A DNA stretch of 64,000 nucleotides from IMG/VR virus record IMGVR_UViG_2690316068_000002, one strand, 5' to 3'. A model generated the notes under the pieces. The model saw only the letters and a program-made list of their open reading frames with translations. It did no database searches and was not told the origin of the DNA. How positions within the stretch are numbered: position 1 is the first letter of the stretch; the number at the start of each line of letters is the position of its first letter. The position numbers were made by a program, and so were the translations under genes. This DNA comes from a virus (Duplodnaviria; Heunggongvirae; Uroviricota; Caudoviricetes). Positions 1-64,000 of this stretch are shown piece after piece.

Positions 1-56
1 CTAACATCCTGTCAGCGCCACAATGATAGTAAATTAGTACTTACTTATCCAGATAC

Positions 57-392
57 TTAAGCCTCAAATACTTGTCTGAATGTAGCAGTTAAGACACAGT
101 ACCCCTGATATCGCTTGACCGTATGACTGTCACATACAACTACAATCTGCTTGCCTCTTGGATTAACCCAATAGAACGATTCAACGCCTGATCGCTCAGT
201 CAGGAAGTCATCGATTGCATTAATTTCGTTGTATGATCTTGTAAAGGTTAACGACCATTCTTCTTTAATACGATTAAGACCTTGAGCCTGTCGCTGCTCG
301 TAGTCATCACCAAAATTAAGTACCGTTACATTCGGTTTTACGCTTTTTTCAGATTCGTAATCTGGATACCAATTAAACGTTTGTCTTTCCAT
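57..392 (-). CDS. Minor tail protein, lambda gpM-like
   Basis: 111 aa; spaced similarity to lambda gpM (F.W...GDGY.QR...GLN ... F.W..P ... V.C); sits directly downstream of the tape measure gene as in lambda (H then M). Confidence 0.6.
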   Translation of the reverse strand: MERQTFNWYPDYESEKSVKPNVTVLNFGDDYEQRQAQGLNRIKEEWSLTFTRSYNEINAIDDFLTERSGVESFYWVNPRGKQIVVVCDSHTVKRYQGYCVLTATFRQVFEA

Positions 393-434
393 CTCACATC
401 CTTGTGAGACTGCCCCGACCGGGGCAGTCGATAG

Positions 435-3400
435 TTAGTTACGTTGAGTGTTTGGGTTGAGTGATCCGCCAGGGCGTTTCTCTTGAGCGATAGTCTCAAG
501 CGCGATTGCTTTCATCCGTTGAGCGGCATTGTTCCATATGCTTTCTGTATCGCCGGATTCAGTTGTGCTACCGTCACTATGGACGTTGATCTCAATTGAT
601 ACCGGAGAAAGAACATTTCCTCCTCCACTCATACCATCGGTACTGAGCGTTACAGGGATTGTTCGACCATCAGGCAATGGAACATACGCCTCATTCATAT
701 CGCCTTCCCCAAACAACGCCAATTGAGGTGAGTTGGCGATACCGCCTTTCTGGTATGCCCGGAGCGGGATCACGCCGTCTTTTCCGAATATGCCACCATT
801 TGCAAACTTCGGAATTGCAGGAATACCATTCGTGCCATCGGCAGCAGAACTGGTCAGATTGTTGAACCCGGAAGTTGAGCCAGAAGAACCGGACATCAAT
901 CCATCGAATCCACCACCAGCCCATACTGAAACCAAACCAGATGCAACTGTCGCGCCGAAATTCAACCACTTATTACCAGAGCCGGAAGCATTAGCTCCAA
1001 GCATTGCAAACGCGGCAGACAGAGCGCCGGTAACAGAGCTGAGGTTCTGCATCGAGAAGATGGAGTCCTTCACTGCTTTTGTCTCAGCATCTTTGGCTTC
1101 GGTGCTATTAAATAGCCCTGATACCCAGCTACCAATCGCATTTGTTGCTGTGCCAATTGCGCTGGTGGTCTGCTGTGTCGTTTGCCCCAATCCAGTTACC
1201 GAACTGGACGTCTCCTTCGTGGCTTCTCCTACCGACTTGTCGCCATTAACAGTGTTGCTTATGCGCACACCTTGATTGGCAACTGCGGAAGCAACCCCGG
1301 TGAGCAAATTACCACTCTGTGAACTACCAGCTGCGGTGGTTCCCATCCCCAACATGTTCATTAGAGGCAGCGTGATCTGCGACTTCACGACCATATTGGT
1401 GATATCTTTCAAAATGGACTGAGATAGGCTGGAGAAGCTCATCTTCCCGTTAATAACGAAATCAGTCAGGACATCAGTTAAGCCACTAAACAAATCAGTC
1501 CAGGTGCTTTCGATCTGCTCTGCCAGATTTTCGTATTCCAGTGCCAACTTCTGCGTCGCAGTCCCCGTCTCTTTAATAAGCGCGGTATTGCCAGCAGCAA
1601 TCAGTTGATTGATTTTCTTTGTATAAAGCGCCACAACTTTAGGATCAGACGCCTTATCACGAAGTTCTATCAACGCTTTGAGATTGCGGTTGTAGGTGTC
1701 TTCGAAATCAGCAACTTTCTCTTCGCGAGACGGCGTATAGCCAGCACTAATAATGGAATCCGCCTCCGGTGCCCAAGTGGAGATCATCTGCTCAACATTG
1801 CGGCGATTAAACATCTCGCGATATTCAGGTGTCGCATTTTTGAGGTCTTCAAGACGTTTTTTCGCCTTGTCGATCATCTCTTGAGTGATGAACTCGTTAG
1901 GTACCGCATTAGCCAAATCTGTCAGCGATTTCGTTGTATCGCGAAGAGACTGATCAAACGATACCGTAGCCTTAGAGCTTTCACCCATTTGCCCCATAAG
2001 CTGATCAGCTTTGTCCAGAGCCTTCTGGTATCCGGCTGCCAGTTTCTGTTGCGCTGCCTGTTCCTTCTTGGCCGCACGCTGCGAGGCGTTAGCTGATCGT
2101 TGGGCTGCTTTCTCGGCAGCTGCTGCATCCTGTTCACGAGCTTTAGTAAGTGCGGCAATGGCTGCGGCACGCTCTTCATCGCTCATTTTCTCCAGAGAGC
2201 TGGCACTGGATGCTTTCTGCAAATTAAGCTGCGTCTTGAGTTGTTTAGGCCCAATAATCGGCTTACCTTCGAAGTCCATCATCGGAGTGCCGTCAGGCAA
2301 AGTACGCTGATAAGTCGCAGAATCCATCTGGTTTCGCATATATTGCGCCAACGCCTTCTGAGCAGCTTTATCAGTTGTACCTAACCCAAGAACAGTCCCC
2401 TGGTTTGACATTACGCCCTTACCAGTTTTGGCCGCGTTATCTCTCTCGAACTCTGCCTGAGTAAGTTCCTGAGCAACGGCTTCCAAATGCTCCTGATAAC
2501 CACGAATACTGCCTTGCAGTTTCTGGATTTGCTCGGTATTGCCATCCTTTTTGGCTTTTTCAAGCTGATCATTAAGAGTCGCGATTTGCTTCTCGGTCGC
2601 ATTCTTACGAGAAGAAAGTGAATCAACCAGTTTTTGCGCAGGCTCCAGATAGCTTTTGTTTACCGTTTCACGTAACGGTGCCAATAGCTTGTTCTTTTCG
2701 TCATCTGAAAGTGAACCGTCATCATTGATTTTCTGGATCTTATCCAGAGCCTCCTGCCGGGCTTTCACGAATGTTGCCGCGAAAATCTGGTTTTCCGCTC
2801 GAATTTTCTCAATCTGAGATTCGGCAGCCTCTTTAGCCAAACGCTTTGCTACAGCGCCGTCACCAAGAGCTATCGTGCCGGTTATCTTTTGATACTCTTC
2901 CTGATTTTTTTTCAGGCGTGCTTCGATGTCAGCCTTCGACTCTTTGTGAGTAATAACACCGGCAGAGTTAGATACGTAATTAACACCATCACCAGTTTTT
3001 AATGCTCGTTGATCAGCAAGAATCTGCTTTTCGAGCTTTTCTGCGCGGTCGGCCATTTGTGCACGTTTGGCCGCCGTCATCGCCTCTGGTATTTTCCTAA
3101 TCTCGTCAACGACCTTTGAAGTTTCGCTGCGGAGCATGGTCATGTACGTGATTAGGCCAGCAACAGCTACAGTGGCAACTGTAAATGCTGCCCCTATAGG
3201 GTTTGCTGCAATGAACGCCGTTAATCCAGCAAAAGCGCCTTTAAGCCCCGTAATCGCCCCACGGATGGCGAAAATAAGAGAGGGGATCGGAGCCAGCCCC
3301 ATACGTGCCGCACGATTGAATCGGGTTACTGCTGTAGCGCCGAGGTTAAATGGAGTCTGTATGGCGGTCGCCATCGTGGCAAAGGTGCTAACCATCTGGC

Positions 3401-5027
3401 TGCCTGCGCCAACTACCCCCATGATCCCTGCTCGCATCAGTTTGAACGCAACCATCGCGGCCACGACCTTACCGAGATTAATTACCAGCTCTTGGTTCTT
3501 TGCTAACCATTGAGCAAGCTGACGCAACCCATCGATTGCCGTCGTTAACCCCGAACCTAAAGAATTGGCAAACGAAATCCCTTCGGCGCTATTCATGATT
3601 GAAGCCAGTTCTTTCATCCCCTTCGATAGAGAATCCAGATATCCGGCCTGACCAACCCGATCAGCAAATAACGTGAATGACGTCTGAAGTTGCGCCAGCG
3701 CACCTGTGTAGGTTTGCATCATGTCTTTCGCTGCGTTCTCATTCTCCGCACGCAGACCAACAAACATCAGAGACAACGCCTGTTTTGCCTCAACCGTACC
3801 GCTGGCAACGGCTTTAGTCAGTTCCCCCATAGTGATGCCTGCGGCGTCTGCCATTGCCTGCATCGCGTTAGGAACGGCTTCACCTAATTGCTGACGTAGC
3901 TCTTCCATTGACACAACGCCCTTACCGGACATCTGCTGAACGGCCACAGCCGCACGTTTCAACAGCTCACTATCACCACCAAAACGAGCAACGGAGTCCA
4001 CCAGCGCCTTCAGAGAACCATCGGTTGGATCTAAGCCAGCAGAACGAAACTTCACGAAGGAGTCTGTTAACGCCTGCATCGCGAACGGCGCATTTTGAGC
4101 CATGTCTACGATGTACTTCATATCATCAGCGGCAGCCTGGCCCGGGTTGGACTTCTCCTTATTCAACCCTCGAAGCATCACCCGCATACGTTCCATTTCG
4201 GCCGCAGCTTCAACAATAGGCTTCTGCCACCCAAACATGATGTCAGTAACCGTTCTGGCTGCATCTCCGATCTCGCCAAGCAGAAAAATGTTGCCACGAA
4301 GGCCAGAGAACATACCTCCTTCGTTACTTTTACCGCTATGGCCAGAAGCGCCGCTACGCCGCCCGCTACCACCATCGCCACTTCCAGATGTACGAACGCG
4401 TACCGGCTTGCTAATCAGTTGCTGACGTCCGATAACTTCGTCCATCTGCTCACGAACCTTTTTCAGTCCCTCGGCAGCCTGACTCGTTGTGACACCCCAA
4501 TTACTGAGTCGCTTCGTCGTGGTATTAAGGCGCGTATTCATGCCACTCACGGACACAGAGGCTTCTTTGACCTCCGTACCAAAGCGGCTTGCGCTTTTGC
4601 TTGCATAGGTCGCCCAATCAGAGAAATCATTTAGCTCTGATTGCACTTTACGTAATGACGCGGTGAGTTTATCTACTGAAGAAGTTGTCGTATCGACGCG
4701 CTCAATCAGGGCTTTAAGACCAGAATTGAGGCTGGTGATGTTGCCACGCATTTTACGCGTAGCATCTGAAGCAAGCTCAAAACCGGCAGCTACATCCTGT
4801 AGTTTATCTGCCGTAGAATCGAGCTTGCTTTCCAGAACGCCAATGATACGGGCGACCGAACCCAAAGAGCGTTCAAAGGTTTGGATTTTTTGAGCAGGCT
4901 TTGTTACCTGCTCACCAAATCGAGTAAGCAGTTTCCCCGCACGATCGATTGACGCTGTAAACTGTTTGTCTTCCAGCGACAGGATAAACTCTACGTTTTG
5001 TGACATTCCCTTGTCATCCTCTGCCAA
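435..5027 (-). CDS. Tail tape measure protein
   Basis: 1530 aa; long coiled-coil-rich N-terminal half, hydrophobic Gly/Ala-rich membrane-like segment, Gly/Ser-rich C-terminus; sits between chaperone pair and gpM-like gene. Confidence 0.85.
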   Translation of the reverse strand: MAEDDKGMSQNVEFILSLEDKQFTASIDRAGKLLTRFGEQVTKPAQKIQTFERSLGSVARIIGVLESKLDSTADKLQDVAAGFELASDATRKMRGNITSLNSGLKALIERVDTTTSSVDKLTASLRKVQSELNDFSDWATYASKSASRFGTEVKEASVSVSGMNTRLNTTTKRLSNWGVTTSQAAEGLKKVREQMDEVIGRQQLISKPVRVRTSGSGDGGSGRRSGASGHSGKSNEGGMFSGLRGNIFLLGEIGDAARTVTDIMFGWQKPIVEAAAEMERMRVMLRGLNKEKSNPGQAAADDMKYIVDMAQNAPFAMQALTDSFVKFRSAGLDPTDGSLKALVDSVARFGGDSELLKRAAVAVQQMSGKGVVSMEELRQQLGEAVPNAMQAMADAAGITMGELTKAVASGTVEAKQALSLMFVGLRAENENAAKDMMQTYTGALAQLQTSFTLFADRVGQAGYLDSLSKGMKELASIMNSAEGISFANSLGSGLTTAIDGLRQLAQWLAKNQELVINLGKVVAAMVAFKLMRAGIMGVVGAGSQMVSTFATMATAIQTPFNLGATAVTRFNRAARMGLAPIPSLIFAIRGAITGLKGAFAGLTAFIAANPIGAAFTVATVAVAGLITYMTMLRSETSKVVDEIRKIPEAMTAAKRAQMADRAEKLEKQILADQRALKTGDGVNYVSNSAGVITHKESKADIEARLKKNQEEYQKITGTIALGDGAVAKRLAKEAAESQIEKIRAENQIFAATFVKARQEALDKIQKINDDGSLSDDEKNKLLAPLRETVNKSYLEPAQKLVDSLSSRKNATEKQIATLNDQLEKAKKDGNTEQIQKLQGSIRGYQEHLEAVAQELTQAEFERDNAAKTGKGVMSNQGTVLGLGTTDKAAQKALAQYMRNQMDSATYQRTLPDGTPMMDFEGKPIIGPKQLKTQLNLQKASSASSLEKMSDEERAAAIAALTKAREQDAAAAEKAAQRSANASQRAAKKEQAAQQKLAAGYQKALDKADQLMGQMGESSKATVSFDQSLRDTTKSLTDLANAVPNEFITQEMIDKAKKRLEDLKNATPEYREMFNRRNVEQMISTWAPEADSIISAGYTPSREEKVADFEDTYNRNLKALIELRDKASDPKVVALYTKKINQLIAAGNTALIKETGTATQKLALEYENLAEQIESTWTDLFSGLTDVLTDFVINGKMSFSSLSQSILKDITNMVVKSQITLPLMNMLGMGTTAAGSSQSGNLLTGVASAVANQGVRISNTVNGDKSVGEATKETSSSVTGLGQTTQQTTSAIGTATNAIGSWVSGLFNSTEAKDAETKAVKDSIFSMQNLSSVTGALSAAFAMLGANASGSGNKWLNFGATVASGLVSVWAGGGFDGLMSGSSGSTSGFNNLTSSAADGTNGIPAIPKFANGGIFGKDGVIPLRAYQKGGIANSPQLALFGEGDMNEAYVPLPDGRTIPVTLSTDGMSGGGNVLSPVSIEINVHSDGSTTESGDTESIWNNAAQRMKAIALETIAQEKRPGGSLNPNTQRN

Positions 5028-5283
5028 ATATTTGCATCAGTTGCTCTTTGGCGTCAGGGTCTGCCTTATCCTGGCTTGGATCGTAGACTTTATCTGTTAC
5101 GACTGGTCTTCCAATCCTGAGTTGCAAACCCTCCATGAACGCCTTCACAGCCTCGCCATCCGCCTGGGACGCACGAGCGACTTGTAAGTTGCGGACATCC
5201 TCTTCCGCACGCAGACGGTCTATATTGCGACTGAGCATCCAGAACATCGTGAGAGGAACGTTCAGTAGCTCTAATGGCGACAC
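5014..5283 (-). CDS. Tail assembly chaperone, gpT-like frameshift extension
   Basis: ORF in the -1 frame relative to the upstream G-like ORF; this frame is open from about 5400, overlapping the 3' end of the G-like gene, the classic G/G-T arrangement before the tape measure. Confidence 0.45.
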   Translation of the reverse strand: MSPLELLNVPLTMFWMLSRNIDRLRAEEDVRNLQVARASQADGEAVKAFMEGLQLRIGRPVVTDKVYDPSQDKADPDAKEQLMQIFGRG

Positions 5284-5363
5284 GGCGTAGTGAGCAACTA
5301 CACGACTGAAATAGAATCCGAGATCTATTGAGACGGTCCTTGTCCCGGATTCATCGCGGGAAA

Positions 5364-5681
5364 TTACTTTGCCCCTTCGCCAGCCGCTTTTTCGTTTTCT
5401 TCATCAATCACTTCCATAGCGAAGGTGAAGATCTGCTGGAGTTGCGGAACAGTCAGTTTTTCAAGAACTTCATCAGGCACTGAAGGGATAACCTTACGAA
5501 CCAGATCTGCATAAGCTGTCACTTGCTCAACAGGAGACATGTTCATGAGATCTTTGCCTTCCATCTGCTTGATGGAAACGAACAAACCTACCGTCATTTC
5601 AACGATGGGATATTCCTGACCGCCAAATTTGATGCTTTTCTTCGGAGGCAGAATGGAATCGAGATCGAGTAATTTGGTCAT
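5364..5681 (-). CDS. Tail assembly chaperone, gpG-like
   Basis: 105 aa acidic protein between tail tube and tape measure; -1 frame ORF overlaps its 3' end. Confidence 0.55.
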   Translation of the reverse strand: MTKLLDLDSILPPKKSIKFGGQEYPIVEMTVGLFVSIKQMEGKDLMNMSPVEQVTAYADLVRKVIPSVPDEVLEKLTVPQLQQIFTFAMEVIDEENEKAAGEGAK

Positions 5682-5736
5682 TGGTTAAAATCCTTTTAAA
5701 AGAGAGGCCCATCCTGAGCCTCTGCTTAATTACTGA

Positions 5737-6519
5737 TTAATCTGCGGGGTTAATCGTTACTGACTTAGTTGTCTTCTTACCACCGCTATTGCTGGTGAAG
5801 GAGATATTTGTAGAACCCTGCGCCACACCACGTACCAGACCCGTTTGATCTACCGTGGCCTTTTCCTGGTCTTCGGATTCCCAAACACCGGTTTTGTCTG
5901 CGGCATCAGCTGGAGTGATTTCGGCTGTCAGTTGCACAGTTTCTCCAGCTTTTACGGTTGGAGATTCCGGTGAGATCGACACAGTTTTTACCGGTTTAGG
6001 ACCGCTCATTTTGCCCAGAACGCCTTCATCATCCGGGTATGCGCTGAACTGAACAGAGAACACACGAACATCATCAGACTGGTAGGTCATAGTGAAGTTG
6101 CCCGCGGTTGCCGCTTTCGGGATGGTCAACACATAGTCGGTGGTGTCCTGCGGAGTCAGAACCAGCTCCTTCGCCACATCAATCAGGTTAACGCCCTGTG
6201 CAGATGTGATCGTGACAGAGTTGTCATCTTCGCTCAGAGTAGAACCAGGCATCAGGTCAACCATGTTTTGGAGTACAGACTCAGCCAGAGGCGCGGTGAT
6301 GGTAATGTTGCGCCCCTGAACTAATTCGGAAATTACGGTCTGCCCCAACTGATCGACGGTGACTTTCAGCGTTTCAGTGGCTACTTCAACCTGAACACCA
6401 CCTTTGGTGTAACCCAAATCCACACCACCAAACGACACCTTACAGGCACCAAGTTTGATGTTTTTTACATGGGTATTAGACATTGATGGAAAACTCCTTT
6501 TTCCGTTAATTCTACGCAT
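5737..6519 (-). CDS. Major tail tube protein with C-terminal Ig-like (Big_2-type) domain
   Basis: Position upstream of chaperone pair; C-terminal ~80 aa is Thr/Val-rich Ig-like repeat (TVKAGETVQLTAEITPADAADKTGVWESEDQEKATVDQTGLV...). True start probably the internal Met near 6483 (MSNTHVKNIKLG). Confidence 0.7.
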   Translation of the reverse strand: MRRINGKRSFPSMSNTHVKNIKLGACKVSFGGVDLGYTKGGVQVEVATETLKVTVDQLGQTVISELVQGRNITITAPLAESVLQNMVDLMPGSTLSEDDNSVTITSAQGVNLIDVAKELVLTPQDTTDYVLTIPKAATAGNFTMTYQSDDVRVFSVQFSAYPDDEGVLGKMSGPKPVKTVSISPESPTVKAGETVQLTAEITPADAADKTGVWESEDQEKATVDQTGLVRGVAQGSTNISFTSNSGGKKTTKSVTINPAD

Positions 6520-6557
6520 TCATTGCGCTAATAGTAAGTATATACTTACTAATTGAG

Positions 6558-7064
6558 TTAATTCAATAAATAGCCAGCAAATTCAACAGGAATGCCTGCT
6601 TCTATTAATGCCCCATCATTTTTGGGATAAATGATTGGCATCGCCATCGGTCGTACAAGTCGAAAATAAACACCACCAGATTCCGTTTCCTCTACTGGAA
6701 ACATCTCAATGATTTTATTGGCTTTCTCAACCGTCGTAGTAATTGACGAACCACGCACAATGATTGTGAATGATTCGAGATAAAAGCCCTGTAGCTCATG
6801 ATCGATGCTGATACCGGTATTTGGGTTAATAAGCAGGACGCCAGATTTCACATTGGCAGGCAAGTAGTGACAGAAAATGTCAGTCCCGACCGTGCCAATC
6901 TTTGCCTTCTGCATCAAACTTGCAAACGCTTCAATAAACACATTAACCTCTCGTAAATCCGGCTTTTCTGGCAGCCTCAAGAATCGCTTCTGAGAACTGC
7001 TTCTCGCTAATTTCCACCGCTCTTTCCAGAAAGTGTGGCCCAACACGAGGTTTAACACCGGCAA
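6558..7064 (-). CDS. Putative tail completion/terminator protein
   Basis: Position only (between head-tail genes and tail tube); ORF-track start may be too far upstream. Confidence 0.35.
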   Translation of the reverse strand: MPVLNLVLGHTFWKERWKLARSSSQKRFLRLPEKPDLREVNVFIEAFASLMQKAKIGTVGTDIFCHYLPANVKSGVLLINPNTGISIDHELQGFYLESFTIIVRGSSITTTVEKANKIIEMFPVEETESGGVYFRLVRPMAMPIIYPKNDGALIEAGIPVEFAGYLLN

Positions 7065-7416
7065 TTGGTGGGTTTGTCACGTTCTTCATTCGAGAAAGAT
7101 AACCGAGTCGGTATTTACCCAGCTCCATGTACTTAGCATAGTCACCGACTTCTACGCCAGGATGCCCCTGACGTGGTTTTGCTCCAGACACAGAAAGCTC
7201 AATGCGCAGCCCTGAATAACCTTCTTTAATCACCCTGGCAAAGATAGCTGTCTCCAGAGATCCGGTTTCCAGCGGGGCCATTGCACGGCTAAGGCGCTCA
7301 ACCAAACGCGCCAGCTTTTCCATGTCCCGAATAAGATATCGCTTAAATGCTTTCTGGCTGTTGTTGAGTCGATTCCCCGCACGTTTGAACTGATGCGCAT
7401 CGTATTTCAGACCCAT
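6943..7416 (-). CDS. Putative head-tail joining protein (HK97 gp10-like by position)
   Basis: 157 aa basic protein in head-tail connector region; assignment is positional. Confidence 0.35.
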   Translation of the reverse strand: MGLKYDAHQFKRAGNRLNNSQKAFKRYLIRDMEKLARLVERLSRAMAPLETGSLETAIFARVIKEGYSGLRIELSVSGAKPRQGHPGVEVGDYAKYMELGKYRLGYLSRMKNVTNPPIAGVKPRVGPHFLERAVEISEKQFSEAILEAARKAGFTRG

Positions 7417-7847
7417 ATATTCGCCCCTACTTCAAGATGCCCAGGTCTTCCTCGTAGCCCCCAGCGGCGATGAACACTGGACACCTTTAATTTTTGACCT
7501 TCAAGGATCAGTACATCATCAAGTTGTACAGCCGCTTCTAAAGGGACAACTAACACAGCATCAAACAGCTCCAGACTCGCCTTACCACGACTACCAGAGC
7601 TATCAGCACGAACTGACGATTTCTCATTACTCTGTTCGAACTTAACCACGCCGACATTCGTCTTCCTGACGAATTGTAATTGCGCCTCGCCGTAAACGTT
7701 CTTTGCGCCAAAGCGGTAGATCGCAATTTCTGTTTGCCACGAAATATTCATGCTCTCTCTCTGTTGTTGCCGGTCGCTCTCATTACTGGCCAAAAACCCT
7801 TTCGACCAAAAGTAAATAATGCGACTGGCGTTACGCACGGCGAACAA
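7407..7847 (-). CDS. Putative head-tail adaptor/head closure protein
   Basis: 146 aa, overlapping start/stop with neighbours, structural-module position. Confidence 0.35.
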   Translation of the reverse strand: MFAVRNASRIIYFWSKGFLASNESDRQQQRESMNISWQTEIAIYRFGAKNVYGEAQLQFVRKTNVGVVKFEQSNEKSSVRADSSGSRGKASLELFDAVLVVPLEAAVQLDDVLILEGQKLKVSSVHRRWGLRGRPGHLEVGANIWV

Positions 7848-8664
7848 TCATACGGTTGTTGATGTAACTGACCAGCAAGCGCCAGGTACTGCGAGCCACA
7901 TGCACGTTTGCAGCTTTACCGGTACGGTACATGTTGGTTGTTTCACCGATTGACTCTGACAAAATGCCATCCTCTCGTGCTGCGGCAACATCATTGCCAT
8001 TTGCGATCTCACACGCTTCGTTGACAACGGCAAGCATCAACGCTTCTTTGAAGTAGTCAGGGAACTCTTCAAACTTCTCTTGCGTCATCTTTTCCCAATC
8101 GACTAAATCATGCCGGTACGCTCCATCTGCTCCCCACGGAATGTCATACACATTCAGCATATTTTGAGGGCGATCGTATCGGTCAAAGTCGATACGTAGA
8201 ATTTTGCGGATTGAGAACGGTAAAGTTTTAATTCGTCTGGTAGCCTCAATGAGACGCTTGCGCATTAAGCCTTCACCATCCGACAGCAAAGTGTCCCCAT
8301 TCAGCATATCGATCGCCTGCATTTGAGCATCAGCGACAGTTGCAAACGACTGTTCTGGTATCGACAGTTCAAAACTATTCAGCAGAACATACATTTGCCG
8401 CTCTTCATGCGTCAGACCCGATGCAACAGCCTTCACAATGACGTACCGCAGATCGCGTTCTTTCTCAGAGAGCTGGTTATATTCAGCCGACACGACAACC
8501 GGAATCGACATTTGACCGCTGGTAATTTCTAGCGGCTCGCCATCAACGAGAATAGCCCCGGTGCTGTCCTTTACTGTGTAGGTGGCAGATTCGATATCCA
8601 GCACGTTGAAGGCAAATGAAAGAGAAACAGCTTCACCGCTACGATACGAGTCGATCTGCGCCAT
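7831..8664 (-). CDS. Hypothetical structural protein
   Basis: 277 aa ORF in structural module; no recognisable motif. Confidence 0.4.
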   Translation of the reverse strand: MAQIDSYRSGEAVSLSFAFNVLDIESATYTVKDSTGAILVDGEPLEITSGQMSIPVVVSAEYNQLSEKERDLRYVIVKAVASGLTHEERQMYVLLNSFELSIPEQSFATVADAQMQAIDMLNGDTLLSDGEGLMRKRLIEATRRIKTLPFSIRKILRIDFDRYDRPQNMLNVYDIPWGADGAYRHDLVDWEKMTQEKFEEFPDYFKEALMLAVVNEACEIANGNDVAAAREDGILSESIGETTNMYRTGKAANVHVARSTWRLLVSYINNRMIVRRA

Positions 8665-9098
8665 TACTCACCGCCTTGTGCTTTCAGGATGCCTTCAATC
8701 ATCTCGACAATTCCTTTCGCTTTGACACCAACCTGATTACCAATCACACGTAGACCGGCAATGCCTTCATTGTCTGCAATTGACTCCAACTCTTCTCGTG
8801 TGAAAGTCTGGATCTGTTTGGCCGGTTCATCTGGTGTCCCACGTTTCATTGGCACAATGTCAGGTGCTGCTGGCTCGGTAATCAGGTCTGCGGTCAACTC
8901 GCCACGATCACTGTATGCGGCAGACGGAGAAACATTTTTGCCCTCGACTGTTGATGCTCGCATTGAGGCACAAATCCTTTGCTGATCGATAAAAGGCAAC
9001 TCCGCTACGGACACCCCGTTCTCGAACTGAACGCCGCACAACATTCCCGAATAACCGGAAAATTGCGGTTCTAATAAAACAATTTTTGCTGGTTTCAT
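8664..9098 (-). CDS. Hypothetical structural protein
   Basis: 144 aa ORF abutting neighbouring genes, between decoration and head-tail genes. Confidence 0.4.
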   Translation of the reverse strand: MKPAKIVLLEPQFSGYSGMLCGVQFENGVSVAELPFIDQQRICASMRASTVEGKNVSPSAAYSDRGELTADLITEPAAPDIVPMKRGTPDEPAKQIQTFTREELESIADNEGIAGLRVIGNQVGVKAKGIVEMIEGILKAQGGE

Positions 9099-9142
9099 AA
9101 CGCATTCTCTCTACATGGGCGGCTTTCGCCGCCCAATATTGA

Positions 9143-10063
9143 TTATTCCTGTGCAGCAGTGACTTCTATGGTCGCTGTCGCTTTGTGGCTACCATCTTGG
9201 GTAGTAACCTCGATTGTGGCAGTACCAGCCGCAACGCCAGTTACAACACCGGTTTCGCTATCCACCGTTGCAAACTCGGTATTTTTGGATTCCCAAGTAA
9301 CGGTTTTATTTGTTGCTCCTGCCGGCTCGACATTTGCGGTCAGCTGAACAGTTTTGTTTGCCTCAACGGTTGTGCTATTTGGGTCGATTTCGACGCCGGT
9401 AACAGCCACAACAGGCGCAGTTACTTCCACCGTTGCAGTTCCCTTTTTGCTGCCATCTTGGGAAACGATCTCAATCGTCGCAGTGCCAACTTCTACACCA
9501 GTAACGTTCCCGCTCTGGTCTACCGTTGCCTTATCTTCATTTTTGGAAGACCAGGTAACAGCCTTATTCGTCGCATTTGACGGCTGAACATTCGCTTTCA
9601 GACTGACTGATTTCCCTTTCTCAACAGACGTTGATTCTGGCGTTACCGTTACGGATTGAACGGCTACCGGATTTACGGTGACTTCCACTGAAGCGGAAAG
9701 CTGGGTTTCCTGATCAGTTGCAGTAATTTTTACTTTGCCTGGTGCTACGCCAGTTACTAATCCAGTGCCGTTAACGGTTGCAATTTGGTCATTTGCTGAC
9801 TTCCAGGTGAATGAACTAGCACTCTTACCCATACTAATACCTGCACTAAGTTGAACAGTTTTCCCAACCAAAACTGACGGTGAAGCCGGGGTTATGTTTA
9901 CGGATTGGGAGAGGGGAACCGCCTGCAAACAAGCAGATAGCTGACTTTGTTGCCGCTCGGTTAAAGGTTCATCGGAGATAGAATTGGTAAATCCGGCACG
10001 GCACATATGCCCCGTAAAATCCGAAAATGCCTCTTCCGTAATCTTCATCTTTTGTTCTGGCAT
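9143..10063 (-). CDS. Ig-like (Big_2) repeat protein, probable capsid decoration protein
   Basis: Three tandem ~85-aa Ig-like repeats (KTVQLTANVEPAGATNKTVTWESKN...ATVD..GVVTGV..GTATIEV); immediately downstream of capsid gene. Confidence 0.6.
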   Translation of the reverse strand: MPEQKMKITEEAFSDFTGHMCRAGFTNSISDEPLTERQQSQLSACLQAVPLSQSVNITPASPSVLVGKTVQLSAGISMGKSASSFTWKSANDQIATVNGTGLVTGVAPGKVKITATDQETQLSASVEVTVNPVAVQSVTVTPESTSVEKGKSVSLKANVQPSNATNKAVTWSSKNEDKATVDQSGNVTGVEVGTATIEIVSQDGSKKGTATVEVTAPVVAVTGVEIDPNSTTVEANKTVQLTANVEPAGATNKTVTWESKNTEFATVDSETGVVTGVAAGTATIEVTTQDGSHKATATIEVTAAQE

Positions 10064-10136
10064 TTCTTGCTCCTACAAAAAGGGTGGGCGTATAGCCCAC
10101 CCTTAAACATAGATAATTACTTATCTACCACACTGA

Positions 10137-11012
10137 TTAAATTTTTACATTGGTCAGTGCAGCGATAGCCTTATCGTGCTTATTCGCCAGAGAGCAGTAC
10201 CACTTCACACGGGTACGTACTGCGTCTTTGTTCTGTACAGTACCAATGTTTTCAACAACGATACCTGCGTTATCGCCGCCATACAGACCAGTAACGCCGT
10301 TCTCTTCTGACAGATGCAAGCAGTAGATGCTTGCTTTGCCAGCATCGGTCGGGATGAAGTCGTTGATGATGAACGGAACGCCGTTATGACACAGCATCGG
10401 ACGACCGAAGTTCTCCATCATGATTTCAGACGGACCTACATTTACTGTACGCAGCAGCGCACGGTAAGCACGAAGGTGCTCTGAACGCATCATGATGCAG
10501 TCAGCACCAAGATCTTTCACCGCATCGACCAGTTCGTCGAACATAGAGAAAGTCATAGATGCACCGGCGATATCGATCTTCTGATCTGCGTGCATCAGGC
10601 GTGGAATACCGTCGAACGCTTTGTTGTTGGAGCTGGAGTCACCCAAAATCAGGTTGCGGCGGAACGCACGAGCCAGACCTTTAACTTTCTGACGAACCTG
10701 AATAGCCAACTGGTTATTGGTGTCGGCCATAGTGGTTGCCAGGAATTTATCAACGTCTACGTCACCAGCCAGAATACGCAGTTTCGCAACGCATTCTTCG
10801 AAGGTTGCTGCACCTTCAGGGATGGTGTCGTTAACGTCGATGAAGGTAGCTTCACTCAGCGTTTTTTCACGGTTGTACAGATATGCCTTTGAATTAATTT
10901 TCATAAAAGGCAGGATGGCAAACAGGTCATCGCGATCGATGATAGTTTCGATCACACCCTGTTCAAGTTCGTTGTTAGATAGCTTTTCAGCTTCTTCACG
11001 CAGTAATGGCAT
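10137..11012 (-). CDS. Major capsid protein (positional)
   Basis: 291 aa, strong codon usage, between scaffold-like and decoration genes; no motif-level proof of fold. Confidence 0.6.
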   Translation of the reverse strand: MPLLREEAEKLSNNELEQGVIETIIDRDDLFAILPFMKINSKAYLYNREKTLSEATFIDVNDTIPEGAATFEECVAKLRILAGDVDVDKFLATTMADTNNQLAIQVRQKVKGLARAFRRNLILGDSSSNNKAFDGIPRLMHADQKIDIAGASMTFSMFDELVDAVKDLGADCIMMRSEHLRAYRALLRTVNVGPSEIMMENFGRPMLCHNGVPFIINDFIPTDAGKASIYCLHLSEENGVTGLYGGDNAGIVVENIGTVQNKDAVRTRVKWYCSLANKHDKAIAALTNVKI

Positions 11013-11037
11013 CTATCAATTCCCTTTGATTTAGATG

Positions 11038-11925
11038 TTACTTAAGTCCAATTTTCCCCAGACCGGAGGCCAACTTATCCATAGTCGACTTGTTCTTCGG
11101 TTGGGATATTGTGTAGGTCGATTTGGAATGTGAGCCTACACCCTGCTTGGCTTCGCTACGCATCAATGCGTCAGCTTCCGGATCTGCCCGCACAATGCGT
11201 TCAATCGCGGATTCAAACGGCAACGGCTTACCTTCACCGTCAACCAGAACAGCTCGTTCTTTGTGACCTGCCGGTTTGTCATAACCCACTACGCTACCGT
11301 CTTCACCCACTTCAAAATGAGAACCGTAGATCACGCGGGCTTTTGCCGGGGTCATCAGAACTTTGTCACGTAGGAAGAGAGAGTTACTGAAGGAAGCGCC
11401 CACGGTCATCTCGACTAATTGAGATTTCAGTGATGCGTTTTCACTTTCCAGTGCTGCATAACGTTCGTCACGCTGTGCCAGCTCTGCCTGGTGTGCTTCG
11501 ATCATCTGTTTTTTAACAGCATCGAACTCACCACGACGCTCCAGTTCAGCTTGCTCCGCCTCACGACGTGCGTTTTCTGCGGCCTGTTCAGCTTCTAAAA
11601 GCTGGCGAGCACGAGCCGGATCGATATCACCGTACTGAGCAAGCTGATCGGCCAATGTGCGCTCTTTCTCTTTGCGCTTCATGTTCTCCTTCAGCAGTTC
11701 AGCACCAGCTTTCTTGGTTTTACGAAGTTCGGCCAGTAACTCTTCCTGAGTCATGCCAGCGTATTCGTCATCGCCCTTCGGCTGCTCTTTTTGTTCACCC
11801 TGTTTGTCAGGATCTTGTGTACTCTGCTCATTATCAGCAGCTACACCGCCAGCGCCTCCACGCTCATGCGCTTCAGCGACATCCATCAGACCACGACGGG
11901 CCAAAAGCATTTGCCACAGATTCAT
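11038..11925 (-). CDS. Scaffolding protein
   Basis: 295 aa, highly charged coiled-coil-type composition (EAEQAAENARREAEQAELERR...), between portal and capsid genes. Confidence 0.6.
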   Translation of the reverse strand: MNLWQMLLARRGLMDVAEAHERGGAGGVAADNEQSTQDPDKQGEQKEQPKGDDEYAGMTQEELLAELRKTKKAGAELLKENMKRKEKERTLADQLAQYGDIDPARARQLLEAEQAAENARREAEQAELERRGEFDAVKKQMIEAHQAELAQRDERYAALESENASLKSQLVEMTVGASFSNSLFLRDKVLMTPAKARVIYGSHFEVGEDGSVVGYDKPAGHKERAVLVDGEGKPLPFESAIERIVRADPEADALMRSEAKQGVGSHSKSTYTISQPKNKSTMDKLASGLGKIGLK

Positions 11926-11946
11926 AAAAATTCCTTTTGTTACTTA

Positions 11947-13521
11947 TCACTCGTTCTCTTGAGTAGATGAGTCCCCATTCCCTCGGGGTTGATCTTGCCC
12001 GCTTTCTTGGGCTGCACCACGATCATAAGTAAGTACTGACTTATTTTCAAGGGTATTTAGATCATTTTTTGGAGGAAAATTCAAGAGATCTTTATCAAAT
12101 TCCTTTTTCATCGCCTCAGTAATGTTCGGGAAAATCTTCTCAATAAGCATTTCCATCTGGTGACGACGTACAGAGTCCGGTGCCTGAAGTAATGACAGTT
12201 TCTCGGCAACAGAAAATTCATCAGTAAGGCCACGAATATCGAAACTTTCTGGATACGCAATTAAAGAGTGGTCTTCGTCCAGATCTACCCCCATCCATTT
12301 CGCAACCAGTAGCATGATTTGGCGTTCAGCCCTTTCCAGACGCTCTGCTTTTGTGACAAGCAAGCTATTTACACGCTGGAAGTCATACATTTTTGCGGCA
12401 CCAGATGAATTATCGATTCCCTGTGCGTTGTCCTGCTTCGTTCGCTCACCAGCTACACCAACTGAATGGTAGATTTCGTTAATCACCGTCTTAATCGTAG
12501 TGATGATCATCTGAGCTTGTTTCGGGTCTGGTGACAGATAAAACGGCTGGTTTCCACCTTCAGAATCGTAGGTGAAGACTCGCTTTGTGCCCATTTCAAG
12601 CACTTTAGTGTGGTTTTCATCACCAGGTAAAAGCGACTGTACCGGTATAGCCAACTGGCTAAATGTCTGATCCTGAATAATGGCATCAAGGTTTGACAGA
12701 TAGTTTGCAACCGCACGATCAAGATAAGCGATATCATCGATCAACGATGGGCTGAAATACGGTGATTCACTTTCTCCAATACAATCAACAGGAAACACAG
12801 GAACTACGCCGAGATTATGCGCGCCGCTGTCCTCTAAAATAACTTTTGCCTGACGACGACCTGCTCCACCAGCCCCCTTCTTCACTTCCTCACGGAACAG
12901 ATACCACTCGTTTTGTGTCCACAGACGATAACGTTGGTATTCCTGACCTGTAGAAGTAAAAGGATCTGCGTCATCGCGAGCGACTTCCACAATTAACGCC
13001 CATAACATATTCCCGTCGTCGTCCCATGCCACATCCAGCATTTGCTGAGGTGAAATCCAGTAGGCGTAGGCGCGAGCATCTTTCTTTTTCTCGTCAGCTA
13101 CTGACTCAACATCACCACTCATCGTGCTATCGACAACAACCCATATGCGACCGTAAATAGACGACTGCAAATCAATAGCGGCCATAAATGAGTCAATAGA
13201 GGCATTCTGGCGAGTCGCACGTTTCCAGAAATTGCGGATCTGCTCTGGTGCCTCTTCGATATTTCTATGAATGTCTTCTTTAAAGAGATATTTGTTGATG
13301 AGGTTTACCACCTCACGAGTGTGGTTGAAGCGATAAGCACGCTCAACTCGCTCCTTAAACTCCTGATCTCCCTCTTTAAAGTAACGAAAGATATTGTCTG
13401 TAAACCAACCACGCCCGCCAGCGTAAGTGCTGGCGAGGAAGTCCCAATGTTCTTTTTTCTTTTCGTATTCCGGGTGGCGTCGCGCCACCAGATCCTTAAT
13501 TTGTTTGTCGTTCAATTCCAT
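11947..13521 (-). CDS. Portal protein
   Basis: 524 aa, immediately downstream of large terminase and upstream of scaffold; acidic C-terminus. Confidence 0.7.
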   Translation of the reverse strand: MELNDKQIKDLVARRHPEYEKKKEHWDFLASTYAGGRGWFTDNIFRYFKEGDQEFKERVERAYRFNHTREVVNLINKYLFKEDIHRNIEEAPEQIRNFWKRATRQNASIDSFMAAIDLQSSIYGRIWVVVDSTMSGDVESVADEKKKDARAYAYWISPQQMLDVAWDDDGNMLWALIVEVARDDADPFTSTGQEYQRYRLWTQNEWYLFREEVKKGAGGAGRRQAKVILEDSGAHNLGVVPVFPVDCIGESESPYFSPSLIDDIAYLDRAVANYLSNLDAIIQDQTFSQLAIPVQSLLPGDENHTKVLEMGTKRVFTYDSEGGNQPFYLSPDPKQAQMIITTIKTVINEIYHSVGVAGERTKQDNAQGIDNSSGAAKMYDFQRVNSLLVTKAERLERAERQIMLLVAKWMGVDLDEDHSLIAYPESFDIRGLTDEFSVAEKLSLLQAPDSVRRHQMEMLIEKIFPNITEAMKKEFDKDLLNFPPKNDLNTLENKSVLTYDRGAAQESGQDQPRGNGDSSTQENE

Positions 13522-13547
13522 TTGAATAACCTTAGATAATTACTTAC

Positions 13548-14804
13548 CTATCTAGAACCACCAAGAATAACACGGTTTTTGACTGGATACCTACGATGTA
13601 CTGGATAGCCCAATGCGTCTGCACTATGCTCAATGCCACCTGTCTTATCCATATCTCGTGTTCCAGGCTTGTAGATGACTTTTTCCAATGAATCAATCAA
13701 ATGCTTGCACTTCGGATCGATATACAGCCGGATATCTCCAGATGCGGTCATCAGCATTCGGTTAACAGCATTAACACGATCCGCAATTGGCGGGTGCTTT
13801 TTCGAATAATCGACACGTAAGAATCCCTTCTCTTTGAATATGTCGACGTCAGACTCCCCGCGAGCATGTTGGCGATAAGCACCTGCCGGATCTGGAAATA
13901 CCGTTATCTGTGATTTCCAGCGCCAGAAGCGTCTCTCAAGCTCATCACAAACCTCTGCCGTGTTAGAGGAAAAGAGCACCAATTCATCAATTGCCCATAG
14001 CTCACCATTTGGCTGAGGTTGCAAAATTACTGAAGACATCGGGTCAATGTTGAAGTCCTGCCCTACCCATATAGGCAACCGAGGGTTGAACTGAAGCGGT
14101 TTTACATGCACGTTACGATCGAACGGGTAGTAAACGCGCCCGGACATGTTCTCAAAGCTCGCCAGGTACTCCTGAGCGAACGATTTCGGGTCCATATCGT
14201 TCTTAGCAGCTTCAATTTCCGCCGTAGGCACAAACGGAGAATCAGCAGTTACAAACTGCCAGCTCTTCCACTGTCCCTTTCTTTGCAGCTCTACGTTCTG
14301 GCCTATAGTCCACAGTTTGTGAAATTCCGAGAAGCCTTTTGGCGTACCAATGATCAGTGCACCGCCGCGTGTCGATGAAAGAGTAGGTCGTAACACCTTG
14401 TACCAAGTGTCAGCCTTCATATCCTGAAATTCATCAAGCACTACAAAATGCAACGCTACGCCGCGCAGAGTGTCAGGCTTATCAGCACCTTTGAGGGCGA
14501 TCTCCGAACCGTTCTTCAACACGATTGTCATCGTGGTGTCGTTCTTTTTCCTAACCCACTTACGAGGCAGAACTTCCTGTAGATCGTCCCACAAAATCTG
14601 GCGAGCCATCTGGTAAGTAGGAGCGACATACCAGACCCTTTGCTTTTTTTCCTTTGCCGCCGCACGAATAATAGTGGAGATCGACAACCGGGATTTTCCC
14701 CAGCGTCGACCAGCACAAACAACTTTAAATCGATGCGGAGACTGGAAGACTTTCATCTGTCCAGAATGCAGTTGCACAAGACTGAGCGAGGACGGGATTG
14801 CCAT
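13548..14804 (-). CDS. Terminase large subunit
   Basis: 418 aa; Walker A (CAGRRWGKS), Walker B (HFVVLDEFQD), C-terminal nuclease-type acidic motifs (WVGQDFNIDP). Confidence 0.85.
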   Translation of the reverse strand: MAIPSSLSLVQLHSGQMKVFQSPHRFKVVCAGRRWGKSRLSISTIIRAAAKEKKQRVWYVAPTYQMARQILWDDLQEVLPRKWVRKKNDTTMTIVLKNGSEIALKGADKPDTLRGVALHFVVLDEFQDMKADTWYKVLRPTLSSTRGGALIIGTPKGFSEFHKLWTIGQNVELQRKGQWKSWQFVTADSPFVPTAEIEAAKNDMDPKSFAQEYLASFENMSGRVYYPFDRNVHVKPLQFNPRLPIWVGQDFNIDPMSSVILQPQPNGELWAIDELVLFSSNTAEVCDELERRFWRWKSQITVFPDPAGAYRQHARGESDVDIFKEKGFLRVDYSKKHPPIADRVNAVNRMLMTASGDIRLYIDPKCKHLIDSLEKVIYKPGTRDMDKTGGIEHSADALGYPVHRRYPVKNRVILGGSR

Positions 14805-15436
14805 TATTCGTCCTCCCCTTCACTTCCATCATCTGTCGCGTCAAATTCGCTTAGAGCTTCTTCTTCCAACGTCTCAAGCAATTCGTCATCGATGATTTCA
14901 GGCTCGTCGTCTTCCTGACGTAATTTCGCCACCTGGGAAGGCGTAAGCTCACCAAATACCAGGTTCGGAATTTCTTCCTCGTCATTTTCCGCATGATCCA
15001 TGCCCAATGCTTTGGACGAAACTTCAAAGCATTTTGCAAGGGTATTACTGGCTCTCTGTAAGCTCTTGAGAGAATCCTCAATCGCCCCTAAAGGCTTACC
15101 CTCACGTTTGGCCGTAGTGACTTCGACCATCACCATCTGCCCCAACGCATACGCCCAGCCGTCATAACGTGTACGACGTTCTTCTATCTTTTCCGCACGG
15201 GCTTTAGCGCGAAGCTCTGCGTCAGATTTAAGAGACTCACGAACCATCTTCCCAACAGAGTCCGCGCCTTTCTCTAATCCTCGCTTTTTGAAATGTCTGG
15301 AGAGTGTTTCACGACGAATGCCGTACTCTTCCTCCAGCTTTGAGAGTGTATATTCGCCTGACGTCCATTTGGCTTCAGCTTCGGCCCACTCCGCTGGTGT
15401 CAGGCGAGTTTTTACCTCGTCTTTTTCGACCGTCAT
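14804..15436 (-). CDS. Terminase small subunit (putative)
   Basis: 210 aa immediately upstream of and abutting terL; N-terminal HTH-like region, acidic C-terminal tail. Confidence 0.5.
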   Translation of the reverse strand: MTVEKDEVKTRLTPAEWAEAEAKWTSGEYTLSKLEEEYGIRRETLSRHFKKRGLEKGADSVGKMVRESLKSDAELRAKARAEKIEERRTRYDGWAYALGQMVMVEVTTAKREGKPLGAIEDSLKSLQRASNTLAKCFEVSSKALGMDHAENDEEEIPNLVFGELTPSQVAKLRQEDDEPEIIDDELLETLEEEALSEFDATDDGSEGEDE

Positions 15437-15550
15437 AGATCCCTCTAAAACACACAGAGCGCGTCCATGCGCTCTAAAACAACTTGTTTACTGCATCTGC
15501 TAACCAACTTGTTTTCTGGGTTGTTTAATTAGGTCTGGCATGTCTTACGA

Positions 15551-15609
15551 AGCCTGCTTCCGTATATATTTAATAAGTTACTTATTATTTATATATACAG
15601 AAGCAGGTC
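15551..15609. repeat. 59-bp AT-rich palindromic element, copy 1
   Basis: agcctgcttccgtatatat...atatatacagaagcaggtct; 19-bp stem around an AT-rich centre; a second near-identical copy lies at 47941-47999. Confidence 0.8.
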
Positions 15610-15631
15610 TTTAAATAAGCTCCCAGACCGA

Positions 15632-15898
15632 TTACATCACCAGTAACTTCGCTTTGGCTCGACCTAAAGTGGTTAACCCAAGAGTTCGGCGGTGATAGCG
15701 ATTGTCACTGCGTTGGCGCGTATGCCCTTTCTCCACCAGCCCCTTTTTTATCAGAGCGCGAATTGAGAACTGGATACTTTGCTTGGTTGTCTTGTACGGC
15801 AAAACTTCAAGCAATTCGTCCAGGTCAAGTAGATGACCTCGCTCATAACCGAGATTGAGCGTTTTGATGATGTCCTTTTGTTTATCGGTTAACGTCAT
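15632..15898 (-). CDS. Small winged-helix-type DNA-binding protein (putative)
   Basis: 88 aa, basic C-terminus; weak HTH resemblance. Confidence 0.35.
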   Translation of the reverse strand: MTLTDKQKDIIKTLNLGYERGHLLDLDELLEVLPYKTTKQSIQFSIRALIKKGLVEKGHTRQRSDNRYHRRTLGLTTLGRAKAKLLVM

Positions 15899-15907
15899 GG
15901 CAAATCC

Positions 15908-16798
15908 TTATGCCGGTAAAGCAATTTCTAACGGTTTATCCAAAGGTTGTTTGTCGAATGCCAGCAGTGGCAGCGTGTCAGGCAGTCGACGGCCAAAGTC
16001 AGGGTTTCGGTACACACCATACAACGGAGACGTAAAGCTCAGGTTGTGAATGTCCTTGAGCAGCTTCACAATGCTGGCCTCGTCCACCAGACTGTCGGCA
16101 ATGTCCTGAATCGTCGTGCCACGATTCCGCCCAGCTTTTGCCAGGGAACTGTTCTTGTGGTAGTCCGCTACCAGATCACGCAGTGCACGGCGACGACGAG
16201 ACTCGCTCATTGCGAACAACTCTTTGACGATCGCCTCGTTATCACCCGGGTCGGAACGGAAATGGCGCTGGAATACACGCAGTGCACTTTCATAGCTCTT
16301 CGGTCGCTCAGGGCGGATGAACTTAAACCCTGCTTTCATGGCGAAGGGATTGTATTTGCTCATCGAGGACTGGATCTCAATGATTGGCCGGTCATGCATC
16401 CTGCTAACCAGGTTAATCATTCGATAAGAGACGCCTACGCCACGATACTGAGTATCCACAACTGAGCGACTGATCACCGCAAAGTTGTTATTCACGTACC
16501 GACCCCAGTACTGGTTAGCCACGGTGGTATTAGTGGTTGGTTTCAACTTAGGAAACATGCGGTGGCGAGGTGCCAGCAGTAGTTTCGGGTAAGCCATAAC
16601 CACGACGCCCACCAGACGGTCATCAAGTTCGCAGCGATAGTAAGTTGGCGCGAAAGGTTTGCCGTCTGTTTTGTAGTGAAGCGACTTAAGAGCGTGCCAG
16701 TCCTCTACAGTTCCCTTTGTGACAGTCATTCGCTCCAGAAAGTCCAGATGACGCGGAAACTCTTCAGGGCGGTAGCGTTTAATGATGATGTCCGTCAT
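15908..16798 (-). CDS. GNAT-fold acetyltransferase-like protein (tentative)
   Basis: 296 aa; candidate acetyl-CoA motif R-x-x-G-x-G (YRGVGVSYRMINLV) in a beta-strand-rich context; stop overlaps start of downstream ABC ATPase gene. Confidence 0.4.
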   Translation of the reverse strand: MTDIIIKRYRPEEFPRHLDFLERMTVTKGTVEDWHALKSLHYKTDGKPFAPTYYRCELDDRLVGVVVMAYPKLLLAPRHRMFPKLKPTTNTTVANQYWGRYVNNNFAVISRSVVDTQYRGVGVSYRMINLVSRMHDRPIIEIQSSMSKYNPFAMKAGFKFIRPERPKSYESALRVFQRHFRSDPGDNEAIVKELFAMSESRRRRALRDLVADYHKNSSLAKAGRNRGTTIQDIADSLVDEASIVKLLKDIHNLSFTSPLYGVYRNPDFGRRLPDTLPLLAFDKQPLDKPLEIALPA

Positions 16799-17460
16799 AA
16801 ATGAACCTCATCATGACTACCATTGTGATATTCCACCTTCACGCGTTCTTTGTAGTGCTTGGTGATCTGCATATCCGGGCGCAGCGCGTTCTTCAGGTCT
16901 TCGTGAGTCGTCGCCACCATTACCGTCGCACCAACCTTTCGAGCGGCACGCTGGAGGTTAGATGCCACAACCTGAGCGGTTACACGGTCTAGAACAGCAC
17001 CGAACTCGTCAGCAGCCCACACTTTAGCGCCTGACTCAATCAGTTTGGCAATCTTGAGACGATATTTCTGACCGTCTGACATTTCAGAAGGCTTGCGAAC
17101 AAACAGATATGCATCGTTCAGACCAGCCATAGATAACAACCCAAGCGCATCGCTGGTCGTTTTGCCCAACTGATCGATGACGTTAACCTCATTATCGAAG
17201 GTAAAATCATCGATGGAGGCTACAGACAGCCCTTCATCCTTCATCTGTCGTTGCAACTCGCGCAGCACAACGGATTTGCCGGAACCGGATTGGCCGGTGA
17301 TGTACACCACATCGCCCTGCTTCACTTCCAGCTCCAGATTGTCGTAAAGCGTCCACTCTTTTTCGTCCAGGCCAAGCCCGAACGACTCAGCGATTTCCAA
17401 CGTGCGCGTGGTTTTATTTACGCGTGTCTGAAACGATACGTTGATGATGTATTTGCTCAT
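16795..17460 (-). CDS. Stand-alone ABC-type ATPase
   Basis: 221 aa; Walker A GQSGSGKS, ABC signature-like SDGQKYRL, Walker B VWAADEF, H-loop TTHED. Confidence 0.7.
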   Translation of the reverse strand: MSKYIINVSFQTRVNKTTRTLEIAESFGLGLDEKEWTLYDNLELEVKQGDVVYITGQSGSGKSVVLRELQRQMKDEGLSVASIDDFTFDNEVNVIDQLGKTTSDALGLLSMAGLNDAYLFVRKPSEMSDGQKYRLKIAKLIESGAKVWAADEFGAVLDRVTAQVVASNLQRAARKVGATVMVATTHEDLKNALRPDMQITKHYKERVKVEYHNGSHDEVHL

Positions 17461-18158
17461 GCAGCCATCTCCCCGGAAGAGATCTTCTCCGCATATGCCA
17501 CAAATGCGTCTACCCCGCTTTCTCCCGTCATTTCTTCCATGTGGGCAAGCAAATCACCAACAACAATGGCAGAGCCAGCAGGAAGCGTTTTAAAGCCCAA
17601 TACGTCGACAACACGTACTTCTTCCGCTGCAACTTCACGACTGATCTCGGTGTGTTCATCCTTCTGTCGTTTAGTTTCTTCGCCAAGATCGATAACTAGC
17701 GAGTCGGTGTCCATTTCTTCTGTCATGCTGCCAACGAGAACATTCAACTCACGCTCTTCAAAGCCGAAAACCTCGATATCGTCCAGAACAAGCGACTCAA
17801 GCTCTTTCTGTAGCTTAATTGCATCGTAATCAATGCTGGCAAGTCGGTTATCTTCAAGGCGCTTCGCACGAACCTCGTCATCACTGAGATCATCGCGAAC
17901 AATAACCGGTACGCGCTCAAGTCCAGCAAAAATTGCAGCCTCACGGCGGCCGTGGCCAGTAATAATTACGTCGTTCTTATCGACCGTAATTGGCTGGTCA
18001 AATCCGCGCTTTTTAATGGCTGCGGCTAGATCTCGGATCTGCTGTTCATCATGCTTTTTGGCATTCATCTCATAGGGAATAAGATCTGCCGGGTCGCGAT
18101 ATACGATTTCAAACTTTTTGGTCATTACATACGCTCCTTGTAGTAGTCGACCAGCCAC
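17457..18158 (-). CDS. ParB N-terminal domain (ParB/Srx-like) protein
   Basis: 233 aa; ParB-type motif ITGHGRREAA; acidic C-terminal half. Confidence 0.6.
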   Translation of the reverse strand: MAGRLLQGAYVMTKKFEIVYRDPADLIPYEMNAKKHDEQQIRDLAAAIKKRGFDQPITVDKNDVIITGHGRREAAIFAGLERVPVIVRDDLSDDEVRAKRLEDNRLASIDYDAIKLQKELESLVLDDIEVFGFEERELNVLVGSMTEEMDTDSLVIDLGEETKRQKDEHTEISREVAAEEVRVVDVLGFKTLPAGSAIVVGDLLAHMEEMTGESGVDAFVAYAEKISSGEMAA

Positions 18159-18823
18159 ACCAGAGCCTCACCAGCGTTCTCCATTTCATTACCGGTGTTA
18201 ATAGCCTGCTCTTTGATGATGTTTTTTATGGTTTCTGCAACACGATCTGACGCATCGAAAGTTACTTTGAAGCGCATGGTCTGATGTTCCGCCCCCACAC
18301 GTTCGGTTTTCTCTCGTTTGTCGGTATCGACAGGCTCATCACTACCACGAGACAACGCCTCCAGTGCTTCAAGGTCGATTGCCGCCTCTTTTGCTAAAAC
18401 CATCGAGATTTCGTCGTCATACGGGGCGATTTCAGACAGTTGATAGTCAAGTTCTGACTGAATTTCTTCAATGAAGCGTTGCAATGCGATTTGGTCGTCT
18501 TCACCGTATCGCTCGTTGTCCACCAGTGACATCTGTTTAGCTACGACATCGCTAATTTTGCCCACAGAAAGCACCGGAACCGTTGAAATTCCTTGCTCAA
18601 TAGCAGCACGCCAGCGATGTTCGCCGCCGAGGATTTCAAAAAATCCATCTTCAAGTTCACGAGCCAAAATTGGCTTAAAAAAGCCCAATTTTTCGATAGA
18701 ACCTTTCAGTTTTTCAAAATTCTGCGCACCAACCGAATTGGTGTTCCAGGTATTCGGGCGAAGGTTGGCAACATCAACCTGCAAAATCGTGATTTTTACA
18801 TCCATTTTATTGCTACAATCCAC
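18125..18823 (-). CDS. ParB-like nuclease domain protein
   Basis: 232 aa; ParB-box-like ILGGEHRWRAA. Confidence 0.55.
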   Translation of the reverse strand: MDCSNKMDVKITILQVDVANLRPNTWNTNSVGAQNFEKLKGSIEKLGFFKPILARELEDGFFEILGGEHRWRAAIEQGISTVPVLSVGKISDVVAKQMSLVDNERYGEDDQIALQRFIEEIQSELDYQLSEIAPYDDEISMVLAKEAAIDLEALEALSRGSDEPVDTDKREKTERVGAEHQTMRFKVTFDASDRVAETIKNIIKEQAINTGNEMENAGEALVWLVDYYKERM

Positions 18824-18887
18824 TAAGTAATCACTTACTTATTATAATAGCCAAATAACATACAAAAGGCACTAAGGAAAGAGGTTT

Positions 18888-20447
18888 ATGACTGTTCGGA
18901 TTGTATCTAACGCAGTAAATGCGCTTATTTCTGGCGCAGATGACAAGGTAAAGCAACTGGTGCAGCAAATGTTGAGCTACGAAGTCGAGACTGGCGACTG
19001 GAAGGGCACAAGCACGATGTTCAACTGGAGTAAAAACTCGTTCCCTGCTGGCTTTGCCAAGCCTGTAGCGGCGAACTTGAACAAGGCGGGCATCAAATGT
19101 GTTCATATCCGCAAAGACAAAGCCCCGGCGCTTGGTAAACCAAATCCGGCGGTTAACCCATTCCCATACAATCCTGATTATGCGTATCAGGATCAGACTG
19201 TGGAAACACTGGTTCGAGAGGGAATGATGATTGCGCAGATCGCTACTGGTGGCGGGAAATCTAATGTTGCCTGCAAAGCAGCTGCACGTATCGGTCGAAT
19301 GACATTATTTTTAACAACCCGCTCTGTTCTGATGTTTCAAATGGCCGAAAACTTCCAGAGATCCATCGACTACCGCGCCGAAAATGGCGAACCGTGGTTA
19401 AAGGGCCAAAAGGTTGGAGTCATTGGCTCGGGTGAGTTCCAGGTATCACGACATATCAACGTCGCTACAGTTCAAACTCTGGCAAGTTTCCTTGAAGAAC
19501 CACCACGCGATGCAACACCAGATAAAAAGAGCTACCACCTCAAACGTCGGGAGCTAGTGAAACGCTTCCTTTCAAGTGTGTCTCTGCTTATTCTGGAAGA
19601 AGCGCATGAGTCTTCAGGCTCTAATTTCTATGACATTGCCAGATTATGTGTGAACGCAGACTATCGTCTGGCGCTTACGGCCACGCCGTTCATGAAGGAT
19701 TCTACAGAAGCCAACATGCGTCTGATGGCTGTGGCCGGTCGAATTGAAATTAAAGTCACAGAAAAGTACCTGATTGATCGAGGCATTCTGGCAAAACCGT
19801 ACTTCCTTTATCATAAAGTTGCTTACAAGCCAGACGAGGTCAGAATCAAGGCGGAACTTGCCAACAAACACCTTAATTTTAGAGTAGGTATGAGCACAGC
19901 CTACCAAAAGGCTTATCAGTTGGGGATCGTGTATAATTTGGGACGTAACGAGGCCATTGTGCGCGAAGCATTGCTCTATAAGCAACATTCTCTCAATTGC
20001 ATGACTCTGGTTCGTCTTAAACGCCACGGGCAAATCCTGATGGAGATGATGAAAGAGTCCGGCCTTAGAGTTGACTTCATCTATGGGGAATCGAACCAGG
20101 CGACAAGGCAAGCAAAGCTGAACAGTTTAGCGTCTGGAGAAATAGATGTTTTAATAGGCTCGACTATTCTGGATGTCGGTGTTGATGTGCCAAGCGTGGG
20201 CGCGGTCATTCTTGCTGGTGGTGGGAAAGCAGAAGTTGAAATGAGGCAGCGTGTCGGTCGAGGCTTACGAGCCAAGAAGAATCAGGCAAACGTGTGTTTT
20301 ATCACTGATTTCATTGACATTAGCAACAAATACCTGTTGTCTCACTCTTATGAGCGAAAACACATCATCGACACCACACCTGGCTTTGCAGAAGGTGTAT
20401 TGCCTATTGATGGCGCATTCGATTTTGGAGTTCTGAAACGAGATTAG
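18888..20447 (+). CDS. SF2 (DEAD/DEAH-like) helicase
   Basis: 519 aa; Walker A TGGGKS, motif II LEEAH, motif III TATP, motif VI QRVGRGLR. Confidence 0.8.
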   Translation: MTVRIVSNAVNALISGADDKVKQLVQQMLSYEVETGDWKGTSTMFNWSKNSFPAGFAKPVAANLNKAGIKCVHIRKDKAPALGKPNPAVNPFPYNPDYAYQDQTVETLVREGMMIAQIATGGGKSNVACKAAARIGRMTLFLTTRSVLMFQMAENFQRSIDYRAENGEPWLKGQKVGVIGSGEFQVSRHINVATVQTLASFLEEPPRDATPDKKSYHLKRRELVKRFLSSVSLLILEEAHESSGSNFYDIARLCVNADYRLALTATPFMKDSTEANMRLMAVAGRIEIKVTEKYLIDRGILAKPYFLYHKVAYKPDEVRIKAELANKHLNFRVGMSTAYQKAYQLGIVYNLGRNEAIVREALLYKQHSLNCMTLVRLKRHGQILMEMMKESGLRVDFIYGESNQATRQAKLNSLASGEIDVLIGSTILDVGVDVPSVGAVILAGGGKAEVEMRQRVGRGLRAKKNQANVCFITDFIDISNKYLLSHSYERKHIIDTTPGFAEGVLPIDGAFDFGVLKRD

Positions 20448-20449
20448 TT

Positions 20450-20728
20450 ATGAGCGAAAAGAAAACAACTTATTGCCAGGTGGCATTGTCCGATAAGGCC
20501 AATGACAAACTTGGAAAGTTTCAAATGAAACTAAAAGAAAAAAACATCAAAATGTCTAAGGCTGAAGTTATCAATACCATTCTGGAAGCGATGACAATGG
20601 CTGAATTTGACAAAGTTTCATCTGCCGTTGGAGTCTCTGCTAAGGCTCGTGAGAAAATCATGCGCATCTATGAGAACTCTAATATGACAAAGGAAGATTT
20701 AGAGCAAATTCTAAGCAAACTGCCATAA
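20450..20728 (+). CDS. Hypothetical protein
   Basis: 92 aa ORF starting 3 nt after helicase stop. Confidence 0.45.
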   Translation: MSEKKTTYCQVALSDKANDKLGKFQMKLKEKNIKMSKAEVINTILEAMTMAEFDKVSSAVGVSAKAREKIMRIYENSNMTKEDLEQILSKLP

Positions 20729-20982
20729 CATTTCACATTGCCTCCATCCGCCAATTCCAAGATGTGCTTACTTGTAAAAGGAGCACATCAATTGATGTGG
20801 CCTAAAGAATGAATTTAATCAAGACAAACATTGAATGATTAATAGACTACGATAGTGTCCAACAGGGCATTCTCATGTGACATTTGTCACATTTTTAACC
20901 GCATAAGTCTCCGGCTGAAAAAAGTTCTTGATTGGCTGAATGATATTTGTAGGCTTATCAATGTTTAGAGCCGGAGGTGTGA

Positions 20983-21525
20983 ATGGGTGTACTTGACATT
21001 GATAGTAATTACTTAAGTGCAAGGCGAATAAAGGAATGTGTTCATATCTATTGTAAATCAAAGCAGTCTTGTTTAGAAAAGCAGGCGTACCTAACATCGT
21101 CTCAAAAAGGAGAGCACAAACTCATCAAATATAAACTAAAGGCTTCGCGCAAAGATCGTTATGAGCACTATATATACGTAAAGGATATTGAAGGTACCAA
21201 GACAAATTGCGGTATTATCTTTTATCCCTATGATATATCAAGACTGTTCTCCATTATGAAATCCTGTGTCGGCGTAGCTCCAGGTAAATTAGAGTTGCAT
21301 TCAAACTTATACGATTACCCAAATGCTCAAAAACAGATAAACGATAGTACTTCGCCCTATGGATTTTCGTTTCTCTTCAAGAATCATCTCGCATTGAAAG
21401 ATTTCATCGAAAAATACAATGAAGGAATAATATCAGGCGAATTAAATTTCAACAAAATCTGCGGAGATATAAAGAGGGACGACCTTTTAATAGATATTTA
21501 CAATAGAACCCAAGTTAACGTGTAA
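20983..21525 (+). CDS. Hypothetical protein (AT-rich cargo)
   Basis: 180 aa ORF in strongly AT-rich DNA, first of a four-gene plus-strand cassette. Confidence 0.5.
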   Translation: MGVLDIDSNYLSARRIKECVHIYCKSKQSCLEKQAYLTSSQKGEHKLIKYKLKASRKDRYEHYIYVKDIEGTKTNCGIIFYPYDISRLFSIMKSCVGVAPGKLELHSNLYDYPNAQKQINDSTSPYGFSFLFKNHLALKDFIEKYNEGIISGELNFNKICGDIKRDDLLIDIYNRTQVNV

Positions 21526-21552
21526 CCATCCATTAATCATAGCCAGACAAAT

Positions 21553-21972
21553 ATGAAAGTAACAAACCTATTTATTCTAACACTAGCCACATCACTAATT
21601 GGGTGTTCATCTTCATCTATATCTGTTTCAAAGGCAAAGTATGCACCTCAAAGCAGAATATTTAAATATCAAACACCACATGAGTCTAGTCTAACAATAG
21701 TTAGAGACAAAGGCCTGGTTGGTTCTGGATGTAACGCTTCCATATTCATCAATGGAGAAACGGCAGCAAAATTGGAACCTGGTGAAAAAGCAACTTTCTA
21801 TCTTAATGAAGGAGATTGGATCGTTGGGGCATCAATTGAAAGTTCAGGTCTTTGCGCATTTAACCCCTCTAGGATGGAGCGAGAAATAAAACTAAAGCAA
21901 GGCGACGCGAAAACATATCGGGTTTTCACTACCTGGGATGGTACAATGGATATATTGCCAACCACTTTATAA
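21553..21972 (+). CDS. Putative lipoprotein
   Basis: 139 aa; signal peptide with lipobox (LIGC) at residues 15-18. Confidence 0.6.
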   Translation: MKVTNLFILTLATSLIGCSSSSISVSKAKYAPQSRIFKYQTPHESSLTIVRDKGLVGSGCNASIFINGETAAKLEPGEKATFYLNEGDWIVGASIESSGLCAFNPSRMEREIKLKQGDAKTYRVFTTWDGTMDILPTTL

Positions 21973-21979
21973 TGATATG

Positions 21980-22501
21980 ACGACGAAAGACATCACCTAC
22001 GGTGTGCCAGCAGAAGTCTGGCCGCGAGATTACACTAACGTTGAAAAACTACTGATGTTCTGGCGCAGAGAACAAATTCCTGTAAGGGTCACTCTCGAAG
22101 ATGGCCAGGCGTTTTGCATGTACGTTTATGGCCTCATGCCATCTCGTAACAAAGTTGACCTTTGCCCAGCCCCTTTTGACAAAGAAAATCGTATAAGGCT
22201 CCCACTTGAACGCATTAGTACAATTGAATCAGGTGTGGTTGACAGTATCGCTCACGATTTCAAAGGTCGACTAACAGTTCACCCTGATTATGTCGATAAT
22301 CGGCCATCACGCCGCGATTTTTTTGCAATTTGCAACCAAGCCTACAAAGCAAACAAATCTATAAGGGTGTACATGGCGGATGGCCGTGAAATTGAGGGGG
22401 TGTCAGCAGGCGCAGATGCTTGTCAGGTTACACTACGTGTCGAGAACGGTAGAAAAATAGTTGTTTTGTTCGATTGGGTTGAACGAATTTTGCCTTTTTG
22501 A
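21980..22501 (+). CDS. Hypothetical protein
   Basis: ORF-track 21938-22501 overlaps the lipoprotein gene; an internal Met (MTTKDITYG) just after its stop is the likelier start. Confidence 0.45.
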   Translation, partial: TTKDITYGVPAEVWPRDYTNVEKLLMFWRREQIPVRVTLEDGQAFCMYVYGLMPSRNKVDLCPAPFDKENRIRLPLERISTIESGVVDSIAHDFKGRLTVHPDYVDNRPSRRDFFAICNQAYKANKSIRVYMADGREIEGVSAGADACQVTLRVENGRKIVVLFDWVERILPF

Positions 22502-22504
22502 GTT

Positions 22505-22813
22505 ATGAAATCGATATTGTTACCACCATTATTTTTACTTTGCTCAGTTGCGGCAAATGCAATGGACTATAAGCCTGTCATTCAGTCGCTGATGAATGAC
22601 GTGTGCTCAACGTCTCAGAATGTATCAGTTTGCATGTATCAATTTTCGGCAGCCGTAAAAGCAGGAAAAGCGATAGGTGAGAATGTGGAACTGTGTAAGA
22701 AAGTGGCAAATGAAGAACGGGCAATGTTGGATTGCGAATCTAGCGAGTCATCGGCACAGTTCGTTGATGCGCTATTTGACACCAATCGTAAGGCTGTAGA
22801 GTCTGTTCAATAA
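22505..22813 (+). CDS. Putative secreted/periplasmic protein
   Basis: 102 aa; N-terminal signal peptide (MKSILLPPLFLLCSVAANA) and several Cys. Confidence 0.55.
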   Translation: MKSILLPPLFLLCSVAANAMDYKPVIQSLMNDVCSTSQNVSVCMYQFSAAVKAGKAIGENVELCKKVANEERAMLDCESSESSAQFVDALFDTNRKAVESVQ

Positions 22814-23096
22814 ATCTATAAGGTTAATAACCGGCTAAGTCCGGTTATTATTTTTCACATCACTTCTTTATATCTACAAATCAAATAACCTAAATATATA
22901 TAAGGTCTAAAGCCGCAATCGATTATTTATTTAGGGAACACCTTCGACGATCTCGCTTTTATTTCTAGGACTTTCATCCCTGCAAAAAATTTAAAAAAAA
23001 CACTTGCAATCTTTTTTCGCGTATCGATAATTGAACTCGTCGAAAGCGAAGACGCTAACGACAATAAATTTTAAATTTACATAAGGAAAAATTATC

Positions 23097-23747
23097 ATGG
23101 CTAACATTATCATTTCTAAAAAGTCCATCATTGAAGCTGCATCTATTGTATCCGACGAGCTGCGCGAAAAAGCAGATCTGGCAACTCAAACATATAACGA
23201 ACATTATAAAAATGGTACGCACACTAAAGCAGACAAAGCAAATATGCAAGCTGCGACCACTAAACTTGCTTACTTCATCAACAACGTTGTAAACGCTGTA
23301 GAAGACGAAAAATTATGCTCTGTTTTCTACTATGCGATTAAAGCAAGCAAACAAGCGCCAGAAGTATTTTTCCGTGATGCAATGACTAATAGTTATTCTC
23401 TGGAAAAACTGGTTTATCTGGTTAAATCCATTAAAGCTGGTAAATGCGTTTATTCCGTCGCTGATATGTCTGGATCTCGTGTATTCGCTTTAATCGATAT
23501 GATTAACGACGAGATCGACACGTTCACTAATGGCGCTGTTTTCGATTTAATGAATGAAGCTAAAAAAGCGTGCGAAATTAAATTGGACGCTGGCTATACT
23601 CAAGCCAACCAGTTGATCAATCTTTGCGAACGTCTTGGACTTGTTGAAAAAGTCAAAGGAGCTGGGAGCGCGAAAGCTGGTACTCAGCAATATCGCTTCG
23701 TTAAAAATGATTTCTACAATTATTTAGCTGATGCTTTTAAAGCGTAA
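23097..23747 (+). CDS. Hypothetical protein
   Basis: 216 aa ORF after an AT-rich promoter-like region. Confidence 0.5.
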   Translation: MANIIISKKSIIEAASIVSDELREKADLATQTYNEHYKNGTHTKADKANMQAATTKLAYFINNVVNAVEDEKLCSVFYYAIKASKQAPEVFFRDAMTNSYSLEKLVYLVKSIKAGKCVYSVADMSGSRVFALIDMINDEIDTFTNGAVFDLMNEAKKACEIKLDAGYTQANQLINLCERLGLVEKVKGAGSAKAGTQQYRFVKNDFYNYLADAFKA

Positions 23748-23795
23748 TTAATGGAATCAAGCGCCCACAATGGGCGCTTTAAAGGAGCTTTAAAA

Positions 23796-23999
23796 ATGGT
23801 CAGCTATGACAAGATCCGCGCGGAATATCGCGCAAAGTATCGCGCTTATAAACTGGAATTAATCGATGTTTTGATCGCGCAACGCGACCAATTAAATTTT
23901 ACGTTTTCTGATTTGCTTAACAGTAAACGAGATTGTAAGCGTAAACGTGAATATTTACGTTTAAGCGCATTAATCGGAAAACTGCAAAATTCTATTTAA
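23796..23999 (+). CDS. Hypothetical small basic protein
   Basis: ORF-track start at 23751 would place a terminator-type hairpin (agcgcccacaatgggcgct) inside the coding region; internal Met (MVSYDKIR) is more plausible. Confidence 0.35.
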   Translation: MVSYDKIRAEYRAKYRAYKLELIDVLIAQRDQLNFTFSDLLNSKRDCKRKREYLRLSALIGKLQNSI

Positions 24000-24019
24000 T
24001 TTTTTTAAGGAGCTTAATC

Positions 24020-24250
24020 ATGTTTGTTCTTATCGCTGACGTTAACGTCCACAATGAATATTATGTTAATCGCATCGCTGGGATCGCTGGTTACGCTGGG
24101 CGCGCAGTCGAGCTTATAGATGAAACGACGCGCAAAATTGACTTATTGAGCGACCAGGAGCGAAAAAAAGCAGACGTGAACGACGCTGATATTTTTTTAA
24201 TGTTAAAAGCGTTTGTAGAAATGGGATTTAAAATCAGTTTACACAAATAA
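24020..24250 (+). CDS. Hypothetical protein
   Basis: 76 aa ORF followed directly by a hairpin plus T-run. Confidence 0.45.
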   Translation: MFVLIADVNVHNEYYVNRIAGIAGYAGRAVELIDETTRKIDLLSDQERKKADVNDADIFLMLKAFVEMGFKISLHK

Positions 24251-24254
24251 AATC

Positions 24255-24280
24255 GAGCGCCCACTATGGGCGCTTTTTTC
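24255..24280 (+). terminator. Rho-independent terminator (hairpin + T-run)
   Basis: agcgccca-cta-tgggcgct followed by tttttt. Confidence 0.6.
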
Positions 24281-24699
24281 GTTTCCAATACTCCCACCAT
24301 AACGCGCCAATGATGGCGCGTTTTTATTGTCTTTAACTCACTCCAACAACATAAAAATAAGCGCCAAAATAACGCCATAGACGCGCTTTTACATCCTTAC
24401 CAGTACATACCCATTACTTAACACATTAACGCGCTTAAAACGCGTTATATTGCGTTATGGTGTATGGTTAATCATTGGCTTTTATTCTTGCTATGTGATC
24501 CGCGTTTATTTGTCGGTGCGGATCGGCATTTTGTTTTGTTCTGTATCCGCTCGCGTATTATGTGCGCGTGATTTTTCACATAATCACACCACTTAATCAC
24601 GTATGTGATTATGCTACGAAAGAAATCTGGATGTCTCAGGTGACGAAAGTCATCATAATTTTCCCCGCTCACCTGTCCGACAACCGCTGGTTGGATTCC

Positions 24700-24860
24700 A
24701 CCAGCTTCCCGATGTTTTTTCTACATAAAGGCGAATGCAGCCGTTTCCCGAAAAAATCCTGGCCGTTTCCCGTCGGCTCATGAATACGTTCCTCGCCGTT
24801 TCTGAAAATTTCCCTGCGGCAGCTGGTGGCTATAGAGAAAGGGCCGTTTCTGGCCCTCTT
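24700..24860. repeat. Iteron-like direct repeat cluster 1 (GCCGTTTCCCGAAA-type)
   Basis: Five to six imperfect direct copies of ccgtttccc/ccgtttctg spaced ~20-35 bp, plus ccctgcggc...tatagagaaa shared with 27126-27146. Confidence 0.6.
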
Positions 24861-24865
24861 CTCAG

Positions 24866-25348
24866 TTACACGCCATCAAGGATGTGGATGCGGTTGCTTG
24901 CGTATACATTCAGCATAAAGTTAGCGCAAAACAGTTTCCATGTATCAACGCCAGCGGTATACGTAATGTTTTTGCATTTAATCGCATTGTTGGCGATCCG
25001 CATCCCCTGCGATACTGCTTCATCGTCGGAAAATTTGAACGACGATTGAGTTTTAATCCAGACAGAAATCTGCGTAGCGAACTCAATCAGCTTGGACTGG
25101 CAGAATCGCCCGGAGCGTACCGGGAAGACGAACGTTCCGAATCCAGAATTTACCACATATGCTTTCTCAAATACCCGCGAGTAACGACGATTGCCAATGA
25201 TGTCGCGTGCAATAATGCATTTTTCTTGTGCTGACAGTTCTACCGTCTCATTGTCGCGCCATGCACCAAGTACTCGTTTTTCAATGTCAGAGAACGTTAC
25301 AGCGATATTGCCATGTGCGGGTGCGTTTACAGTAGCGATAAAATTCAT
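24866..25348 (-). CDS. Hypothetical protein
   Basis: 160 aa ORF; palindromic motif-1 immediately upstream (25366-25402). Confidence 0.5.
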   Translation of the reverse strand: MNFIATVNAPAHGNIAVTFSDIEKRVLGAWRDNETVELSAQEKCIIARDIIGNRRYSRVFEKAYVVNSGFGTFVFPVRSGRFCQSKLIEFATQISVWIKTQSSFKFSDDEAVSQGMRIANNAIKCKNITYTAGVDTWKLFCANFMLNVYASNRIHILDGV

Positions 25349-25698
25349 GATTGATTCCTTATCGTAAATAACAAATTGTTTTCTTGTTGGTGTTAATTAT
25401 CGTTGTACGAATAAGGCGTCAAAGTGGAAAGTTGCGGTAGCCGGACGGGAACAGGTGGGTTTGTCGGTTGCCTGGAGGTAAGAGGTTGGTGTTTTTAGCC
25501 TGCGGGAAACAGGATGGTCATTTAAGGCCACCAATGCTGATGGCCTTAATAATTATCGACCTATTACGCTAAGGATCTTTTCCTCAACTGATTTGTTGTT
25601 GCGACTAAACTGCCTTGCGTATCTGATGACAGAAGAGGCGTTTTGCTTTCTGACCATCTCGGCTCTTTCCTTCAGGCGTTTCTTGAAATCGCCCATAT

Positions 25699-26115
25699 TT
25701 ACCACCAGGCGCAGAAGGTCAGTCTGTTATTGTGAAAGTCGTGGTTCCTGATCAGGTCTTCCACAAGTTTTTTCAGCTTATCCACGTCATGCCAGTAACC
25801 TTCATCGTACTCCTGACTGCCGAAGAAAAAACCTTCCCGGGTAGGCAAGTACTCTTCGCAATTACTTTCGTTTATGTGCATCAAATGAGCCTTCAGAAAA
25901 CAAATGTCATTCATCGTTAATTCTAAAAGCTCACAATTTTCGACTTCACCTACGTTGCGCTCCATCCACCCAACGAGCGCATTGAACTTACGGAAGTAAG
26001 CAACCTGCTTTCTGGATGCCTCGTTATTCAGATCGTTTTTAGGCTGCGTCTCGATATAGATATCAAGTCCCATGATGGTTTCCTTATTAAGTTGCTTCAG
26101 TGAAATCATTTTCAC
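25699..26115 (-). CDS. Hypothetical protein
   Basis: 138 aa ORF (true start may be internal MGLDIY); motif-1 copy upstream (26128-26150). Confidence 0.45.
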   Translation of the reverse strand: MKMISLKQLNKETIMGLDIYIETQPKNDLNNEASRKQVAYFRKFNALVGWMERNVGEVENCELLELTMNDICFLKAHLMHINESNCEEYLPTREGFFFGSQEYDEGYWHDVDKLKKLVEDLIRNHDFHNNRLTFCAWW

Positions 26116-26190
26116 AAATCAGATAAGGCAGAAAACAAATTGTTATCGGGCATAAGAAAATGGCGCGGTTTACGCGCCATTCAAAGAGGA

Positions 26191-26652
26191 TTAAGCGAAT
26201 ACGCTTTCAGGGATTAAGGTGTCGGCAGGAATGCCAGAGGTAATGCGCAGACCGTACTGGCCAATCCAGGTGGTGCTGGTGTTCAGGCTGGAGGCGAATA
26301 CGGTGTTAACCATATTCATCATGGTTTCAAACACCTCTTCGTCAACCTGGCGGAAGTAGTTCTCGATTTTCAGCAGCAGCGGGTCAGTTGCATCGAGAAT
26401 GGACTGGTATTGAGTCGCGTACTCGCCGCCGGAGGCATCACCTTTACGCACGATCGTACTGGCCTGGACTTCGGCACCAGTTTCGGTGTTGTACGTAACA
26501 ACGGTGATTTTTGCCACATTCTTACCTTCGGCGGTTTCAGAGGCATAGTAAACATCAACTGTCAGTTTTTCGCGTTTAACGGTCATTTCACTCTCCGTAG
26601 TGTATTGGTTATTTTTATATTCTATGATCGTAAGTATGTACTTACAATACAA
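26191..26652 (-). CDS. Hypothetical protein
   Basis: 153 aa ORF-track call; likely start is the internal Met (MTVKREKL, ~26586) since the extension runs into a terminator hairpin. Confidence 0.45.
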   Translation of the reverse strand: MYCKYILTIIEYKNNQYTTESEMTVKREKLTVDVYYASETAEGKNVAKITVVTYNTETGAEVQASTIVRKGDASGGEYATQYQSILDATDPLLLKIENYFRQVDEEVFETMMNMVNTVFASSLNTSTTWIGQYGLRITSGIPADTLIPESVFA

Positions 26653-26678
26653 AAAAGCCCCGTAAGGATGGCGGGGCT
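26650..26678 (-). terminator. Rho-independent terminator
   Basis: agccccg-taaggatgg-cggggct hairpin with T-run on the minus strand, downstream of the gene ending at 26713. Confidence 0.55.
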
Positions 26679-26712
26679 GTCGTACTGTCGACTAATTACC
26701 ACTTGCACATTA

Positions 26713-27054
26713 TCAGGCTATTGCCATCACTGATGCTCTCTGAATTTCTTGCTGGGCCACGCGGTTAACTTCCATCAAGGCCAGTTCGAGCTGATGTTCC
26801 GGCCACATTCTTTGAAATGCCACCCATCCTTTTCCACGCTGGCGACGAACATTCATTACATAACGAGTAAAGGTGTTTTTATCGAAAGACACCGCTGTTT
26901 CACGGAACAGACGAATAGAGGTTCCATTGGCAACGATGTCCAGCAAAGTTAATTGAGCAACCAGCGCAGGCTTCTCTTTTCTCTTCTGGTCTTTGTCCAG
27001 ACCAAGAACCAATGATTTTTTCATTACAACTCCGTAAACAACTTGTTTTCTCAA
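26713..27054 (-). CDS. Hypothetical basic protein
   Basis: 113 aa ORF-track call; probable start at the internal MKKSLVLG; motif-1 upstream (27045-27068). Confidence 0.45.
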   Translation of the reverse strand: MRKQVVYGVVMKKSLVLGLDKDQKRKEKPALVAQLTLLDIVANGTSIRLFRETAVSFDKNTFTRYVMNVRRQRGKGWVAFQRMWPEHQLELALMEVNRVAQQEIQRASVMAIA

Positions 27055-27177
27055 TGGCGTAAATAATACCAGTAAGAAAACGGCTACAAAGCATATTGAT
27101 CAGGTGCATGAGCGATATGCAGGTTCTTCCCTGCGGCTATAGAGAAATTAAGCCAGCAATGCTGGCTTTGGTTGAGG

Positions 27178-27525
27178 TTACGCGAATACCTCAAGAAATT
27201 CCTGAACGTCCCAATGCTGGACAAGGTGAAGATAGACCTTAGAAATCACGTCATTCTCGCTATCGCATGTGAAGTAGTACTTCTGGCTGCGGTTGTATGT
27301 GTCTACACAAAATTCGCTCATATCCATAAAGTCAGCATCTTCACCCATGTCGCAAATCATCAAAGCAGGTGCGTCATCACGAGTCATCAGCTCAAGCACC
27401 CACCGCGAATTGATCAGAGTGGAAGACCAACCTTCTAACTCATAAAACTGATCAAACTCTTTTTGAGTTAATTTCTTGATTTGGTTGATGTCGATATTTG
27501 CAAACATAAAGCAATCCTTAAACAA
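27178..27525 (-). CDS. Hypothetical acidic protein
   Basis: 115 aa ORF; motif-1 immediately upstream (27527-27565). Confidence 0.5.
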   Translation of the reverse strand: MFKDCFMFANIDINQIKKLTQKEFDQFYELEGWSSTLINSRWVLELMTRDDAPALMICDMGEDADFMDMSEFCVDTYNRSQKYYFTCDSENDVISKVYLHLVQHWDVQEFLEVFA

Positions 27526-27864
27526 GATGTTTTCTTAATGGTGTTATTATCGCAATAACGCACAGGCGAAAAAGGATTTTATTCCGGTGAATGTGGTTTT
27601 GGCAGTGAGTTTTCAGGTTCAGTACCGAGTACACTTTTTACATTATTCTGATTTAGTGGCCGAAGGTGGCTGGTGGGCAGAATAATCCTCTCCCCGAAAA
27701 CCTACTGAAATCGATTGTGACCCGTTGGCTGTCTGGCACAATTACGCTGTAGCTGGGCATTCAGAGGGAGTCCAACGGTAAGTTAGTCCGCCTGCACGTG
27801 AGCGCCTCTCTTCTTCCCGCACATTACAGGTGTGTAGCCGCAACTCTCCCTCTCGCTATACCGG

Positions 27865-28010
27865 TACGCCGCCGTTCCTGAACCGGCATCGATCCTTTTC
27901 CCGAAATCCATACAGGCAACTCGACCGTTTCCCTGAAAATCCCCAGCCGTTCCCCGAAGGCAACCCAGCCATTTCTGTAGCGGGATGCAACCTTTTCCCT
28001 GTATGGACCG
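27865..28010. repeat. Iteron-like direct repeat cluster 2 (CCGTTTCCCTGAAA-type)
   Basis: Six imperfect direct copies (gccgttcctgaa, ccttttcccgaaa, accgtttccctgaaaa, gccgttccccgaa, gccatttctg, accttttccctg) at ~24-30 bp spacing; same repeat family as 24700-24860. Confidence 0.65.
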
Positions 28011-28039
28011 AAGGCTGACCGTAGGGGTGTTACGGGGGA

Positions 28040-28920
28040 TAAAATCAGGAGTTGAATAAATACGAAAAAGGAGGCGACACCCCTCCTTCCCTCCCCACTT
28101 ATACATACCTGGCTTCTTCGCTATACATGTTGTGTTTTCTTCGTGTTTTATCTGTCTCAACCTCTCTATAGGCGTTAATGCTCACTCCTTCCAGAACGTT
28201 CTATACGGCGACTATTTCTGTTGGTGAATTGGGTGTGTTGTTTTCTCTGTCGGTGTATGTGGTTTCGTTCGTTTTGCGGTGGTTCTTCTAGGGGGTGTTC
28301 TCGTCGTTTTGGTGATTGTTCTTCTCCATGTATGGAGTAATGGCAGGTGGGCGATTCCTTTCGTTATTGTGTTTGAGTTGTTTGTCTGGAGTGTGTGAAA
28401 GGCTTTTGTAGTTATTCGTGTATTGGGTAATGGCGTTTCCCGTGATTGTTATGCTTCGAGTCTTTTGGGATTGAGAGAATCCTTGCGGTTACAGGCTTCG
28501 TTGGGGTTTCAGTGATTCTGGTGTTTCTTCGCTGTTTGGGGAATGGCGTGTCGTGGGTATCGCGCGTATGAATGTTTTCGGATTGCCTGTGAAAGTTAGG
28601 TTGGTTGTCCGGTAGCCTGGGAAGAAGAGGTGGGTCTTTTCGGTAGCCTGCCATAAAGAGGTTGGTTGTTTTGGGTAATGGCATATGTGTTATTTAGTTG
28701 TTTTGTTATGCCTGAAAATAAGTTGTTTATATGGTTGTGTAACGCAACGGGAGCGATTTTGAGCGTGTGTTTTTGTTGGTAGTGTGTTGGGTCGTCTGTG
28801 GTGAAAATTGGACGCTGTGGCGCTGTCTGCTGCGTAGAATTACGGGTATAAGAAGTGATGTGTGAATACGTCAATTTTTTAGACCAAATCGGGTGAAAGC
28901 GTTGACGTTTCGTTGATCTG
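28040..28920. other. ORF-free, strongly GT-skewed region with loose ~100-bp periodic motifs
   Basis: About 75% G+T on the plus strand over ~0.9 kb; recurring GG(G/A)TAATGGC and GGTAGCCTG...AGAGGTnGGT motifs; no credible ORF on either strand. Confidence 0.6.
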
Positions 28921-29081
28921 TTATTTAGTTGTTTTCTTATTGGTATAAACAACGTTAACCTATTGATATTTAAAGGTGTGATTGCAGGTATGGAAGAAGA
29001 GTAGTGGCGATCAACGGATTCTTATAGAAAAGAATCAAATTGTGACCGCCATTATCAACTGATTGATTAAGCTAATTACAC

Positions 29082-30311
29082 TCAAACATCCCCGTTCTTA
29101 ATCCACTGCCTGACTTGCTCGTCTTGTGCGACTTCTTTCTCATGTTTGGCAATATACAAGTCTGGCAATAGGGGTGGAGCGAATTCAGGCTCTGTCGCAC
29201 GCCACTTTTCATATGCGTCACGCATGGATTTCTCAACATTCCAATGCTCCAACTCTTGGTATTCAATCGGCCAGTTATCCTGCAATCTCTTCACTGCATT
29301 AGCCAGGTCGTATCGGAAGTAAGGATTAAGACCAATGAAATTACCAGCCAGCATGTCATCAACCTCCTTCACTCTGGCAATCTTAGAAAACTTACCAATA
29401 GCAATGTTGAGGTCCCAATCTGACACGAACAACAAAAGTGCTGCAAATGCCAGAAACTTAGCTTCCCCGTATGCTCTGTCGCTAACCGTTTTTGTCTGAA
29501 ACTCAATGTAATTGCCCATCACAAAACTAGTAAGCTTATAGGTCTTACTTATCTCGTCCTCCAAATGCGATGGATCGAGAATTGTGCGGTCACGATTATT
29601 GTTTATGTGTTCTAAGATTACAGCAATGTCTCTATGTGAGACTGAAATTTCACGCAATTGCTGGAGAGTCTTGATGTGAACTCTTAGCACCTCTTTGTCA
29701 ATCGCACGCTTCCAAGAAAAACCAGGCACAGTAACCTGAATGGGCGCGAAAGGTAGAATATCAGGAGTTGTCCATGCTAGATATGCATCACGTAACCCAC
29801 TAATATAATAAAGCCAGTCTAAATGCTCGCTTTCTAACCATATTTCAAATGTGGAATCCTTTCGCTTATTGAAGAACCATTCCCTCATCTGCCACATTTT
29901 TTCTTGAGTAAATATCCCTTCCTGTATGCCGGCACAGACCAGCTTTCGTATTACCTGCGAATACTTTGTTCGATCTTTTGTGAATGAGACAAGGTGCTGC
30001 TTCACCTCAGATGTTAGTCTATCTCCATAGAAATCACATGATGGATGATGGCCTTGACCATCTTCACCGGTAAATCTGAAATGCGCCTTCTTGTGATAGC
30101 CACCATTCCTAGTGGCTCTAACGAACGAACCACCTCCAACTTTGCAAATGGGGCAGATGATATCGTCACGGGCAATAGCATGAACCGAGCTGTCATCTAA
30201 ATTCTTTAGCGCCAAGTACTGCTCAGGATCGACTTCTTTTTGTAACGATTTTGAAAAAGCGGTATCAGTCATTCCAAGCTCCGAGCAAGGGGTTATTTGT
30301 TCAATTATCAT
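29082..30311 (-). CDS. Hypothetical protein with N-terminal Cys/His zinc-ribbon-like motif
   Basis: 409 aa; CPICK...(28 aa)...HHPSCDF cluster near N-terminus; no other recognisable domain. Confidence 0.55.
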   Translation of the reverse strand: MIIEQITPCSELGMTDTAFSKSLQKEVDPEQYLALKNLDDSSVHAIARDDIICPICKVGGGSFVRATRNGGYHKKAHFRFTGEDGQGHHPSCDFYGDRLTSEVKQHLVSFTKDRTKYSQVIRKLVCAGIQEGIFTQEKMWQMREWFFNKRKDSTFEIWLESEHLDWLYYISGLRDAYLAWTTPDILPFAPIQVTVPGFSWKRAIDKEVLRVHIKTLQQLREISVSHRDIAVILEHINNNRDRTILDPSHLEDEISKTYKLTSFVMGNYIEFQTKTVSDRAYGEAKFLAFAALLLFVSDWDLNIAIGKFSKIARVKEVDDMLAGNFIGLNPYFRYDLANAVKRLQDNWPIEYQELEHWNVEKSMRDAYEKWRATEPEFAPPLLPDLYIAKHEKEVAQDEQVRQWIKNGDV

Positions 30312-30442
30312 TCGGAATTATTTACTGTCTCGCCCAGTTTCACGTCATTTTATTCCCTAGTCTAGCTTTTCTAGGGTATACAGCTTATTACAAGCTCCTC
30401 ATTATTAACTGTTTCCGTAACTCATTGATCCGCTTATACACT

Positions 30443-30751
30443 CTACCAACACCAGCACTCAAGCCCTTCAACGATCGGCGCACCACAATCAAAATGTACA
30501 GAGTCAAAGCCTACATCAAGTACTTTCTGAATGTTAGCAATCGCGCCTTCGGATATACCATATCGACGCAAGTTGTCTTTCCAGACATCATCCTGTAACC
30601 CGGCGTGGACAATACAACCGCCGTCAATTTGTGAAACCCAATCCAGCTCATTGCTTGCGATCATGAACCGGCGAGCATCTTCCTCTGATGTATGAGATGA
30701 ACTGATCAATGCCACCTGGTAGGCTTGGGTAATGTTCAACATTTCAACCAC
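30443..30751 (-). CDS. Hypothetical protein
   Basis: 102 aa ORF; motif-1 copies in both orientations immediately upstream (30754-30825). Confidence 0.5.
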   Translation of the reverse strand: MVEMLNITQAYQVALISSSHTSEEDARRFMIASNELDWVSQIDGGCIVHAGLQDDVWKDNLRRYGISEGAIANIQKVLDVGFDSVHFDCGAPIVEGLECWCW

Positions 30752-30903
30752 TCCGAAACAATTTGTTTTCTTATGTGGCTTATTATCTCAATCAACAAAA
30801 GGTAGAAAACAAATTATTTTAGGGCTTGTGTAAATCAGGAGGGATTGTGTCTATATGAAAATGCCCAGCGTGTTGCCGGGCATTGTGAAGAATGGTTGTT
30901 TAG

Positions 30904-32937
30904 TTACTTAACTTGGTGGCCTGGTTTAGCACCAGCATCCGGGCTTAACAGGAAGATATCTTTTCCGCCAGGGCCAGCAGCCATCACCATGCCTTCAGAG
31001 ATACCGAAGCGCATTTTACGCGGAGCCAGGTTAGCCACCATAATTGTGTGACGACCAATCAGTGCCTGTGGGTCTGGATAAGCAGAACGGATGCCTGAGA
31101 AGACATTACGCTTTTCACCACCGAGATCCAGTGTCAGGCGCAACAGTTTGTCAGAACCTTCAACAAACTCCGCGTTTTCAATCAGCGCCACACGCAGGTC
31201 AACTTTGGCGAAGTCGTCAAAGGTGATGGTTTCCTGAATCGGGTCGTCAGCCAGTGGGCCAGTTACCGGTGCGGCTGTGGCTTTCACTTCTTCTTTGGAT
31301 GCTTCCACCAGTGCTTCCACCTGTTTCATATCGATACGGTTATACAGTGCCTTGAACGGATTCACTTTATGGCCCAGCAGCGGTTGCTGGATACCATCCC
31401 AGGTCAGTTCTGTATTCAGGAATGCTTCTGCACGTTCAGTCAGTTTCGGCAGTACCGGTTTCAGGTACGTCATCAGCACGCGGAACAGGTTAATGCCCAT
31501 AGAGCAAATCGCCTGCAGATCGGCATCGCGCCCTTCCTGCTTCGCCACCACCCACGGAGCCTGTTCATCGACATAGCGGTTAGCCAGGTCAGCCAATGCC
31601 ATGATTTCACGGATAGCTTTACCAAATTCGCGGCTTTCCCATGCTTCGCCAATCACTTCAGCGGCATCAGTAAAGGTTTTGTACAGTTGCGGGTCAGCCA
31701 GTTCGCTTGCCAGCACGCCGTCAAAACGCTTGTTGATAAAGCCTGCATTACGGGAGGCCAGGTTAACCACTTTGTTCACGATATCGGCATTCACGCGCTG
31801 AACGAAATCCTCCAGGTTGAGATCGATATCATCAATGCGCGAAGAGAGTTTCGCAGTGTAGTAGTAACGCAGGCTGTCGGCGTCAAAATGATTCAGCCAG
31901 GTGCTGGCTTTAATAAAGGTGCCGCGAGACTTGGACATCTTCGCGCCGTTCACCGTCACATAGCCATGAACAAACAGGTTGGTCGGCTTGCGGAAGTTGC
32001 TGCCTTCCAGCATGGCAGGCCAGAACAGGCTGTGGAAGTAAACAATATCTTTACCGATGAAGTGGTACAGCTCGGCGGTGGAGTCTTTCTTCCAGTATTC
32101 ATCGAAGCTGGTGGTATCGCCGCGCTTGTCGCACAGATTCTTGAAGGAACCCATGTAGCCAATCGGCGCGTCCAGCCAGACGTAGAAATATTTGCCCGGC
32201 GCGTTCGGAATTTCAAAACCGAAGTAAGGCGCATCTCGGGAGATATCCCACTGTTGCAGGCCGGATTCAAACCATTCCTGCATTTTGTTCGCCACCTGCT
32301 CCTGCAACGCGCCGCTGCGGGTCCATGCCTGCAACATTTCGCTGAAAGAAGGCAGATCAAAGAAGAAGTGTTCGGAATCACGCATTACCGGGGTAGCGCC
32401 AGAAACCACCGATTTCGGCTCGATCAATTCAGTCGGGCTATATGTTGCGCCGCAGACTTCACAGTTATCGCCGTATTGATCTGGCGCTTTACATTTCGGG
32501 CAGGTGCCTTTTACAAAACGATCCGGCAGGAACATGCCTTTTTCCGGGTCGTACAACTGAGAGATAGTGCGGTTTTTAATAAAACCGTTCTCTTTCAGGC
32601 GAGTATAGATAAGCTCAGACAACTGACGGTTCTCTTCGCTGTGCGTCGAGTGATAGTTGTCATAGCTGATGTTAAAGCCTGCGAAATCAGTCTGGTGTTC
32701 CTGACTCATTTCGCCAATCATCTGCTCCGGTGTGATACCAAGCTGCTGTGCTTTCAGCATGATCGGCGTACCGTGGGCATCGTCGGCACAGATGAAATTA
32801 ACCTCGTGGCCGCGCATTCGCTGGTAACGAACCCAGACATCAGCCTGGATGTGCTCCAGCATATGGCCGAGGTGGATTGAGCCGTTAGCGTACGGCAGCG
32901 CGCACGTCACCAGAATTTTCTTCGCGACTTGGGTCAT
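30904..32937 (-). CDS. metG: Methionyl-tRNA synthetase
   Basis: 677-aa product from [29 protein letters not shown] (HIGH motif), KMSKS motif, C-terminal tRNA-binding domain; near-identical to enterobacterial MetG from memory. ORF-track upstream extension (to 33066) rejected. Confidence 0.95.
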
Positions 32938-33094
32938 AGTAGGCATTACTTCTTTGTAGTGAAAAGGGGCTTGATAGTAACAAAATGGCCTTATGTCTGC
33001 CATGTGATAACAGCATTTCTCATAAATGATTAAATGTCGTAGCTGGAGTACACTACAAGGCGACAATTGCGCAAATTAAAATAAAGGAGACGGG

Positions 33095-34195
33095 ATGAGC
33101 GAGTCCAAATCGCCGGATGCCCTGAGAGCAATGGTAGCCGGTACGCTGGCTAATTTTCAGCACCCAACCCTGAAACACAACCTGACTACGCTTAAAGCGT
33201 TACACCATGTTGCGTTGATGGATGACACACTGCATGTCGAACTAATCATGCCTTTCGTGTGGAATAAGCCTTTTGAAGACCTGAAAGAGCAATGTAATGG
33301 TGATCTGCTCCGTATCACTGGCGCAAAGGCTATTGACTGGAAGCTGTCGTACAACATTGCCACGCTTAAGCGCGTCAAAAACCAACCAGGTATTAATGGC
33401 GTTAAGAACATTATCGCCGTCAGCTCAGGCAAGGGCGGCGTGGGTAAATCCTCCACGGCGGTAAACCTGGCACTGGCGTTGGCTGCTGAAGGTGCGAAAG
33501 TTGGTATTTTGGATGCCGATATCTATGGTCCATCAATTCCAACCATGCTGGGCGCGGAAAACCAACGTCCAACCTCACCTGACGGTACTCACATGGCACC
33601 TATCATGTCTCATGGCCTGGCAACCAACTCTATTGGTTATCTGGTCACCGACGACAATGCAATGGTGTGGCGTGGACCGATGGCCAGCAAGGCGCTGATG
33701 CAGATGTTGCAGGAAACTCTATGGCCTGATCTGGACTATCTCGTTCTCGATATGCCGCCGGGCACTGGTGATATTCAGTTGACGCTGGCGCAGAACATTC
33801 CTGTAACTGGTGCGGTTGTGGTAACTACGCCGCAAGACATCGCGCTGATCGATGCGAAGAAAGGCATTGTGATGTTCGAAAAAGTCGAAGTGCCGGTACT
33901 GGGTATCGTCGAAAACATGAGTGTGCATATTTGCAGTAACTGCGGTCATCACGAGCCAATTTTTGGCACCGGTGGCGCACAGAAACTGGCCGAGAAATAC
34001 AACACGCAGTTGTTAGGCCAAATGCCACTTCATATCTCTCTTCGTGAAGATCTGGATAACGGAACACCAACCGTTATTAGTCGTCCAGATAGCGAATTTA
34101 CGGCTATTTATCGTGACCTCGCAGATCGCGTTGCTGCCCAAATGTATTGGCAAGGTGAAGTAATACCTGGCGAAATCGCATTCCGCGCAGTGTGA
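33095..34195 (+). CDS. apbC: Fe-S cluster carrier ATPase ApbC/Mrp
   Basis: 366 aa; P-loop SSGKGGVGKSS, CxxC motif (CSNCGHH), divergent from metG as in enterobacterial chromosomes. Confidence 0.9.
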   Translation: MSESKSPDALRAMVAGTLANFQHPTLKHNLTTLKALHHVALMDDTLHVELIMPFVWNKPFEDLKEQCNGDLLRITGAKAIDWKLSYNIATLKRVKNQPGINGVKNIIAVSSGKGGVGKSSTAVNLALALAAEGAKVGILDADIYGPSIPTMLGAENQRPTSPDGTHMAPIMSHGLATNSIGYLVTDDNAMVWRGPMASKALMQMLQETLWPDLDYLVLDMPPGTGDIQLTLAQNIPVTGAVVVTTPQDIALIDAKKGIVMFEKVEVPVLGIVENMSVHICSNCGHHEPIFGTGGAQKLAEKYNTQLLGQMPLHISLREDLDNGTPTVISRPDSEFTAIYRDLADRVAAQMYWQGEVIPGEIAFRAV

Positions 34196-34232
34196 TAAAA
34201 AGGCGGTGCATTGCACCGCCTAATCAGTTCTC

Positions 34233-34622
34233 CTACATCACGGGACAATCATCAAACTCGCCACTTCTTGCGTCGTTGATAATGTGAGTGATCACACCAA
34301 ACACGGCATTGCTGCCCGTGCATCCATCGTCATCCTTTGGCAATGCTTCCTTCTTACCGGTTCTTAAATCCTCCAGATGCTGACGTGGATACTTCCGGTA
34401 TCTTTTTACGCGATATTCCCCATCCAGAGCGCATACAAGCAGAGAACCATCAACCGGGGTAAGTGAGGAATCGACCACCAGCAATGCACCCTGTAATATT
34501 CCCTCACGATGATGACTATCAGCTGCCCTCATGAAGTAGGTCGCTGAAGGATGTCTAATTATCTGCTGATCAAGAGAAATACGGCTCTCAGCATAATCCG
34601 CCGCAGGAGAAGGGAAGCCCAT
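34233..34622 (-). CDS. UmuD'-like S24 peptidase-family protein (N-terminally short relative to UmuD)
   Basis: 129 aa; begins MGFPSPAADY, i.e. at the position equivalent to the RecA-facilitated Cys24-Gly25 cleavage site of UmuD; Ser (ADSH) and Lys (RVKRY) positions conserved; C-terminal insertion relative to UmuD. Confidence 0.7.
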   Translation of the reverse strand: MGFPSPAADYAESRISLDQQIIRHPSATYFMRAADSHHREGILQGALLVVDSSLTPVDGSLLVCALDGEYRVKRYRKYPRQHLEDLRTGKKEALPKDDDGCTGSNAVFGVITHIINDARSGEFDDCPVM

Positions 34623-34638
34623 AATACTCGCCTCTTAA

Positions 34639-34658
34639 TACTGTATATACATACAGTA
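34639..34658. promoter_or_regulatory. LexA (SOS) box
   Basis: taCTGTatatacatACAGta, a perfect CTGT-N8-ACAG palindrome, 17 bp upstream of the UmuD'-like start codon and its AAGAGG Shine-Dalgarno. Confidence 0.75.
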
Positions 34659-35284
34659 TATGTTGAAGCTATATATTTTTGAACTCTATCTCTTAAAAAA
34701 GATGTTAATAAGATGCTAACTATTGAAAGGCATAAATATATACAATTCCAACAAACGTTATTTTTAACAAATTTTTTCTCTCTGTTGACTTTTGCGAAAG
34801 CCTTGTCTGGCCTAAATTGCGCGGAAGCTACTTTTTCCTTCCTGAGTTATCCACAGAGTTATGCACTTGCATGCATAACCTATACACACTATCTTAATTC
34901 GCAAGACACTGATGTTGCGGTATTGAAGGTTCATTGGGTTAAAAATAGACATTAAAAAGCCCAGTTGACTAGGCTGGGCTTTTTAAAAGGAAACAGAGTT
35001 TGCGGCTCTGTTCCTGAGCCATAAGTATCTGGCGACTGAATTAAGATTAACCGAATGTACTGGATTCATCAAGAAACGTTGAGTGGTCATACCAGGTAAT
35101 AATGACCATTTACTAAACATCGTTGTTCTCAAAGAAGATTTAAGTCCAGGTTTTTGGTGACTCTAAAACCTTACCTTAACTCGAAATCGTGCCGTAAGTA
35201 TCTGGCGACTACAGATATTGCAACTGCAAAGGCAAGCCCAAAGGTATTTGCAGCTAGGCGCGATAAAACTAAGTGAGGCCTGTT

Positions 35285-35368
35285 ATGGTTAACTTACTGT
35301 TCAAAATCGTGCCGCCGATGTTCGCGATTATCAAAGCGATCATTGAGTACGTAAACCAGCGTCCATAA
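35285..35368 (+). CDS. Candidate 27-aa hydrophobic peptide (MVNLLFKIVPPMFAIIKAIIEYVNQRP)
   Basis: Short ORF followed by a hairpin (ggccccatcaagagcatggggcc); lies in an intergenic block with 16-bp perfect direct repeats (taagtatctggcgact at 35023 and 35205). Confidence 0.25.
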   Translation: MVNLLFKIVPPMFAIIKAIIEYVNQRP

Positions 35369-35423
35369 CGCTAGTTGCTACAGGCCCCATCAAGAGCATG
35401 GGGCCTCTTTATCGTACTATTGC

Positions 35424-36050
35424 TTATTTTTTACGGACTGAGTTGTTCACTGCTCTGGCAATCTTCTCCCGCAATTGCTGCGTTCCGTGGTACTGAACCG
35501 CAATATCTCTCAACTCGTTCACCAGTTCTCGAATCTGGTGATCTTTAAGCTCATTATTTGGGTGATTGGTAACAACTCTGGTTAATTCACCCTTGTCTTT
35601 TGCTCTTACGTATGCAGCTCTTGTGCATTCGACCCATGTATTACCGCCTACATTAACTTCGTAGATTAGGCTGGACTTATCTGTCAATTCGGAACAAATA
35701 CGGGCCGTGGTCTGGCAACTAGAGCATTCGCAGTTATCGCGGAAACCGTGATCTACCGGTCGAGAAAGAGGTTTAACTTTTTCATCCAACTTCATCACAG
35801 CATCGTGATAAGCGTTCCAGCCGTCATCTTTACCAAGTTGATAAATCTCTGAAGGCTCCATGTAGTCTATATCGCAACCTTCTTCATCCGATCTATCTGG
35901 TCGCTTCCCTGGTAATCGCTCATAAAAACAATTTCTGTCTCGACGTTCGGCTCTCAGTGCTAACGCAAGAAGTTGCTCAAGCGAGGTATTTGCACCAGCA
36001 ATAATTTCATTGAGAATATCTTCTGTGAGATCTTTCGCTACCGTGCTCAT
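35424..36050 (-). CDS. Hypothetical protein
   Basis: 208 aa ORF, Cys-containing, no recognisable motif. Confidence 0.5.
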   Translation of the reverse strand: MSTVAKDLTEDILNEIIAGANTSLEQLLALALRAERRDRNCFYERLPGKRPDRSDEEGCDIDYMEPSEIYQLGKDDGWNAYHDAVMKLDEKVKPLSRPVDHGFRDNCECSSCQTTARICSELTDKSSLIYEVNVGGNTWVECTRAAYVRAKDKGELTRVVTNHPNNELKDHQIRELVNELRDIAVQYHGTQQLREKIARAVNNSVRKK

Positions 36051-36430
36051 TTATCTCTCTCAGTATGTTGCGATGGCGTAAATTTGACGACATCAAATAT
36101 TTTGGATGGCATCAACTTTATCCGCGAGCTTAGTTCGGCTCTTCTCTGTAATGCGGTTAATAATGTTTTCGTTCTGACGCCTTCGTGTATCCTCATCCCT
36201 GGCACAAGAACTACATCGCAGGGGAGATGCTCAGGTGACAAATCATTTTGGGCATCGCTAATCAGTCGTGTAATCTCTCTTTCAAGCCGACCGCCTAGCT
36301 CTGTTTTAGTGCAATGTTCTGACCAATCGCCAGCCTCAAGCAGCGCGAGAATGCTTAAAATATCGTCCAATAGATCAGTGGTATTATCGACTTCCTTCTG
36401 AAACTCACCGGCTACTGATTTATGCATCAT
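36047..36430 (-). CDS. Hypothetical protein
   Basis: 127 aa ORF with overlapping start/stop with neighbours. Confidence 0.45.
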   Translation of the reverse strand: MMHKSVAGEFQKEVDNTTDLLDDILSILALLEAGDWSEHCTKTELGGRLEREITRLISDAQNDLSPEHLPCDVVLVPGMRIHEGVRTKTLLTALQRRAELSSRIKLMPSKIFDVVKFTPSQHTERDK

Positions 36431-37080
36431 TCGTCATCCTCATCCGAGTCATCCTCATCAAAGGATGAGAGTAGTGGGTTAGTCATTCGCCCTACTTGAG
36501 TGGCGTAGCCACGCCGACAGAGATTGCGCAGCACACTGTATATTTCGAACATCTCGGTTCGTTCATCGCCAACATCAAGCTCAGATGCTATAGCGTGGCA
36601 TTCAGTCGCGAGAGCCGATATTTTCTGAAATAACTCTGCATTATTCACTGTTCGACTCCTGCGGCGTTCTGGTAGTGGCATCCAGTGTGTGACATTGCTA
36701 ATCAGACCATATTCATTAGTTTGAGGATGGTTGCCGTTATCGTCTCCGTATTTAAGACTCTCCATAAAGCCATAATGCCTATCACCATTAACGCTCACAA
36801 AGCCGTAATAAGCAGGTATAACGCCGATCTCACACGTAACCAGTAAAGGAAAACTAGTTCTCCAATTTAGCTCGCCAATTACAGGCATTCGCTCACTACA
36901 GCTTATCCAACCATCCTTAGATGCGGCTGTATTGGCATAGGCCTTACGGTGCTTCTGTAGCTCTGCTGCAATCGCTCTCACGACTTCAACTGGTGCCCTT
37001 GCAGCAAACTCAATGTTGGTGATCAGCTCATTAAGATATTTCTCGCTTGGGTAGCATTTCTTATTGTTAACGGTGGTCAT
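36427..37080 (-). CDS. Hypothetical protein, DUF551-like motif
   Basis: 217 aa; W..C.ERMP / HWMPLPE pattern typical of a phage domain of unknown function; acidic C-terminus. Confidence 0.45.
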   Translation of the reverse strand: MTTVNNKKCYPSEKYLNELITNIEFAARAPVEVVRAIAAELQKHRKAYANTAASKDGWISCSERMPVIGELNWRTSFPLLVTCEIGVIPAYYGFVSVNGDRHYGFMESLKYGDDNGNHPQTNEYGLISNVTHWMPLPERRRSRTVNNAELFQKISALATECHAIASELDVGDERTEMFEIYSVLRNLCRRGYATQVGRMTNPLLSSFDEDDSDEDDE

Positions 37081-37265
37081 TAGGCAGCTCTCTCAACAAC
37101 AAGCAATTCGTCGTAGTCATAATCAGTTTCGGAACCATCCGTACCGAACAGAGTCACTTTGTCATTTTCCATCCAAAAAGATTTAACCGCACATTGTTGA
37201 CCTTTAGATGTTATGAGCACATCACCAGGGATTACGTCTTCAGCGCGAACCTCTAGTGTTCTCAT
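37080..37265 (-). CDS. Hypothetical small protein
   Basis: 61 aa ORF tightly packed between neighbours. Confidence 0.35.
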   Translation of the reverse strand: MRTLEVRAEDVIPGDVLITSKGQQCAVKSFWMENDKVTLFGTDGSETDYDYDELLVVERAA

Positions 37266-37921
37266 CGTGCTGCCCCCTCTTTGGTGAAAATGCCTGCTGC
37301 AATGCTGTTTATGATGCTGTCAGTGCATGGAGTAGAAAGCTGGGCATCTCCAGCAATTTTCATGACCTCAACATCCGCATATCGAATACCGAGGTGTATC
37401 AGACCGGCTATACCTGACTTAAGTCGAACATTTTCCATAAACAGATCTTTTTCCCGCTGTTTAGCGGCTTCCAACTCCATCGACAATTTTTCCAACTGCT
37501 CTTTATGCTTCTTGTATTCCTGATACGCGTGCCAAGACTGACCTTTGCGCACACTATCAGCGATATCAGCAACCTGCTCTGGTGTTAGCGTGGTCAGTGG
37601 CTGTGATGGAAAAATCATCACTTGCCCGGCATCCCAATCAAAACCCGCCTGAATTGACTGAACCTCAACTGATGGTGTTGAACCGATGCGACCAGGCGAA
37701 TGAACAACGATCGTTACATCCATATCGCGACGATGGCTGTGGTTGTTGGACAAAATACGATTCACCAACTCAGAAAATTTGGATAATTTCATGCTGATCT
37801 CTCTTTCTCTCCCCGGATAATTCTGTTGCACACATCCACACACTCGTCGCAGATGAAAACGGCGTCCCCAGCAATTAACTTTTTGACGGCGTACTGGGAT
37901 TTGTTGCAGAAGCTGCAACAA
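37262..37921 (-). CDS. Hypothetical protein
   Basis: 219 aa ORF; C-terminal coiled-coil-like segment. Confidence 0.45.
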
Positions 37922-38112
37922 AGTGTTCGCCTGACTGATAAGGATGGAGCGCCAGATGTCAGCCGCTCCATATCGTTCTTGCGACGCAATATCACACGGC
38001 TGAACTCAACCAGTTTCTCCGGGGATATCTCCTCCTCCGTAGCGAGCGTCTCTAGTCGTTCGAGTATGTTGAAGGCTTTTTCTTGGGTAATAGCAGAGTG
38101 CGATGTGGTCAT
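37789..38112 (-). CDS. Small protein with ClpX-type C4 zinc-binding domain
   Basis: C-terminal [38 protein letters not shown] closely parallels the ClpX N-terminal zinc-binding domain ([37 protein letters not shown]); no AAA+ module. Confidence 0.6.
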
Positions 38113-38510
38113 TTTCTTTCACCTTCAATGTTCGTGGCGCTGGCAAGATTGTCCTTGCGAAGAAGAGCGGCTATGCGCTTACTTCCATCCGAGATAACGC
38201 CCTCGTAATACTCACGCTGCTCGTTGAGTTTTGATTTTGCCAACTCCAGTTGTTTTGTTAGTTCCGCAATACGGCAAACATCGTTGATACGCGTTTCCTC
38301 TAATGCGTTGATCTCATCCAGTAGTGCCAGCACGGTTTCTGGTCCGGCCAGAAATTTGAAGGCGTTGAGGGCATCAATATCAACACCGCTATCTTTAAGT
38401 TCCTGTTCGCATATCAGATCATCATCAACTGGCAACATTAACAGGCGTTCCATTGCCGGAATTGCACGCTCTGCCGCCTCACGCAGTGCCTGATAGTCAA
38501 TCTTGCTCAC
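38109..38510 (-). CDS. Hypothetical protein
   Basis: 133 aa acidic ORF. Confidence 0.45.
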
Positions 38511-39007
38511 TGGATGACTCCTTTACGAAGCTGTTCAGCAATACTTACGCATATCTCTGCGCCTCTAATCAGCCCCGGAACGTTCTTGTTTGGCCCAACT
38601 TCACCATCAACAAAATCAATCATCGCGTTACGAGCCATATCCACGCCCTGCGCACGTACTTCAGCCAGAAAAGCATCGGTGGCTGGAGTCTCCGTTAATT
38701 CGCTAACCCAATTATCTCCGTGTTCCTCGGCACACATCGCATCGAATGCTCGCTCAGATTCTTTCAGGGCTGCATTCTCCGCCGCTAATGCGTCTCTCTG
38801 CGCTCGCAACTTCTCAATTTCGGCAGCCATGTAGTAACCAACCATAGCGAAAGTGGCGAAAGGGTAGTCAGAATCATCAGGAGATACGGAGGCCATTAGC
38901 AGACCATCGTGCATGTTCTGGCTTCCATCAGTGATGGATACCGCATAAGAATCGCTGGTTTCCCGTTTATACAATACGACGACCGGGTTCTTGATTTTCT
39001 CTCTCAT
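38507..39007 (-). CDS. Hypothetical protein
   Basis: 166 aa ORF. Confidence 0.45.
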   Translation of the reverse strand: MREKIKNPVVVLYKRETSDSYAVSITDGSQNMHDGLLMASVSPDDSDYPFATFAMVGYYMAAEIEKLRAQRDALAAENAALKESERAFDAMCAEEHGDNWVSELTETPATDAFLAEVRAQGVDMARNAMIDFVDGEVGPNKNVPGLIRGAEICVSIAEQLRKGVIQ

Positions 39008-39561
39008 TACGATGCCTCTAACTTATCTAACTCTTTCAGCCCTTCACGTACCGCGTTCACAATGCGTTCCAGATACTGGTATTTCGGGTTTGGTACCGTT
39101 GGCCAGTCGGCATACCACGGATCATCACCAAAGAGATTCAGCAGTTTGTTACCGACGCCGAAACAACAGCAGCTTTCTTTTACGTCATCGGTGTTTTCCG
39201 CCTCGTCCCACATTTCACGAGCCAGTACGGCGTCGATTTCTCTCTCTCTTCGTAACTTTATGATTTCTGACTTCACGAAAAGCAGATTTGCATCGTTGTC
39301 ATCGTCGACCGTGCTTCGCAGTTGAGAGTCGAAATAGCCGATTAGATACTCGTTGCTGACCCGCTTAATGAACGTCTGCACATCATCACCGCCCATAGCA
39401 AACCAAGCCGCAGTCCACGCTTTTCCGTAGCAGATGATGGTGATTCTTCCCTTACCAGGTTCGTAGTTTTCAATCATCACTCGAACCGGATCGAGGCGTT
39501 CCAGATCCGTCAGCACAAAGGAAAGAACATCTATTTTTTCGACCTTCATGCAGCCTCCCAC
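39007..39561 (-). CDS. Hypothetical protein
   Basis: 184 aa ORF. Confidence 0.45.
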   Translation of the reverse strand: MGGCMKVEKIDVLSFVLTDLERLDPVRVMIENYEPGKGRITIICYGKAWTAAWFAMGGDDVQTFIKRVSNEYLIGYFDSQLRSTVDDDNDANLLFVKSEIIKLRREREIDAVLAREMWDEAENTDDVKESCCCFGVGNKLLNLFGDDPWYADWPTVPNPKYQYLERIVNAVREGLKELDKLEAS

Positions 39562-40187
39562 GCGCTCCAGATCAGCGATTTGTGTTTTTCATAACGTTTG
39601 ATGTGTACCGGTTTCAGAAGCGCAATACCTTCAGTGACTTTCGCCATTGCGCTTAATAGCAACGGGTGTTCTATACCTATCCTCTCCATGTACTCGACAA
39701 CATCAGCGTTGGCACCAATCTCTTTGCCGTGAAAGAGTACGTCCAGCATCAGTTCTTTCTCTGCGAGGTAGACAGCTGAAAACTCGGGATCGCGACTCAC
39801 GATAGAAGAGGTATTGTCGAGCAGGTCAGCCAGCTTGATCATGCGCGTCTGCATGTCGAGATTTTGCTCCAGCTCCCGGACATTGATGATGAAACGCTGT
39901 ATTCGATTGCCGTCTTCTGGCCTTGCAATGTTGGTCAGAGCCTGAACCATTTCAGCTACGCGCTCACCGAAGTGATCACGAACCATCTCTATGGTTACAT
40001 GGGTGTCTTCGACCACATCATGCAGAAGCGCCGCGATTTGCATCTCCACGGTTCCGTCATGCAATGCAACAATCTCTCGGACAGCAACCGGGTGGTTGAT
40101 GTAGTCTTCGCCGGTATATTTTCTTTTCTGACCAACGCCACCATGAGCGCCAGCGGCGAACATATGAGCTTCGGAAATACTAGACAT
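39546..40187 (-). CDS. HD-domain phosphohydrolase, SpoT/Mesh1-type small alarmone hydrolase-like
   Basis: 213 aa; INHPVAVREIV...AALLHDVVEDT matches the (p)ppGpp-hydrolase HD motif of SpoT/RelA; no synthetase domain. Confidence 0.7.
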   Translation of the reverse strand: MSSISEAHMFAAGAHGGVGQKRKYTGEDYINHPVAVREIVALHDGTVEMQIAALLHDVVEDTHVTIEMVRDHFGERVAEMVQALTNIARPEDGNRIQRFIINVRELEQNLDMQTRMIKLADLLDNTSSIVSRDPEFSAVYLAEKELMLDVLFHGKEIGANADVVEYMERIGIEHPLLLSAMAKVTEGIALLKPVHIKRYEKHKSLIWSAWEAA

Positions 40188-40306
40188 TCTTAACTCCGTT
40201 GTTTTCTAGTTGTGGTTATTTTCACAAATAAGAAAAGGTAGAAAACAATTTATTTAAGGCCACAACTTATGGCCTTTATTTATTCATGCCGAAGGATTTG
40301 TAGCGT

Positions 40307-40687
40307 CTAATTGCCGGATAAAATGGGGTGAGGTGCTTGCCAGTAGGCTCCACCGGTCCATGTGAACCCCATGCGAATAAGAGTGTTTATTGCGGCTTTG
40401 GTAGACTCCGATTCGACACTGGCTTTTCGAAACTCTTGAACCTCTTTCGCCAACTTGTATGTAATTGTGCAGGGGACGATTGCAGCCCAGCCTTTCTCAT
40501 GACTGTTAATGACCATCTGGATGTGACCATCCAGAATAGGTTGATTAGGCATGTTATTGAAAATGTCTGCCTGTTTTTGAATGTGAAGAAAAAGCCTTGC
40601 CAGCTCCATTTGCTCACTACGAGACAAGGGATTATCAAGAGGGCTTTTTGCAAAAGCGGCTATACGCTGTGCGTCAATGCCAAACAT
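40307..40687 (-). CDS. Hypothetical protein
   Basis: 126 aa ORF. Confidence 0.4.
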   Translation of the reverse strand: MFGIDAQRIAAFAKSPLDNPLSRSEQMELARLFLHIQKQADIFNNMPNQPILDGHIQMVINSHEKGWAAIVPCTITYKLAKEVQEFRKASVESESTKAAINTLIRMGFTWTGGAYWQAPHPILSGN

Positions 40688-41391
40688 CAGCGCACCTCAC
40701 CATCTTTATGGCTGGAGTTAACTTCCGCCATTAAATGTCTGACGTAATCGACAAGAGAGCCACCTGGTGGAATCTGGCATTCCTCAACTAACTGGAAGTA
40801 GATATCCGCTGCATTACGTGTATTGCTACCCGCACATATTCTTTCTTCCCGAAGTGCATGAAGCTCGTTGATCAAACGGTCACACTCTCCGTTACGCTGA
40901 TCCACAACGGCCTCAAGCTCTGCGACGCGTTCACCTGGCGTCTTACCTTCTTTGCGTTGGATGGTAACGACGAAATCGCCAATTGCAGGGACGTTGTAAT
41001 CCAGCTCAAGGTAGTTTTTGGCACCGCTGCGGACGAACTCACCCGCGAACATGGTGGCGAACATCGCAGAGGCCACTTCGCCGTTGAAAAGTGACTCCAG
41101 ATCTAACGGAGTCCCGGCATCAAGAGCCTCTTTTGCTGTATCCATTGCATCCATGAACCGATCAAACTCATTGGCGCGCTTTTCCAGGTTTTTCCATTGC
41201 TCGCTCCAACGTTTGGCAACGAAGTCTATGAATGTTTTCGCGGATTCATCAAAATCCCCCTCAAACTTAACGATGCCTTTATCAATAATGATCTGGCCTA
41301 CCGCATCCTCTGCATAACCTTTCAATGTAAACTTGAAAGGAAAATCAGAATGGCCTGTGACGTTAAAATGCTCTAACTGGAGGTTGTTCAT
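40687..41391 (-). CDS. Hypothetical protein
   Basis: 234 aa ORF. Confidence 0.45.
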   Translation of the reverse strand: MNNLQLEHFNVTGHSDFPFKFTLKGYAEDAVGQIIIDKGIVKFEGDFDESAKTFIDFVAKRWSEQWKNLEKRANEFDRFMDAMDTAKEALDAGTPLDLESLFNGEVASAMFATMFAGEFVRSGAKNYLELDYNVPAIGDFVVTIQRKEGKTPGERVAELEAVVDQRNGECDRLINELHALREERICAGSNTRNAADIYFQLVEECQIPPGGSLVDYVRHLMAEVNSSHKDGEVR

Positions 41392-41452
41392 GTGTTTTTC
41401 TCTTATCGTTTAGTAACTACATTCTTACACAAATTAGGTAAGTATTTACCTA

Positions 41453-43138
41453 TCATTTAACGCGTTTGAAAACGTATACGCTGACTGTGATCCCTGTGTC
41501 TTCAAACTCGTTGGTAAACGACTTCCCTCTGGCATAAACGTAATTATCCATCGTCATCCAGTCCAGTATTGGCGCAGTGCCCGGCAATACTGCTACAAGA
41601 CGCCCGCCGACTTTCAGATGCCCCAGCGCAGCCAGCGTGTGCTCTCTATGACGACCAAGCGAGTACGGCGGGTTCATAACGATTTTGTCGAACTGATAAC
41701 CTACGTTGTCCTCAGACCACTTTATGAAGTCGCAGCAAATCGTGTTCGTATACCCTTTTCCGCGCAGGATATCAGCGAAGAGAGGTGCGATTTCTATGCA
41801 GGTAACATCTTCCAGATCGGCGTTGATATAGGCCAGAAGATCCCCACGTCCGGCTTGAGGCTCCAGCAGCTTCTCACCAGACTTCAATTCAGTGGCTCTG
41901 GCAACGTACTCAGCAATCAAGCGTGGGGTAGGGTAGAACTGGTGTGATTTTGTATCCGGTATTAATCCGGTAGCCACAATCGTATTTAGCGTATGGCCGA
42001 TCTCATACGGGAACTGCCAGTGCTTTTTCTCCTGCACGCCGCCAATGAAGCTCAGTGTGCGCTCAAGCTCTTCCACCTGCGACTTCTGGAGAGCTGAATC
42101 AGAGAAGTACCATACGCCTTTGTCTTTGCTTAATCGCCCGTCACGAAGCGCAGTGCGAACCGGCACGGAGATCGTCTTCTGGATTAACCCGAACTGCTTT
42201 GGTGCCCGTGTTTTTGGCGCGGTGCGACATGGCGCGGGGATTGCAGCAGGCATACTGTAAGCCAGCACCTCATTCAACTTCCAGGCCACGTCAGGATGTA
42301 TTTCAAAGTGAACGTTGCCGTTCTTGAACATCTTCACGCGCATTAGATTTCCATCGACGTTCATCCAGTCACCGGTCTGGCAGTCGTTTGCCCGATACGC
42401 AGCTGATAGCACCTCAGCAGTGCGGTTGATGGTAATAAATTCTTTGTGCGCGAAGAAATGAAGCAAGACACGCAGATCGTCGATATAGTCCTCTTTGCGA
42501 TAGTTCACACTAACGCTGTCCCGCCAGAAATCAGAAATGCAGTCAGCGATTATCAGACGTTCGCTGAAACCGTTTGTCTTATTTGTCTTGTGCGCAGGAC
42601 TCAGCGCCTTAAACAAGCCATACACGCGCTCAGAGAGATATTTGTGCCTGTCATTCAGCAAATTAAGCATCGTGGGTATGACCGTTTCTGCTTTGAACTC
42701 CGGTACACCAACGAACTCTTTAACCTTCATCTGGTAGCCGGTTCTGTCAGTTTTGATGACTTCCTGTTTGCCCTCTATAAACTGCTCGCGCCACTCATCT
42801 CGACGGGAAGCTGGCATGATCAGCAAAACGTTAGTCATGTCCGTGACCTTCCTCCAGTACTCGGCCCAAATATTCTGTTTCACCCATTCCAGATCGACTT
42901 TATCCAACCAACCTCGATTTAAACGCGAGCGATCTTCATCTGGTCGATGGTTTAGTCTCAGCAGGCGATTAATCATGTTGTGGCGTTCGTCGCCATAAAC
43001 GAAGTCGTGTACCTGATACATGAAGGCGATCTCTTTCTCGCACTCGGCCACAATTTCGTGGATGACGTTCATTTCCTGCCGATAGTCGATAGCAGTGTTT
43101 GAGTTGGCATCGTCGATGATGGAAAGGGCTGTATTCAT
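41453..43138 (-). CDS. DNA methyltransferase (amino-MTase, NPPY motif) with large N-terminal domain
   Basis: 561 aa; C-terminal AdoMet-binding-like EPQAGRGDL followed by catalytic NPPY. Confidence 0.65.
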   Translation of the reverse strand: MNTALSIIDDANSNTAIDYRQEMNVIHEIVAECEKEIAFMYQVHDFVYGDERHNMINRLLRLNHRPDEDRSRLNRGWLDKVDLEWVKQNIWAEYWRKVTDMTNVLLIMPASRRDEWREQFIEGKQEVIKTDRTGYQMKVKEFVGVPEFKAETVIPTMLNLLNDRHKYLSERVYGLFKALSPAHKTNKTNGFSERLIIADCISDFWRDSVSVNYRKEDYIDDLRVLLHFFAHKEFITINRTAEVLSAAYRANDCQTGDWMNVDGNLMRVKMFKNGNVHFEIHPDVAWKLNEVLAYSMPAAIPAPCRTAPKTRAPKQFGLIQKTISVPVRTALRDGRLSKDKGVWYFSDSALQKSQVEELERTLSFIGGVQEKKHWQFPYEIGHTLNTIVATGLIPDTKSHQFYPTPRLIAEYVARATELKSGEKLLEPQAGRGDLLAYINADLEDVTCIEIAPLFADILRGKGYTNTICCDFIKWSEDNVGYQFDKIVMNPPYSLGRHREHTLAALGHLKVGGRLVAVLPGTAPILDWMTMDNYVYARGKSFTNEFEDTGITVSVYVFKRVK

Positions 43139-43241
43139 AATTGCACCATTAAGAAGTGATTTGTTTAATGGTGCAATTATTTCAAAAATGAAAAGGTACT
43201 AAATAGAAATAAACAGGCAATCCTTCAAATAAAGGCATTGG

Positions 43242-43913
43242 CTAATCATACTTGGAGGTATTTATCACCAGAATTTTGTTTGTATAAATCTTCTTAATAT
43301 CCCATGTGACATTACCGGAATACCATTGACCGTTATATACTTGGTTTCCAGTTGCACCTGTCATTGTTACATAGACAGGTCTGTCGTAATCGGTTCGTCT
43401 ATAGTTATATACCCCAACCATAGCAGGCATTACCGCACATGGATACCCCATATCTATTGTAAATTGAGGGTCAGAAATAGTGATAAGTTTCGCATCAAGG
43501 GGCATCATCTCACCGTGATACACCATTGCGCCTGCGCTGTTATACATGGCAATGCCATAGCCAGAATGTGGTAACACCATATCAGAAAAAGCATAAACTG
43601 TTATTGTTCCGGGGCTACCATTTACCTGATGCAATCTGAGAGCATTGTATCCGTTACTATGCTCATGAATAAACATCATGTTCGCCTTATTACTGCTTTT
43701 TATGAAGAAAAAGCATGATTTGTTTGATGGGATTGATGTTTGAAAAACAGAACCTTTAGATGTAGACATTGTCCCTTTATTAATCAGATTTTGCGGAGTA
43801 AATTCTGGACTCATCCACAAACTTCCATCTGATTGAGTAATTGACATCCCGAACATAATTATCCCCAGTATGTGTATATGTAAGAACCAAGCCCCGTATA
43901 TAAATTTGACCAA
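43242..43913 (-). CDS. Hypothetical protein (AT-rich island)
   Basis: 223 aa ORF in low-GC DNA; overlaps the next ORF in another frame. Confidence 0.4.
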   Translation of the reverse strand: MVKFIYGAWFLHIHILGIIMFGMSITQSDGSLWMSPEFTPQNLINKGTMSTSKGSVFQTSIPSNKSCFFFIKSSNKANMMFIHEHSNGYNALRLHQVNGSPGTITVYAFSDMVLPHSGYGIAMYNSAGAMVYHGEMMPLDAKLITISDPQFTIDMGYPCAVMPAMVGVYNYRRTDYDRPVYVTMTGATGNQVYNGQWYSGNVTWDIKKIYTNKILVINTSKYD

Positions 43914-44140
43914 CTAACCGTATTTCCATTAATAGTAACTGTTGGAACAGGTAAATTAATGTAGTTGTCGTTGTTAAGAGGCATCAATGACCACACGGCA
44001 TGTAGCGATTTACCCGGTGGCGGATTGGAGTACGTCTTAGAGCCTGATGACGCAGTAAATCGATCAAGAAAAAAAATAGGAGTAAGGAAGCCAGTAACGT
44101 TAATTCCTTTATTGTTGTAAATCCCTGTACCGTATGCCAT
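43859..44140 (-). CDS. Hypothetical protein (AT-rich island)
   Basis: 93 aa ORF; 55-nt out-of-frame overlap with 43242-43913. Confidence 0.35.
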   Translation of the reverse strand: MAYGTGIYNNKGINVTGFLTPIFFLDRFTASSGSKTYSNPPPGKSLHAVWSLMPLNNDNYINLPVPTVTINGNTVSWSNLYTGLGSYIYTYWG

Positions 44141-44195
44141 TTTTCATCCTTGTTTTTTATCAACACAATATGGCCGATCATGCGGCCATATCAGA

Positions 44196-44765
44196 TCAAT
44201 TAGAGCTTTGAAAGGCTTTGTGTGGCTGTGTTGCGAGGTTATGTCGATGGCTTAACTCACGCATCATGTCTTCAAGCCGACTCTTTGTGTCGTCGAGTTG
44301 GTCGGCCATTGCTCCCAAAAGCTGACGAACGGCCATCGGATCATCGCTGTTTAGTGATGGCATTTTATAACCCGCCTGAGAAGACATAAGATTGAACGCA
44401 GACATCAACATCGTTAGAGAGGATGTAAGCCCAGCAATTTCACGATCTTTGCTGGCAATAATCGCCTCACTCTTGTTAGTGTCATCAGTTCGTTGAGTCT
44501 CGCTCACCATATCCAAAGTCGCCTGCAACTTATCAGCGCGCTCTTTTTCAGCAAGATAATGAACACCGAAATGATGTGCTAAAGCTACAACCTGAGTTGG
44601 CTCTTCAAAGGTGGACTCAAAATTAAGTGCTGTAACCACTCTCTCAAATATGGAAACGTCTTCTATTCCTCGAAGAATGGCTAACATTTTGACCAGTTCA
44701 TTAGCATCCATTTCTTCGAATAAGGCGTTTTGTTCATCAGCTATCGCTTTGCATTTCTTGCACAT
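44196..44765 (-). CDS. Hypothetical protein
   Basis: 189 aa ORF; motif-1 upstream (44781-44820). Confidence 0.5.
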   Translation of the reverse strand: MCKKCKAIADEQNALFEEMDANELVKMLAILRGIEDVSIFERVVTALNFESTFEEPTQVVALAHHFGVHYLAEKERADKLQATLDMVSETQRTDDTNKSEAIIASKDREIAGLTSSLTMLMSAFNLMSSQAGYKMPSLNSDDPMAVRQLLGAMADQLDDTKSRLEDMMRELSHRHNLATQPHKAFQSSN

Positions 44766-44780
44766 GTGTTTTTCCTAATG

Positions 44781-44820
44781 CTTAAACAAGTTGTTTTCTT
44801 ATTGGCTTTATTGTGATGTG
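44781..44820. promoter_or_regulatory. Palindromic upstream motif family 1, representative copy
   Basis: cttAAACAAgTTGTTTtcttattggctttattgtgatg; AAACAA-N-TTGTTT inverted repeat about 20-45 bp upstream of the start codon. Confidence 0.5.
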
Positions 44821-45062
44821 GCATAAAAGGGGAGCAAGCTAAACGTAAAGGTGCAAACTCTCTATTTCGGTCAACGAAACACAAGGGCCATTTGGCCCTT
44901 GTCATTAACACGTTGCTTTACGGACTAGCGGATAAGCGAAGTAGATCGCCAGACCAATGAGGACGCCATCAGAAATGACAGACATCATCTTTCCCGTAAA
45001 ATCCACCAACACCGCCATCACCAGAAGAGCAATGACGGTCACAAGCCGGAATCTCTCAAGCA

Positions 45063-45488
45063 TTAGAGATAAGCATCCAGTGACAACTGAAGCGCCTGTG
45101 CGATCTTTTTCAGGGCCAGCTCTTCTTGTTCGCCAATACCGTCTTGGTCGGCAATATCAAGGCACAGACACAGTACATCTACTGCATCATTAGTCCCGGC
45201 CACATCAGCCAGCTCACGTAAAGCCTGGGCATTAGCGCGGCGCGGTGAGGCTTCGTATTGAGCACGGATATTGGCGCTCATTTGGGCAATCTCACCAGCA
45301 AACGGAGAAAACGCAGGCAGAGCTGCAATTGTTTTCTCAAGAATGGAAATTTCCTTTGCGTCGCATGTGCCATCGGCATAGGAGATCATGTACGCGCCCC
45401 ACACGGTGGCTTCAACCGCATCTCGGTTCTCCATTTTTTTGACCTCGATAACAGCTTTACGAGTTTTCTTTTTGAATAAACCTAACAT
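45063..45488 (-). CDS. TerB-like domain protein
   Basis: 141 aa; helical pattern and acidic motifs resembling tellurite-resistance TerB-family proteins; motif-1 upstream (45511-45535). Confidence 0.55.
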   Translation of the reverse strand: MLGLFKKKTRKAVIEVKKMENRDAVEATVWGAYMISYADGTCDAKEISILEKTIAALPAFSPFAGEIAQMSANIRAQYEASPRRANAQALRELADVAGTNDAVDVLCLCLDIADQDGIGEQEELALKKIAQALQLSLDAYL

Positions 45489-45581
45489 GTGCTTTCCTTT
45501 TGTTATTTGTTAAAACAAGTTGTTTTCTAGTTACATGAATTGCTTACGAAAAGACGGTCAATGCATATGCACTAACAACCG

Positions 45582-45779
45582 TCAGAAATAACCAAGTACC
45601 GAACCGACTGGAAAAACAAAAATCCCAACAACACGAGCCAAGGTCATACCAGCCTGAAACTGGAGATCACCAGAGCAAACGAGTTTTACAATGTTCGATA
45701 CCCAACCGGCGGCCATGAGAGCTATGAAAGCCAGAATCGCCAGCCAAGTTTTTCCAAAGTGATTTGAAAACCAGTTCAT
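45582..45779 (-). CDS. Small membrane protein (two predicted TM helices)
   Basis: 65 aa with two hydrophobic stretches. Confidence 0.5.
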   Translation of the reverse strand: MNWFSNHFGKTWLAILAFIALMAAGWVSNIVKLVCSGDLQFQAGMTLARVVGIFVFPVGSVLGYF

Positions 45780-46027
45780 ACAACCGCCTTAGTCACAGCA
45801 TGATCCTGAGTAACTGGATGAACTTGAGGTATCGCATCCACCGTCATCCCATCCAGAGTGACAGGACGCTCTACTGGAGTGGTGGTAATTGTCGTCGACG
45901 GAGGTGTGGTGATGGATGAACCCGGCATCAAAAGGCTCTGGCCGGCTGGAACGGCTACCGTCGCCAGTGAAACTATAATGAGAACGTAGGCCATTGGTTT
46001 CAGCCTCTTTCTTTGAAAATTTTCCAT
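45776..46027 (-). CDS. Membrane-anchored Pro/Thr-rich protein
   Basis: 83 aa; N-terminal TM segment then PPSTTITTTP linker. Confidence 0.4.
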   Translation of the reverse strand: MENFQRKRLKPMAYVLIIVSLATVAVPAGQSLLMPGSSITTPPSTTITTTPVERPVTLDGMTVDAIPQVHPVTQDHAVTKAVV

Positions 46028-46283
46028 TCGAACTGTCCTTGTTGTTTTTCTCCTTCACTAAAGGCCGTGTACTTTTCGCTTCGCGTGAAGAACCAGAGGT
46101 AACAATCGCCCCCACGTTCGCAACAACTGACGCTTGCTTATCTAAACGTTCATTCAGCAACCGAACGGCAGTCTCTAGTTCATCAAGACGTGACAGAACA
46201 CGACCGCTAAATAATTCGGCCAAAATTTGACGTAGTGAACGAGGACGTTTAGTTGCAGAAGTGAAATAGGTTTGACGTGCCAT
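45789..46283 (-). CDS. Hypothetical protein (boundaries uncertain)
   Basis: 164 aa ORF whose N-terminal ~85 aa look protein-like; C-terminal part is low-complexity and overlaps 45776-46027 out of frame. Confidence 0.3.
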   Translation of the reverse strand: MARQTYFTSATKRPRSLRQILAELFSGRVLSRLDELETAVRLLNERLDKQASVVANVGAIVTSGSSREAKSTRPLVKEKNNKDSSNGKFSKKEAETNGLRSHYSFTGDGSRSSRPEPFDAGFIHHHTSVDDNYHHSSRASCHSGWDDGGCDTSSSSSYSGSCCD

Positions 46284-46428
46284 GTGGACTCCATCCAGTG
46301 TCAGAAAGAGTTGCGGCTGGCGATTGCCAGCCGCCTTTCTCGTTCCATCCTGGAACTGTGTCTTACCGACACATTGTCATCCTGACGCCGATAAGATACA
46401 TGATTTAAAATGATAGGTAAACACTTAC

Positions 46429-47022
46429 TTACTGCTTGTTGTAAACAAAACCAATATCTTTCTTGTGAGGCATATCTGCTGCGGAAAAAGCTGCGATCTT
46501 CGCGAGTCGATCACATATTTCATTTTCACGATGCCCGGCGTGACCTTTAACCCACTTCCAGCGAACATTATGTCGACTTGCAGCCTCATCCAGACGCTTC
46601 CACAGATCAACATTCTTTACCGGTTTTTTATCAGAAGTCATCCATCCATTACGTTTCCACCATTTCATCCACTGTGTCATGCCGTTTTTCAGATACTGGC
46701 TATCAGAGTACAAAATAACGTTGCATGGATATTTCAAACGCTCCAGCCCGATAAGTGCGCCCATCATCTCCATGCGGTTATTGGTGGTGCTATGAAAACC
46801 ATCTGAGAACTCGCGTTCCTCACCACGATACTGGAGAACGATACCGTAACCGCCCGGGCCACCCGGATTTTTAAGGCAAGAGCCATCACTAAAGATTTTC
46901 ACGGTTTTGAGCTGGGGATTGAACTCTACGACAGGCGTTGTGGGATTGGTGCGGGGAGATTTTTTGTTTTTGGCTTTTTTGCGAGTTTTTGCTTGCGATC
47001 GGGCTGGTGTCTTCGTCGTCAT
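46429..47022 (-). CDS. Ribonuclease H (RNase HI-like) with basic N-terminal extension
   Basis: Core IFSDGSC...GYG..L..R....S.TTNNRMEM...Y.DS.Y matches RNase HI active-site architecture; start placed at the Met preceded by GGAG. Confidence 0.75.
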
Positions 47023-47074
47023 ATAAACTCCTGAATCAAGCGCCGCGCCGATTTTTTCCTCGCGCGTGCGCACA

Positions 47075-47604
47075 CGCGTGCGTGTTAATAATTATTAAAA
47101 TAAACAAATTACTTCCCAGAACAGGTTTTTATAAACCTGAACTGAACGAACGAAGTGAGTGAAGTTCACCTCGAACGAAGTGAGAGGTTGTCTTTTCAGG
47201 TAATACTCTCCCAGGGAGGTGAGTATAAAATTCCTCACCAACCTGGTCGTTTCATAACCTGAAAAGCTATGGTCTAAGTCTACTGCCAGCTTAGACTTGG
47301 GAAGTTATGGATGACAGCACCCCAGAACCGAGATCTTCCCACACTTTATGAAGGGGAGTACTGGATTCAACCTCTCGAAACACCCCAGACTCGACAATCA
47401 TAAAGTGACCCTTGTCTCTGCTCACTTTGGTTCCCCCTTCCCCGACACCTAAACGGCACCGGTTCTACGCTGGTAGTGAGCTTTTTTAAACCTGACGCCA
47501 GTGACGCTTACCCCCACCCATCAGGTCGAGTCTCCAGTCTACGACTGGAAACTATCAGATCTTAGCACTTACAATTCACTTTATAAATAGTTTGTACTTA
47601 TCTA
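47075..47604. other. 530-bp intergenic region without ORFs
   Basis: Direct repeats (cgaacgaagtgag x2), hairpins (ggtgag...ctcacc), C-rich tracts; no ORF of 60 aa or more on either strand. Confidence 0.5.
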
Positions 47605-47859
47605 TCATTGTGATTGATTATTTTCTCGACCATGTAGTTGAACATTCAAGGCAAACACCTCATTGATCAACTCACCTAAAAGCTGTTCAACAAGTTCGCG
47701 ATGCTCGCCAAGATGCAAGCACTTAATTGCCCACTCGTACAAGTTGAAAGCCTGCTCACGATCTTTCATCATTTCACGAGCCTGGGCCAGAAAATCGCTC
47801 TCTACGAGCGCAACGACATTAGTCGGGTATGACATGTTGGTTTCCTTAAAGTGGTTCAT
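47605..47859 (-). CDS. Hypothetical protein
   Basis: 84 aa ORF. Confidence 0.45.
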   Translation of the reverse strand: MNHFKETNMSYPTNVVALVESDFLAQAREMMKDREQAFNLYEWAIKCLHLGEHRELVEQLLGELINEVFALNVQLHGRENNQSQ

Positions 47860-47940
47860 AAAATCGATTTTAAAGCGTCTGGGAAGGGGTTCTAGTGGAT
47901 TCTGTAGTGATGTTCAGGTCTGGAGTCTCTGATACAAAAC

Positions 47941-47999
47941 AGCCTGCTTCCGTATATTAATAATTAATATGTAGTTATTTATATATACAGAAGCAGGCT
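47941..47999. repeat. 59-bp AT-rich palindromic element, copy 2
   Basis: agcctgcttccgtatat...atatatacagaagcaggct; same arms as the copy at 15551-15609. Confidence 0.8.
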
Positions 48000-48020
48000 A
48001 ATTACAGACGCCAGAACAAA

Positions 48021-48614
48021 CTAAGCAGCCTTCTTTGATGGTCTTTTTTTCCTGATCACATTCGCAGGATCATACCCTCCCAGACTTTTCATGACGTCCA
48101 AAGGGATCTTGCTTATAGAGTGCCCAGCGTCCTGACAGAATCCTCGAAAAACAACGAGCATACTGCCACCGGGGTTGATGTTTACTTCTACCTGACCCAA
48201 ATTGACGTCAGGCTCGACAAACGCTACGCGGCCACCAGACAGAATAATCGTCTCATTCGCATACTCTGTTGCACGCTCATACCACTTTGTATCGAGGGAT
48301 TGAGGAATTAGCATCACTGTTGTAACTCCGCGAGCCTGCTCACGTATAGCAGCATCAATCCAGGGGGAGATTTTGGAGTAGGGTGGATTGAGGAAGGCAA
48401 TTGTACCTGGCTGTCCCCATTCAGATTTCAAAGCATCACGCTCAATGCCTATGAAATTAGGCAGCTTTGCGTTGTCCTTGTTGCAGGCAACGTCAACATC
48501 AAATGTCACTCCAAGATAACGTTGAATGGCAGAAAACAGCCAATCAGGTGTTCTCCAGAGGTCACGAAGAGAGTTGTCGCGCTTTCGCTGTTTGATTTTT
48601 TCGGCTGCAATCAT
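48021..48614 (-). CDS. DNA N6-adenine methyltransferase, phage Dam-like
   Basis: 197 aa; catalytic NPPYS motif in a small phage-type MTase scaffold. Confidence 0.7.
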   Translation of the reverse strand: MIAAEKIKQRKRDNSLRDLWRTPDWLFSAIQRYLGVTFDVDVACNKDNAKLPNFIGIERDALKSEWGQPGTIAFLNPPYSKISPWIDAAIREQARGVTTVMLIPQSLDTKWYERATEYANETIILSGGRVAFVEPDVNLGQVEVNINPGGSMLVVFRGFCQDAGHSISKIPLDVMKSLGGYDPANVIRKKRPSKKAA

Positions 48615-48623
48615 CTTCTTTCT

Positions 48624-48652
48624 CGATAGGTAAGTGATTACCTATTTTTGCA
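48624..48652. promoter_or_regulatory. Palindromic intergenic motif family 2, representative copy
   Basis: tcgATAGGTAAGTgatTACCTATtttt; about 14 related copies in intergenic positions across the window. Confidence 0.5.
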
Positions 48653-48675
48653 TTTGATTTTATGTCTGGCAATCA

Positions 48676-48724
48676 AATAAAACGCGCCAGAAATGCAAAC
48701 GAGAAGCTCTCTGGCGCGTTTTTG
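48676..48724. terminator. Bidirectional rho-independent terminator
   Basis: aacgcgccag...ctggcgcgtt hairpin flanked by A- and T-runs. Confidence 0.55.
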
Positions 48725-48797
48725 TGGTGCTGGATATGTGATTGGCTTACCCAGCACTATAAAGCTCTCTATGGGCTTTATTTTCAGTAGGGGGACG

Positions 48798-49607
48798 TCA
48801 TCCAATAGTGTACTCCGCTACAAACTTCTTAACGATCGGTGATTCTTCGTTCAATGTTAGATTTCCACCGTCTCTAACGGCAACTCCTGTCGCTGGAAAT
48901 ACAGCCATCATTTGCCCAGCCTGAGTTGACGCAGTGTTAAGCGGATACGGTTTTTCTGGATTGCTCATTAAAGCAATCTTAATACTATTACTTGTAGCCT
49001 TCTTTTCTGTGAGAAGGTGTCTCATGGAAATTACCGTGTAAACACTAATATCTGGACCTCCGCTAAACCAATTAAGAAGGTTTAATATCTTATCCTTTGC
49101 TTTGACAGGCGCGTTTTCGTAAGCGTCTAAGAAAATATCTGTTTCTAATCCTGCTTTATTGAAAAACGAATCATCTTTATCACTTAAAGTAAAACGAGGA
49201 CCTCTTGCAGTACGCGCTTTTTTATTTGTGTTGCTATCATTTGACTGTTGAACTTTTAATTCATCATTAACATCAACACACTCTTCAACCTCAATCAATC
49301 CCAATTGTTCTGGCTCGTTTTCGGCAGATTCAACACTTTCAGCGTTAATTACGTTTATAGGCTCATGCGCTAACTCCAACTCATTTAAAGCAGAGCTGAA
49401 ATCACCTGCTTTTTCTTCATTGAACAGTTCTTCGGCAACATCATCAGAACTCATGGCTACGCCAGCATCGAGGCCGAGCAGCAGATCGTCAATATCATCA
49501 GTATTTTCAACCTGTGCGGCTTTTTTTACTGGTTCATCAAGTGATTGCAACATGGCTGTCAGCTCGTCCAGATCATCATTTGTCATTACATTTTCAACCG
49601 AACTCAT
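48798..49607 (-). CDS. Highly acidic protein
   Basis: 269 aa; N-terminal ~120 aa are Asp/Glu-rich (DDLDELTAMLQSLDE...ENTDDIDDLLLGLD...), less acidic C-terminal half. Confidence 0.5.
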   Translation of the reverse strand: MSSVENVMTNDDLDELTAMLQSLDEPVKKAAQVENTDDIDDLLLGLDAGVAMSSDDVAEELFNEEKAGDFSSALNELELAHEPINVINAESVESAENEPEQLGLIEVEECVDVNDELKVQQSNDSNTNKKARTARGPRFTLSDKDDSFFNKAGLETDIFLDAYENAPVKAKDKILNLLNWFSGGPDISVYTVISMRHLLTEKKATSNSIKIALMSNPEKPYPLNTASTQAGQMMAVFPATGVAVRDGGNLTLNEESPIVKKFVAEYTIG

Positions 49608-49767
49608 GTAAGTCTCCTTCTGCTTGGTTACATTTGCGTTTCGATAGCTACATTTTGACTAAACCTATCAGGCGGAAAAGTATTAAATACAGGCAGGAAA
49701 TGATTGAAAGGCGGCTGTTCTTTAAAAGAAAGCCTGCTTTAAACTCTCTTTAAAGCAGGCTTTTGTT

Positions 49768-50322
49768 TTACACAATTTCAGAGGGTAATTTAAAAAATCC
49801 GTACTTATTACGTGCCTTAAAGAAGCATTGCATCATTAAGTTTGTGTCATATAAGGCACTATGTGCTTTAGTATGATCGTACATAAAGCCAAGAGAGAAG
49901 GCCAACTCTTCAAGGCGGGGACGTTTACCGTCTTCTGTGGCCCACAGGGAAAATATAGTGTCAATCAATGGGATGTCTGGAAGCGAAAAACCGTAACTTT
50001 TCAGCTCATGCCTAATAAACGGAATATCGAACGCTTCGCCGTTGTGGGCTATCCAAATATCGGAAGAAGAGAGATACGAAGCGACAGATGAAGCGTGATC
50101 GGCTAGTAACGGCTCGGCGGCTAAATCTTCAAGACTGATGCCGTGTACCGCTTGCGCTTTCGGATCGATACTGCGACGCGGGTTGAACCGCATTACAAAA
50201 CTATCAACCATTGTCTGTGTCTCCAGTTCATAGCGGGTAATTGCGATTTCAATAATTTTATGACCAGCAAGGAAATCCAGTCCCGTAGACTCGATATCGA
50301 TGCCTGCAACAATCGTTGTCAT
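49768..50322 (-). CDS. DnaQ-like 3'-5' exonuclease (DEDDh family)
   Basis: 184 aa; Exo I GIDIESTGL, Exo II HNGEAFDIPF, Exo III HSALYD. Confidence 0.8.
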   Translation of the reverse strand: MTTIVAGIDIESTGLDFLAGHKIIEIAITRYELETQTMVDSFVMRFNPRRSIDPKAQAVHGISLEDLAAEPLLADHASSVASYLSSSDIWIAHNGEAFDIPFIRHELKSYGFSLPDIPLIDTIFSLWATEDGKRPRLEELAFSLGFMYDHTKAHSALYDTNLMMQCFFKARNKYGFFKLPSEIV

Positions 50323-50331
50323 CAGAACTCC

Positions 50332-50751
50332 TTACAACTTCTTAGCGCCCTTAAGTAGTGCGCTACGTACAAATTGAGCCGCTTTTTTCAAAGTTTCTTC
50401 ACTGGTTTCACAGACAATCGGATCTTTCCACTTACCTGACGCAGTGTTGAGAATATTGATTTGGTTGCTATCCAGACAAACAGAGATATAAAGCACCGTG
50501 CCACCAGCCAGCATCAAATGCATAGGAAACAGAGGCTTTTTACTGTCTTCACTGAACTGAGACATGGCGATGTTAATGGCTTCACCTACTTGTGCGCCAA
50601 CAAGCCCTTGCGCAATTTCGAATACGGTACGAATAGCCAGACGAGCCTCTCGATCGCTCATAAGCGACCGGGAATGTTCGTCCGCTACACGAATCAAAGC
50701 CTCTGTTGTTTTCCGATCCAGTTCATCTTCAAGTAACATTTCACTAAACAT
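50332..50751 (-). CDS. Hypothetical protein
   Basis: 139 aa ORF. Confidence 0.45.
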   Translation of the reverse strand: MFSEMLLEDELDRKTTEALIRVADEHSRSLMSDREARLAIRTVFEIAQGLVGAQVGEAINIAMSQFSEDSKKPLFPMHLMLAGGTVLYISVCLDSNQINILNTASGKWKDPIVCETSEETLKKAAQFVRSALLKGAKKL

Positions 50752-50812
50752 TTTTTATCCTTAACCCATTTTGAGAGTTTTATTGTCGCAATGTCGAAGA
50801 GGCGAACAATTT

Positions 50813-51457
50813 CTAATGAACGGTTACTCGGCCACAGAACCGGTTTTCTATCTTTTCTACAGCGTTATCTAGCATTCTCATCACTGATCTGGCTCTTGCT
50901 TCAACCGTGCGATATCGGTTGGAAACGACGAAGGTTTGCAGATCTCCCCTTTGCGGATGCAGGTGAATTTTTGTCAGTTCCCCGCACATCAACGCATCAA
51001 TACGAGCGACATACAGACGGTCTAATGATGCTCGTTGTGATCGCAAGTAATCTCGCTCTGAGAGAGCGACCCCCGGGCGTAGGCCAGCAATGGCGTTAAA
51101 GTTTGAAATAGCAGTTTTGTGGCAAAACTTTTCGATATCGAGGGCTAACTCAATACACCGATCTTCATTTGTATGGCCAACCAAATCCAACGTGTAGGCC
51201 ATAACATCAGCAGGTGTGCGATCGATAACAAAGCCTTCAACACCACGTGTAAGTAGCTCTATATGCTTTGCTATTTCCATTTGAATCTGAAGCCGCTCAT
51301 ATAGAGGCATAGACTCACCTACTCGAACACCGAGGCGGCTCATCAAACTTCCGACACCAGCATCCACGTAAGGGATTCCGTAATGTTTGTCGATATATTT
51401 AGCCAGGGTTGTTTTCCCACTGCCCTGAGCACCAGTGATCCCAATCCGGTAATCCAT
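50813..51457 (-). CDS. P-loop nucleotide kinase (dNMP/nucleoside kinase-like)
   Basis: 214 aa; Walker A GAQGSGKTT at N-terminus; sits in the nucleotide-metabolism cluster. Confidence 0.55.
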   Translation of the reverse strand: MDYRIGITGAQGSGKTTLAKYIDKHYGIPYVDAGVGSLMSRLGVRVGESMPLYERLQIQMEIAKHIELLTRGVEGFVIDRTPADVMAYTLDLVGHTNEDRCIELALDIEKFCHKTAISNFNAIAGLRPGVALSERDYLRSQRASLDRLYVARIDALMCGELTKIHLHPQRGDLQTFVVSNRYRTVEARARSVMRMLDNAVEKIENRFCGRVTVH

Positions 51458-51933
51458 TACGACCTTCTGTATACGATCTGCGAAAAGCCAGGCTCTTCCT
51501 CGCTGGCTCGTTGGGTATAAGCTGTTTCAACAGGCACAAAGCCTAAGTTACGCATCATGCTTGCCGGGAAGAATGCATCGGCGTTTGGTACATCAACGCC
51601 GATGTGGGAGAGCCAAATCTCTTCAACATGCGGCATGAATAGCGAGTAAATTTGTTCCCCGCCAATCACCCACACAGGCTCTGGTAATCGCAACACATCA
51701 TCCACACCAGCAGGGTAGAATCCATTTGGTACAAAGCCATGAGAGCGCGTCAAAACGAGGTTATGACGCTCTGGAAGAGGGCGTTTGAGACTTTCCATCG
51801 TTTTACGCCCCATAACGACAGTGGCGTTTTTGGTGAGTCTCTTAAATAGCTTCAGATCGGTAGAACAACGCCAGGGCAGTTCGTTCGCTATGCCGATCTC
51901 ATAGTTACGGCCAACAGCAGCGATCATCTTCAT
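51457..51933 (-). CDS. Dihydrofolate reductase
   Basis: 158 aa; colinear with FolA (IAAVGRN..IG....PW, VVMGRKT, WVIGG..IY). Confidence 0.8.
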   Translation of the reverse strand: MKMIAAVGRNYEIGIANELPWRCSTDLKLFKRLTKNATVVMGRKTMESLKRPLPERHNLVLTRSHGFVPNGFYPAGVDDVLRLPEPVWVIGGEQIYSLFMPHVEEIWLSHIGVDVPNADAFFPASMMRNLGFVPVETAYTQRASEEEPGFSQIVYRRS

Positions 51934-52343
51934 TTGCTCACCTCATAGATGACCGGTCGATGGTGAGAGTCGGCTAAAGCGGCACGGAGTCGAGGATCGT
52001 GCACCAGCGCAGCGATAAGCAGATCGCCTTTATGCTCCGCTAATGTGCGCTTAATATGCTTCTCATAACTGGTGCCATTCGGTACGAGATGAAGCCAGTC
52101 ATAATCAACGCCAAAATCTTTCAGCCATCGTTTAGTTGGCGCTTCAAGAGTTTCAGAGCGGCTACTGATAAGCACCACTTCAGCCCCTGAGCGAGCAAAA
52201 CCACGCAACATACGGCTGGTGGGGAAAATGAGTTCATCACCGGCAATGAGCTGGCCTGCATCCGCGTCAGATACTGATTTACGATGGCTGGCATTTGCCA
52301 GCACACCTTCAATTTCGCATAAGACATACATACCTCTTGCCAT
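51930..52343 (-). CDS. Hypothetical protein
   Basis: ORF-track start (52391) overlaps thymidylate synthase by 47 nt; internal Met (MARGMYVLC) is used here. Confidence 0.4.
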   Translation of the reverse strand: MARGMYVLCEIEGVLANASHRKSVSDADAGQLIAGDELIFPTSRMLRGFARSGAEVVLISSRSETLEAPTKRWLKDFGVDYDWLHLVPNGTSYEKHIKRTLAEHKGDLLIAALVHDPRLRAALADSHHRPVIYEVSK

Positions 52344-52344
52344 A

Positions 52345-53448
52345 TCACACCGCCACTGGAACCTTGATCCACGGTAGAGGGTCATAGCCAAGAATTAAAA
52401 CCTCGTCCCATTTGAAATCATCCAACTCTGACCATTCATGAGGGAAAATAACGACCGGATCTGAATGCTCTGGAGCCTGTCGTTTCATTAGCTCACACAC
52501 ACCTTCCATGTGGTTGTTGTACAAATGCACGTCAAAGCCAAAATGCACAAATGCACCGGCCATGTGACCCGTAATCTTCGCGAGAAAATGAGTGAGAATG
52601 CCATAGCCAGCAATATTGAATGGCATACCAACAAAAGTGTCTACGCTACGCTGTACGAGGCAGGAGTTGAGGATGCGTTTGGGGATTCCAAGTTCATCCA
52701 GTTCAGCTTCAGTAACACTGCCGTCCATCTCCAGATCGTATAGCATCTTGGTGTAGATAGACTCGTAACCGAGGCGACTGTGTTGAAGACCAATGTCAGT
52801 TGCCATCGTTAAACGGGTTTCAAAATCCAGCTCACGACTCCACAAAGAGAAGACAAAGTGGCAAGGTGGCAGTTTCATATCCTCAAGCTCGCCTACGTTC
52901 CATGCGTTAAGCATGATGCGACGATCGGTAGGGTTCGTGCGCAGTGTATCGACAATACGCTGTAGCTGATCGATTTCACGGGACAGCACTACGCGATCTT
53001 CACTGATACCCAGGTATCCCTCGACTTTGTACCCGCGTTCACGGAAAGTAGCGATCTTGCTCAGATATTCACTATGGCTCACGATGCGGGTATCTTCCCA
53101 TCGACGCCACTGCTTACCGTAAACCGGCCCCAAATCGCCATTCTCATCGGCCCATGCATCCCAAATCTTAACGCCGTTATCCTTGAGAAATTGGATGTTG
53201 CCCGTGCCTTTCAGATACCACTCAAGTTCGACAAGTAGTGGCTTAAGATTTACCGCCTTTCCAGAAATAAGCGGCACAGTCCCACCAGTAAGCATGTAGT
53301 AAGAGGGAACGTAGCAGGTGCTTAAAGTGCCAGTGCCTGTGCGATCATCAGCCTGCACGCCGCTTTTAAGCACCGTCTCAATAACTTTTGCATACGATGC
53401 GTTTGTTACCTGACCGTTCGTATGCTCTCGATTCAAAAGGAGTGACAC
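52345..53448 (-). CDS. Thymidylate synthase family protein (ThyA-like, with insertions)
   Basis: DRTGTGT, YGKQWRRW, catalytic LPPCH, and QRS.D...G.PFNIA.Y motifs; larger than canonical ThyA, so a pyrimidine hydroxymethylase cannot be excluded. Confidence 0.75.
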   Translation of the reverse strand: MSLLLNREHTNGQVTNASYAKVIETVLKSGVQADDRTGTGTLSTCYVPSYYMLTGGTVPLISGKAVNLKPLLVELEWYLKGTGNIQFLKDNGVKIWDAWADENGDLGPVYGKQWRRWEDTRIVSHSEYLSKIATFRERGYKVEGYLGISEDRVVLSREIDQLQRIVDTLRTNPTDRRIMLNAWNVGELEDMKLPPCHFVFSLWSRELDFETRLTMATDIGLQHSRLGYESIYTKMLYDLEMDGSVTEAELDELGIPKRILNSCLVQRSVDTFVGMPFNIAGYGILTHFLAKITGHMAGAFVHFGFDVHLYNNHMEGVCELMKRQAPEHSDPVVIFPHEWSELDDFKWDEVLILGYDPLPWIKVPVAV

Positions 53449-53618
53449 AAAAACCTCACAAAGATAAGTAATTACTTATTCATCGTGTGAGTTTACATTC
53501 ATTGAGAGAACAAGACCAGACAGATAAAAAAATGGTGGCCATAGGCCACCAAAACGAATAGTCATTCCAGAGTTTTATTACGCATGTTAAATATACACAG
53601 ATAGATAACTACCTACAA

Positions 53619-54488
53619 TTATTTTTTGATCATTCCGTACATTGCTGAGGCTTTAGCTTGCTCAACAAAGGAGGATAAATCGACATCACTATAGGTTGGA
53701 GACTTCAGAATCTTTCCATCGGAAATTCGAAAACCGATCATCTTATCGGTGCCATCAGCATGGCGGAATCCCAGATCTGAAGAGTCGTATTTGCAGTTGG
53801 CCACAGCCTGGCGACGTTCCTCAACATCAGCAGGCCATAATTTTGTCATGTTAGACCGATGAATTTCGCCAACCAGCTCGACGACATTGATACCGAGGAA
53901 ATCAGCCAGTCGATAAGTCATCATGCACGCCACATAGATTTTGTTCATTACACGGCGCAGTTCCTGAATCAGCTCAGAATCCTTAACAGTCTTCTTCTCA
54001 AGTTTATCTGCCAGCTCTTCGAGCATACATGACGCCTCACGAGCTTCCTGAAATGGCATTGCCATATCATCGAAAACAGTGTTACCGGGCACAAAAATTG
54101 TCTGCATAAAGCGATCAATGCTCTGTTCCTGCGTGTAATAGGTCATGCCGGTAGAAATACCACCTTTGATGGAGACCATCGTACCAACACCAACGTATAA
54201 AAAGTCGGCCATTGCATCCAGCAGTTGCTCAATATCCCCATTCATTGCGGCTGGAATACCTTCCACTACAGCTTCTTCATGAATCAGGCTTGCACGGAGA
54301 CGAAGCAGCTCTGGTGTCGGCATAACGCGTCTCGGATGCTGGAAGAGTTCATGAAACTGATCGACCATCTTGTAAATACTTTCAGTGGCTACACCATGGC
54401 CTTCATGCAACTCATATGGTTCTGGCTTAAATCCAATGAGTCGATCGGTGGCAAGTTTCAGGTGGTCAGTCAGTTTGGTAAAGTTCAT
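53619..54488 (-). CDS. Putative nucleotide pyrophosphohydrolase (MazG-like), tentative
   Basis: Helical protein with EE..E...D acidic pattern (ASLIHEEAVVEGIPAAMNGDIEQLLDAMAD); start set at the Met preceded by an RBS, not the longer ORF-track start at 54686. Confidence 0.35.
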   Translation of the reverse strand: MNFTKLTDHLKLATDRLIGFKPEPYELHEGHGVATESIYKMVDQFHELFQHPRRVMPTPELLRLRASLIHEEAVVEGIPAAMNGDIEQLLDAMADFLYVGVGTMVSIKGGISTGMTYYTQEQSIDRFMQTIFVPGNTVFDDMAMPFQEAREASCMLEELADKLEKKTVKDSELIQELRRVMNKIYVACMMTYRLADFLGINVVELVGEIHRSNMTKLWPADVEERRQAVANCKYDSSDLGFRHADGTDKMIGFRISDGKILKSPTYSDVDLSSFVEQAKASAMYGMIKK

Positions 54489-54565
54489 GCTAGTTTTGTT
54501 CCTTCTTAATTCTTGTGATCCATTGTGGCCCAGCGTTGCCAGGCCACATAATGCTTTGTATCGGT

Positions 54566-55708
54566 TTACAGGTCTGCAAACTGGCTTAGAGAAGCCTTGT
54601 CCACGGTAGAATCGATCTGACCTACCAGATATGTGCTTTGCTCTGCCTCTTGTGGTGCAATTTGCAGTGTGTCGGTTAACAACCACTTGTTCATCCAGAC
54701 CAGCGGATCAGTGGTAACTTCTGGAAATAAAGCCTTCAGGCCAAGACGATTCATAGCCAGATTGGTTCGGTATTTTACATAGGTCTTCAGAATATCCGCG
54801 TTTAAACCAATCATCGAACCGTCTTTGAAGAGATAGTCTGCCCAGTTCATTTCTTGTTCGGCGACTGATTTCATGGTGTCGTAAATGACGTTTTCTTCAT
54901 CAGCAGCAATCTCTTTCCACAATAAACCTTCGCGACCGGTACGCATGAAGCGGATCATGCGTTCAGTTCCTTCGCAATGCAGAGCTTCATCACGGGCAAT
55001 AAAGCGCATAATTTTGGTGTTACCCTCAAGCAACTTCCGTTCGCCAAAGGCAAACGTACATGCAAAACTTACATAGAAACGGATCGCCTCAAGCGCATTA
55101 ATGGACACTAACGTGCGGAAAAGCTGACGGTGCAAAGGATATGGCTCCCAGCCATATTCATTTACGTACAGACGCTCAAATTCCTTCTCGCCTAACGACT
55201 GGCGATCGCAGGTCATCCCATAAAGCCTGTCATATTCAGCAGAGATACTGATGGCTCGGTTGATGATTTCTTCATCCGTAACAATACCGTCAAAAACAAT
55301 ACTCGGATCGTCCACCATGCCACGAATAATGTGGGTGTAGCTGCGGCTATGGATAGTCTCAGAGAAAGACCACGTTTCAACCCACGTTTCCAGTTCAGGA
55401 ATAGAGATAAGCGGCAGCAGAGTTGCGTTTGGGCTACGTCCCTGAACTGAATCGAGCAACGTTTGATAACGGAGATTACTCAGGAAAATGTGGCGTTCGT
55501 GGTCCCGCAGCTTCGTATTGAAGTCGATGCGATCGCTCGAAATATCAACTTCTTCCGGCCGCCAGAAGAAAGACAATTGACGTTCAATCAACTTTTCAAA
55601 ATCACGGTATTTTTGTTGATCGTAACGAGCCACGTTGACAGATTGTCCGAGGAACATAGGCTCTTTGGTTGCATCATTAGCACCCAAACGGAACGTTGAA
55701 TATGACAT
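54566..55708 (-). CDS. nrdB: Ribonucleotide reductase class Ia small subunit
   Basis: 380 aa, colinear with E. coli NrdB ([29 protein letters not shown], di-iron ligand region [12 protein letters not shown]); motif-1 upstream (55736-55760). Confidence 0.9.
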
Positions 55709-55808
55709 GTGTTTTTCCTTTTTTGATGTGTTTAAACAAGTTGTTATCTTATGTGTTTAAACAAGGCTTACAAATCAAAGATAAGGTGGGGATATACCCC
55801 ACCATATG

Positions 55809-58124
55809 TCAGATTTTGCAGGCTCCGTCGCACTCATCTTCTGGCTCGACGGCTACAGCTTGCGTAAGTGGATTCTGCGCTTCGTCGTCATCACGCTTTC
55901 CTGCACCATCTCTGGTGTTGTGGTAGTAAAGCGTTTTAACTCCCATCTTGTAGGCGAGAAGCAAATCTGACAGTAGCGTCATCATTGGGACTTTATCGCC
56001 TTCAAAGCGAGAAGGGTCATAGTTGGTATTAGCTGAAATAGCCTGGTCAAAGAACTTCTGGATGATCGCCACCTTTGTCAGATAGCCGCGGTTGTCCGGC
56101 ATATCCCACAGGTATTCATACTGTTCCTTCAGTTTTTCAAACTCAGGCACGACCATCTTAACGATGCCGTCCTTAGAAGATTTCACCGACACCGGGCCAC
56201 GAGGCGGTTCGATGCCGTTGGTGGAATTAGTGATCTGGCTGGAAGTCTCGCATGGCATTTGTGCCGTCAGAGTGGAGTTGCGAAGGCCGTATTTTGCAAT
56301 ACGTTCACGCAGTTCTTCCCACGGCATCTTTAACTCAAAGTTGGTTTCGCCGCTTTCGTCTAATGAAGAACGGTAATGGTCGATCGGCAACTGACCAATT
56401 GCGTATTTGGTCTGCTCAAACCAGTCACACTCACCTTTTGCTTCAGCAAGTCGGCAGCTGGCGTCAAGAAGGTAATACTGGATAGCTTCGAACGTTTCAT
56501 GCACCAGTTTATTGCCAGCGGTATCAGAATAACGAACGCCATTCTTTGCCAGGTAATAAGCAAAGTTGGTTACACCAATTCCCAGGCTACGACGAGCTTT
56601 GGCAGGCACTTCGGCTGCCTCCATCGGATAGTCTTGATAATCCAGTAACGAATCCAGTGCAGCAACGGCATAGAACGCCACCTCTTTAAGAGACTCCAGT
56701 GAACGGATGGCTCCGAGGTTAAAAGCGGATAAAGTGCATAGCGCGATCTCACCGTTCGGGTCGTCGGTAAATGCCAGTGGACGGGTGGGTAGAGTGATCT
56801 CCATGCACAGGTTTGACTGGCGAACAGGTGCAAGAGCAGGAATGAAAGCGCCATGCTCGTTAATATGATCGACGTTCGCAATATAAATTCGGCCCGTGGA
56901 CGCTCGTTCCTGCATCAGAGATGAGAACAGCTCAATGGCAGGTACTGACTTCTTGCGAATTGAATCATCGGCTTCGTATTTATGGTACAGCTTTTCAAAC
57001 AGATCCTGGTCTGTGAAGAAGGCTTCGTACATATCAGGCACATCATGCGGGCTGAACAGAGTGATGTTCTCGCTTCTGACGAGTCGACGGTACATTAGAC
57101 GGTTACTCATGACGCCGTAATCAAGATGGCGAACGCGGTTTTCATCAATACCACGGTTATTTTTCACCACCAGCAGACTTTCAACCTCAAGATGCCAAAT
57201 CGGGTAAAACGCTGTTGCTGCGCCACCACGAACACCACCTTGCGAACAAGATTTAACAGCCGTCTGGAAATGCTTCAGGAATGGAATAACTCCGGTATGG
57301 GTGGCTTCACCATTGCGGATCTCGCTGCCCAGCGCACGGATACGGCCAAAACCAATACCAATTCCAGCACGACGTGAAACGTAGTCGATAATTGCGGCTG
57401 AAGCTGCACTAATCCCTTTCAGACTATCGCCAGACTCAATCAGCACACAACTGGAGAACTGACGGGTTGGAGTACGGACGCCGGCCATGATTGGTGTGGG
57501 CAGAGACAGTTTGAACGTACTTGTAACGTCATAGAAACCTTTGACCATCTCCATACGTGTTTTGCCAGCGCAGTCGTCTTCCCAATTCTGGAACAGACAC
57601 ATGCCTACCAGCATATAGATATGTTGCGGCCCCTCATGAATCTCACCAGTAACACGGTTTTGAACGAGGTATTTGCTTTGCAACTGCACCGTAGCTGCAT
57701 AGCCAAAAAGATCGTCACGTTTCGGCTTAATGTAATTGCCGAGTTCTTCGATCTCTTCAAACGAATAATGTGTCAGCAAATCCTTGTCATAAACGCCCTT
57801 GTTAACGTTCTTGACAATGTGTTGGTAGAAGTTCGGATAGTCGTAACGACCGAAGGCATCTTTGCGGATTTTAAAAATGTTCAGGCGGGCAGCCACCTGT
57901 GAGTAATTTGGTGCTTCTGGTGAGATCAAATCAGCGGCAGATTTAACCAAAGCCTCATGCAACTGGCTGGTGGTAATCCCATCAAAAATGCTGGCCGCAG
58001 CTCCCATTGCTACAGCGGATGCGCTTACACCACGAATGCCTTCTACGCCATACATTACGACGCGGTTGTATTTTTCTTCGGATAACGGCTCTGTTTGGCC
58101 GTTACGTTTTACGATGCTTATCAT
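55809..58124 (-). CDS. nrdA: Ribonucleotide reductase class Ia large subunit
   Basis: 771 aa, colinear with E. coli NrdA (PTPIM.GVRTPTRQFSSCVLIE, KSCSQGGVRGGAAT, NLC.EI.LPT, C-terminal CxxxxC). Confidence 0.9.
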   Translation of the reverse strand: MISIVKRNGQTEPLSEEKYNRVVMYGVEGIRGVSASAVAMGAAASIFDGITTSQLHEALVKSAADLISPEAPNYSQVAARLNIFKIRKDAFGRYDYPNFYQHIVKNVNKGVYDKDLLTHYSFEEIEELGNYIKPKRDDLFGYAATVQLQSKYLVQNRVTGEIHEGPQHIYMLVGMCLFQNWEDDCAGKTRMEMVKGFYDVTSTFKLSLPTPIMAGVRTPTRQFSSCVLIESGDSLKGISAASAAIIDYVSRRAGIGIGFGRIRALGSEIRNGEATHTGVIPFLKHFQTAVKSCSQGGVRGGAATAFYPIWHLEVESLLVVKNNRGIDENRVRHLDYGVMSNRLMYRRLVRSENITLFSPHDVPDMYEAFFTDQDLFEKLYHKYEADDSIRKKSVPAIELFSSLMQERASTGRIYIANVDHINEHGAFIPALAPVRQSNLCMEITLPTRPLAFTDDPNGEIALCTLSAFNLGAIRSLESLKEVAFYAVAALDSLLDYQDYPMEAAEVPAKARRSLGIGVTNFAYYLAKNGVRYSDTAGNKLVHETFEAIQYYLLDASCRLAEAKGECDWFEQTKYAIGQLPIDHYRSSLDESGETNFELKMPWEELRERIAKYGLRNSTLTAQMPCETSSQITNSTNGIEPPRGPVSVKSSKDGIVKMVVPEFEKLKEQYEYLWDMPDNRGYLTKVAIIQKFFDQAISANTNYDPSRFEGDKVPMMTLLSDLLLAYKMGVKTLYYHNTRDGAGKRDDDEAQNPLTQAVAVEPEDECDGACKI

Positions 58125-58197
58125 GTATCACCAAATAAAGAGGGCCACTAAATATAGTGGCCCATGTTAATAGATAAGCACTTACCTATCAATGAAA

Positions 58198-58767
58198 TCA
58201 AATGAGAGACTTAAGAACATCGCGCACCTGGCGGAACTGATCTGTTTGCATACCGGTATGGATGGCAGCCACCGCATCAGCCAAATGTTCGTTTTTGTTC
58301 ACGAGAACATCCTGTCCAGATTGCTTACGACGCAGCCACGGTGCTTTAGGGTGTTTTTTCGTAGCCCACTGGATAATCTCTTCTTTCGATGTAGTAAGTT
58401 TATTGCCGACAAAATGCTTGATTTCGTTTGGAGTAACCTGGATCAATGGCTTATCCACACACGCAAGTACACCGATACAAATACCGTAAGACGTCTGCGA
58501 ACGAGAGTTTTGGCTCCCAACCGGTAGCTCACAAAAAACCATATTTGCCTTATCAATGATTGGCTTCGCAACACGCCATATTTCACTGGCGCGGCGCAGA
58601 TCGTCACTGTTCACACGAACGGTCTTTTTGTTACTCCCCGCTTTAGTCTCAACAAGAGTAAGGCCGTGAATCTCAAGTTCGTCCGTCTCAAGGTCTAAAG
58701 TGCCCACAGCAAGCCCAAAGTTGCTCATTGAGGGATCAACACCAACTACGCTGATTTTTTTACTCAT
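58198..58767 (-). CDS. RuvC-like Holliday junction resolvase (putative)
   Basis: 189 aa; N-terminal VVGVDPSMSNFGLAV resembles the RuvC/YqgF first catalytic-Asp strand. Confidence 0.55.
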   Translation of the reverse strand: MSKKISVVGVDPSMSNFGLAVGTLDLETDELEIHGLTLVETKAGSNKKTVRVNSDDLRRASEIWRVAKPIIDKANMVFCELPVGSQNSRSQTSYGICIGVLACVDKPLIQVTPNEIKHFVGNKLTTSKEEIIQWATKKHPKAPWLRRKQSGQDVLVNKNEHLADAVAAIHTGMQTDQFRQVRDVLKSLI

Positions 58768-58776
58768 ATAGTCTCC

Positions 58777-59520
58777 TTACCATGTTCCCCATATAGGGTT
58801 TTCCAATAATCTCGCCTCCAACGAATTGGCTACTATTGCCGTTTGCAACGTTGGTTGGGGATAGTTTGCAAAGTCTGAATACTCATTTTCCTGCGTGACA
58901 CGTTTATCTGCGGCATGTTTAACACCACTTGCTATGAAATGACGCATGATGCCCAATAGCCTCCGACTGTCTGCACTATCGTTTGCTAAAACATGAGGGA
59001 GCTGAAGTTCGATTTCTACCATTTCTCCATACTTACCAACAAACTGTAGTTTGTCCGCACTGTACTTTTTATCCCTCCTTTGGATAAGGAAACCAGTAAA
59101 AGCATCACCTGGCGATGCCAAACTATCCACCCGCTTATTGGCAAGTCGAATAAGGTTCGTGAAAGCCATACAGTGATGCGCACCCATTCCCCCAAAGAAC
59201 CCTTCGCTATTAATGTTAAGATCTTCAGTTTCATGGGATGCAATAAACCCAGGCCCGACGTTGGGAAGATATCCCCCCTCAACAAAAGGATTAATCAGGA
59301 TCGGCGCAATACATCCAGGTGGTAGTGATTTCAAACTTTGCATCAATGGCGTCTCGGATATTAGACCAAGCAACGCGGCGAATTGTACTCCGTCAATATT
59401 GTTGCTGCCCCACAGAATACGTGGAGCCGCACCATTGGAAGTATGCCCATTGATCAGTTTTATCGACTGCATCACTGCAAATACCTGCAAAAACTGCGAG
59501 CGGCTTAATTTAAACGACAT
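58777..59520 (-). CDS. Hypothetical protein
   Basis: 247 aa ORF between resolvase-like and SbcC-like genes. Confidence 0.45.
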   Translation of the reverse strand: MSFKLSRSQFLQVFAVMQSIKLINGHTSNGAAPRILWGSNNIDGVQFAALLGLISETPLMQSLKSLPPGCIAPILINPFVEGGYLPNVGPGFIASHETEDLNINSEGFFGGMGAHHCMAFTNLIRLANKRVDSLASPGDAFTGFLIQRRDKKYSADKLQFVGKYGEMVEIELQLPHVLANDSADSRRLLGIMRHFIASGVKHAADKRVTQENEYSDFANYPQPTLQTAIVANSLEARLLENPIWGTW

Positions 59521-61426
59521 AGCTGCGCCCCTCTTTAACTTCCAGCGTAATAGTTTCCCGGAACCATGACTTCATCTCTTTATGGGAGATAATCAGCACA
59601 GTACCTCGCTCGCGAGCTTTGGACTCCAGAATACCCATGAGACGTTCAAGACCGGCTGTATCGAGTGCATCGTCAATTTCGTCGCCGATAAACAAATCGA
59701 TGTTTTTACTCGCCCGGTTACTAACCAGATCCTGCAATGCCAAAGAACACGCAATGCGAACCTTCCGCTTCTCACCACCAGAGAGGGTTTGGAACGACTT
59801 ACTTGAACCTTTCTTCTGCACACTAATGTTGAATTTGTCGCGATACTCACCTTTTTTAGTGACATCCATCGTCGACCACTCAGCAGTAATATTCCCGTCA
59901 GACAACGTATTGAGATACTCGGCAGTGCGTGTATTCAGGAAAGGCGTAACAGACGTCAAAATATGAGAACGCACCCCGGCAGGAGAGTAGACCTGACGAG
60001 CTTTTTCCAATAGCAACGTTTGTTCCTGAATAGCCTTTAACTCATCTTTTAAGGACTTGAAGGTAGACTTACTGGATACCAAGTTATCTTCGTGTCTGGC
60101 GATAAGAGCAATAAACGGATTAATCTCTTTTGATATACGATCGACCTCAGTACGAGCACGAGTCACAAGAGACTCAATAGCAACAACCTCCTTCTCACGA
60201 TGACGCAAAGATGAGAGTTGTTTCGTAAGCTCTTCAATCCGGGCAATGATAGCCGTTACATCAGGTGTCGTTTTAACAAGGGCAGACTCAATGCTTAACG
60301 CTTTCTCAAGATTCGTTTTGTGTTTAGCCATTGCCTCTGCAAGTGTCTTCGCCTGACCAATTTCCTGACGTGCTTGTTCAATGAAATTCTCCTTCACCGT
60401 TGATAGATCTTCTTCGCAGTAGGCTTTGCCACAAGTAGGGCATGGTGATCCCACTTTAGTACCAACCTCTTCTGCTTTGGTCTTAAAATTACGCGCGCGG
60501 TTCATTGCATCAGCCTGACTATTTTCTGTAGCTTTGATGCTTGCCCGAATATCAGTTATCGCACCACGAACTTTGAGCAACTTGGCGTCATGTTCTTCTT
60601 TTGAGGCTAACTTTTTGCGCTCACTTTCGATTGCCTTCTCGGTATCACGTATCTGTTCGGGAAGAGTGCGGATCTCAAGTTCAACTTCCGTTAACTCAAC
60701 TTCGGCACTGGCCAGCCCAGCCAGGGCATCGTCATAACGTTTAGAACGCTCTTGCTCCCATGATTCAGAGGAGGCTTTCGCTGACTCAATTTCTGACTGT
60801 GTTGCCTCAATGGTCGAGATTGTCGACTCCAATTTGGTTTTAACCACATCCATACGTGCGGCAGCTGCATTAGCTCGCTCACGAGCAATAGCGTAGGCGC
60901 GTGTCAGTCTGTCAACGCCAGCGGCTTCTTCTACGATGGTTTTGAGGTTTTTGTCGGACATTCCAGGTAAATCTGGCATAGCTTCTTGGCTCGCATAGAT
61001 GGAAGCCATGAAAACCTCTTTAGATGCACCGATCAGACGCTCGACGAACTCCTGCGTCAGCGCATCTTTGCCTTTCGTCATATCGCCATCTTCACCACGA
61101 ACGATAAGACGATTTTTGAACTCTTTGTGTTTACGGTGACGAATGATTGCGTATCTCTTGCCTTCATCCTCGATGGTTACTGCAACACGACAGTTCTTTT
61201 CATGGTCGGTAGACAACACATCGTCACCCTTCACACCATGAGCTGTTTCGCCATAAAGACACCACATCAGGCTATTCATTAGAGTTGACTTTCCAGAGCC
61301 ATTACTTGATGCGGAACTATCATCACTATTAACACCCTGAATGAGCACTAAACCACGCTGATCTAACTCGACCTCCGCGCTGGCGATAGCCATAAAATTC
61401 TCAACCTGGAGTTTTAAAAACTTCAT
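59510..61426 (-). CDS. SbcC/Rad50-like recombination ATPase
   Basis: 638 aa; N-terminal Walker A (NGSGKST), long coiled-coil with central CxxC hook (CPTCGKAYC), C-terminal signature LSGGEKRK and Walker B DLFIGDEID. Confidence 0.8.
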   Translation of the reverse strand: MKFLKLQVENFMAIASAEVELDQRGLVLIQGVNSDDSSASSNGSGKSTLMNSLMWCLYGETAHGVKGDDVLSTDHEKNCRVAVTIEDEGKRYAIIRHRKHKEFKNRLIVRGEDGDMTKGKDALTQEFVERLIGASKEVFMASIYASQEAMPDLPGMSDKNLKTIVEEAAGVDRLTRAYAIARERANAAAARMDVVKTKLESTISTIEATQSEIESAKASSESWEQERSKRYDDALAGLASAEVELTEVELEIRTLPEQIRDTEKAIESERKKLASKEEHDAKLLKVRGAITDIRASIKATENSQADAMNRARNFKTKAEEVGTKVGSPCPTCGKAYCEEDLSTVKENFIEQARQEIGQAKTLAEAMAKHKTNLEKALSIESALVKTTPDVTAIIARIEELTKQLSSLRHREKEVVAIESLVTRARTEVDRISKEINPFIALIARHEDNLVSSKSTFKSLKDELKAIQEQTLLLEKARQVYSPAGVRSHILTSVTPFLNTRTAEYLNTLSDGNITAEWSTMDVTKKGEYRDKFNISVQKKGSSKSFQTLSGGEKRKVRIACSLALQDLVSNRASKNIDLFIGDEIDDALDTAGLERLMGILESKARERGTVLIISHKEMKSWFRETITLEVKEGRSYVV

Positions 61427-61701
61427 ATAACACCTCTGATACCGTGTGTTAGTTTTTGGCCTTCTTTCAATCTGAACTCCGTATGCGCCGGGAAGGATCT
61501 GCGCCTCAATACGCCTTTTCTGGTTAACCTTCCAAGATAAAACGCTACGGGATTTCCTTGTGGCGGGTAGGGCTTGTGAAACATCACCGTCTGGCCTCGT
61601 TCAAGTCTTTTCATCGTGATGGCAAAGTCTCGAAAGCTCCCATAACGACTTTGCCTCACACAGCCTCCGAACTCTCCGCTTCGGTGAGGATTTCCTGACA
61701 C
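61423..61701 (-). CDS. Small ORF in SbcD-SbcC spacer (doubtful)
   Basis: 92 aa ORF filling the ~230-bp gap between the two genes; basic, Arg-rich. Confidence 0.2.
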   Translation of the reverse strand: MSGNPHRSGEFGGCVRQSRYGSFRDFAITMKRLERGQTVMFHKPYPPQGNPVAFYLGRLTRKGVLRRRSFPAHTEFRLKEGQKLTHGIRGVI

Positions 61702-62741
61702 AAAATATCCAACTTGCTCAGATCAAATCCGCCGTCAGTATCGTGGACAATCTTGCAATAAGCAGATACCGACTCTCCCAGGCTATCGATTTTGCTGGTT
61801 TCCGTTGTGCTTGCTGTCCCTTCCATCATTGATGACTTACGGATGAAGTTGCACACAACACCTTTTGCACCCATTGTTTTGAGGATGTTCTGGTACTTAA
61901 TGCCTTCTTCGTCGTTCTCGATTACGGCGCGGAAACGCACGTAGTTGCCGCGAATTTGGTCATCAGCAACATAATCTTCCAGGTTAATGAATTTAGGCGC
62001 ACTAGTTTCGTAGTGACTAAAACTGCCGTCCGGGTTTACGATCATGTAACCAGCCAGAGAGCCAACATCCCCCCAATTTTGATGGGTCAGTGCACCGACA
62101 CTGATAACTCCAGGAATGACCTCTTTGTGGTTGTGGTAATGCCCACTAAGCACGAGACGAAAGCCGATATCCTTTAACTCCTGCGCATCAATACCGACGT
62201 CAGGCATTGTTGGAATGGCTTTGTTGATGGATGTATGGATAACAACGTCATGGTTATCACCTTCTACGCTCTTACGTAACGTTTTCAGATCGCTGATAAG
62301 CTCCGCATGATTGTTACGCCAGCTAATCAGGTGGACAGTGACATCACCAATTTTTATTGAGTGTGGGCGTTTTCCACATACGATTACCACGCCGATAGAA
62401 CTCAGCGATGCTGCTGCGTTGGCGCTATATACTGAATCGTTGGTTTCAAGATCGTGATTACCGGCCAGCATTACTACTGTCAGATCAAGCTCGTTGATAA
62501 TCCACTTGTACGTTTCAGTTACGTAATGCAGAACAGAAGGGGACACAGTTCCTCGGACGTGAAATGTATCACCGGCAACCAACATGTACTTACAACCAGC
62601 CTTCTTCATGGCGATGGCGGCTTCTTTCGTTGCTTCCAACTGTATTTCAAGTCTGGAGTTAAGCCCCTCAGCGTTCGTCGTGGAGAACGCATCCCATTTG
62701 TGGTAGTGGCAGTCAGAAATGACGCCGTATGGCAAAGTCAT
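61656..62741 (-). CDS. SbcD/Mre11-like nuclease
   Basis: Calcineurin-type phosphoesterase motifs (GVISDCHYH, VAGDTFH, GNHD, GHYH); start placed at MTLPYGV rather than the longer ORF-track extension to 62837. Confidence 0.8.
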   Translation of the reverse strand: MTLPYGVISDCHYHKWDAFSTTNAEGLNSRLEIQLEATKEAAIAMKKAGCKYMLVAGDTFHVRGTVSPSVLHYVTETYKWIINELDLTVVMLAGNHDLETNDSVYSANAAASLSSIGVVIVCGKRPHSIKIGDVTVHLISWRNNHAELISDLKTLRKSVEGDNHDVVIHTSINKAIPTMPDVGIDAQELKDIGFRLVLSGHYHNHKEVIPGVISVGALTHQNWGDVGSLAGYMIVNPDGSFSHYETSAPKFINLEDYVADDQIRGNYVRFRAVIENDEEGIKYQNILKTMGAKGVVCNFIRKSSMMEGTASTTETSKIDSLGESVSAYCKIVHDTDGGFDLSKLDILCQEILTEAESSEAV

Positions 62742-62967
62742 GTGTTTTTCCTTTGTGGTTATTTTGATACAGATATTAAGTGTGTTTGAGAGGCGAACAA
62801 TCCAGATAACACGGCCATTAAGAATGTTCACAGACACATGATTATGGCAAATTCATAGGTAAGTGAATACCTATTTTTATGGGCAGCAAAGATTTCTAGA
62901 TGTTACAAGCCACTCTATAATCGCAGTCACTTAATGATGACAACCAAACGAAAAAGGAGAACTGACG

Positions 62968-63471
62968 GTGAAACGCGTAATTATAGGGACGATGGCCATT
63001 GCTCTGATCGGATGCGTACCAAAACCACCTCAAGATGAAAAGTCAGCTGGCGGGTACGTTGATATTTACTCCACTTCAAGCGTAGCAATTGCCCAAGACA
63101 GAGCCGACAAATTGTGTGGAAGCCATGCCTATTATGTCTCTAACGACAATGATTTAACCAAAGTCATGGGTAGATACGCGCCTTCATTCCCAAAAATCAG
63201 GTTCAACTGTGATCTTGAAATGGCCGCTTATCTGGGCAGCAAAGAGGCAAAGGAGATCAAAATGAAACGCATAGAGGAAGCCTACAAGGAGATGTACAAG
63301 GCCCAATATGAGCTGAAAGAAGTGCGCCGTAAGAACGCTGATCCGAAGAAGCTGGAGTCTTACACAGAACGCGATCCGGACGGTACTATTCGCAGCTACA
63401 GCTTCTTGAATGGCAAGTCGTGCGAATCAATCGTGTACCCAGACGGCACGGGCAAAACGACTTGTGATTAA
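62968..63471 (+). CDS. Putative lipoprotein
   Basis: 167 aa; signal peptide with lipobox (LIGC); plus strand among minus-strand genes; followed by hairpin + T-run. Confidence 0.55.
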   Translation: MKRVIIGTMAIALIGCVPKPPQDEKSAGGYVDIYSTSSVAIAQDRADKLCGSHAYYVSNDNDLTKVMGRYAPSFPKIRFNCDLEMAAYLGSKEAKEIKMKRIEEAYKEMYKAQYELKEVRRKNADPKKLESYTERDPDGTIRSYSFLNGKSCESIVYPDGTGKTTCD

Positions 63472-63485
63472 TTCTTCAGGAGCAC

Positions 63486-63950
63486 CTCGTATGGGGTGCT
63501 TTTTATTTTGGGTCGCGAAACAGCATGTCGGCCATTTGCGAGGATTTGACGTAGCACTTTGCCATCATCGGCTGACTAGGGTTTGATGCGATCATGTCGG
63601 ACACCAGCATTGACCCATAGCCTTTTCCGCGAAGCTCTTTGACAATACTGACGGCACGGAGTTCAAGTCAAGGTGCGCCAGTCGGATCGAGTGCGGCACA
63701 GAACCAGATTAGTCCTACTTTTTGTCATCAGAACGATGCAGCAGGATGTAGATAAAATGCCCGGAGTATTGGCCCCGCTCGTTCGTCTTGATTGCCAGTC
63801 TGGTCTGCTGCTCAAAGGTTTTACCCCCCCTTTGATGTGAGGATCTCTTCGTAGAAGTGACCTTTGCGTGCGCCGTCCTCGAACTCAGCCATGATAAAAG
63901 GCATGTCTGTCACAGTTGCTGCCCTTGAATAAAATTCACTCATGTATTAA
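63486..63950 (-). pseudogene. Disrupted GNAT-family acetyltransferase gene
   Basis: Minus-strand reading gives MSEFYSRAATVTDMPFIMAEFEDGARKGHFYEEILTSKGG then frame changes; downstream frames encode ...LRGKGYGSMLVSDMIASN... (GNAT motif); a C7 homopolymer (63823-63829) sits at the first frame break. Confidence 0.45.
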
Positions 63951-64000
63951 TCCTAAAAGCCCTCAGTGTCTTTCTAATGCACCATATTTTATGCCTCGGT

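Follow-up and report, generated by a model that had tools for sequence, protein, structure and literature searches.

Palindrome copies in an SSU5-like phage-plasmid

The window (the whole stretch of 64,000 nt analysed here) belongs to an SSU5/Cyrano-like phage-plasmid, a plasmid-prophage whose structural and DNA-metabolism genes are punctuated by copies of an 18-bp palindrome with abutting halves, TAGGTAAGT followed directly by ACTTACCTA (22 bp counting the GA/TC flanks; Table 1). The original prediction had placed three bases between the two 9-mers. This spacing was wrong, as the form TAGGTAAGT-N3-ACTTACCTA has no match in the window even when three mismatches are allowed, whereas the abutted form TAGGTAAGTACTTACCTA has eight (≤3 mismatches; 0.02 expected). 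A degenerate pattern, TARRTAA-N4-TTAYYTA, has 21 matches against 2.0 expected (≤2 mismatches). A recurrent intergenic palindrome, far above chance, is therefore real, although its consensus had been misdescribed.

A position-weight scan of the window gave 11 strong sites (scores 23.6–30.1), weak sites of at most 17 and noise of at most 10, a separation that is partly circular since the weight matrix was trained on the same 11 strong sites. Counting about five degenerate copies as well gives the window total. Nine of the 14 positions first proposed are strong sites and four are degenerate or variant copies, those predicted at 6529 and 26623 having two extra central bases. Position 11936 holds no copy of the palindrome, and strong copies at 30 and 12026 had been overlooked.

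Table 1. Palindrome copies and neighbouring features in the window, with the positions originally predicted for the copies.
Feature	Position	Strand	Predicted at	Remarks
Strong copy	30..47	.		Sense strand TAAGTAAGTACTAATTTA; between two tail genes; ortholog SSU5 15590
Sigma-70-like match	51-23	sense (-)		TGGATA-17-TATCAT; spacer holds copy 30
Variant copy	6533..6552	.	6529	AGTAAGTATATACTTACT, two extra central bases; score 17; ortholog SSU5 9068; sigma-70-like match at 6566-6537
Intrinsic terminator	10078..10107 (scan: 10102-10086)	-		AAGGGTGGGC-TATAC-GCCCACCCTTTTT; starts ~5 nt after copy 10110
Strong copy	10110..10127	.	10108	9 nt past major capsid gene stop codon; terminator next on sense strand
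Strong copy	12026..12043	.		Within portal ORF 3' end; next gene ~100 nt downstream
Sigma-70-like match	12050-12022			TTGAAA-17-TATGAT; best match of first 20 kb, over copy 12026
Strong copy	13533..13550	.	13530	Fills large terminase-portal junction; first three bases are terminase stop codon
Differently spaced related palindrome	15565..15590	.		ATAAGT-A-ACTTAT; centre of ~52-bp inverted repeat
ParB N-terminal-domain protein, second	17457-18125
ParB N-terminal-domain protein, first	18125-18805
Strong copy	18824..18841	.	18819	Divergent region: ParB-like gene (-) / UvsW-like helicase gene (+)
Candidate trans-factor, 92-aa protein	20450..20728	+		3 nt after helicase gene
FljA-like protein	21938-22501
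Variant copy	26629..26646	.	26623	GTAAGTACATACTTAC core; low score; 5 nt past sense-strand terminator
Strong copy	41435..41452	.	41433	Abuts DUF4942 gene stop codon; heads tightly packed 41.4-35.4 kb gene block; ortholog SSU5 84179
Terminator, bidirectional	46313-46334			80 nt downstream of copy 46414
Strong copy	46414..46431	.	46408	Overlaps RNase H stop codon
Degenerate copy	47587..47604	.	47584	Upstream of small gene orthologous to CYRAN_81
Strong copy	48627..48644	.	48624	Adenine methyltransferase ATG 13 nt downstream
Sigma-70-like match	48672-48644			TTGCCA-17-AAAAAT; its end is first base of copy 48627
Strong copy	53461..53478	.	53457	thyX GTG start 12 nt downstream; ~55 nt past terminator
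Terminator	53551-53533
Degenerate copy	53598..53615	.	53596	Score 4.8; upstream of terminator 53551-53533
Terminator	58163-58142			Within 8 nt of copy 58171
Strong copy	58171..58188	.	58167	9 nt past RuvC-like gene stop codon; then terminator, then nrdA
Sigma-70-like match	58192-58164			TTGATA-17-TAACAT; spacer holds copy 58171
Strong copy	62856..62873	.	62853	Upstream of SbcD-like gene; ortholog SSU5 63081

Placement and conservation

The predicted intergenic bias was borne out: ten of the 11 strong sites fall between genes in a window that is 12.5% non-coding (binomial P = 9e-9). All strong sites lie within the structural and DNA-metabolism modules, where they fill nine of 30 gaps, as against none of 22 gaps in the accessory region (18.9-41.3 kb); the only family-like copy of that region is the variant at 26629. 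Several copies start with the preceding gene's stop codon or lie directly against it. A position just upstream of the next ribosome-binding site, as originally described, applies to part of the copies, but the start codon is anywhere from 11 to ~130 nt away. Early-type genes (nrdA, thyX, dam, helicase) and structural genes are preceded by the palindrome alike. The differently spaced palindrome at 15565, upstream of a small-terminase-like gene, is a putative family member only.

Palindrome sites are present in every SSU5-like relative examined, and SSU5, Cyrano and 46 IMG/VR relatives have the same sites. When the TerL-portal junctions of relatives are aligned, the 18-mer is kept and the spacer to the ATG (11 nt in the window) varies in both sequence and length (11-19 nt). 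The copy at 12026 is kept in SSU5 (3545) and in IMG/VR relatives. Among 120 IMG/VR stretches with an exact match, two or more sites occur only in SSU5-like ones, and a scan of a genome collection returned, among the matches listed, mostly single unrelated hits. At the same gene junctions, Acinetobacter pABTJ2 has a different palindrome, ATTAGTAAGCGCTTACTAAT, and Rhizobium phage RHph_N1_10 also has a different one, GTCAATCAATATTGATTGAC, in 10 of 17 intergenic regions. No shared motif was found in the 28 kb examined of the syntenic Pseudomonas phage hairong. Overall, the sites are conserved or co-replaced at orthologous junctions, non-random, and confined to the lytic modules. Equal frequency in coding regions, or no conservation in related phages, had been set to count against the palindrome, and neither was found.

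Promoters and terminators near the sites

Intrinsic terminators were rejected as the identity of the palindrome, in agreement with the original prediction, as its hairpins are weak with A+T-rich stems and the terminator scan reports no palindrome. The absence of a T-run was also correctly noted for the palindrome itself, yet copies 10110 and 58171 have canonical terminators within 8 nt. In five cases from three clades, a terminator begins 5-7 nt past the palindrome, and the order of palindrome and then terminator after the capsid gene is also seen in SSU5 (5472), pABTJ2 and RHph_N1_10.

Sense-strand sigma-70-like matches overlap five of ~13 sites, in differing registers: the palindrome may lie in the spacer, lie downstream of the -10, or contain the -10. 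Such matches are otherwise depleted (17 versus 29 expected, and 13 versus 21). In about half of the sites a TAnnnT hexamer starts 7 nt from the palindrome centre, on the sense and antisense sides at 7/12 versus 5/12 sites in the window, 5/10 versus 6/10 in SSU5 and 4/11 versus 7/11 in Acinetobacter. Being equally frequent on both sides, the hexamer looks like part of an extended palindrome and therefore gives no direction. A plain sigma-70 promoter was rejected because of this symmetry, the differing registers and the overlap at only five sites. The helicase promoter has a layout (palindrome, 0-2 nt, strong -10) that recurs in five lineages; copy 18824 is followed on the + strand by one base and TATAAT, and the -10 facing the helicase gene is TATAAT in L177, TAGAAT in L178, TATAAT in Acinetobacter and TATCAT in Rhizobium. 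The label "late promoter" in the original prediction is unsupported, since early-type genes are included, TAnnnT is non-directional and promoter registers vary; it also fails at the TerL-portal junction, where there is no room for a leader carrying a ribosome-binding site.

A serious rival to the repressor-operator reading is that the copies are activator-dependent phage promoters, in which the palindrome would replace the -35 and be bound by a phage transcription activator, with a weak -10 ~7-10 nt from the palindrome centre, each copy starting a lytic transcription unit. We consider this possible, although on the improbable side. In P1, another plasmid-prophage in which an inverted repeat near a -10 hexamer serves many operons, the late promoters consist of a 9-bp inverted repeat, AAGTGACTT, 4 nt and then the -10 hexamer, and the AAGT/ACTT half-sites of this repeat recur at the centre of the present palindrome. 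The hexamer found in about half of the sites, and the perfect TATAAT beside the palindrome at the helicase promoter of several clades, would fit such promoters. Where a terminator comes directly after, a start ~7 nt past the hexamer would fall in the left arm of its stem, so that transcripts would escape termination, and this hexamer/terminator-stem geometry recurs in three clades. In addition, the palindrome-free hairong has an ordinary -35/-10 pair at its TerL-portal junction. However, TAnnnT is as frequent antisense, the promoter-like matches vary in register relative to the palindrome, and the sites precede early-type as well as late-type genes. With 11-13 nt between palindrome and start codon at TerL-portal, dam and thyX, a transcript begun there would be without a ribosome-binding site. 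The Lpa box of P1 (AAGTNACTT, with one central base, fixed at -22 with the -10 4 nt downstream, and restricted to late genes) differs from an 18-bp palindrome with no central base, a non-directional hexamer and early-type genes among those downstream, although about half of the sites have the hexamer at a distance similar to that in P1, on either side. The element lacks an Lpa homologue: tblastn hits of P1 Lpa reached no better than E = 5.4 in the window and E = 0.13 in Cyrano, and no operon protein matched an Lpa-like PHROG.

ParB-like proteins

It is rather unlikely that the palindromes are binding or loading sites for ParB-like proteins, acting as dispersed centromeres or in KorB-like silencing with clamps spreading over the lytic genes. 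The reading draws on the two ParB N-terminal-domain proteins (Table 1) that adjoin a site in all clades, the first of which has a GEHRWRA motif resembling the ParB nucleotide-binding box, and on the length of the palindromes, which is typical of parS and OB sites. KorB, a member of the ParB family, has 12 OB operators on plasmid RK2; there, as here, palindromic sites are scattered around the plasmid, some at promoters and some away from them, and one site has a ParB-family gene next to it. Unlike in RK2, no DNA-binding domain was detected in the present proteins (only ParB_N matches, and no helix-turn-helix domain), and the lytic relative hairong retains both ParB-like genes and the synteny without a shared palindrome in the 28 kb examined. 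The sites also avoid the plasmid-maintenance/accessory region, and there is a separate ParA gene elsewhere in the genome.

DNA site or RNA hairpin

Over 60 unique sites, the arm pairs comprise 342 Watson-Crick, 27 G·U, 22 A·C and 29 other combinations. The two halves show no association at pairs 4/15 and 7/12, and pair 3/16 has a mild positive association (odds ratio 4.3, P = 0.016) among sites that are non-independent. Predicted hairpins are weak (-2 to -8 kcal/mol) with A+T-rich stems, the sense-strand RNA of copy 46414 has no hairpin fold (-1.9 kcal/mol, z = 0.14), and no Rfam family matches the palindrome. A structured RNA element was therefore rejected. Since the halves vary independently, G·U is about as frequent as A·C on the sense strand and the hairpins are weak, the sequences point to binding of double-stranded DNA by a symmetric protein, and to neither an RNA element nor a terminator.

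The same observations make it very unlikely that the copies work as hairpins within polycistronic mRNAs, either as targets of a translational repressor (the FljA-like protein in Table 1) or as intercistronic processing or stability signals. Many copies are indeed transcribed, lying between genes of the same orientation with 11-18 nt left to a start codon, all enterobacterial SSU5-like elements keep the FljA-family protein (Pfam PF03614, E = 7.5e-85), and FljA was reported to block translation of fliC mRNA (PMC2652032). Against this, compensatory change is largely absent, several natural variants have two A·C mismatches, Acinetobacter relatives have palindromes at the same junctions with no detectable FljA-like gene, and copy 18824 sits in a divergent promoter region.

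The least credible reading, and one hardly plausible at all, is that the copies have no regulatory role and are selfish or structural repeats of REP or MITE type, or AT-rich palindromes that arose by chance: short intergenic palindromes have the general look of REP elements, but the copies are far above chance, are not mobile but hold fixed orthologous positions in all relatives, give way to clade-specific sequences at these junctions, and occur as multi-copy loci only in SSU5-like contigs of this phage lineage.

Dispersed operators of a putative phage regulator

We give about an even chance to the reading that the palindromes are putative operators of one phage-encoded symmetric regulator, which would most likely repress lytic units in the plasmid state. 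An operator fits because the palindrome is AT-rich, has independent half-sites, forms weak hairpins, is intergenic and is conserved or co-replaced. Of the original proposal of "a late promoter or operator for a dimeric regulator", a regulator site at promoters or operators agrees with the evidence and the late promoter does not. Because the palindrome is kept at the same junctions in distant relatives, it is read as the binding site of a putative phage regulator that would turn the lytic gene blocks either on or off; we infer the binding of a protein, its phage origin and its repressive effect alike.

The regulator would be dimeric or tetrameric, with sites spread over ~23 intergenic junctions of the SSU5-like lytic modules, and the protein would occupy these palindromes in the plasmid state. 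Some sites overlap what may be the -35/spacer or start region of weak sigma-70 promoters, and at sites between co-transcribed genes the protein, once bound, would stop read-through. In this way all lytic transcription units together would be silenced from many points at once. The 92-aa protein encoded just after the helicase gene is a weak candidate for the regulator, with a predicted pattern of strand, helix, turn and helix reminiscent of ribbon-helix-helix repressors. Since the helicase operon has a palindrome, one base and then TATAAT at its start, this candidate would be autoregulated. Searches with P1 C1, P22 Arc and Mnt, and P1 Lpa detected no homologue.

In a Cyrano lysogen, CYRAN_81 was expressed 12-fold above background and, with CYRAN_117, was among the few lytic-strand genes expressed (PMC9928086). 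These two genes are the ones just downstream of the weakest palindromes. The link between the palindromes and lysogeny rests on few lineages.

A plain operator model leaves the terminators 5-7 nt past the palindrome unexplained. An unlikely extension of it is a genome-wide switch, in which one small protein of the phage, or else the neighbouring ParB-like proteins of CTPase type, would occupy the ~23 junctions and control RNA polymerase at nearby terminators. The sites and the terminators 5-7 nt downstream would then form protein-controlled termination/restart modules that insulate every lytic unit of the 108-kb plasmid-prophage, and protein and site would have co-evolved across the Enterobacterales, Acinetobacter and Rhizobium lineages with junction positions kept.

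Comparison with known repressor systems

As repressor operators, the sites would resemble those of P1 C1 or the mycobacteriophage stoperators in logic and those of P22 Arc/Mnt in architecture. P1 is likewise a plasmid-prophage in which one recognition sequence is scattered before many lytic operons and overlaps promoters at varying positions, with more than 15 C1 operators annotated in the genome half examined. However, C1 operators are asymmetric and 17 bp long, whereas the present sites are 18-22-bp palindromes, many of which lie inside operons directly after stop codons. A tblastn search with C1 had no hit at E ≤ 1 in the window, the remainder of Cyrano or the first half of SSU5, and C1-controlled operators were rejected given this result and the palindromic form of the sites.

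In distribution, the closest match is the stoperators of mycobacteriophage L5 and cluster A, where numerous repressor sites occur genome-wide, many of them in short intergenic spaces within operons, and bound repressor stops elongation at dispersed sites (PMC9283540). Stoperators are, however, asymmetric, orientation-dependent 13-bp sites of a monomeric repressor in an unrelated host and phage lineage. The present sites are symmetric, so that no orientation can be defined; membership was therefore rejected, and the likeness is one of distribution alone.

The operators of P22 Arc and Mnt are palindromes of 17-21 bp whose outer boxes contain TAG (O_mnt, ATAGGTCCACGGTGGACCTGT; O_arc, ATGATAGAAGCACTCTACTAT, which in the P22 record separates the -35 from the -10 of the ant promoter), and copies 30, 12026 and 58171 have an Arc-like placement within promoter-like sequences. 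At 18 bp with two independent 9-bp half-sites, the palindrome has the form of a ribbon-helix-helix operator (palindromic, ~17-21 bp, two subsites). P22 differs in that each of its operators occurs once, at one locus, compared with ~23 copies here, and no Arc or Mnt homologue is present.

Implications for SSU5-like phage-plasmids

We found no description of the motif in the literature covered, which lay outside the subscription-journal genome papers on SSU5, pHCM2 and D6. The "putative repressor" of Cyrano adjoins an integrase, and at the equivalent place SSU5 has no gene. Clinical Klebsiella, E. coli, Enterobacter, Salmonella and Yersinia pestis very commonly harbour SSU5-like phage-plasmids, and the terminase occurs in ~1,000 PLSDB plasmids. 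Resistance genes can be part of the cargo of these phage-plasmids. The palindromes may bear on the silencing of ~100 kb of lytic genes in the plasmid state. One recognition sequence at ~23 conserved junctions offers a direct experimental handle on the putative regulator, and the clade-specific versions at identical junctions provide a natural set of matched protein-site pairs.

Identity of the Window and Gene Layout

The window shares 98% identity with the Escherichia phages CMS-2020a and Cyrano over 40-48 kb and ~85% with Salmonella phage SSU5, which makes it a segment of a ~108-kb SSU5-like phage-plasmid. Its gene layout, taken over from the annotation of Cyrano and SSU5, is included in the table.

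Coordinates of modules, genes, promoter-like matches, and repeats (window positions unless stated otherwise)
Feature	Position	Strand	Remarks
Structural and packaging module	1-18.8 kb	-	Cyrano/SSU5 annotation
Operon led by UvsW-like helicase gene	18.9-24 kb	+	Cyrano/SSU5 annotation
Accessory region	to ~41 kb		Cyrano/SSU5 annotation
DNA-metabolism block	41-64 kb	-	Cyrano/SSU5 annotation
92-aa protein gene	20450-20728		3 nt 3' of helicase gene
FljA-family gene	21938-22501	+	187 aa; Pfam PF03614 (repressor of phase-1 flagellin), E = 7.5e-85
88-aa protein gene	15632-15898	-	immediately 5' of terminase genes
Methionyl-tRNA synthetase-like protein gene	30904-33066	-	accessory region
MinD/ParA-like ATPase gene	33095-34195	+	accessory region; Cyrano ortholog expressed in lysogen
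LexA-like S24 peptidase fragment	34233-34622	-	accessory region; lacks DNA-binding domain
Sigma-70-like match	51-23	sense	palindrome within -35/-10 spacer
Sigma-70-like match	12050-12022	sense	palindrome within -35/-10 spacer
Sigma-70-like match	58192-58164	sense	palindrome within -35/-10 spacer
Sigma-70-like match	48672-48644	sense	palindrome immediately 3' of -10
Sigma-70-like match	6566-6537	sense	-10 inside palindrome
AAACAAnTTGTTT copies	15477, 25369, 26133, 27036, 30756, 30807, 40243, 44784, 45513
Imperfect inverted repeat, ~52 bp	15545-15600	-	5' of small-terminase-like gene
SSU5 palindromes	SSU5 (L004) 1475-1600		intergenic, beside SSU5_054/055
TTCGCTAAAT / ATTTCGCTAA repeats	RHph_N1_10 (L174) 555-1078, 1763-1799, 2798-2850, 3771-3985, 9983-10075

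A Dispersed Intergenic Palindrome

The palindrome was originally predicted as two 9-mers separated by N3, a form that has no match in the window even with three mismatches allowed; the 9-mers in fact abut. By contrast, TAGGTAAGTACTTACCTA has 8 matches at ≤3 mismatches (0.02 expected), and the looser pattern TARRTAA-N4-TTAYYTA has 21 at ≤2 mismatches (2.0 expected). A weight-matrix scan of the window separated 11 strong sites from a few degenerate ones and noise, a separation that is partly circular because the same 11 sites trained the matrix. Among the 14 positions of the original prediction, nine are strong sites and four are degenerate or variant copies, whereas 11936 holds no copy; strong sites at 30 and 12026 had been overlooked. 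The intergenic placement was borne out, with 10 of the 11 strong sites lying in the 12.5% of the window that is non-coding (P = 9e-9). Nine of the 30 gaps between genes of the lytic modules hold a strong site; the 22 gaps from 18.9 to 41.3 kb hold none. Cyrano carries ~23 sites in total, and SSU5 a similar number at corresponding junctions, the second half of SSU5 having been scanned by DNA pattern search only. No earlier description of the motif was found in the searchable literature, subscription papers being outside its scope.

A Probable Site in Duplex DNA

Counting its flanks, the element spans 22 bp as the palindrome GA-TAGGTAAGT/ACTTACCTA-TC (slash at the centre), the 22-mer being GATAGGTAAGTACTTACCTATC. 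Among 60 distinct copies taken from SSU5-like genomes, T1, A2, and T5 vary hardly or not at all, and positions 3, 4, and 7 switch between purines. The arm pairs of these copies comprise 342 Watson-Crick, 27 G·U, 22 A·C, and 29 other combinations; pairs 4/15 and 7/12 show no association, and pair 3/16 shows a mild one (P = 0.016, from non-independent sites). Some natural variants of one junction carry two sense-strand A·C mismatches. Folded as RNA, the hairpins are weak (-2 to -8 kcal/mol), none forms at the 46414 copy, and an Rfam search of the entire window matched no family. Halves that vary independently, weak hairpins, and the lack of an Rfam match together indicate that the element behaves as a site in duplex DNA recognized by a symmetric protein. 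It behaves neither as an RNA structure nor as a terminator; the original prediction had also argued against a terminator.

Conservation Among Relatives

The original prediction had named conservation in related phages as one of its tests. The motif is found at the same places in 46 of 46 IMG/VR loci, which were collected via the neighboring FljA-like gene, and also in two more divergent contigs of ~110 kb (L177 and L178). Relatives keep the 18-mer at the terminase-portal junction, where its first three bases form the terminase stop codon; the spacer to the portal ATG is free to vary in length and sequence.

More distant syntenic relatives were collected via the terminase. Acinetobacter baumannii pABTJ2 (terminase 59% identical) has a palindrome of its own, ATTAGTAAGCGCTTACTAAT, between the divergent helicase and ParB genes, at the terminase-portal junction, at several tail-gene junctions, and on both sides of the capsid gene, where a terminator again follows the downstream copy. 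In Rhizobium phage RHph_N1_10 (57%), 10 of 17 intergenic regions hold GTCAATCAATATTGATTGAC-like palindromes, and a terminator directly follows three of these palindromes. In Pseudomonas phage hairong (56%, same gene order), no shared intergenic motif was found in the 28 kb examined, and the terminase-portal junction has an ordinary -35/-10 pair. A palindrome beside a strong, helicase-facing -10 hexamer recurs in five lineages. The element is thus old and conserved in position, and its sequence co-varies with lineage, as would be expected of a cis site that co-evolves with its own binding protein.

Exact-pattern matches across IMG/VR are mostly single chance ones, and the multi-copy loci are SSU5-like. 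In the genome collection, the matches listed include one Kluyvera contig and many unrelated single ones. Among the matches listed for TARGTAAGTACTTACYTA (L182-L261, one per contig), Acidobacteriota (Terriglobia, Pyrinomonadaceae), Opitutia, and Dadabacteria are unexpectedly frequent; there it may belong to a conserved gene or RNA unconnected with the phage motif.

Other Palindromes and Repeats

A second palindrome family, AAACAAnTTGTTT, has 9 copies in the window at ≤1 mismatch (0.23 expected), mostly 5' of small accessory-region genes, where the TAGGTAAGT family is lacking. It is also seen in L178, and may be both family 1 of the original prediction and the site of a second regulator. The ~52-bp inverted repeat is centered on ATAAGT-A-ACTTAT, a match to the P1 Lpa box pattern AAGTNACTT, with two AAACAAGTTG-type repeats plus a hairpin following it; the region may serve as a control region dedicated to the late operon or as a site related to packaging.

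SSU5 carries different palindromes, GTGTTAAC-TTGA-GTCAACAC and GTGTTGAGGGGTTAACAC, beside SSU5_054/055. This locus was rejected as an immunity region, its palindromes (GTGTTAAC...GTCAACAC) being different; the corresponding position in Cyrano holds HicB/HicA, so the SSU5 palindromes are probably a toxin-antitoxin operator. In RHph_N1_10, numerous iteron-like direct repeats, separate from the palindrome family of that phage, surround a ParA-like gene and a small ribbon-helix-helix-like gene, which suggests that this phage is also kept as a plasmid.

Candidate Binding Factors

Homology searches for C1, Lpa, Arc, and Mnt were all negative. By position, the best candidate is the 92-aa protein, whose gene always follows the helicase gene in the relatives compared and which is expressed in the lysogen (PMC9928086); we give it only a modest chance of being the binding factor. 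Its sequence pattern and AF2-predicted topology are compatible with a ribbon-helix-helix fold, for which all statistical tests were non-significant, as was homology to its Acinetobacter counterpart in every test.

The 88-aa protein weakly matches Sta1 and Lrs14, winged-helix regulators of archaeal type (E ~0.003). The Acinetobacter, Rhizobium, and Pseudomonas relatives likewise have a small gene at this position, and the 88-aa protein is a possible late regulator.

All enterobacterial SSU5-like phage-plasmids (835 PLSDB plasmids) encode the FljA-family protein, conserved at 65-94% identity and with a weak C-terminal Hfq-like match; its identity to a flagellin repressor encoded on a plasmid is only ~35%. 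We discarded it as the general factor, since the Acinetobacter relatives have palindromes and no FljA-like gene, and the sites are not RNA-like. The ParB-like proteins are encoded by hairong as well, which lacks sites in the 28 kb examined. CYRAN_45, the "putative repressor" of Cyrano, was also set aside: it adjoins an integrase and has no annotated SSU5 counterpart at the corresponding place. The repressor system of a Roseobacter phage-plasmid (PMC10090143) belongs to an unrelated 42-kb element.

Operators or Activator-Dependent Promoters

Copies at 13533, 46414, and 41435 begin with or touch the stop codon of the upstream gene, and those at 13533, 48627, 53461, and 18824 lie 11-18 nt upstream of the next start codon, a distance that elsewhere reaches ~130 nt. 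Sigma-70-like matches number 13 in window 1-20000 and 17 in 40000-59999, against 21.2 and 29.2 expected from shuffled sequence, which suggests that spurious host promoters are selected against in the lytic modules. Sense-strand matches nevertheless overlap sites in five cases, in differing registers (table). TAnnnT hexamers that start 7 nt from the center of the palindrome are common and equally frequent on both sides, and therefore look like an extension of the palindrome rather than a directional -10. Canonical terminators follow within 8 nt of the copies at 10110 (3' of the capsid gene) and 58171 (5' of nrdA).

We favor the reading that the copies are dispersed operators for a single symmetric regulator encoded by the phage, which would most probably act as a repressor in the plasmid state. 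Activator-dependent promoters are an alternative of real weight, as the AAGT/ACTT core is common to the P1 Lpa box and the motif, and the recurrent palindrome-hexamer-terminator geometry means that transcripts could begin within the terminator stem. Repression is favored because the registers relative to promoter-like sequences vary, some copies sit at junctions without room for a leader, early-type and late-type genes are both covered, and the accessory region has no copies. It is also favored because plasmid-borne lineages have the motif and hairong (28 kb examined) does not. In addition, the weakest palindromes of Cyrano, by site score, lie upstream of CYRAN_81 and CYRAN_117, two of the few genes on the lytic strand with expression in the Cyrano lysogen (PMC9928086), again favoring repression. 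None of these arguments is decisive, and from them we infer that repression, rather than activation, is most probable.

P1 C1 operators and mycobacteriophage stoperators are the closest systems in logic, and the P22 Arc/Mnt operators, taken from the P22 record, are closest in site architecture. The motif set departs from the C1-operator and stoperator families in the defining features that could be tested; it resembles the Arc/Mnt operators in its palindromic design, but the searches for Arc and Mnt homologues were negative. Overall, we place it, as a proposed regulon of dispersed operators, within a kind already known from temperate phages.

Follow-up and report, generated by a model that had tools for sequence, protein, structure and literature searches.

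Inverted-repeat elements at three conserved gene-block junctions of SSU5-type phage-plasmids: putative control sites for a lineage-specific protein

Dispersed repeat elements on phage and plasmid replicons

Among the closest known systems are the C1 operators of phage P1, whose annotated record holds monovalent and bivalent (inverted-pair) operators scattered over the phage-plasmid. Like the element described here, these operators are asymmetric units on a replicon of ~100 kb that occur singly or as inverted pairs ahead of lytic operons, and those of the lytic replication, helicase, and late activator operons serve as comparison points. The two systems differ in detail: P1 units are 17 bp long and the paired ones overlap, whereas our units comprise ~25 bp plus a box, with 1-100 nt of A+T-rich DNA between the members of a pair, and in the Escherichia coli lineage they form only three sites, the operators of P1 being far more numerous. 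Because tblastn searches of three genomes for homologues of P1 C1, Coi, and Lpa gave no match with E <1, the similarity to P1 would be one of working mode and not of family.

A few palindromes dispersed over a replicon are also found in the centromere of N15, recognized by SopB, and in the OB sites of RK2, recognized by KorB; in both cases one plasmid protein binds the sites and affects nearby transcription as well. Our element resembles these in its small number of dispersed palindromes and in that one of them adjoins a parA-type operon, whereas the N15 and RK2 sites are short symmetric sequences (13-16 bp) and ours are long, asymmetric, also found singly, and variable in spacing. The replication origins oriS and oriL of HSV-1 and oriL and oriR of SPP1 share with our element a palindrome, an A+T-rich centre, flanking boxes, and several copies, one of them located between divergent genes next to replication genes; unlike them, the element also has solo units at operon junctions. 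Long hairpin-forming intergenic repeats at gene-block borders are further represented by the RNase III hairpins of T7 and the PeSL (promoter-early stem-loop) cassettes of T4-type phages. PeSLs are tied to modular shuffling, to which the variable gene content on one flank of one of our sites is comparable. These repeats act as RNA or as cassettes of promoter and terminator with ordinary signals, whereas in our element pairing does not appear to be conserved across lineages, and consensus scans called neither a promoter nor a terminator at the two copies in the 64,000-nt stretch of viral DNA that was analyzed (the window). In the literature, we found no occurrence of the arm sequence, and papers on Cyrano/LF82, on resistance-carrying phage-plasmids, and on a new phage-plasmid family do not mention SSU5 termini, palindromes, or lytic origins; broader searches yielded generic papers on packaging. 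As far as our literature search reached, the three-site element is undescribed.

Anatomy and positions of the element

The window is part of a phage-plasmid of the SSU5/pHCM2/pMT1 type. The flanks of both palindromes in it are at least 99% identical to Escherichia phage CMS-2020a and Cyrano (pLF82), 74-80% identical to Salmonella phage SSU5, and ~75% identical to Klebsiella relatives. The complete plasmid CP088541.1 (109,285 bp) matched the stretch tested with 100% identity, and position 1 of the window corresponds to its position 13,348.

The core palindromes of site 1 and site 2 occupy positions 15551-15609 and 47941-47999, as the initial annotation had placed them. A search for the arm AGCCTGCTTCCGTATATA with up to three mismatches gave four matches in the window (15551-15568 and 47941-47958 on the plus strand, 15592-15609 and 47982-47999 on the minus strand), compared with a mean of 0.04 in shuffled sequences, none of 100 of which had four; both palindromes are far above the chance expectation. 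At site 1, the arms read CCTGCTTC(C/T)GTATATA (15553-15568 and 15592-15607; nhmmer E ~1e-6 for each arm) around a centre of 94% A+T. The same arms at site 2 enclose a diverged, non-palindromic centre. The inverted repeat, described as perfect in the initial annotation, turned out to be imperfect in both copies. At arm position 11 (19-mer numbering), the C of the left arm faces an A of the right arm on the plus strand (ccg...cag), one arm having TTCCG and the other TTCTG, which gives C·A on the plus strand and G·U (G·T) on the minus strand; moreover, the outermost two bases of copy 1 (ag/tc) are unpaired. The two copies, reported as near-identical, are so in their arms and not in their centres: copy 1 is palindromic nearly to its middle (aataagt-t-acttatt), copy 2 is not, and the overall identity is 82% over 57 nt.

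The extent of 59 bp also had to be revised. Inverted outer boxes surround both copies, with GGTCTGG...GTCTT on one side and AAGAC...CCAGACC (CCAGAAC at site 2) on the other, 14-20 nt beyond the arms, and the same boxes flank site 3 (see below) and the orthologues. Because these boxes lie beyond both arms, the element is ~100 bp long. At site 1, the left box (15532-15550) has GGTCTGG at 15532-15538 and GTCTT at 15542-15546, and its inverted partner (15610-15629), with CCCAGACC at 15622-15629, ends 2 nt short of the stop codon of an 88-aa gene. At site 2, the left box (47917-47940) contains GGTCTGG (47917-47923) and GTCTC, and the right box (48000-48017) contains CCAGAAC (48011-48017) and adjoins the stop codon of a dam gene (48021-48023). 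Target-site duplications were found at neither site 1 nor site 2. In line with the earlier proposal of a cruciform or a stable hairpin, both strands fold well, with RNA hairpins of -27 to -34 kcal/mol (z -6 to -8) and DNA hairpins of -14 to -16 kcal/mol (z -6.6 to -8.9). For the three sites, the RNA folding energies were -33.6, -27.8, and -32.0 kcal/mol on the sense strand versus -27.5, -27.0, and -23.7 kcal/mol on the antisense strand.

The genes around both copies are all encoded on the minus strand, which is thereby the sense strand. Copy 1 lies ~22 nt past the stop codon of the 88-aa gene (15632-15898, minus strand; phrog_900, annotated as DNA-binding in relatives), the last gene of an operon that begins with a pair of ParB_N proteins and also holds ABC-type ATPases. 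The ParB_N proteins have a further match, to the N-terminal portion of a PHROG family whose annotation is DNA methyltransferase. On its other side, copy 1 is 115-117 nt ahead of the ATG (15436) of terS, the putative small terminase gene (14804-15436, minus strand; phrog_867, 'DNA binding domain'), which is the first gene past site 1 and overlaps the start of the large terminase gene terL (13548-14804, minus strand; Terminase_6N/Terminase_3 type). The terS leader (15455-15530, minus strand), outside the palindrome, carries two AAACAAGTTG(G/T)TT motifs followed by a GC hairpin with a T run (15476-15455). Copy 2 lies ~21 nt past the stop codon (48021) of the dam-type adenine methyltransferase gene (48021-48614, minus strand) and 82-84 nt ahead of the next ATG (47859), which belongs to a small gene (47605-47859, minus strand; phrog_5343). 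A sequence search against solved structures with TerS, the 88-aa protein, and phrog_2500, which is encoded next to site 3, gave no match.

What had been noted as a duplication holds for the window, and a third copy is present elsewhere on the replicon. We joined the window to the remainder of CP088541.1 and sought arms by pattern search and with an nhmmer profile. There were exactly six arms (E <=1.2e-5; the next match had E 3.9), that is, three palindromes, and nhmmer found neither single arms nor copies outside the three sites in this plasmid of the E. coli type. Site 3 (106,512-106,564 of CP088541.1, in which sites 1 and 2 fall at 28.9 and 61.3 kb) is beyond the window, between divergent genes. 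On one side, 117 nt away, is an operon of phrog_2500, a DnaB-like helicase, a primase, and a ligase; on the other, 121 nt away, is a divergent gene that differs between plasmids. This far flank, away from the replication operon, holds a 1059-nt gene, a different 768-nt gene, no extra gene, or unrelated DNA. In some contigs (L030 and L109), rearrangements adjoin the sites. The intervals between the three sites are 32, 45, and 32 kb on the 109-kb circle, and in this genome every copy precedes the first ATG of the following block by 84-117 nt. Upstream of site 3 there is a small ParA gene (222 aa; NCBIfam ParA_partition, 2e-33) with a partner of 117-120 aa; this pair adjoins site 3 directly in the Raoultella type, and one variable gene intervenes elsewhere.

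To survey the distribution, IMG/VR was scanned for the arm, which gave 120 stretches; together with other loci, including some from PLSDB, these yielded ~100 full palindromes. Every palindrome with placeable flanks (~100 copies from IMG/VR and PLSDB) fell at one of three intergenic positions, which E. coli, Salmonella, Klebsiella, Enterobacter, and Yersinia pMT1 have in common. The hosts of the element are E. coli, Salmonella, Klebsiella, Enterobacter, Citrobacter, Cronobacter, and Yersinia pestis (pMT1). Among complete E. coli genomes, 260 of 5426 carry it, and 955 of 957 places are plasmid-borne; in PLSDB, it is found on ~700-800 plasmids of Klebsiella, E. coli, Enterobacter, Salmonella (pHCM2-type), and Yersinia pestis (pMT1). 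We traced TerS and the protein encoded ahead of the helicase into distant relatives and retrieved the complete plasmids Moellerella pW1-b and Pectobacterium Drgb1, both of which have inverted repeats at these positions, ahead of terS, past dam, and ahead of the replication operon. The three positions are thus common to Enterobacteriaceae, Morganellaceae, and Pectobacteriaceae, and by this comparison they appear to have been kept since before these families diverged. The site before terS, to which the initial annotation had drawn attention, is accordingly conserved in relatives, together with two further sites away from the packaging genes.

The sites are not kept equally well. Site 1 has decayed in the Klebsiella michiganensis and Raoultella types; the K. 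michiganensis type retains the base of the stem followed by a T9 run, and site 3 of the Raoultella type is intact (a megablast search of PLSDB with the latter found no record). In Enterobacter, a degraded plasmid of 61 kb retains parA, the partner gene, and site 3 after loss of sites 1 and 2. In distant lineages, the best-kept arms are those of site 3.

Arms and boxes change in concert from lineage to lineage

At the same three positions, the arms of Moellerella and Pectobacterium (beginning GCCTAGCTCCCAT and GCCGCGCTCCCAT, respectively) are unlike those of the window. The Moellerella arm is GCCTAGCTCCCATAGTATTTATA and the Pectobacterium arm GCCG(C/T)GCTCCCATA(A/G)TATTTATA; the outer boxes differ as well, with CCGCAG... 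/ ACACTGCGGAA versus GGTCTGG/CCAGACC in the window. The mean identity of anchored arms was 0.72 between different sites of the same genome, compared with 0.52 between lineages, both for the same site and for different sites. Copies that share a genome thus evolve in concert. Between the anchors, the centre measures 33-35 nt and is 94% A+T in the window type; in Moellerella and Pectobacterium, it is non-palindromic and measures 56-130 nt, with 80-88% A+T. These two plasmids also have solo units, each with a box and at least 24 conserved nt, at positions 12540, 38857, and 64222 in Moellerella and 65267 in Pectobacterium. All four are located at operon junctions in one shared orientation, two of them after ordinary terminators.

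Within the E. coli type, the arm consists of the invariant blocks CCTG, TC, and GTATATA, and positions 5, 6, and 9 vary without compensation in the opposite arm. Such invariant blocks split by uncompensated positions resemble a protein site and not a stem. Both arms change together in the comparison of deep lineages, as would also be the case for a symmetric DNA site. Counted over the unique elements of the E. coli lineage, which are not phylogenetically independent, the sense strand has 26 G.U pairs and 38 mismatches, and the antisense strand 8 G.U pairs and 56 mismatches. In E. coli as in Pectobacterium, all three sites share an arm position at which the sense-left arm has T and the sense-right arm C. 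Site 2 of Klebsiella folds better on the antisense strand (-28 to -32 versus -16 to -23 kcal/mol). Some orthologues have CTTTTT immediately past an arm. Taken across the lineages compared, pairing does not seem to be the conserved feature.

Possible functions of the element

We tentatively propose that the element consists of putative paired asymmetric DNA units for a lineage-specific protein that would control transcription at block borders, a reading to which we give a probability of roughly 0.35. The unit would be an arm, the inner A+T-rich stretch, and the outer box, asymmetric and ~25-45 bp long, and each unit would be recognized by a sequence-specific DNA-binding protein encoded on the phage-plasmid. 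The E. coli lineage has no units other than three head-to-head pairs, and these pairs are therefore palindromes. They stand at the junctions of successive co-directional gene blocks: site 1 heads the block of packaging and structural genes, site 2 follows dam, and site 3 heads the helicase-primase-ligase block. During plasmid life, the bound protein might insulate or gate the lytic block beyond it, serving as an operator or roadblock that works on both sides, much as the scattered C1 operators do in the phage-plasmid P1. We infer recognition of double-stranded DNA by such a protein from the asymmetric unit with its box, its solo and head-to-head use, the A+T-rich spacer of free length, the placement at block junctions, the single sequence per genome, and the uncompensated arm positions. 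An output in transcription across the borders, as operator, roadblock, or insulator, is suggested by the position of the units at block junctions. The arms themselves gave no match to the sigma-70 consensus in scans of the window copies and of Moellerella; one terminator-like call in the Moellerella scans corresponds to a short local hairpin inside the right arm of site 3. At site 3, the palindrome is not the proximal operator, because a second, more classical operator-like family, TAGGTAAGTnnTTACCTA, already occupies the -10/+1 region of the replication-operon promoter beside it. Several findings weigh against the operator reading. The element of the E. coli lineage is near-fully palindromic and its sense strand folds better, which would suit a role as RNA or single strand; an origin would likewise be in keeping with an A+T-rich core that lies between inverted sites beside replication genes; and gene conversion could produce part of the uniformity within a genome without a trans factor.

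On a broader and more speculative view, to which we give a fairly low probability, the element would be a three-site cis system in which a putative element-encoded protein co-evolves with paired units, and these units would partition the genome of 100-110 kb into domains for packaging, for replication, and for accessory genes. Such sites might be the lytic origins so far missing for a T4-like replisome, or they might combine segregation with silencing.

Lytic (phage-mode) origins, with inverted initiator units around a meltable A+T-rich core, site 3 as the primary origin and sites 1 and 2 as additional ones, would account for a good part of the anatomy, and we nevertheless regard them as rather unlikely. 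The core is 94% A+T in the window and 80-88% in Moellerella and Pectobacterium, and its length of 33-130 nt is as expected of an unwinding element rather than of a loop. Site 3 lies ~117 nt upstream of the helicase-primase-ligase operon between divergent genes, and it is site 3 whose arms are best kept in distant lineages and site 1 that decays in the K. michiganensis and Raoultella types. The genes of the phage-plasmid include a T4-like set for replication and recombination, with a gp32-like SSB (Pfam gp32, 1.7e-66) and RecA-like, SbcCD-like, and RuvC-like proteins. The plasmid origin is separate: arrays of the RepA iteron ATCCACTATAGAGAG are located on both sides of repA and are unrelated to the arms, which also excludes the palindromes as a RepA iteron origin. 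Viruses with several origins of such architecture are known (HSV oriL/oriS, SPP1 oriL/oriR, and T4), and an initiator co-evolving with its sites would be in keeping with the concerted evolution. This layout, an 80-94% A+T core between inverted sites with site 3 beside the helicase-primase operon, is necessary for an origin but not sufficient. Four solo units at operon junctions, all in one orientation with respect to transcription, are not expected of origins; sites 1 and 2 are located within long co-directional gene arrays; and GC skew tracks transcription and gene orientation with no origin signal. No initiator was found: the protein encoded ahead of the helicase is all-helical and its match to the gp59 fold is weak, and gp59 does not bind origins. 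A start at the RepA origin with recombination-driven continuation could serve instead.

We likewise doubt that the element functions as a sense-strand RNA hairpin between operons, whether as a site of RNase III-type processing, a 3'-end stabilizer, a factor-dependent terminator, or a nut-like target of antitermination. The hairpin is very stable (z -6 to -8), and at each of the three sites of the window type the gene-sense strand folds more strongly, but this polarity is reversed at site 2 of Klebsiella. Arm differences are mostly C/T transitions, which is reflected in the 26 sense versus 8 antisense G.U pairs, counts that come from related elements and could equally result from a C-to-T bias of the non-template strand; the T/C asymmetry shared by all three sites of E. 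coli and Pectobacterium points in the same direction as these counts. Sites 1 and 2 are ~22 nt past a stop codon with no other terminator there, the decayed site 1 of K. michiganensis keeps the stem base and the T9 run, and the CTTTTT right after an arm in some orthologues would also fit; in every lineage with an intact element, however, the sense strand of site 1 has no U tract, and site 3, between divergent genes, may therefore not be transcribed whole. A protein-bound hairpin such as lambda boxB with N would evolve in concert just as a DNA site would, but host RNase III needs no single arm sequence per genome. The conserved solo arms cannot form a hairpin, the non-palindromic centres of 56-130 nt would be very large loops, arm positions 5, 6, and 9 are uncompensated, and no Rfam family matched anywhere in the window at the gathering threshold.

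That the sites are dispersed centromere-like sites of a partition system, as are the SopB sites of N15, seems very unlikely. Site 3 is downstream of the small ParA gene and the gene for its 117-120-aa partner, site 1 is at the 3' end of the operon that starts with the two ParB_N-domain proteins, and the sites are spread at 32, 45, and 32 kb on the 109-kb circle. With two classes of motif, arm and box, placed about an A+T-rich core, the element recalls P1 parS, which is composed of box A, box B, and an IHF site, and parA, partner, and site 3 are what the degraded 61-kb Enterobacter plasmid keeps. Against this, the core varies more than threefold in length, which is hard to fit to a fixed bent complex, the small partner has no recognizable DNA-binding family, and phage ParB_N proteins beside terminase genes are often not centromere binders. 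Neither is a consistent unit orientation with respect to transcription expected of a centromere, and the studied partition site of pMT1 is of another type (P1/P7).

Still less probable is that the sites are remnants of a MITE/REP-like repeat, small, palindromic, and mobile or selfish, or that they are cassettes whose recombination promotes module exchange, in either case without a dedicated trans factor. Inverted terminal arms, a variable A+T-rich interior, and the existence of solo arms would agree with such an origin, as would the gene content that varies on the far flank of site 3 and the rearrangements beside sites in the two contigs mentioned above. The variable flank is also the one observation that bears on the earlier suggestion of a recombination or nicking site. 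The fixed positions argue that the element is not a mobile repeat, for lineage-specific insertion would not lead to the same three positions in Enterobacteriaceae, Morganellaceae, and Pectobacteriaceae; in addition, target-site duplications are absent, the element is nearly confined to one plasmid family (955 of 957 E. coli places are on plasmids), and the E. coli type has no copies beyond the three sites.

The initial annotation had put a packaging-related site next to terS first among its candidates. A pac or cos site recognized by the small terminase is, in our view, the least probable of the functions considered, and the palindrome by terS is more probably a control site read by a protein than a packaging signal. 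Copy 1 is 115-117 nt upstream of terS; the outer boxes, arms, and bendable core recall the pacL-pacC-pacR layout of SPP1; and headful packaging would tolerate extra pac sites. The terminase of the Terminase_6N/Terminase_3 type is usually associated with headful packaging or direct terminal repeats and not with cos. However, two more copies, after dam and before the helicase-primase operon, are far from packaging genes at conserved positions, which argues against pac and rules out a simple cos, since cutting at three copies would divide the genome into thirds, and it is site 1 that has decayed in some lineages with terS and terL intact. In GenBank, SSU5 and Cyrano are linear records whose first and last bases fall within copy 1, at the junction of centre and right arm. 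The start of the Cyrano record is 1 base from that of SSU5, and the Cyrano paper reports no determination of its ends, from which it appears that the Cyrano record was rotated to match SSU5. Other records named as virions do not start in copy 1. Virome reads of LF82 (ERR8973296) are cited in PMC9928086. In several IMG/VR loci, part of them from contigs 100-110 kb long, a copy lies no more than a few hundred nt from where the locus starts, as fits assemblers that break at a three-copy repeat, and such breaks explain the start of the SSU5 record equally well as a physical end does. Assemblies thus seem to break at the element, which probably also gave the SSU5 record its arbitrary start; that start is not to be taken as a physical end of the genome.

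A number of other identities were rejected. An intrinsic terminator, proposed earlier in bidirectional form, does not fit: the scan calls neither window copy, the sense strand continues past site 1 as CUUCGUAAGAC with no U tract, site 2 has only CUGUUUUG, and site 3 is between divergent genes. Real terminators in the window differ, consisting of a GC hairpin and a T run (e.g., 24255-24275). The 3' end of a transcription unit is a true description of sites 1 and 2 and a false one of site 3. A protelomerase target (telRL) is incompatible with the non-palindromic centre of copy 2, the three sites, and the circular records, and no protelomerase gene is present among the annotated genes of Cyrano or CP088541. 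The arm read outward resembles T4-late (TATAAATA) and T7-like (ACTATGGGAG) promoters, but the strand of the motif is not kept across lineages and no phage RNA polymerase or gp55-like gene is annotated; an outward phage promoter is likewise contradicted by solo arms that face away from the downstream genes and by the negative sigma-70 scans at the arms. A LexA half-site, CTGTATATA, is present in the arm, the full CTG-N10-CAG never; the likeness of the centre to Tus/Ter is an 8-nt chance resemblance (AATAAGTA); and the spacing of a candidate sigma-54 promoter downstream of site 1 is off by one.

To our knowledge, the switch of SSU5-type phage-plasmids from plasmid to phage life is largely unstudied. 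These phage-plasmids are common, and the element would offer a direct handle on the control of this switch. It may be used as bait for its binding protein, as a deletion target in pLF82/Cyrano, and as a sequence signature for lineage typing.

Palindrome families and the terS leader

Operator-like palindromes of a single family, TAGGTAAGTnnTTACCTA / ATAAGTAAnTTACTTAT, are spread over numerous intergenic regions, with copies at window positions 24-48, 10104-10127, 12025-12048, 13527-13550, 41434-41460, 46408-46431, 47583-47612, 48626-48649, 53460-53483, 58171-58196, and 62855-62878, and a further copy at ~29110-29130 of L129, a part of plasmid CP088541.1 beyond the window. They are probably scattered operators for the phage-plasmid's own repressor. 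In the replication-operon promoter adjoining site 3, the arm-bearing palindrome outside the window, the likely -10/+1 overlaps with one of these copies. The centre of the palindrome at site 1, before terS (AATAAGT-N-ACTTATT), resembles a half-spaced version of this family.

A second motif family, AAACAA(G/C)TTGTTT(TCT), is palindromic in its own right and lies immediately upstream of numerous minus-strand genes. It occurs at window positions 25370-25395, 27037-27062, 27521-27546, 28923-28948, 30757-30782, 30808-30833, 44785-44810, and 55735-55760, and twice in the terS leader (15480-15530), and may be the promoter or activator site of one temporal gene class.

The terS leader also carries, on the minus strand (window 15455-15476), the GC hairpin TAGAGCGCATGGACGCGCTCTG with GTGTGTTTT after it, and the terS ATG is located 18 nt downstream. 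This arrangement within the late-operon leader resembles a terminator or attenuator, so it is possible that the packaging genes are under antitermination control. The operon immediately preceding site 1 and terS on the minus strand (window 15908-18823) codes for two proteins with ParB_N domains, an ABC-type ATPase, and a protein of 296 aa, and its conservation reaches Moellerella, Xenorhabdus, and Pectobacterium.

Replication genes and the plasmid origin

T4-like replication and recombination genes are found outside the window at L129 8447-9475 and in its neighbourhood (CP088541 85.7-106.4 kb). The set includes a gp32-like SSB (Pfam 1.7e-66) and a 779-aa RecA-like protein, together with exonuclease, Pol III alpha, ligase, primase, DnaB-like helicase, SbcCD-like, and RuvC-like genes. 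The protein encoded before the helicase is all-helical, and its fold weakly matches that of T4 gp59. RepA iterons, ATCCACTATAGAGAG, repeat at a spacing of 21 nt in arrays that flank repA on either side (L129 1-550 and 1607-2100) and are accompanied by a DnaA-box-like sequence, TTATCCACA; these iterons with the DnaA-box-like sequence are the origin for the plasmid mode.

Apparently captured host genes and a LexA box

A MetRS-like gene (window 30904-33066, minus strand) adjoins an ApbC gene ('366-aa MinD'; window 33095-34195, plus strand), whose product scores 758 bits against the E. coli equivalog, and the pair looks like a host metG-apbC block captured into the phage-plasmid. A perfect LexA box, TACTGTATGTATATACAGTA (window 34637-34656), lies upstream of a 129-aa S24 peptidase gene (34233..34622, minus strand), the ATG of which is 14 nt beyond the box and the product of which begins with MGFPSPAADY, like processed UmuD'. 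The box and this gene may constitute an SOS-controlled input to induction.

Arm and site variants in relatives

Within the nrdA coding sequence of the Moellerella plasmid pW1-b (87,727-87,745; L142 37727-37745), 17 nt of the arm, the asymmetric half-unit of each palindrome, recur exactly, as ACTTATGGGAGCTAGGC; this could be either a chance occurrence or a functional internal site. The Enterobacter ludwigii plasmid NZ_CP116350 (61 kb; L005/L132) is a degraded SSU5-type plasmid that has lost terS/terL, dam, site 1, and site 2 (the copy after dam) and retains parA, the replication operon, and site 3. In a Morganella psychrotolerans contig (L138 9840-9890), the site 3 arms are inside-out (ATGGGAGCA-12 nt-TGCTCCCAT), which suggests that the palindromic element was locally rearranged at site 3 in this lineage.

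Follow-up and report, generated by a model that had tools for sequence, protein, structure and literature searches.

Upstream of the terminase genes of an Escherichia coli phage-plasmid, we identified a stand-alone ABC-type ATPase and a 296-aa GNAT-like protein, and show from their alignments that they correspond to two subunits of one predicted enzyme, made as one polypeptide chain in most relatives. The functional unit to which they belong consists of five genes, ParB1-ParB2-ABC-GNAT-wHTH, and is larger than first reported, as it includes two ParB-N genes (17457-18823). We propose, with confidence balanced about evenly for and against, that these genes are expressed late and act as a module for the covalent modification of the phage's own DNA, ahead of its packaging. 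Modification of the element's own DNA was already predicted for the family, as stated in a passage of PMC7824862 that cites Iyer et al. 2013.

A five-gene block beside the terminase genes

The window, by which we mean the whole stretch of 64,000 nucleotides analysed, belongs to an SSU5-like E. coli phage-plasmid that is 99% identical to phage Cyrano. Over positions 15400-18900, the identity is 98.5-99.5% with Cyrano, CMS-2020a, and PhiR41_1, and 85% with Salmonella phage SSU5. SSU5-like elements were found in 242 of 5,426 complete E. coli genomes, and they also occur in Klebsiella, Salmonella, and Yersinia. The region is laid out as follows.

From 18888, divergent to the module: UvsW-like helicase
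18125-18823, minus strand: ParB1, ParB-N protein, 232 aa from GTG
17457-18158, minus strand: ParB2, ParB-N protein (222 aa from the probable ATG at 18125)
16795-17460, minus strand: ABC ATPase, 221 aa, stand-alone
15908-16798, minus strand: GNAT-like protein, 296 aa, basic
15632-15898, minus strand: putative wHTH protein, 88 aa, basic, phrog_900
15553-15607: near-perfect palindrome of 55 nt, in the gap between the module and terS
15477-15518: direct repeats, near the palindrome
15476-15455: terminator-like hairpin, near the palindrome
14804-15436, minus strand: TerS-like protein, phrog_867, a neighbour outside the module
13548-14804, minus strand: TerL (large terminase), a neighbour outside the module
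11947-13521, minus strand: portal, beyond TerL

Read along the minus strand, the order is ParB1, ParB2, ABC, GNAT, wHTH, a 195-bp gap, TerS, TerL, and portal. The first-pass annotation had described a module of the last three of the five genes, and these ORFs were confirmed on the minus strand with lengths of 88, 296, and 221 aa; the extent it gave holds for them, but the unit continues upstream to the two ParB-N genes. Stop and start codons overlap as TAATG at ParB1/ParB2 and at TerS/TerL, and as ATGA at ParB2/ABC and at the junction of the ABC gene with that of the 296-aa protein. The latter overlap had been read as translational coupling of the pair. It is present here but not conserved: an 84-aa ORF separates the two genes in 99%-identical relatives, and 1-3 small genes are inserted between them in distant ones, so that this junction is an insertion hot spot. 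The palindrome between the wHTH gene and terS may be a boundary or a regulatory site.

We compared 28 loci carrying the 296-aa family from Gamma- and Alphaproteobacteria, which comprise contigs of ~100-118 kb as well as integrated prophages. As far as the contigs reach, 28/28 keep the gene order helicase / ParB1 ParB2 ABC GNAT (wHTH) TerS TerL portal, and ParB1 has the same position in 27 of the 27 loci with upstream sequence. The block was also found in Pseudomonas phage nickie and in Rhizobium RHEph10-like, Stenotrophomonas, and Xanthomonas phages. A small homologous ORF directly follows the GNAT gene in 23 of 29 loci checked; in 13 of these 23, the wHTH-like ORF overlaps the GNAT stop codon, by 4 nt in distant relatives.

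The split ABC-GNAT enzyme and its partners

The 221-aa protein had been described as an ATPase with all the nucleotide-binding motifs and no transporter domain, and so it proved. It matches Pfam ABC_tran (PF00005, E 5.8e-13) and carries a Walker A motif (GQSGSGKS, residues 56-63), the ABC signature (MSDGQ, 127-131), a Walker B motif (VWAADE, 147-152), a D-loop (AVLD, 155-158), and an H-loop (H186). The fold is that of a compact transporter-like nucleotide-binding domain, not of the OLD, SMC, or Rad50 type. No permease or transmembrane partner was found among the operon neighbors, either here or in the related loci. Because a permease is absent and the partner is a GNAT, we reject the label of ABC transporter or "auxiliary metabolic gene" given by PHROG and GenBank.

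The GNAT-like character noted for the 296-aa protein is likewise supported. A GNAT-fold domain occupies approximately residues 20-165, with the alpha/beta fold and the pyrophosphate-binding loop of the superfamily, and a conserved helical C-terminal domain ends with the motif YGVYRNPD. The protein is basic (pI 9.8), and this basic character of the GNAT half of the enzyme is strong and consistent. Residues H41, Y42, K43, R119, G122, Y260, N265, and P266 are invariant; with the cofactor motif of the GNAT domain and many further positions unchanged, the catalytic domain is not vestigial. No match for the GNAT half was found in NCBIfam or among the PADLOC models, and a sequence search of the PDB with the 296-aa profile gave no meaningful match.

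When 1.84 billion representative proteins were searched with a profile, 859 relatives of the 296-aa protein were returned, and most of the remote ones are fusions of ~440-500 aa. Their region homologous to the 296-aa protein begins near residue 200-235, and the part N-terminal to it is ABC_tran (Pfam). Both window proteins align collinearly with the archaeal fusions using hhalign: residues 3-216 of the ABC protein with fusion positions 22-237 (probability 100, E 4.6e-68, 47% identity over 214 columns), and residues 3-267 of the 296-aa protein with fusion positions 226-485 (probability 99.9, E 2.3e-34). The family features are found in the pair, namely an ABC of the same subfamily as the N-terminal one of the fusions, which is marked by Walker A, the LSDGQKYR signature, the DEF Walker B, and the H-loop, and a GNAT like the C-terminal one, with HY(K/R), the R-x-x-G-x-G/A loop, and the Y-x-x-W/Y-x-NP motif. 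The two domains are not in one polypeptide here; they are encoded by two genes with a 4-nt overlap. This split is common to the whole SSU5/Nickievirus clade and also occurs in Enterococcus phage 9184.

Tailed viruses, both bacterial and archaeal, carry the fused form in abundance, with more than 2,000 homologs at E<=1e-10, and two scans of IMG/VR gave more than 590 and more than 560 relatives; an IMG/VR scan with the 296-aa protein returned near-identical relatives only. The ABC domain of one fused homolog is interrupted by an intein. Homologs of the 296-aa protein carry the JGI label "ABC-type ATPase with predicted acetyltransferase domain" (COG2401). The archaeal fusions also align with gp038 of Tenacibaculum phage pT24 over the ABC domain and into the beginning of the GNAT domain (probability 99.5, E 4.8e-23), which places gp038, as judged by this alignment, in the same family as the window proteins; the gp037 fragment of the same phage has motif A only (probability 16.5). 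The functional tie first suggested between the ATPase and the GNAT is thus borne out by their co-occurrence in all 28 related loci and by the fusions, and the pair is widespread outside this element. The statement that the pair is not a standard morphogenesis component also stands, as it is not recognized as such.

Both proteins encoded upstream contain a ParB_N domain. ParB1 (ParB_N 3.3e-13; phrog_723 2e-79) belongs to the ParB/Srx CTPase-fold, ParB-N class and has canonical-like boxes II (GGEHRWRAA) and III (DNERY); translation from the ATG at 18805 instead would yield 226 aa, as in the Cyrano annotation. ParB2 (ParB_N 1.5e-8; phrog_930 1.2e-112) also matches phrog_498, a DNA methyltransferase family (5.3e-32), over profile positions 29-179 only, and PADLOC MTase_II (2.7e-17). 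ParB2 is homologous to the N-terminal module of 150-180 residues of ParB-methyltransferase fusions and has no methyltransferase domain. We considered plasmid partition as a role for these proteins and rejected it: ParB_N is the sole domain found by Pfam, with no HTH domain detected, no ParA gene is adjacent, the TIGR00180 score is 43 bits, under the cut-off of 58, and phages such as nickie, with nothing in their records to suggest lysogeny, encode the ParBs as well. As for the 88-aa protein (phrog_900, 1.9e-45), the wHTH call made at first pass rests on weak to moderate profile matches to PadR (2e-4) and MarR (2.4e-3) structures.

Functional readings of the module

If the module acts on the phage's own DNA, an exocyclic base amine in the double-stranded molecule would receive an acyl or aminoacyl group from the GNAT domain. 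The intact R-x-x-G-x-G/A-like motif suggests acyl-CoA as a possible donor; an aminoacyl-tRNA, which Mom uses, is another candidate. The ABC domains, by binding and hydrolyzing ATP, would drive DNA engagement or base exposure. ParB1 and ParB2, which lack a DNA-binding HTH, may serve as activators of the enzyme or guide it to its DNA target, a role modelled on the ParB-dependent phage thymine dioxygenases, and the wHTH protein may bind DNA or take part in regulation. The expected pay-off is an injected genome that resists host nucleases. We infer that DNA is the substrate, that the ATPase, the wHTH protein, and the ParBs act in these ways, and that the genome is protected from restriction. N4-acyl-cytosine as the product, suggested by an ASCH neighbor in a relative and by likeness to TmcA, is pure speculation.

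The DNA reading draws on the collinear halves of the fusions, on membership in the family for which the prediction was published, and on the company the enzyme keeps. ParB-N partners recur: a ParB-N gene lies directly upstream of the fusion in six cultured phage lineages, Gordonia phage BiggityBass, Rhodococcus phage Jace, Arthrobacter phage EastWest, Streptococcus phage 315.4, Pasteurella phage Pmp13, and Leptospira phage LE4, and among 80 diverse viral loci of IMG/VR, 46 of 73 have ParB_N as the ORF upstream. The likeness of ParB2 to the methyltransferase ParB module, the PolB-ABC-GNAT fusions on 12 contigs, and the DNA polymerase neighbor in Enterococcus phage 9184 point the same way. So do candidate donor or tailoring enzymes near relatives: formyltransferases in three lineages (BiggityBass gp3, phiE255 gp30, and a Porphyromonas phage), an aspartate decarboxylase (PanD) and a CoA-transferase near the enzyme of Jace, with a CoA-transferase also in five IMG/VR loci, and the ASCH-domain protein that adjoins the enzyme in Streptococcus phage 315.4. 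No donor-synthesis or tailoring enzyme is encoded in the window. Our literature searches found no experimental study of an ABC-GNAT system, no study testing for modified DNA in SSU5-like, Nickievirus, or related phages, and nothing useful on N4-acetyl-deoxycytidine in phage, RHEph10 restriction, or COG2401.

Late timing is supported by the operon link to late genes and by the transcriptome of strain LF82, the Cyrano lysogen (PMC9928086, S1 Table), in which the prophage median of 9.8 serves as background and the cut-off for expression in lysogeny is 49. The normalized expression values of the module genes CYRAN_119-123 are 5.0, 9.5, 9.2, 8.0, and 7.8; terS and terL read 7.1 and 8.4, and the neighboring CYRAN_117 reads 114. 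In the lysogen, expression of the module does not exceed background, as is also true of terS and terL, and the module behaves as a set of late lytic genes.

The main rival is a packaging accessory, in which the ParBs and the ABC-GNAT pair would act with the terminase to recognize or prepare the start site or to remodel concatemers, any acyl transfer being directed at a packaging protein or vestigial. We hold this to be unlikely, yet adjacency to unrelated terminases in both prokaryotic domains keeps it alive. The module is collinear with TerS, TerL, and portal in every locus of the clade. In contigs of Bathyarchaeia and Nitrososphaerota, the fusion lies inside head-tail provirus modules in 6/6 cases looked up. 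In archaeal proviruses, TerL is found immediately upstream of the fusion, and the two genes often overlap by 4 nt; 59 of 79 archaeal-type IMG/VR loci have TerL in this position. Among bacterial-phage loci of IMG/VR, TerL is within two ORFs downstream in ~43/74 and belongs to four unrelated Pfam families (Terminase_6N 24, Terminase_3 13, GpA 4, TerL_ATPase 2). The ABC protein is also about as conserved as TerL (identity of 52-64% in distant phages, against 54-65% for TerL), and a large palindrome separates the module from terS. The persistent adjacency and the TerL-like conservation would fit a direct packaging role equally well. However, other lineages have the enzyme beside a DNA polymerase, fused to PolB, or after tail-fiber genes, the last in phiE255 and in the Porphyromonas phage, there at the end of the linear record. 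The formyltransferase, PanD, CoA-transferase, and ASCH neighbors point to small-group chemistry, and the invariant cofactor motif argues against a vestigial domain. Late-acting DNA modifiers such as ParB-methyltransferase fusions also commonly sit before terminase genes. A combination of the two, in which the acyl or aminoacyl mark would be mechanistically coupled to the terminase, being added to DNA as it enters the capsid or needed for that entry, seems to us quite unlikely; it would explain why the enzyme stays beside unrelated TerL families from E. coli phage-plasmids to Bathyarchaeial proviruses.

A substrate other than DNA appears improbable to a somewhat greater degree. Here, the enzyme would be a protein or small-molecule acyltransferase serving host takeover or virion maturation, and would acetylate a metabolite or a protein of the host or phage, in the way that RNA polymerase is acetylated by Rac of phiKMV-like phages. 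A passage of PMC7824862 describes phage GNATs with host proteins as their targets, and transporter-like nucleotide-binding domains power soluble complexes, PhnK/L and component A2 of MCR, both of which are among the fold matches of the ABC domain. The ParB-N partners, the kinship of ParB2 with methyltransferase proteins, the PolB fusions, and the ASCH neighbor nevertheless point to nucleic acid, the GNAT half is strongly basic, and both the late-type silence and the linkage to the structural operon are ill-suited to early host takeover. The first-pass annotation had instead likened the pair to small ABC ATPases with an effector in defense and abortive-infection systems, and had left defense, anti-defense, and host modification side by side. 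ABC ATPases are common in defense systems (PMC12839542), and the ABC half has weak PADLOC matches to mad3 (1.8e-13) and mad8 (1.2e-8) of MADS and to PtuA P-loops. A role in prophage defense is nonetheless very improbable, and we set it aside: silence in the lysogen and the lack of a PADLOC match for the GNAT half both tell against it, the ABC fold is of the transporter type, and the block is an invariant core of the clade that is also present in phages such as nickie, whose records do not point to lysogeny, and is located inside a late operon, not in a variable island. Of the three earlier suggestions, anti-defense comes closest. In the favored reading, the phage modifies its own DNA, and protection against restriction would be the expected result.

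Significance and relation to known systems

The module is a split-gene member of a family that has been described computationally, and it is therefore not categorically new. The ABC-GNAT family is very large, occurs in viruses of both prokaryotic domains, and is annotated as "ABC transporter" or "hypothetical". If modification of the phage's own DNA is correct, SSU5-like phage-plasmids would package DNA with an unrecognized acyl-type base modification, which would bear on how these elements, some of which carry resistance genes, cross restriction barriers, and could affect the sequencing and cloning of their DNA. An ATP- and ParB-dependent GNAT would also join the short list of post-replicative DNA hypermodifiers. 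If the mark is coupled to the terminase, the enzyme would be an ancient packaging accessory that head-tail viruses share, beyond anti-restriction modification, and the cross-domain linkage of ABC-GNAT to the terminase is a feature worth following. A tractable model exists, as Cyrano is inducible from strain LF82 and the PhiR41_1 record gives E. coli K-12 MG1655 as the host.

TmcA and NAT10, RNA cytidine N4-acetyltransferases made of an ATPase and a GNAT, combine an NTPase with a GNAT whose target is a nucleobase. The likeness to the window enzyme is by description only; their ATPase is helicase-like and not of the ABC type, and their substrate is tRNA or rRNA.

The closest relative is the ABC ATPase-GNAT system predicted by Iyer et al. 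2013 to acylate a DNA base, as cited in a passage of Iyer et al. 2021 (PMC7824862) that names Tenacibaculum phage pT24 as an example. Both halves of the window enzyme are homologous to this system along their full length, and the setting is viral in both cases. The window enzyme differs in being split into two genes, with insertions between them in relatives, and in being accompanied by two ParB-N genes and a wHTH gene. Its GNAT half has a C-terminal domain of ~130 aa in common with the 480-aa archaeal fusions, whereas the 360-410-aa fusions of bacterial phages have much less sequence after the GNAT domain.

Mom of phage Mu has a GNAT fold and makes N6-carbamoylmethyl-adenine in DNA from Gly-tRNA, and its co-substrate could not be predicted from its structure (PMC13219725). 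Membership of the 296-aa protein in the Mom family was ruled out at the sequence level, as hhalign gave a probability of 0.5, leaving the fold alone in common; even by fold, ordinary protein or small-molecule GNATs match as well as Mom does. Mom requires no ATPase or ParB partner, whereas the window GNAT is encoded with both, and the HTH-like insertion and Com regulator of Mom were not seen at the window module.

To act on dsDNA, phage thymine dioxygenases, which are post-replicative DNA modifiers, need ParB-like activator proteins that have no DNA-binding domain (PMC13229309). Similar to these 5mYOX/ParB pairs, the window has ParB-fold proteins with no recognizable DNA-binding domain beside a predicted DNA modifier; in the 5mYOX/ParB pairs, the catalytic partner is an Fe/2-oxoglutarate dioxygenase instead of an ABC-GNAT, and the window encodes two ParB paralogs, whose role is putative. 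The ParB-CTPase fold is often fused to other domains, to methyltransferases in phages and to ASCH in archaea, and one tested bacterial protein combines it with an acetyltransferase domain (PMC12704722). In the ParB-N-methyltransferase fusions of phrog_498, it is the N-terminal 150-180 residues that ParB2 matches; the methyltransferase domain of these fusions is absent from the window module, where catalysis would fall to the ABC-GNAT enzyme.

Sequence between the wHTH gene and terS

The wHTH gene and terS are separated by the operon's only sizeable gap (15437-15631 of the window), which holds the following elements:

15476-15455, terminator-like GC hairpin, just ahead of the terS start
15477-15493 and 15502-15518, pair of 17-nt direct repeats, each partly palindromic
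15553-15607, near-perfect, AT-rich palindrome of 55 nt

The published linear records of phages Cyrano and SSU5 both terminate within this same gap, about 60 bp past the wHTH gene. The gap may mark a boundary of transcription, or serve as an operator or as a packaging site.

Genes and composition upstream of the operon

Three features lie on the other side of the module:

18888-20447, plus strand, UvsW-like helicase
20450-20728, plus strand, 92-aa protein (phrog_1466), orthologue of CYRAN_117
20983-21525, 180-aa ORF

In the lysogen, CYRAN_117 ranks among the most strongly expressed genes of Cyrano, reading 114 where the background is 9.8 (PMC9928086); the UvsW-like helicase, encoded upstream of it, reaches 46 on the same scale. 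A gene expressed in lysogeny stands immediately beside the silent module. The 180-aa ORF falls inside a region (20000-24000) where GC content drops to 0.39-0.40, compared with about 0.47 elsewhere, and where the strand skew reverses, a combination suggesting that this region is an acquired accessory island.

Organization of the ABC and GNAT halves in relatives

Comparison of related loci identified the junction of the ABC and GNAT genes as an insertion hot spot. In relatives that are 99% identical, an 84-aa ORF occupies it; in distant ones it holds one to three small genes, which are Phage_gp49_66, RyR-domain or unknown. Inserts at the junction were located in four comparison loci:

L085, 7741-7995
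L004, 6961-7999
L003, 7705-7995
L111, 5646-5981

Where the two halves are joined, further fusions occur. A family-B DNA polymerase is naturally fused to ABC-GNAT on 12 contigs of at most 73 kb, an intein with a LAGLIDADG domain interrupts one homologue, and P0154, from Thaumarchaeota, carries a TFIIB repeat at its C-terminus. The proteins concerned, from metagenomes, include P0206 (1260 aa), and P0172 and P0159 (847 aa).

No ParB-N gene was seen in the archaeal loci (contigs L113, L114, L115, L126, L127 and L128, plus loci L129-L208). In Bathyarchaeia-type head-tail proviruses, the fused gene lies directly 3′ of TerL, at the element edge, with an overlap of 4 nt in three archaeal cases; in one archaeal variant, it follows the major capsid gene instead.

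Public labels and a candidate acyl donor

Several public entries are mislabelled (L116, 1823-2473; L111, 4322-5014; phrog_886). BiggityBass gp3 is recorded as a "tRNA-methyltransferase", yet its domain is that of a formyltransferase (E 7e-10). ParB2 orthologues, which lack any methyltransferase domain, are named "DNA methyltransferase" or "DNA modification methylase". For phrog_886, the GNAT half, the label "ABC transporter ATP-binding subunit" is likewise wrong.

In Rhodococcus phage Jace, two genes directly follow those for ParB and ABC-GNAT:

L122, 5101-6212, gp87-gp88, aspartate decarboxylase and truncated family-III CoA-transferase

Among the 80 IMG/VR loci, CoA-transferase was found again in five. 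The presence of both enzymes beside the Jace ABC-GNAT suggests beta-alanyl-CoA as the acyl donor in this lineage.

Follow-up and report, generated by a model that had tools for sequence, protein, structure and literature searches.

Fixed FljA-family gene and exchangeable predicted envelope genes at the end of a helicase-led transcription unit in an SSU5/pHCM2/pLF82-type phage-plasmid

Four co-oriented genes lie at positions 20983 to 22813 of the window, the 64,000-nucleotide stretch of viral DNA that was analysed here as a whole. Comparison with related elements indicates that these genes form a mosaic closing a conserved operon, and not one recent island. The third gene, ORF3, encodes a protein that was not recognised in an earlier reading of the locus as a member of the FljA family, and is the sole gene of the four with a family assignment. 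By its distribution it belongs, at a fixed position, to the core of its phage-plasmid family, phage-plasmids being prophages kept as plasmids. Our best reading overall, which we hold at about even confidence, is that of a composite locus in which a lysogen-expressed post-transcriptional regulator is combined with exchangeable envelope cargo. This reading starts from homology, conservation and selection observed here, and from lysogenic transcription observed in a relative. The locus would be the distal, fast-evolving end of a helicase-led transcription unit, with ORF3 as its fixed centre and with two kinds of exchangeable neighbour, a DUF2846-like outer-membrane lipoprotein upstream and a disulfide-stapled periplasmic protein downstream. 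ORF1 would be a rare gene brought in with a conserved promoter-like module bearing a CRP-type dyad. ORF3 would bind an mRNA leader and block translation, as inferred from FljA and FljA-z66, and ORF2 and ORF4 would be putative lysogen-expressed modifiers of the surface or periplasm, for which phage exclusion is a generic prior only.

The element and the composition of the locus

Judged by gene order and nucleotide matches, the window is an E. coli phage-plasmid of the SSU5/pHCM2/pLF82 type. The record pRHB31-C19_2 was 100% identical to it over 18800-24400. Synteny was shared with SSU5, Cyrano/pLF82, pMT1/pFra, pKPHS1, pTHO-010-2 and pSTEC388_1, and nucleotide matches were collinear with SSU5, pLF82/Cyrano and pMT1, which places the window in the SSU5/pHCM2 type. 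Matching plasmids numbered 776, and 746 of them were non-mobilizable, consistent with carriage as a plasmid of about 110 kb. All 121 matches in E. coli genomes were on plasmids and none was on the chromosome. SSU5-type phage-plasmids were present in approximately 2% of complete E. coli genomes in this analysis. An Rfam scan of the whole window matched no family.

The genes for a helicase and a small phrog_1466 protein diverge from ParB-like genes, and the four-ORF region ends the unit that the helicase gene leads. The features of the locus are as follows:

18888-20447, plus strand: gene for a DEAD/DEAH (UvsW-like) helicase, first gene of the rightward transcription unit
20450-20728, plus strand: small phrog_1466 gene, second gene of the helicase-led unit
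20699-21702, plus strand: block that has been replaced when compared with the commonest E. coli variant, covering the intergenic region, ORF1 and ~150 nt at the 5′ end of ORF2
20830-20956, plus strand: promoter-like module with a dyad, the invariant CCGGCTGAAAAAAG, TTGATT and TAGGCT
20876-20891, no strand assigned: perfect CRP-core-like dyad TGTGA-N6-TCACA
20983-21525, plus strand: ORF1, 180 aa, phrog_31250
21553-21972, plus strand: ORF2, predicted 139-aa lipoprotein precursor
21977-22501 (longest-ORF start 21938), plus strand: ORF3, 174 aa, FljA family PF03614
22505-22813, plus strand: ORF4, 102-aa precursor of a predicted small periplasmic protein
22825-22858 (hairpin 22825-22850), plus strand: intrinsic-terminator-like hairpin with a 10-bp stem and a 6-nt loop, then TTTTT

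The four plus-strand genes of the original prediction were recovered as open reading frames (20983-21525, 21553-21972, 21938/21977-22501 and 22505-22813), separated by gaps of 27 nt (ORF1-ORF2), 4 nt (ORF2-ORF3) and 3 nt (ORF3-ORF4). The start of ORF3 is likely at 21977, not at 21938, because the PGAP start and the N-termini of homologues agree on it. PGAP calls a shortened ORF2 (21715-21972) in the identical record, and conservation of the signal peptide supports the full-length ORF2 over that start. The terminator-like hairpin 3′ of ORF4 is predicted to close the transcription unit, and the intergenic sequence downstream of ORF4 (22811-23140) is kept in relatives that lack this gene.

The region had been described as much more AT-rich than its surroundings. 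This holds for the four ORFs taken together, whose GC content of 40.2%, against a window mean of 46.4%, is in the lowest 4.8% of same-size windows, but not for ORF3, which is average at 45.7%; the values for ORF1, ORF2 and ORF4 were 35.0%, 38.8% (GC3 27%) and 42.4%, respectively. The low-GC tract spans 20450-24250 (38.7% GC) and takes in the family-conserved genes phrog_1466 and phrog_1513, and therefore no four-gene island is delimited by GC.

When the window was compared with variant L013 by blastn, homology was found only at 20300-20698 and 21703-23200, and the right-hand recombination joint lies inside ORF2 at about 21703. Among E. coli genomes, 81 records matched positions 721-1831 of the query only. 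ORF3 was found in 831 plasmids, ORF2 in 415 (including SSU5, pHCM2-type elements, pMT1/pFra and Enterobacter plasmids), ORF4 in 259 and ORF1 in 25. Among collinear relatives, the presence of ORF1 and ORF4 is variable and that of ORF2 partly so, and ORF3 is constant; ORF4 behaves as an exact single-gene indel between conserved genes. The slots flanking ORF3 are filled by differing lipoproteins, membrane proteins or Cys4 secreted proteins across related phage-plasmids. An IS630 insertion was observed in the slot of variant L017. These distributions do not bear out the suggestion that the four genes are a single, recently acquired cassette, since ORF3 is a core gene of average GC content with a dN/dS of about 0.1, and ORF2 was already established in the SSU5, pHCM2-type, pMT1/pFra and Enterobacter elements. 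The description of the genes as moron-like cargo fits the variable slots, the ORF4 indel and the rarity of ORF1, but not ORF3, which is not accessory.

The promoter-like module, ORF1 and transcription in a related lysogen

The module upstream of ORF1 consists of TTGATT (−35-like, 20928-20933), a 16-nt spacer and TAGGCT (weak −10-like, 20950-20955), preceded by the dyad and followed by GGAGG, a strong ribosome-binding site, ahead of ORF1. It was found upstream of differing accessory genes in Cyrano, pSTEC388_1, L011 and two Klebsiella plasmids, with a column identity of 71-77%, and the combination of a CRP-type dyad with weak hexamers was present in six variants. The commonest variant lacks the module, and its genes follow the helicase operon. 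A consensus promoter scanner did not call the module because the −10 hexamer is weak. We regard it as a promoter-like element, and as a candidate promoter that would bracket the unit together with the terminator. The dyad is single in the 64-kb window, where 0.11 copies were expected, and at least one copy occurred in 11 of 100 shuffles. It is also perfect in variants L002, L011, L016 and L017, and in Klebsiella a symmetric change preserves it (TGTGAT...ATCACA). Alternatives to a CRP site are a small hairpin and an operator recognised by a phage-plasmid protein.

ORF1 itself is a rare element of the locus, full length in 18 of its 25 plasmids, and its family comprises six clusters among 5.8 billion proteins. 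No match was obtained in Pfam, NCBIfam, PADLOC or the PDB, and a search for insertion-scar repeats flanking the gene returned only short repeats that are probably due to chance. From its sequence, ORF1 appears to be a cytoplasmic protein and a rare extra gene in this lineage.

Transcription of the corresponding genes has been recorded in a lysogen of Cyrano, a different variant in which the ORF3 orthologue, CYRAN_114, shares 79% identity with ORF3. RNA-seq of this lysogen gave log2 values of 4.2-5.0 for CYRAN_114 and CYRAN_115 in LB (PMC9928086 S1 Table), and both genes of this variant reached log2 6.9-9.4 in medium or macrophages, where most phage genes were at 3-5 (PMC9928086). In LF82/Cyrano, the ORF3 orthologue and its lipoprotein neighbour, a gene unrelated to ORF2 and on the opposite strand, were up 8-16-fold in culture medium and macrophages, and the lytic cycle was repressed under these conditions according to the authors (PMC9928086). 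CYRAN_118 and CYRAN_117, the orthologues of the helicase and phrog_1466 genes, were likewise expressed in the lysogen (PMC9928086). By analogy, transcription of the slot genes in the Cyrano lysogen would be moron-like behaviour.

ORF3 and the FljA family

ORF3 is, on the evidence of profile searches, a FljA-family protein. Against PF03614 (“repressor of phase-1 flagellin”) it scored 283.4 bits (cut-off 24; E 7.5e-85), aligning with all 170 profile positions, and it matched phrog_1444 at 8.9e-101. Alignment with a Salmonella FljA (P0035, “phase 1 flagellin gene repressor FljA [Salmonella enterica]”, found through a search of representatives and cluster names) was collinear and identical at 61 of 171 residues (36%; pairwise E 2e-37, library E 2.4e-25). 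The two proteins share the motifs PSRRDFF.IC and FDWV.RI and are similar in size (174 aa for ORF3, 179 aa for FljA). The family is tiny, since clustering at 50% identity yields 25 clusters out of 1.84 billion representatives, and a profile search of genome contigs with the ORF3 alignment returned only six phage-plasmid-type loci, the patterns being too specific. Characterised FljA loci are linked to an alternative flagellin, whereas ORF3 has no flagellin or invertase neighbour: tblastn with the conserved FliC N-terminus (E up to 10) found no flagellin gene in the window, and there was neither a flagellin nor an invertase among the annotated neighbours in eight variants. ORF3 further differs from FljA in being a core gene of a phage-plasmid family that is kept in non-flagellate hosts.

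The linear S. Typhi plasmid pBSSB1 also encodes a FljA-family protein, FljA-z66, which blocks fliC translation, and a pBSSB1 derivative without its flagellin turns motile E. coli non-motile (PMC2652032). FljA-z66 resembles ORF3 in its location on an extrachromosomal element; the fliC mRNA that it represses in trans comes from the chromosome. FljA-z66 and the fljA-like genes of E. coli are located immediately downstream of flagellin and share 67-98% identity with FljA or the E. coli repressors (PMC2652032), whereas ORF3 is part of a separate, more diverse phage-plasmid clade.

In PLSDB, ORF3 occupied a fixed position in its 831 plasmids and was full length in 822 of them. The host genera are for the most part flagellated, and the 831 plasmids include 341 from Klebsiella, which is non-flagellate, and 62 of the pMT1/pFra kind from Y. 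pestis. The dN/dS of ORF3 was 0.08-0.18, and 0.10-0.15 between Klebsiella-resident alleles, of which there are four that are divergent, intact and under purifying selection. ORF3 diverges alongside the backbone, the helicase being at 71% identity where ORF3 is at 35%.

By analogy with the characterised members, we predict that ORF3 is an RNA-binding post-transcriptional repressor. Its C-terminal half gave a sub-threshold Hfq/Sm match, and the N- and C-terminal halves are weakly similar to each other (hhalign E 2e-4). The label “transcriptional regulator” given to the FljA family in Pfam and in annotations reflects an older view of FljA; ORF3 may instead be a DNA-binding regulator, with which all analyses run are compatible. 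A search of the window for a mimic of the E. coli fliC 5′ leader gave chance-level matches only (best 24.3 bits, shuffle maximum 26.3), which lends no support to a self-target mimic and is still compatible with another RNA target. In the literature searched, no functional link was found for the FljA homologue of SSU5, pHCM2 or pMT1.

Speculatively, the primary target of ORF3 would be an mRNA in every host, most likely a phage-plasmid transcript, a proposal to which we assign slightly less than an even chance. A host-independent target is suggested because Klebsiella, which is non-flagellate, keeps four divergent alleles that are intact and evolve under purifying selection. Where the host has flagella, ORF3 might in addition, or instead, silence the host's fliC conditionally, an activity that is plausible but likewise speculative and rather unlikely. 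In its full form, this idea is one of lysogenic conversion, in which ORF3 acts like FljA on the fliC 5′ leader of an E. coli lysogen, perhaps only where conditions induce it, for instance in macrophages; silencing would remove the receptor of flagellotropic phages, lower detection through TLR5/NLRC4 and save energy, with the envelope proteins co-expressed. Such a role would suit a full-length FljA homologue residing mostly in flagellated genera, given that all characterised FljA members repress fliC post-transcriptionally across genera and that CYRAN_114 is induced in medium and macrophages. The intact alleles in Klebsiella and Y. pestis speak against it, as do the identity to FljA of only 36% and the missing linked alternative flagellin. 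Moreover, the Cyrano carrier LF82 and the pHCM2 carrier S. Typhi CT18 are flagellated under laboratory conditions, and we consider conversion by flagellin silencing improbable. A broader scheme, which we judge to be doubtful, would treat PF03614 as ancestrally a phage-plasmid post-transcriptional regulator, possibly built of tandem Sm-like RNA-binding domains, with Salmonella FljA as a domesticated copy; ORF3 would then control a phage-plasmid transcript in lysogens and, in hosts with flagella, conditionally silence flagellin, for instance within macrophages. Hin, the invertase of Salmonella flagellar phase variation, is related to phage DNA invertases and would fit a pattern of domestication. 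If the domestication scheme were true, ORF3-type proteins would act in lysogens on maintenance or on the lysis-lysogeny decision, and carriage of pHCM2, pLF82 or pMT1-type elements would change the immune visibility of the host.

SSU5/pHCM2/pMT1-type elements are common in E. coli, Salmonella Typhi, Klebsiella, Enterobacter and Yersinia pestis and are still largely “cryptic”, and a FljA-type gene in essentially all SSU5-type elements provides a testable handle on their effects on the host or on the element itself. If flagellin were conditionally silenced, carrying the element would change the motility of the host, how sensitive it is to flagellotropic phages and how it is recognised by innate immunity. 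If ORF3 regulates the element, it would represent a novel type of control protein for phage-plasmids and would hint at the origin of the Salmonella phase-variation repressor. The envelope genes alone would be ordinary prophage cargo.

The predicted exported proteins ORF2 and ORF4

The export signals proposed for ORF2 and ORF4 were checked by rule (the PS51257 pattern and the −3,−1 rule), and both were upheld. ORF2 carries the lipobox ILTLATSLIGC, which passes the PS51257 rule ([LVI][ASTVI][GAS]C) with Cys18 as the predicted lipidated position; it also has Lys2, and acidic residues are missing from positions 1-20. Cys18 and two further cysteines are invariant in eight homologues (45-96% identity), one of which matches Pfam LPAM_1 at 4.5e-05. 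ORF2 is very probably exported as a lipoprotein, and is predicted to reside in the outer membrane because Ser is at +2 (E. coli sorting rule). The N-terminus of ORF4 comprises Lys2, a hydrophobic core (KD 2.56) and an A-x-A motif at residues 17-19, with predicted cleavage at ANA|MDY in agreement with the −3,−1 rule; A-x-A or S-x-A is kept in eight homologues, as are four cysteines in the mature part, and ORF4 is very probably an exported Sec substrate.

The mature part of ORF2 is modelled as a beta-sandwich of ~120 aa with a conserved Cys60-Cys101 pair, of a generic transthyretin/Ig-like type that is weakly DUF2846-like. Weak matches to DUF2846 (PF11008) were obtained for three of eight ORF2-family members (best E 0.0027, below the Pfam threshold), and the window copy itself gave none. 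DUF2846 proteins and ORF2 are alike as lipoproteins with a single beta-sandwich domain; to our knowledge, DUF2846 has no known function, so the link explains nothing about ORF2. When ORF1, ORF2 and ORF4 were searched against PADLOC, Pfam, NCBIfam and PHROGs, “lipoprotein” was the only functional label obtained, and PDB sequence searches with ORF1-4, as single sequences and profiles, returned nothing or chance matches (E > 0.1).

Among the superinfection-exclusion proteins encoded by prophages, Llp and Cor are lipoproteins of the outer membrane, and Spackle is a small helical protein of the periplasm. T5 Llp, phi80/N15 Cor, T4 Spackle/Imm and P22 SieA resemble ORF2 and ORF4 in being small exported prophage proteins of variable presence and moron-like character, but differ in that no sequence similarity to ORF2 or ORF4 was detected; a search for Llp-, Cor-, Sie-, Imm- or Spackle-like sequences or folds found none for the envelope proteins, and PADLOC reported none. 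The locus resembles classical morons (such as lambda bor and lom; definition by Hendrix and co-workers) in the single-gene insertion of ORF4 with a terminator-like hairpin just 3′, in the lower GC content and in transcription of the slot genes in a relative's lysogen. The whole unit differs from a moron in that ORF3 is core and the commonest variant lacks the module.

The original prediction, an AT-rich moron island whose ORF2 and ORF4 products block superinfection through receptor masking or inhibition of DNA entry, draws on the apparent export of both products, on the variable slots with their clean ORF4 indel and rare ORF1, and on the low GC of ORF1 and ORF2. The promoter-like module and terminator, the expression of the same-slot lipoprotein gene in the Cyrano lysogen and the Ser at +2, by which ORF2 would sit in the outer membrane like Llp and Cor, also favour it. 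An island is hard to reconcile with a core ORF3 of average GC, with core genes inside the low-GC tract and with the age of ORF2 in the family (SSU5, pMT1). Exclusion is further weakened by the failed comparisons with known exclusion proteins and by the dN/dS of ORF2 (0.1-0.17), which gives no arms-race sign at the whole-gene level, and we regard the island with its exclusion function as quite unlikely. Heavy turnover of the slots, IS630 in L017 included, and the want of a recognisable function in ORF1, ORF2 and ORF4 would agree with neutral passengers that hitch-hike in a recombination hot spot, ORF3 being kept through an essential operon. Neutrality is very improbable in view of purifying selection where measurable (dN/dS 0.08-0.18 for ORF2 and ORF3, 0.38 for ORF4), of the conserved signal peptides and cysteines and of the near-universal full length of ORF3 (822/831).

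The cysteines of mature ORF4 follow the pattern C-x8-C ... C-x12-C, and the protein is predicted to adopt a three-helix fold with a disulfide-stapled helical hairpin. This twin-Cys helical hairpin bears a generic resemblance only to the small Tim proteins.

Setting and content of the four-gene locus

Window positions 18800–24400, which enclose the locus, were 100% identical to the E. coli plasmid pRHB31-C19_2 (CP057251.1) and matched 776 plasmids in PLSDB, 746 of them typed as non-mobilizable, as well as phages SSU5 and Cyrano (pLF82, the phage-plasmid of strain LF82) and Klebsiella SSU5-like phages. Among 5,426 complete E. coli genomes, 118 matched the four-gene stretch; every match lay on a plasmid, and no chromosomal copy was found. 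On sequence grounds, these matches and the plasmid-only carriage in E. coli identify the window as an SSU5/pHCM2/pLF82-type phage-plasmid. SSU5-type segments also occurred in MAG contigs labelled 'Bacillota bacterium' / 'Candidatus Fimivivens' (L011, JAEWTL010000044.1; L012, DALYYK010000001.1), with helicases 82–93% identical in amino acid sequence to that of the window; these labels probably reflect mis-binned enterobacterial phage-plasmid DNA.

Genes of the locus, with GC content and plasmids matched (tblastn against PLSDB)
20983–21525, plus strand: ORF1; GC 35.0%; 25 plasmids, 18 full length
21553–21972, plus strand: ORF2, predicted lipoprotein; GC 38.8%; 415 plasmids
21977–22501, plus strand: ORF3, FljA-family protein; GC 45.7%; 831 plasmids, 822 full length
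22505–22813, plus strand: ORF4, predicted periplasmic protein; GC 42.4%; 259 plasmids

The original prediction was of a recently acquired AT-rich cassette with two envelope-targeted products of the superinfection-exclusion or receptor-masking type. What was seen is largely borne out: the four co-oriented genes are present, spaced by 27, 4 and 3 nt and followed by a terminator-like hairpin with a T run (22825–22850), and both export assignments were confirmed to the extent that rule-based checks and conservation in homologues allow. The N-terminus of ORF2, MKVTNLFILTLATSLIGC, conforms to the PS51257 lipobox rule, with Cys18 as the lipobox cysteine and Ser at +2; Cys18, Cys60 and Cys101 are invariant across eight homologues (45–96% identity). 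ORF4 begins with MKSILLPPLFLLCSVAANA, followed after the cleavage site by MDY, and homologues retain both the A-x-A site and four cysteines C-terminal to it (C-x8-C ... C-x12-C). A rule-based check found no export signal in ORF1 or ORF3. The label of an AT-rich cassette is accurate only in part: the GC content of the locus is low (40.2% versus 46.4% for the window; lowest 4.8% among same-size windows), but the low-GC tract (20450–24250, 38.7%) reaches past it and takes in conserved family genes. PADLOC returned no match for any of the four genes, and ORF1, whose homologues form six clusters, had no family, PDB or defence match; an exclusion or receptor-masking role therefore stays a prior, and the envelope genes appear to be ordinary prophage cargo.

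Several public records contain questionable annotations. In CP057251.1, PGAP shortens ORF2 to 85 aa (21715–21972), with loss of the signal peptide, and an older annotation of K. pneumoniae pKPHS1 (L006 4526–4834) cuts an intact ORF4 homologue to 59 aa. Both SSU5 and PHROGs give the phrog_6145 protein (window 23751–23999) the name 'MIT family metal ion transporter CorA', an implausible label for a protein of only 67–82 aa.

Mosaic structure and allelic divergence

Upstream of the locus, a DEAD/DEAH (UvsW-like) helicase gene and the small phrog_1466 gene diverge from ParB-like genes; the conserved phrog_1513 gene lies downstream. In SSU5, Cyrano, Y. pestis pFra, pKPHS1, pTHO-010-2, pSTEC388_1 and a divergent Klebsiella lineage, the order is helicase, phrog_1466, a variable slot, the FljA-like gene, a secreted-protein gene that may be present or absent, and phrog_1513. 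Strong terminator-like hairpins cluster at 24255–24322 and 24496–24568, where the plus-strand unit meets minus-strand genes; that at 24255–24275 is bidirectional, and the region holds 16 terminator-like sites versus 6.1 expected.

In 81 genomes, which carry the commonest E. coli form, only 21703–22813 of the locus is shared. Relative to this form, 20699–21702 is a replacement block that spans the intergenic region, all of ORF1 and the start of ORF2; its right joint falls inside ORF2. Elsewhere the slot holds an inverted lipoprotein homologue (30% identity, pKPHS1), an unrelated 266-aa lipoprotein (Cyrano) or a membrane protein (divergent Klebsiella lineage). Loci of SSU5, pFra and Kluyvera join the equivalents of window positions 22499 and 22811 directly, which makes ORF4 an exact indel of one gene; in pSTEC388_1 and L004, a related locus, the place 3′ of the FljA-like gene is taken by different small secreted proteins that share this Cys pattern. 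The proposal of a single recently acquired island of envelope-protein genes is only partly right: of the four genes, only ORF1 and, less markedly, ORF4 count as recent or patchy additions, ORF2 is old in the phage-plasmid family, and ORF3 is core. Insertion sequences were also seen here, an IS630-family element between the promoter-like module described below and the FljA-like gene in pSMKP03L (L017 539–1573) and IS1541 near the same accessory region in pFra (L005 7622–8080).

Plasmids carrying ORF3 came mainly from Klebsiella (341), Escherichia (229), Enterobacter (92), Yersinia (62) and Salmonella (60). ORF3 and the backbone diverge in step (helicase 71%, ORF3 35% identity; helicase 82%, ORF3 55%), and ORF3 is under purifying selection throughout (dN/dS = 0.08–0.18), including between alleles all resident in K. 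pneumoniae (0.10–0.15). Among the phage-plasmids of E. coli, the genes on either side (helicase and phrog_1513) are 97–99% identical, whereas ORF3 variants are only 79% identical (dS 0.85–1.25 versus 0.08–0.29 in the flanks), and distinct alleles have therefore been exchanged by recombination. When window 20450–22501 was compared with L002, L013 (the commonest E. coli variant) and L014, phrog_1466 and the FljA-like gene were divergent alleles (dS 0.57–1.25) between nearly identical helicase and phrog_1513 flanks (dS 0.07–0.29), a pattern resembling that of phage immunity or specificity regions.

ORF3 as a member of the FljA family

ORF3 scored 283 bits against PF03614 (Pfam, "repressor of phase-1 flagellin"; cut-off 24) in a match that spans the entire model, and it also matched phrog_1444; its SSU5 orthologue is annotated "putative repressor of phase 1 flagellin", and its start at 21977 is consistent with homologues. 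When 1.84 billion cluster representatives were scanned exhaustively with HMMER, only 25 clusters of relatives emerged, among them P0035, with the source name "phase 1 flagellin gene repressor FljA [Salmonella enterica]", to which ORF3 aligned end to end with 36% identity. The C-terminal half resembled Hfq/Sm below threshold (19.3 bits, E 8.5e-4; cut-off 27) and showed weak likeness to the N-terminal half (hhalign E 2e-4, probability 46%), a hint that FljA-type proteins may consist of two Sm-like modules; sequence searches of the PDB brought up no solved structure for the family. In a neighbor-joining tree, Salmonella FljA adjoins a phage-plasmid clade whose diversity equals that of the entire family, a topology that would fit, but does not prove, an origin of FljA by domestication from a phage-plasmid. 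The locus presents a known family, FljA, in a new context, together with prophage envelope cargo.

Characterised FljA-family members act post-transcriptionally on the fliC leader. Plasmid-borne FljA-z66 blocks fliC translation, and E. coli loses its motility when given a derivative of pBSSB1 that lacks the plasmid's flagellin (PMC2652032). By homology, ORF3 would be an RNA-binding translational repressor produced from the prophage-plasmid. The window contains neither a flagellin gene linked to ORF3 nor a fliC-leader-like sequence, and the FljA-like gene is intact as four divergent alleles in non-flagellate Klebsiella. Also against fliC as the target, carriers such as LF82 and S. Typhi CT18 are flagellated. 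The most parsimonious target would be one that every host shares, with a transcript made by the phage-plasmid itself as the likeliest candidate. The main alternative is that ORF3 conditionally silences fliC in flagellated hosts; such silencing would be compatible with an all-host target. No paper in the literature searched addresses the function of a phage-plasmid FljA homologue, and the locus would gain much in significance if control by the regulator were demonstrated, whether over the flagellin of the host or over the life cycle of the phage-plasmid.

Expression and the upstream module

RNA-seq values for LF82 (log2(fpkm+5); S1 Table of PMC9928086) placed CYRAN_114, the Cyrano orthologue of ORF3 (79% identity), at 4.2 in LB overnight, 6.9–7.4 in medium at 1 h and 6 h, and 8.0–8.1 in macrophages; the adjacent lipoprotein gene CYRAN_115 gave 4.7–5.0, 7.9–9.2 and 8.7–9.4, respectively. 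The helicase gene and CYRAN_117, a moron in the authors' list, were also high, with the bulk of Cyrano genes at about 3–5 (PMC9928086). As the authors concluded that the Cyrano lytic cycle is repressed inside macrophages (PMC9928086), the FljA-like gene is transcribed in the lysogenic state of Cyrano.

A module of about 127 nt 5′ of ORF1 is conserved in six E. coli and Klebsiella variants, where the accessory genes that follow it differ.

Copies of the module in the window and related loci
Window 20830–20956
L002 4545–4705
L011 5100–5260
L014 3045–3205
L016 1290–1456
L017 119–291

It contains a perfect TGTGA-N6-TCACA dyad (20876–20891), with no second one in the window (0.11 expected; at least one in 11 of 100 shuffles). 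The dyad is also perfect in four other phage-plasmid variants (L002, L011, L016 and L017), and a symmetric substitution preserves it in Klebsiella. Invariant TTGATT and TAGGCT hexamers, 16 nt apart, follow on its 3′ side. The module looks like an activator-dependent promoter, for which CRP would be the obvious candidate; alternatively, the dyad may be a site for a protein of the phage-plasmid or may fold into a hairpin. Directly 5′ of the dyad, the Klebsiella and Cyrano copies have a hairpin with compensatory changes. The commonest variant lacks the module, and its lipoprotein gene starts 26 nt after phrog_1466.

Further downstream, about 800 nt without long ORFs (28200–29000) show extreme asymmetry between the strands, with GC skew of +0.40 to +0.54 and AT skew of −0.4 to −0.62. 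No TRF array or Rfam match was found there, and dispersed short repeats were present (TGTWTKGRGTAATGGC three times, a 31-nt tandem pair at 28610–28671 and a 25-nt pair at 28685/28916); this stretch is a possible origin/iteron or packaging region for the phage-plasmid.
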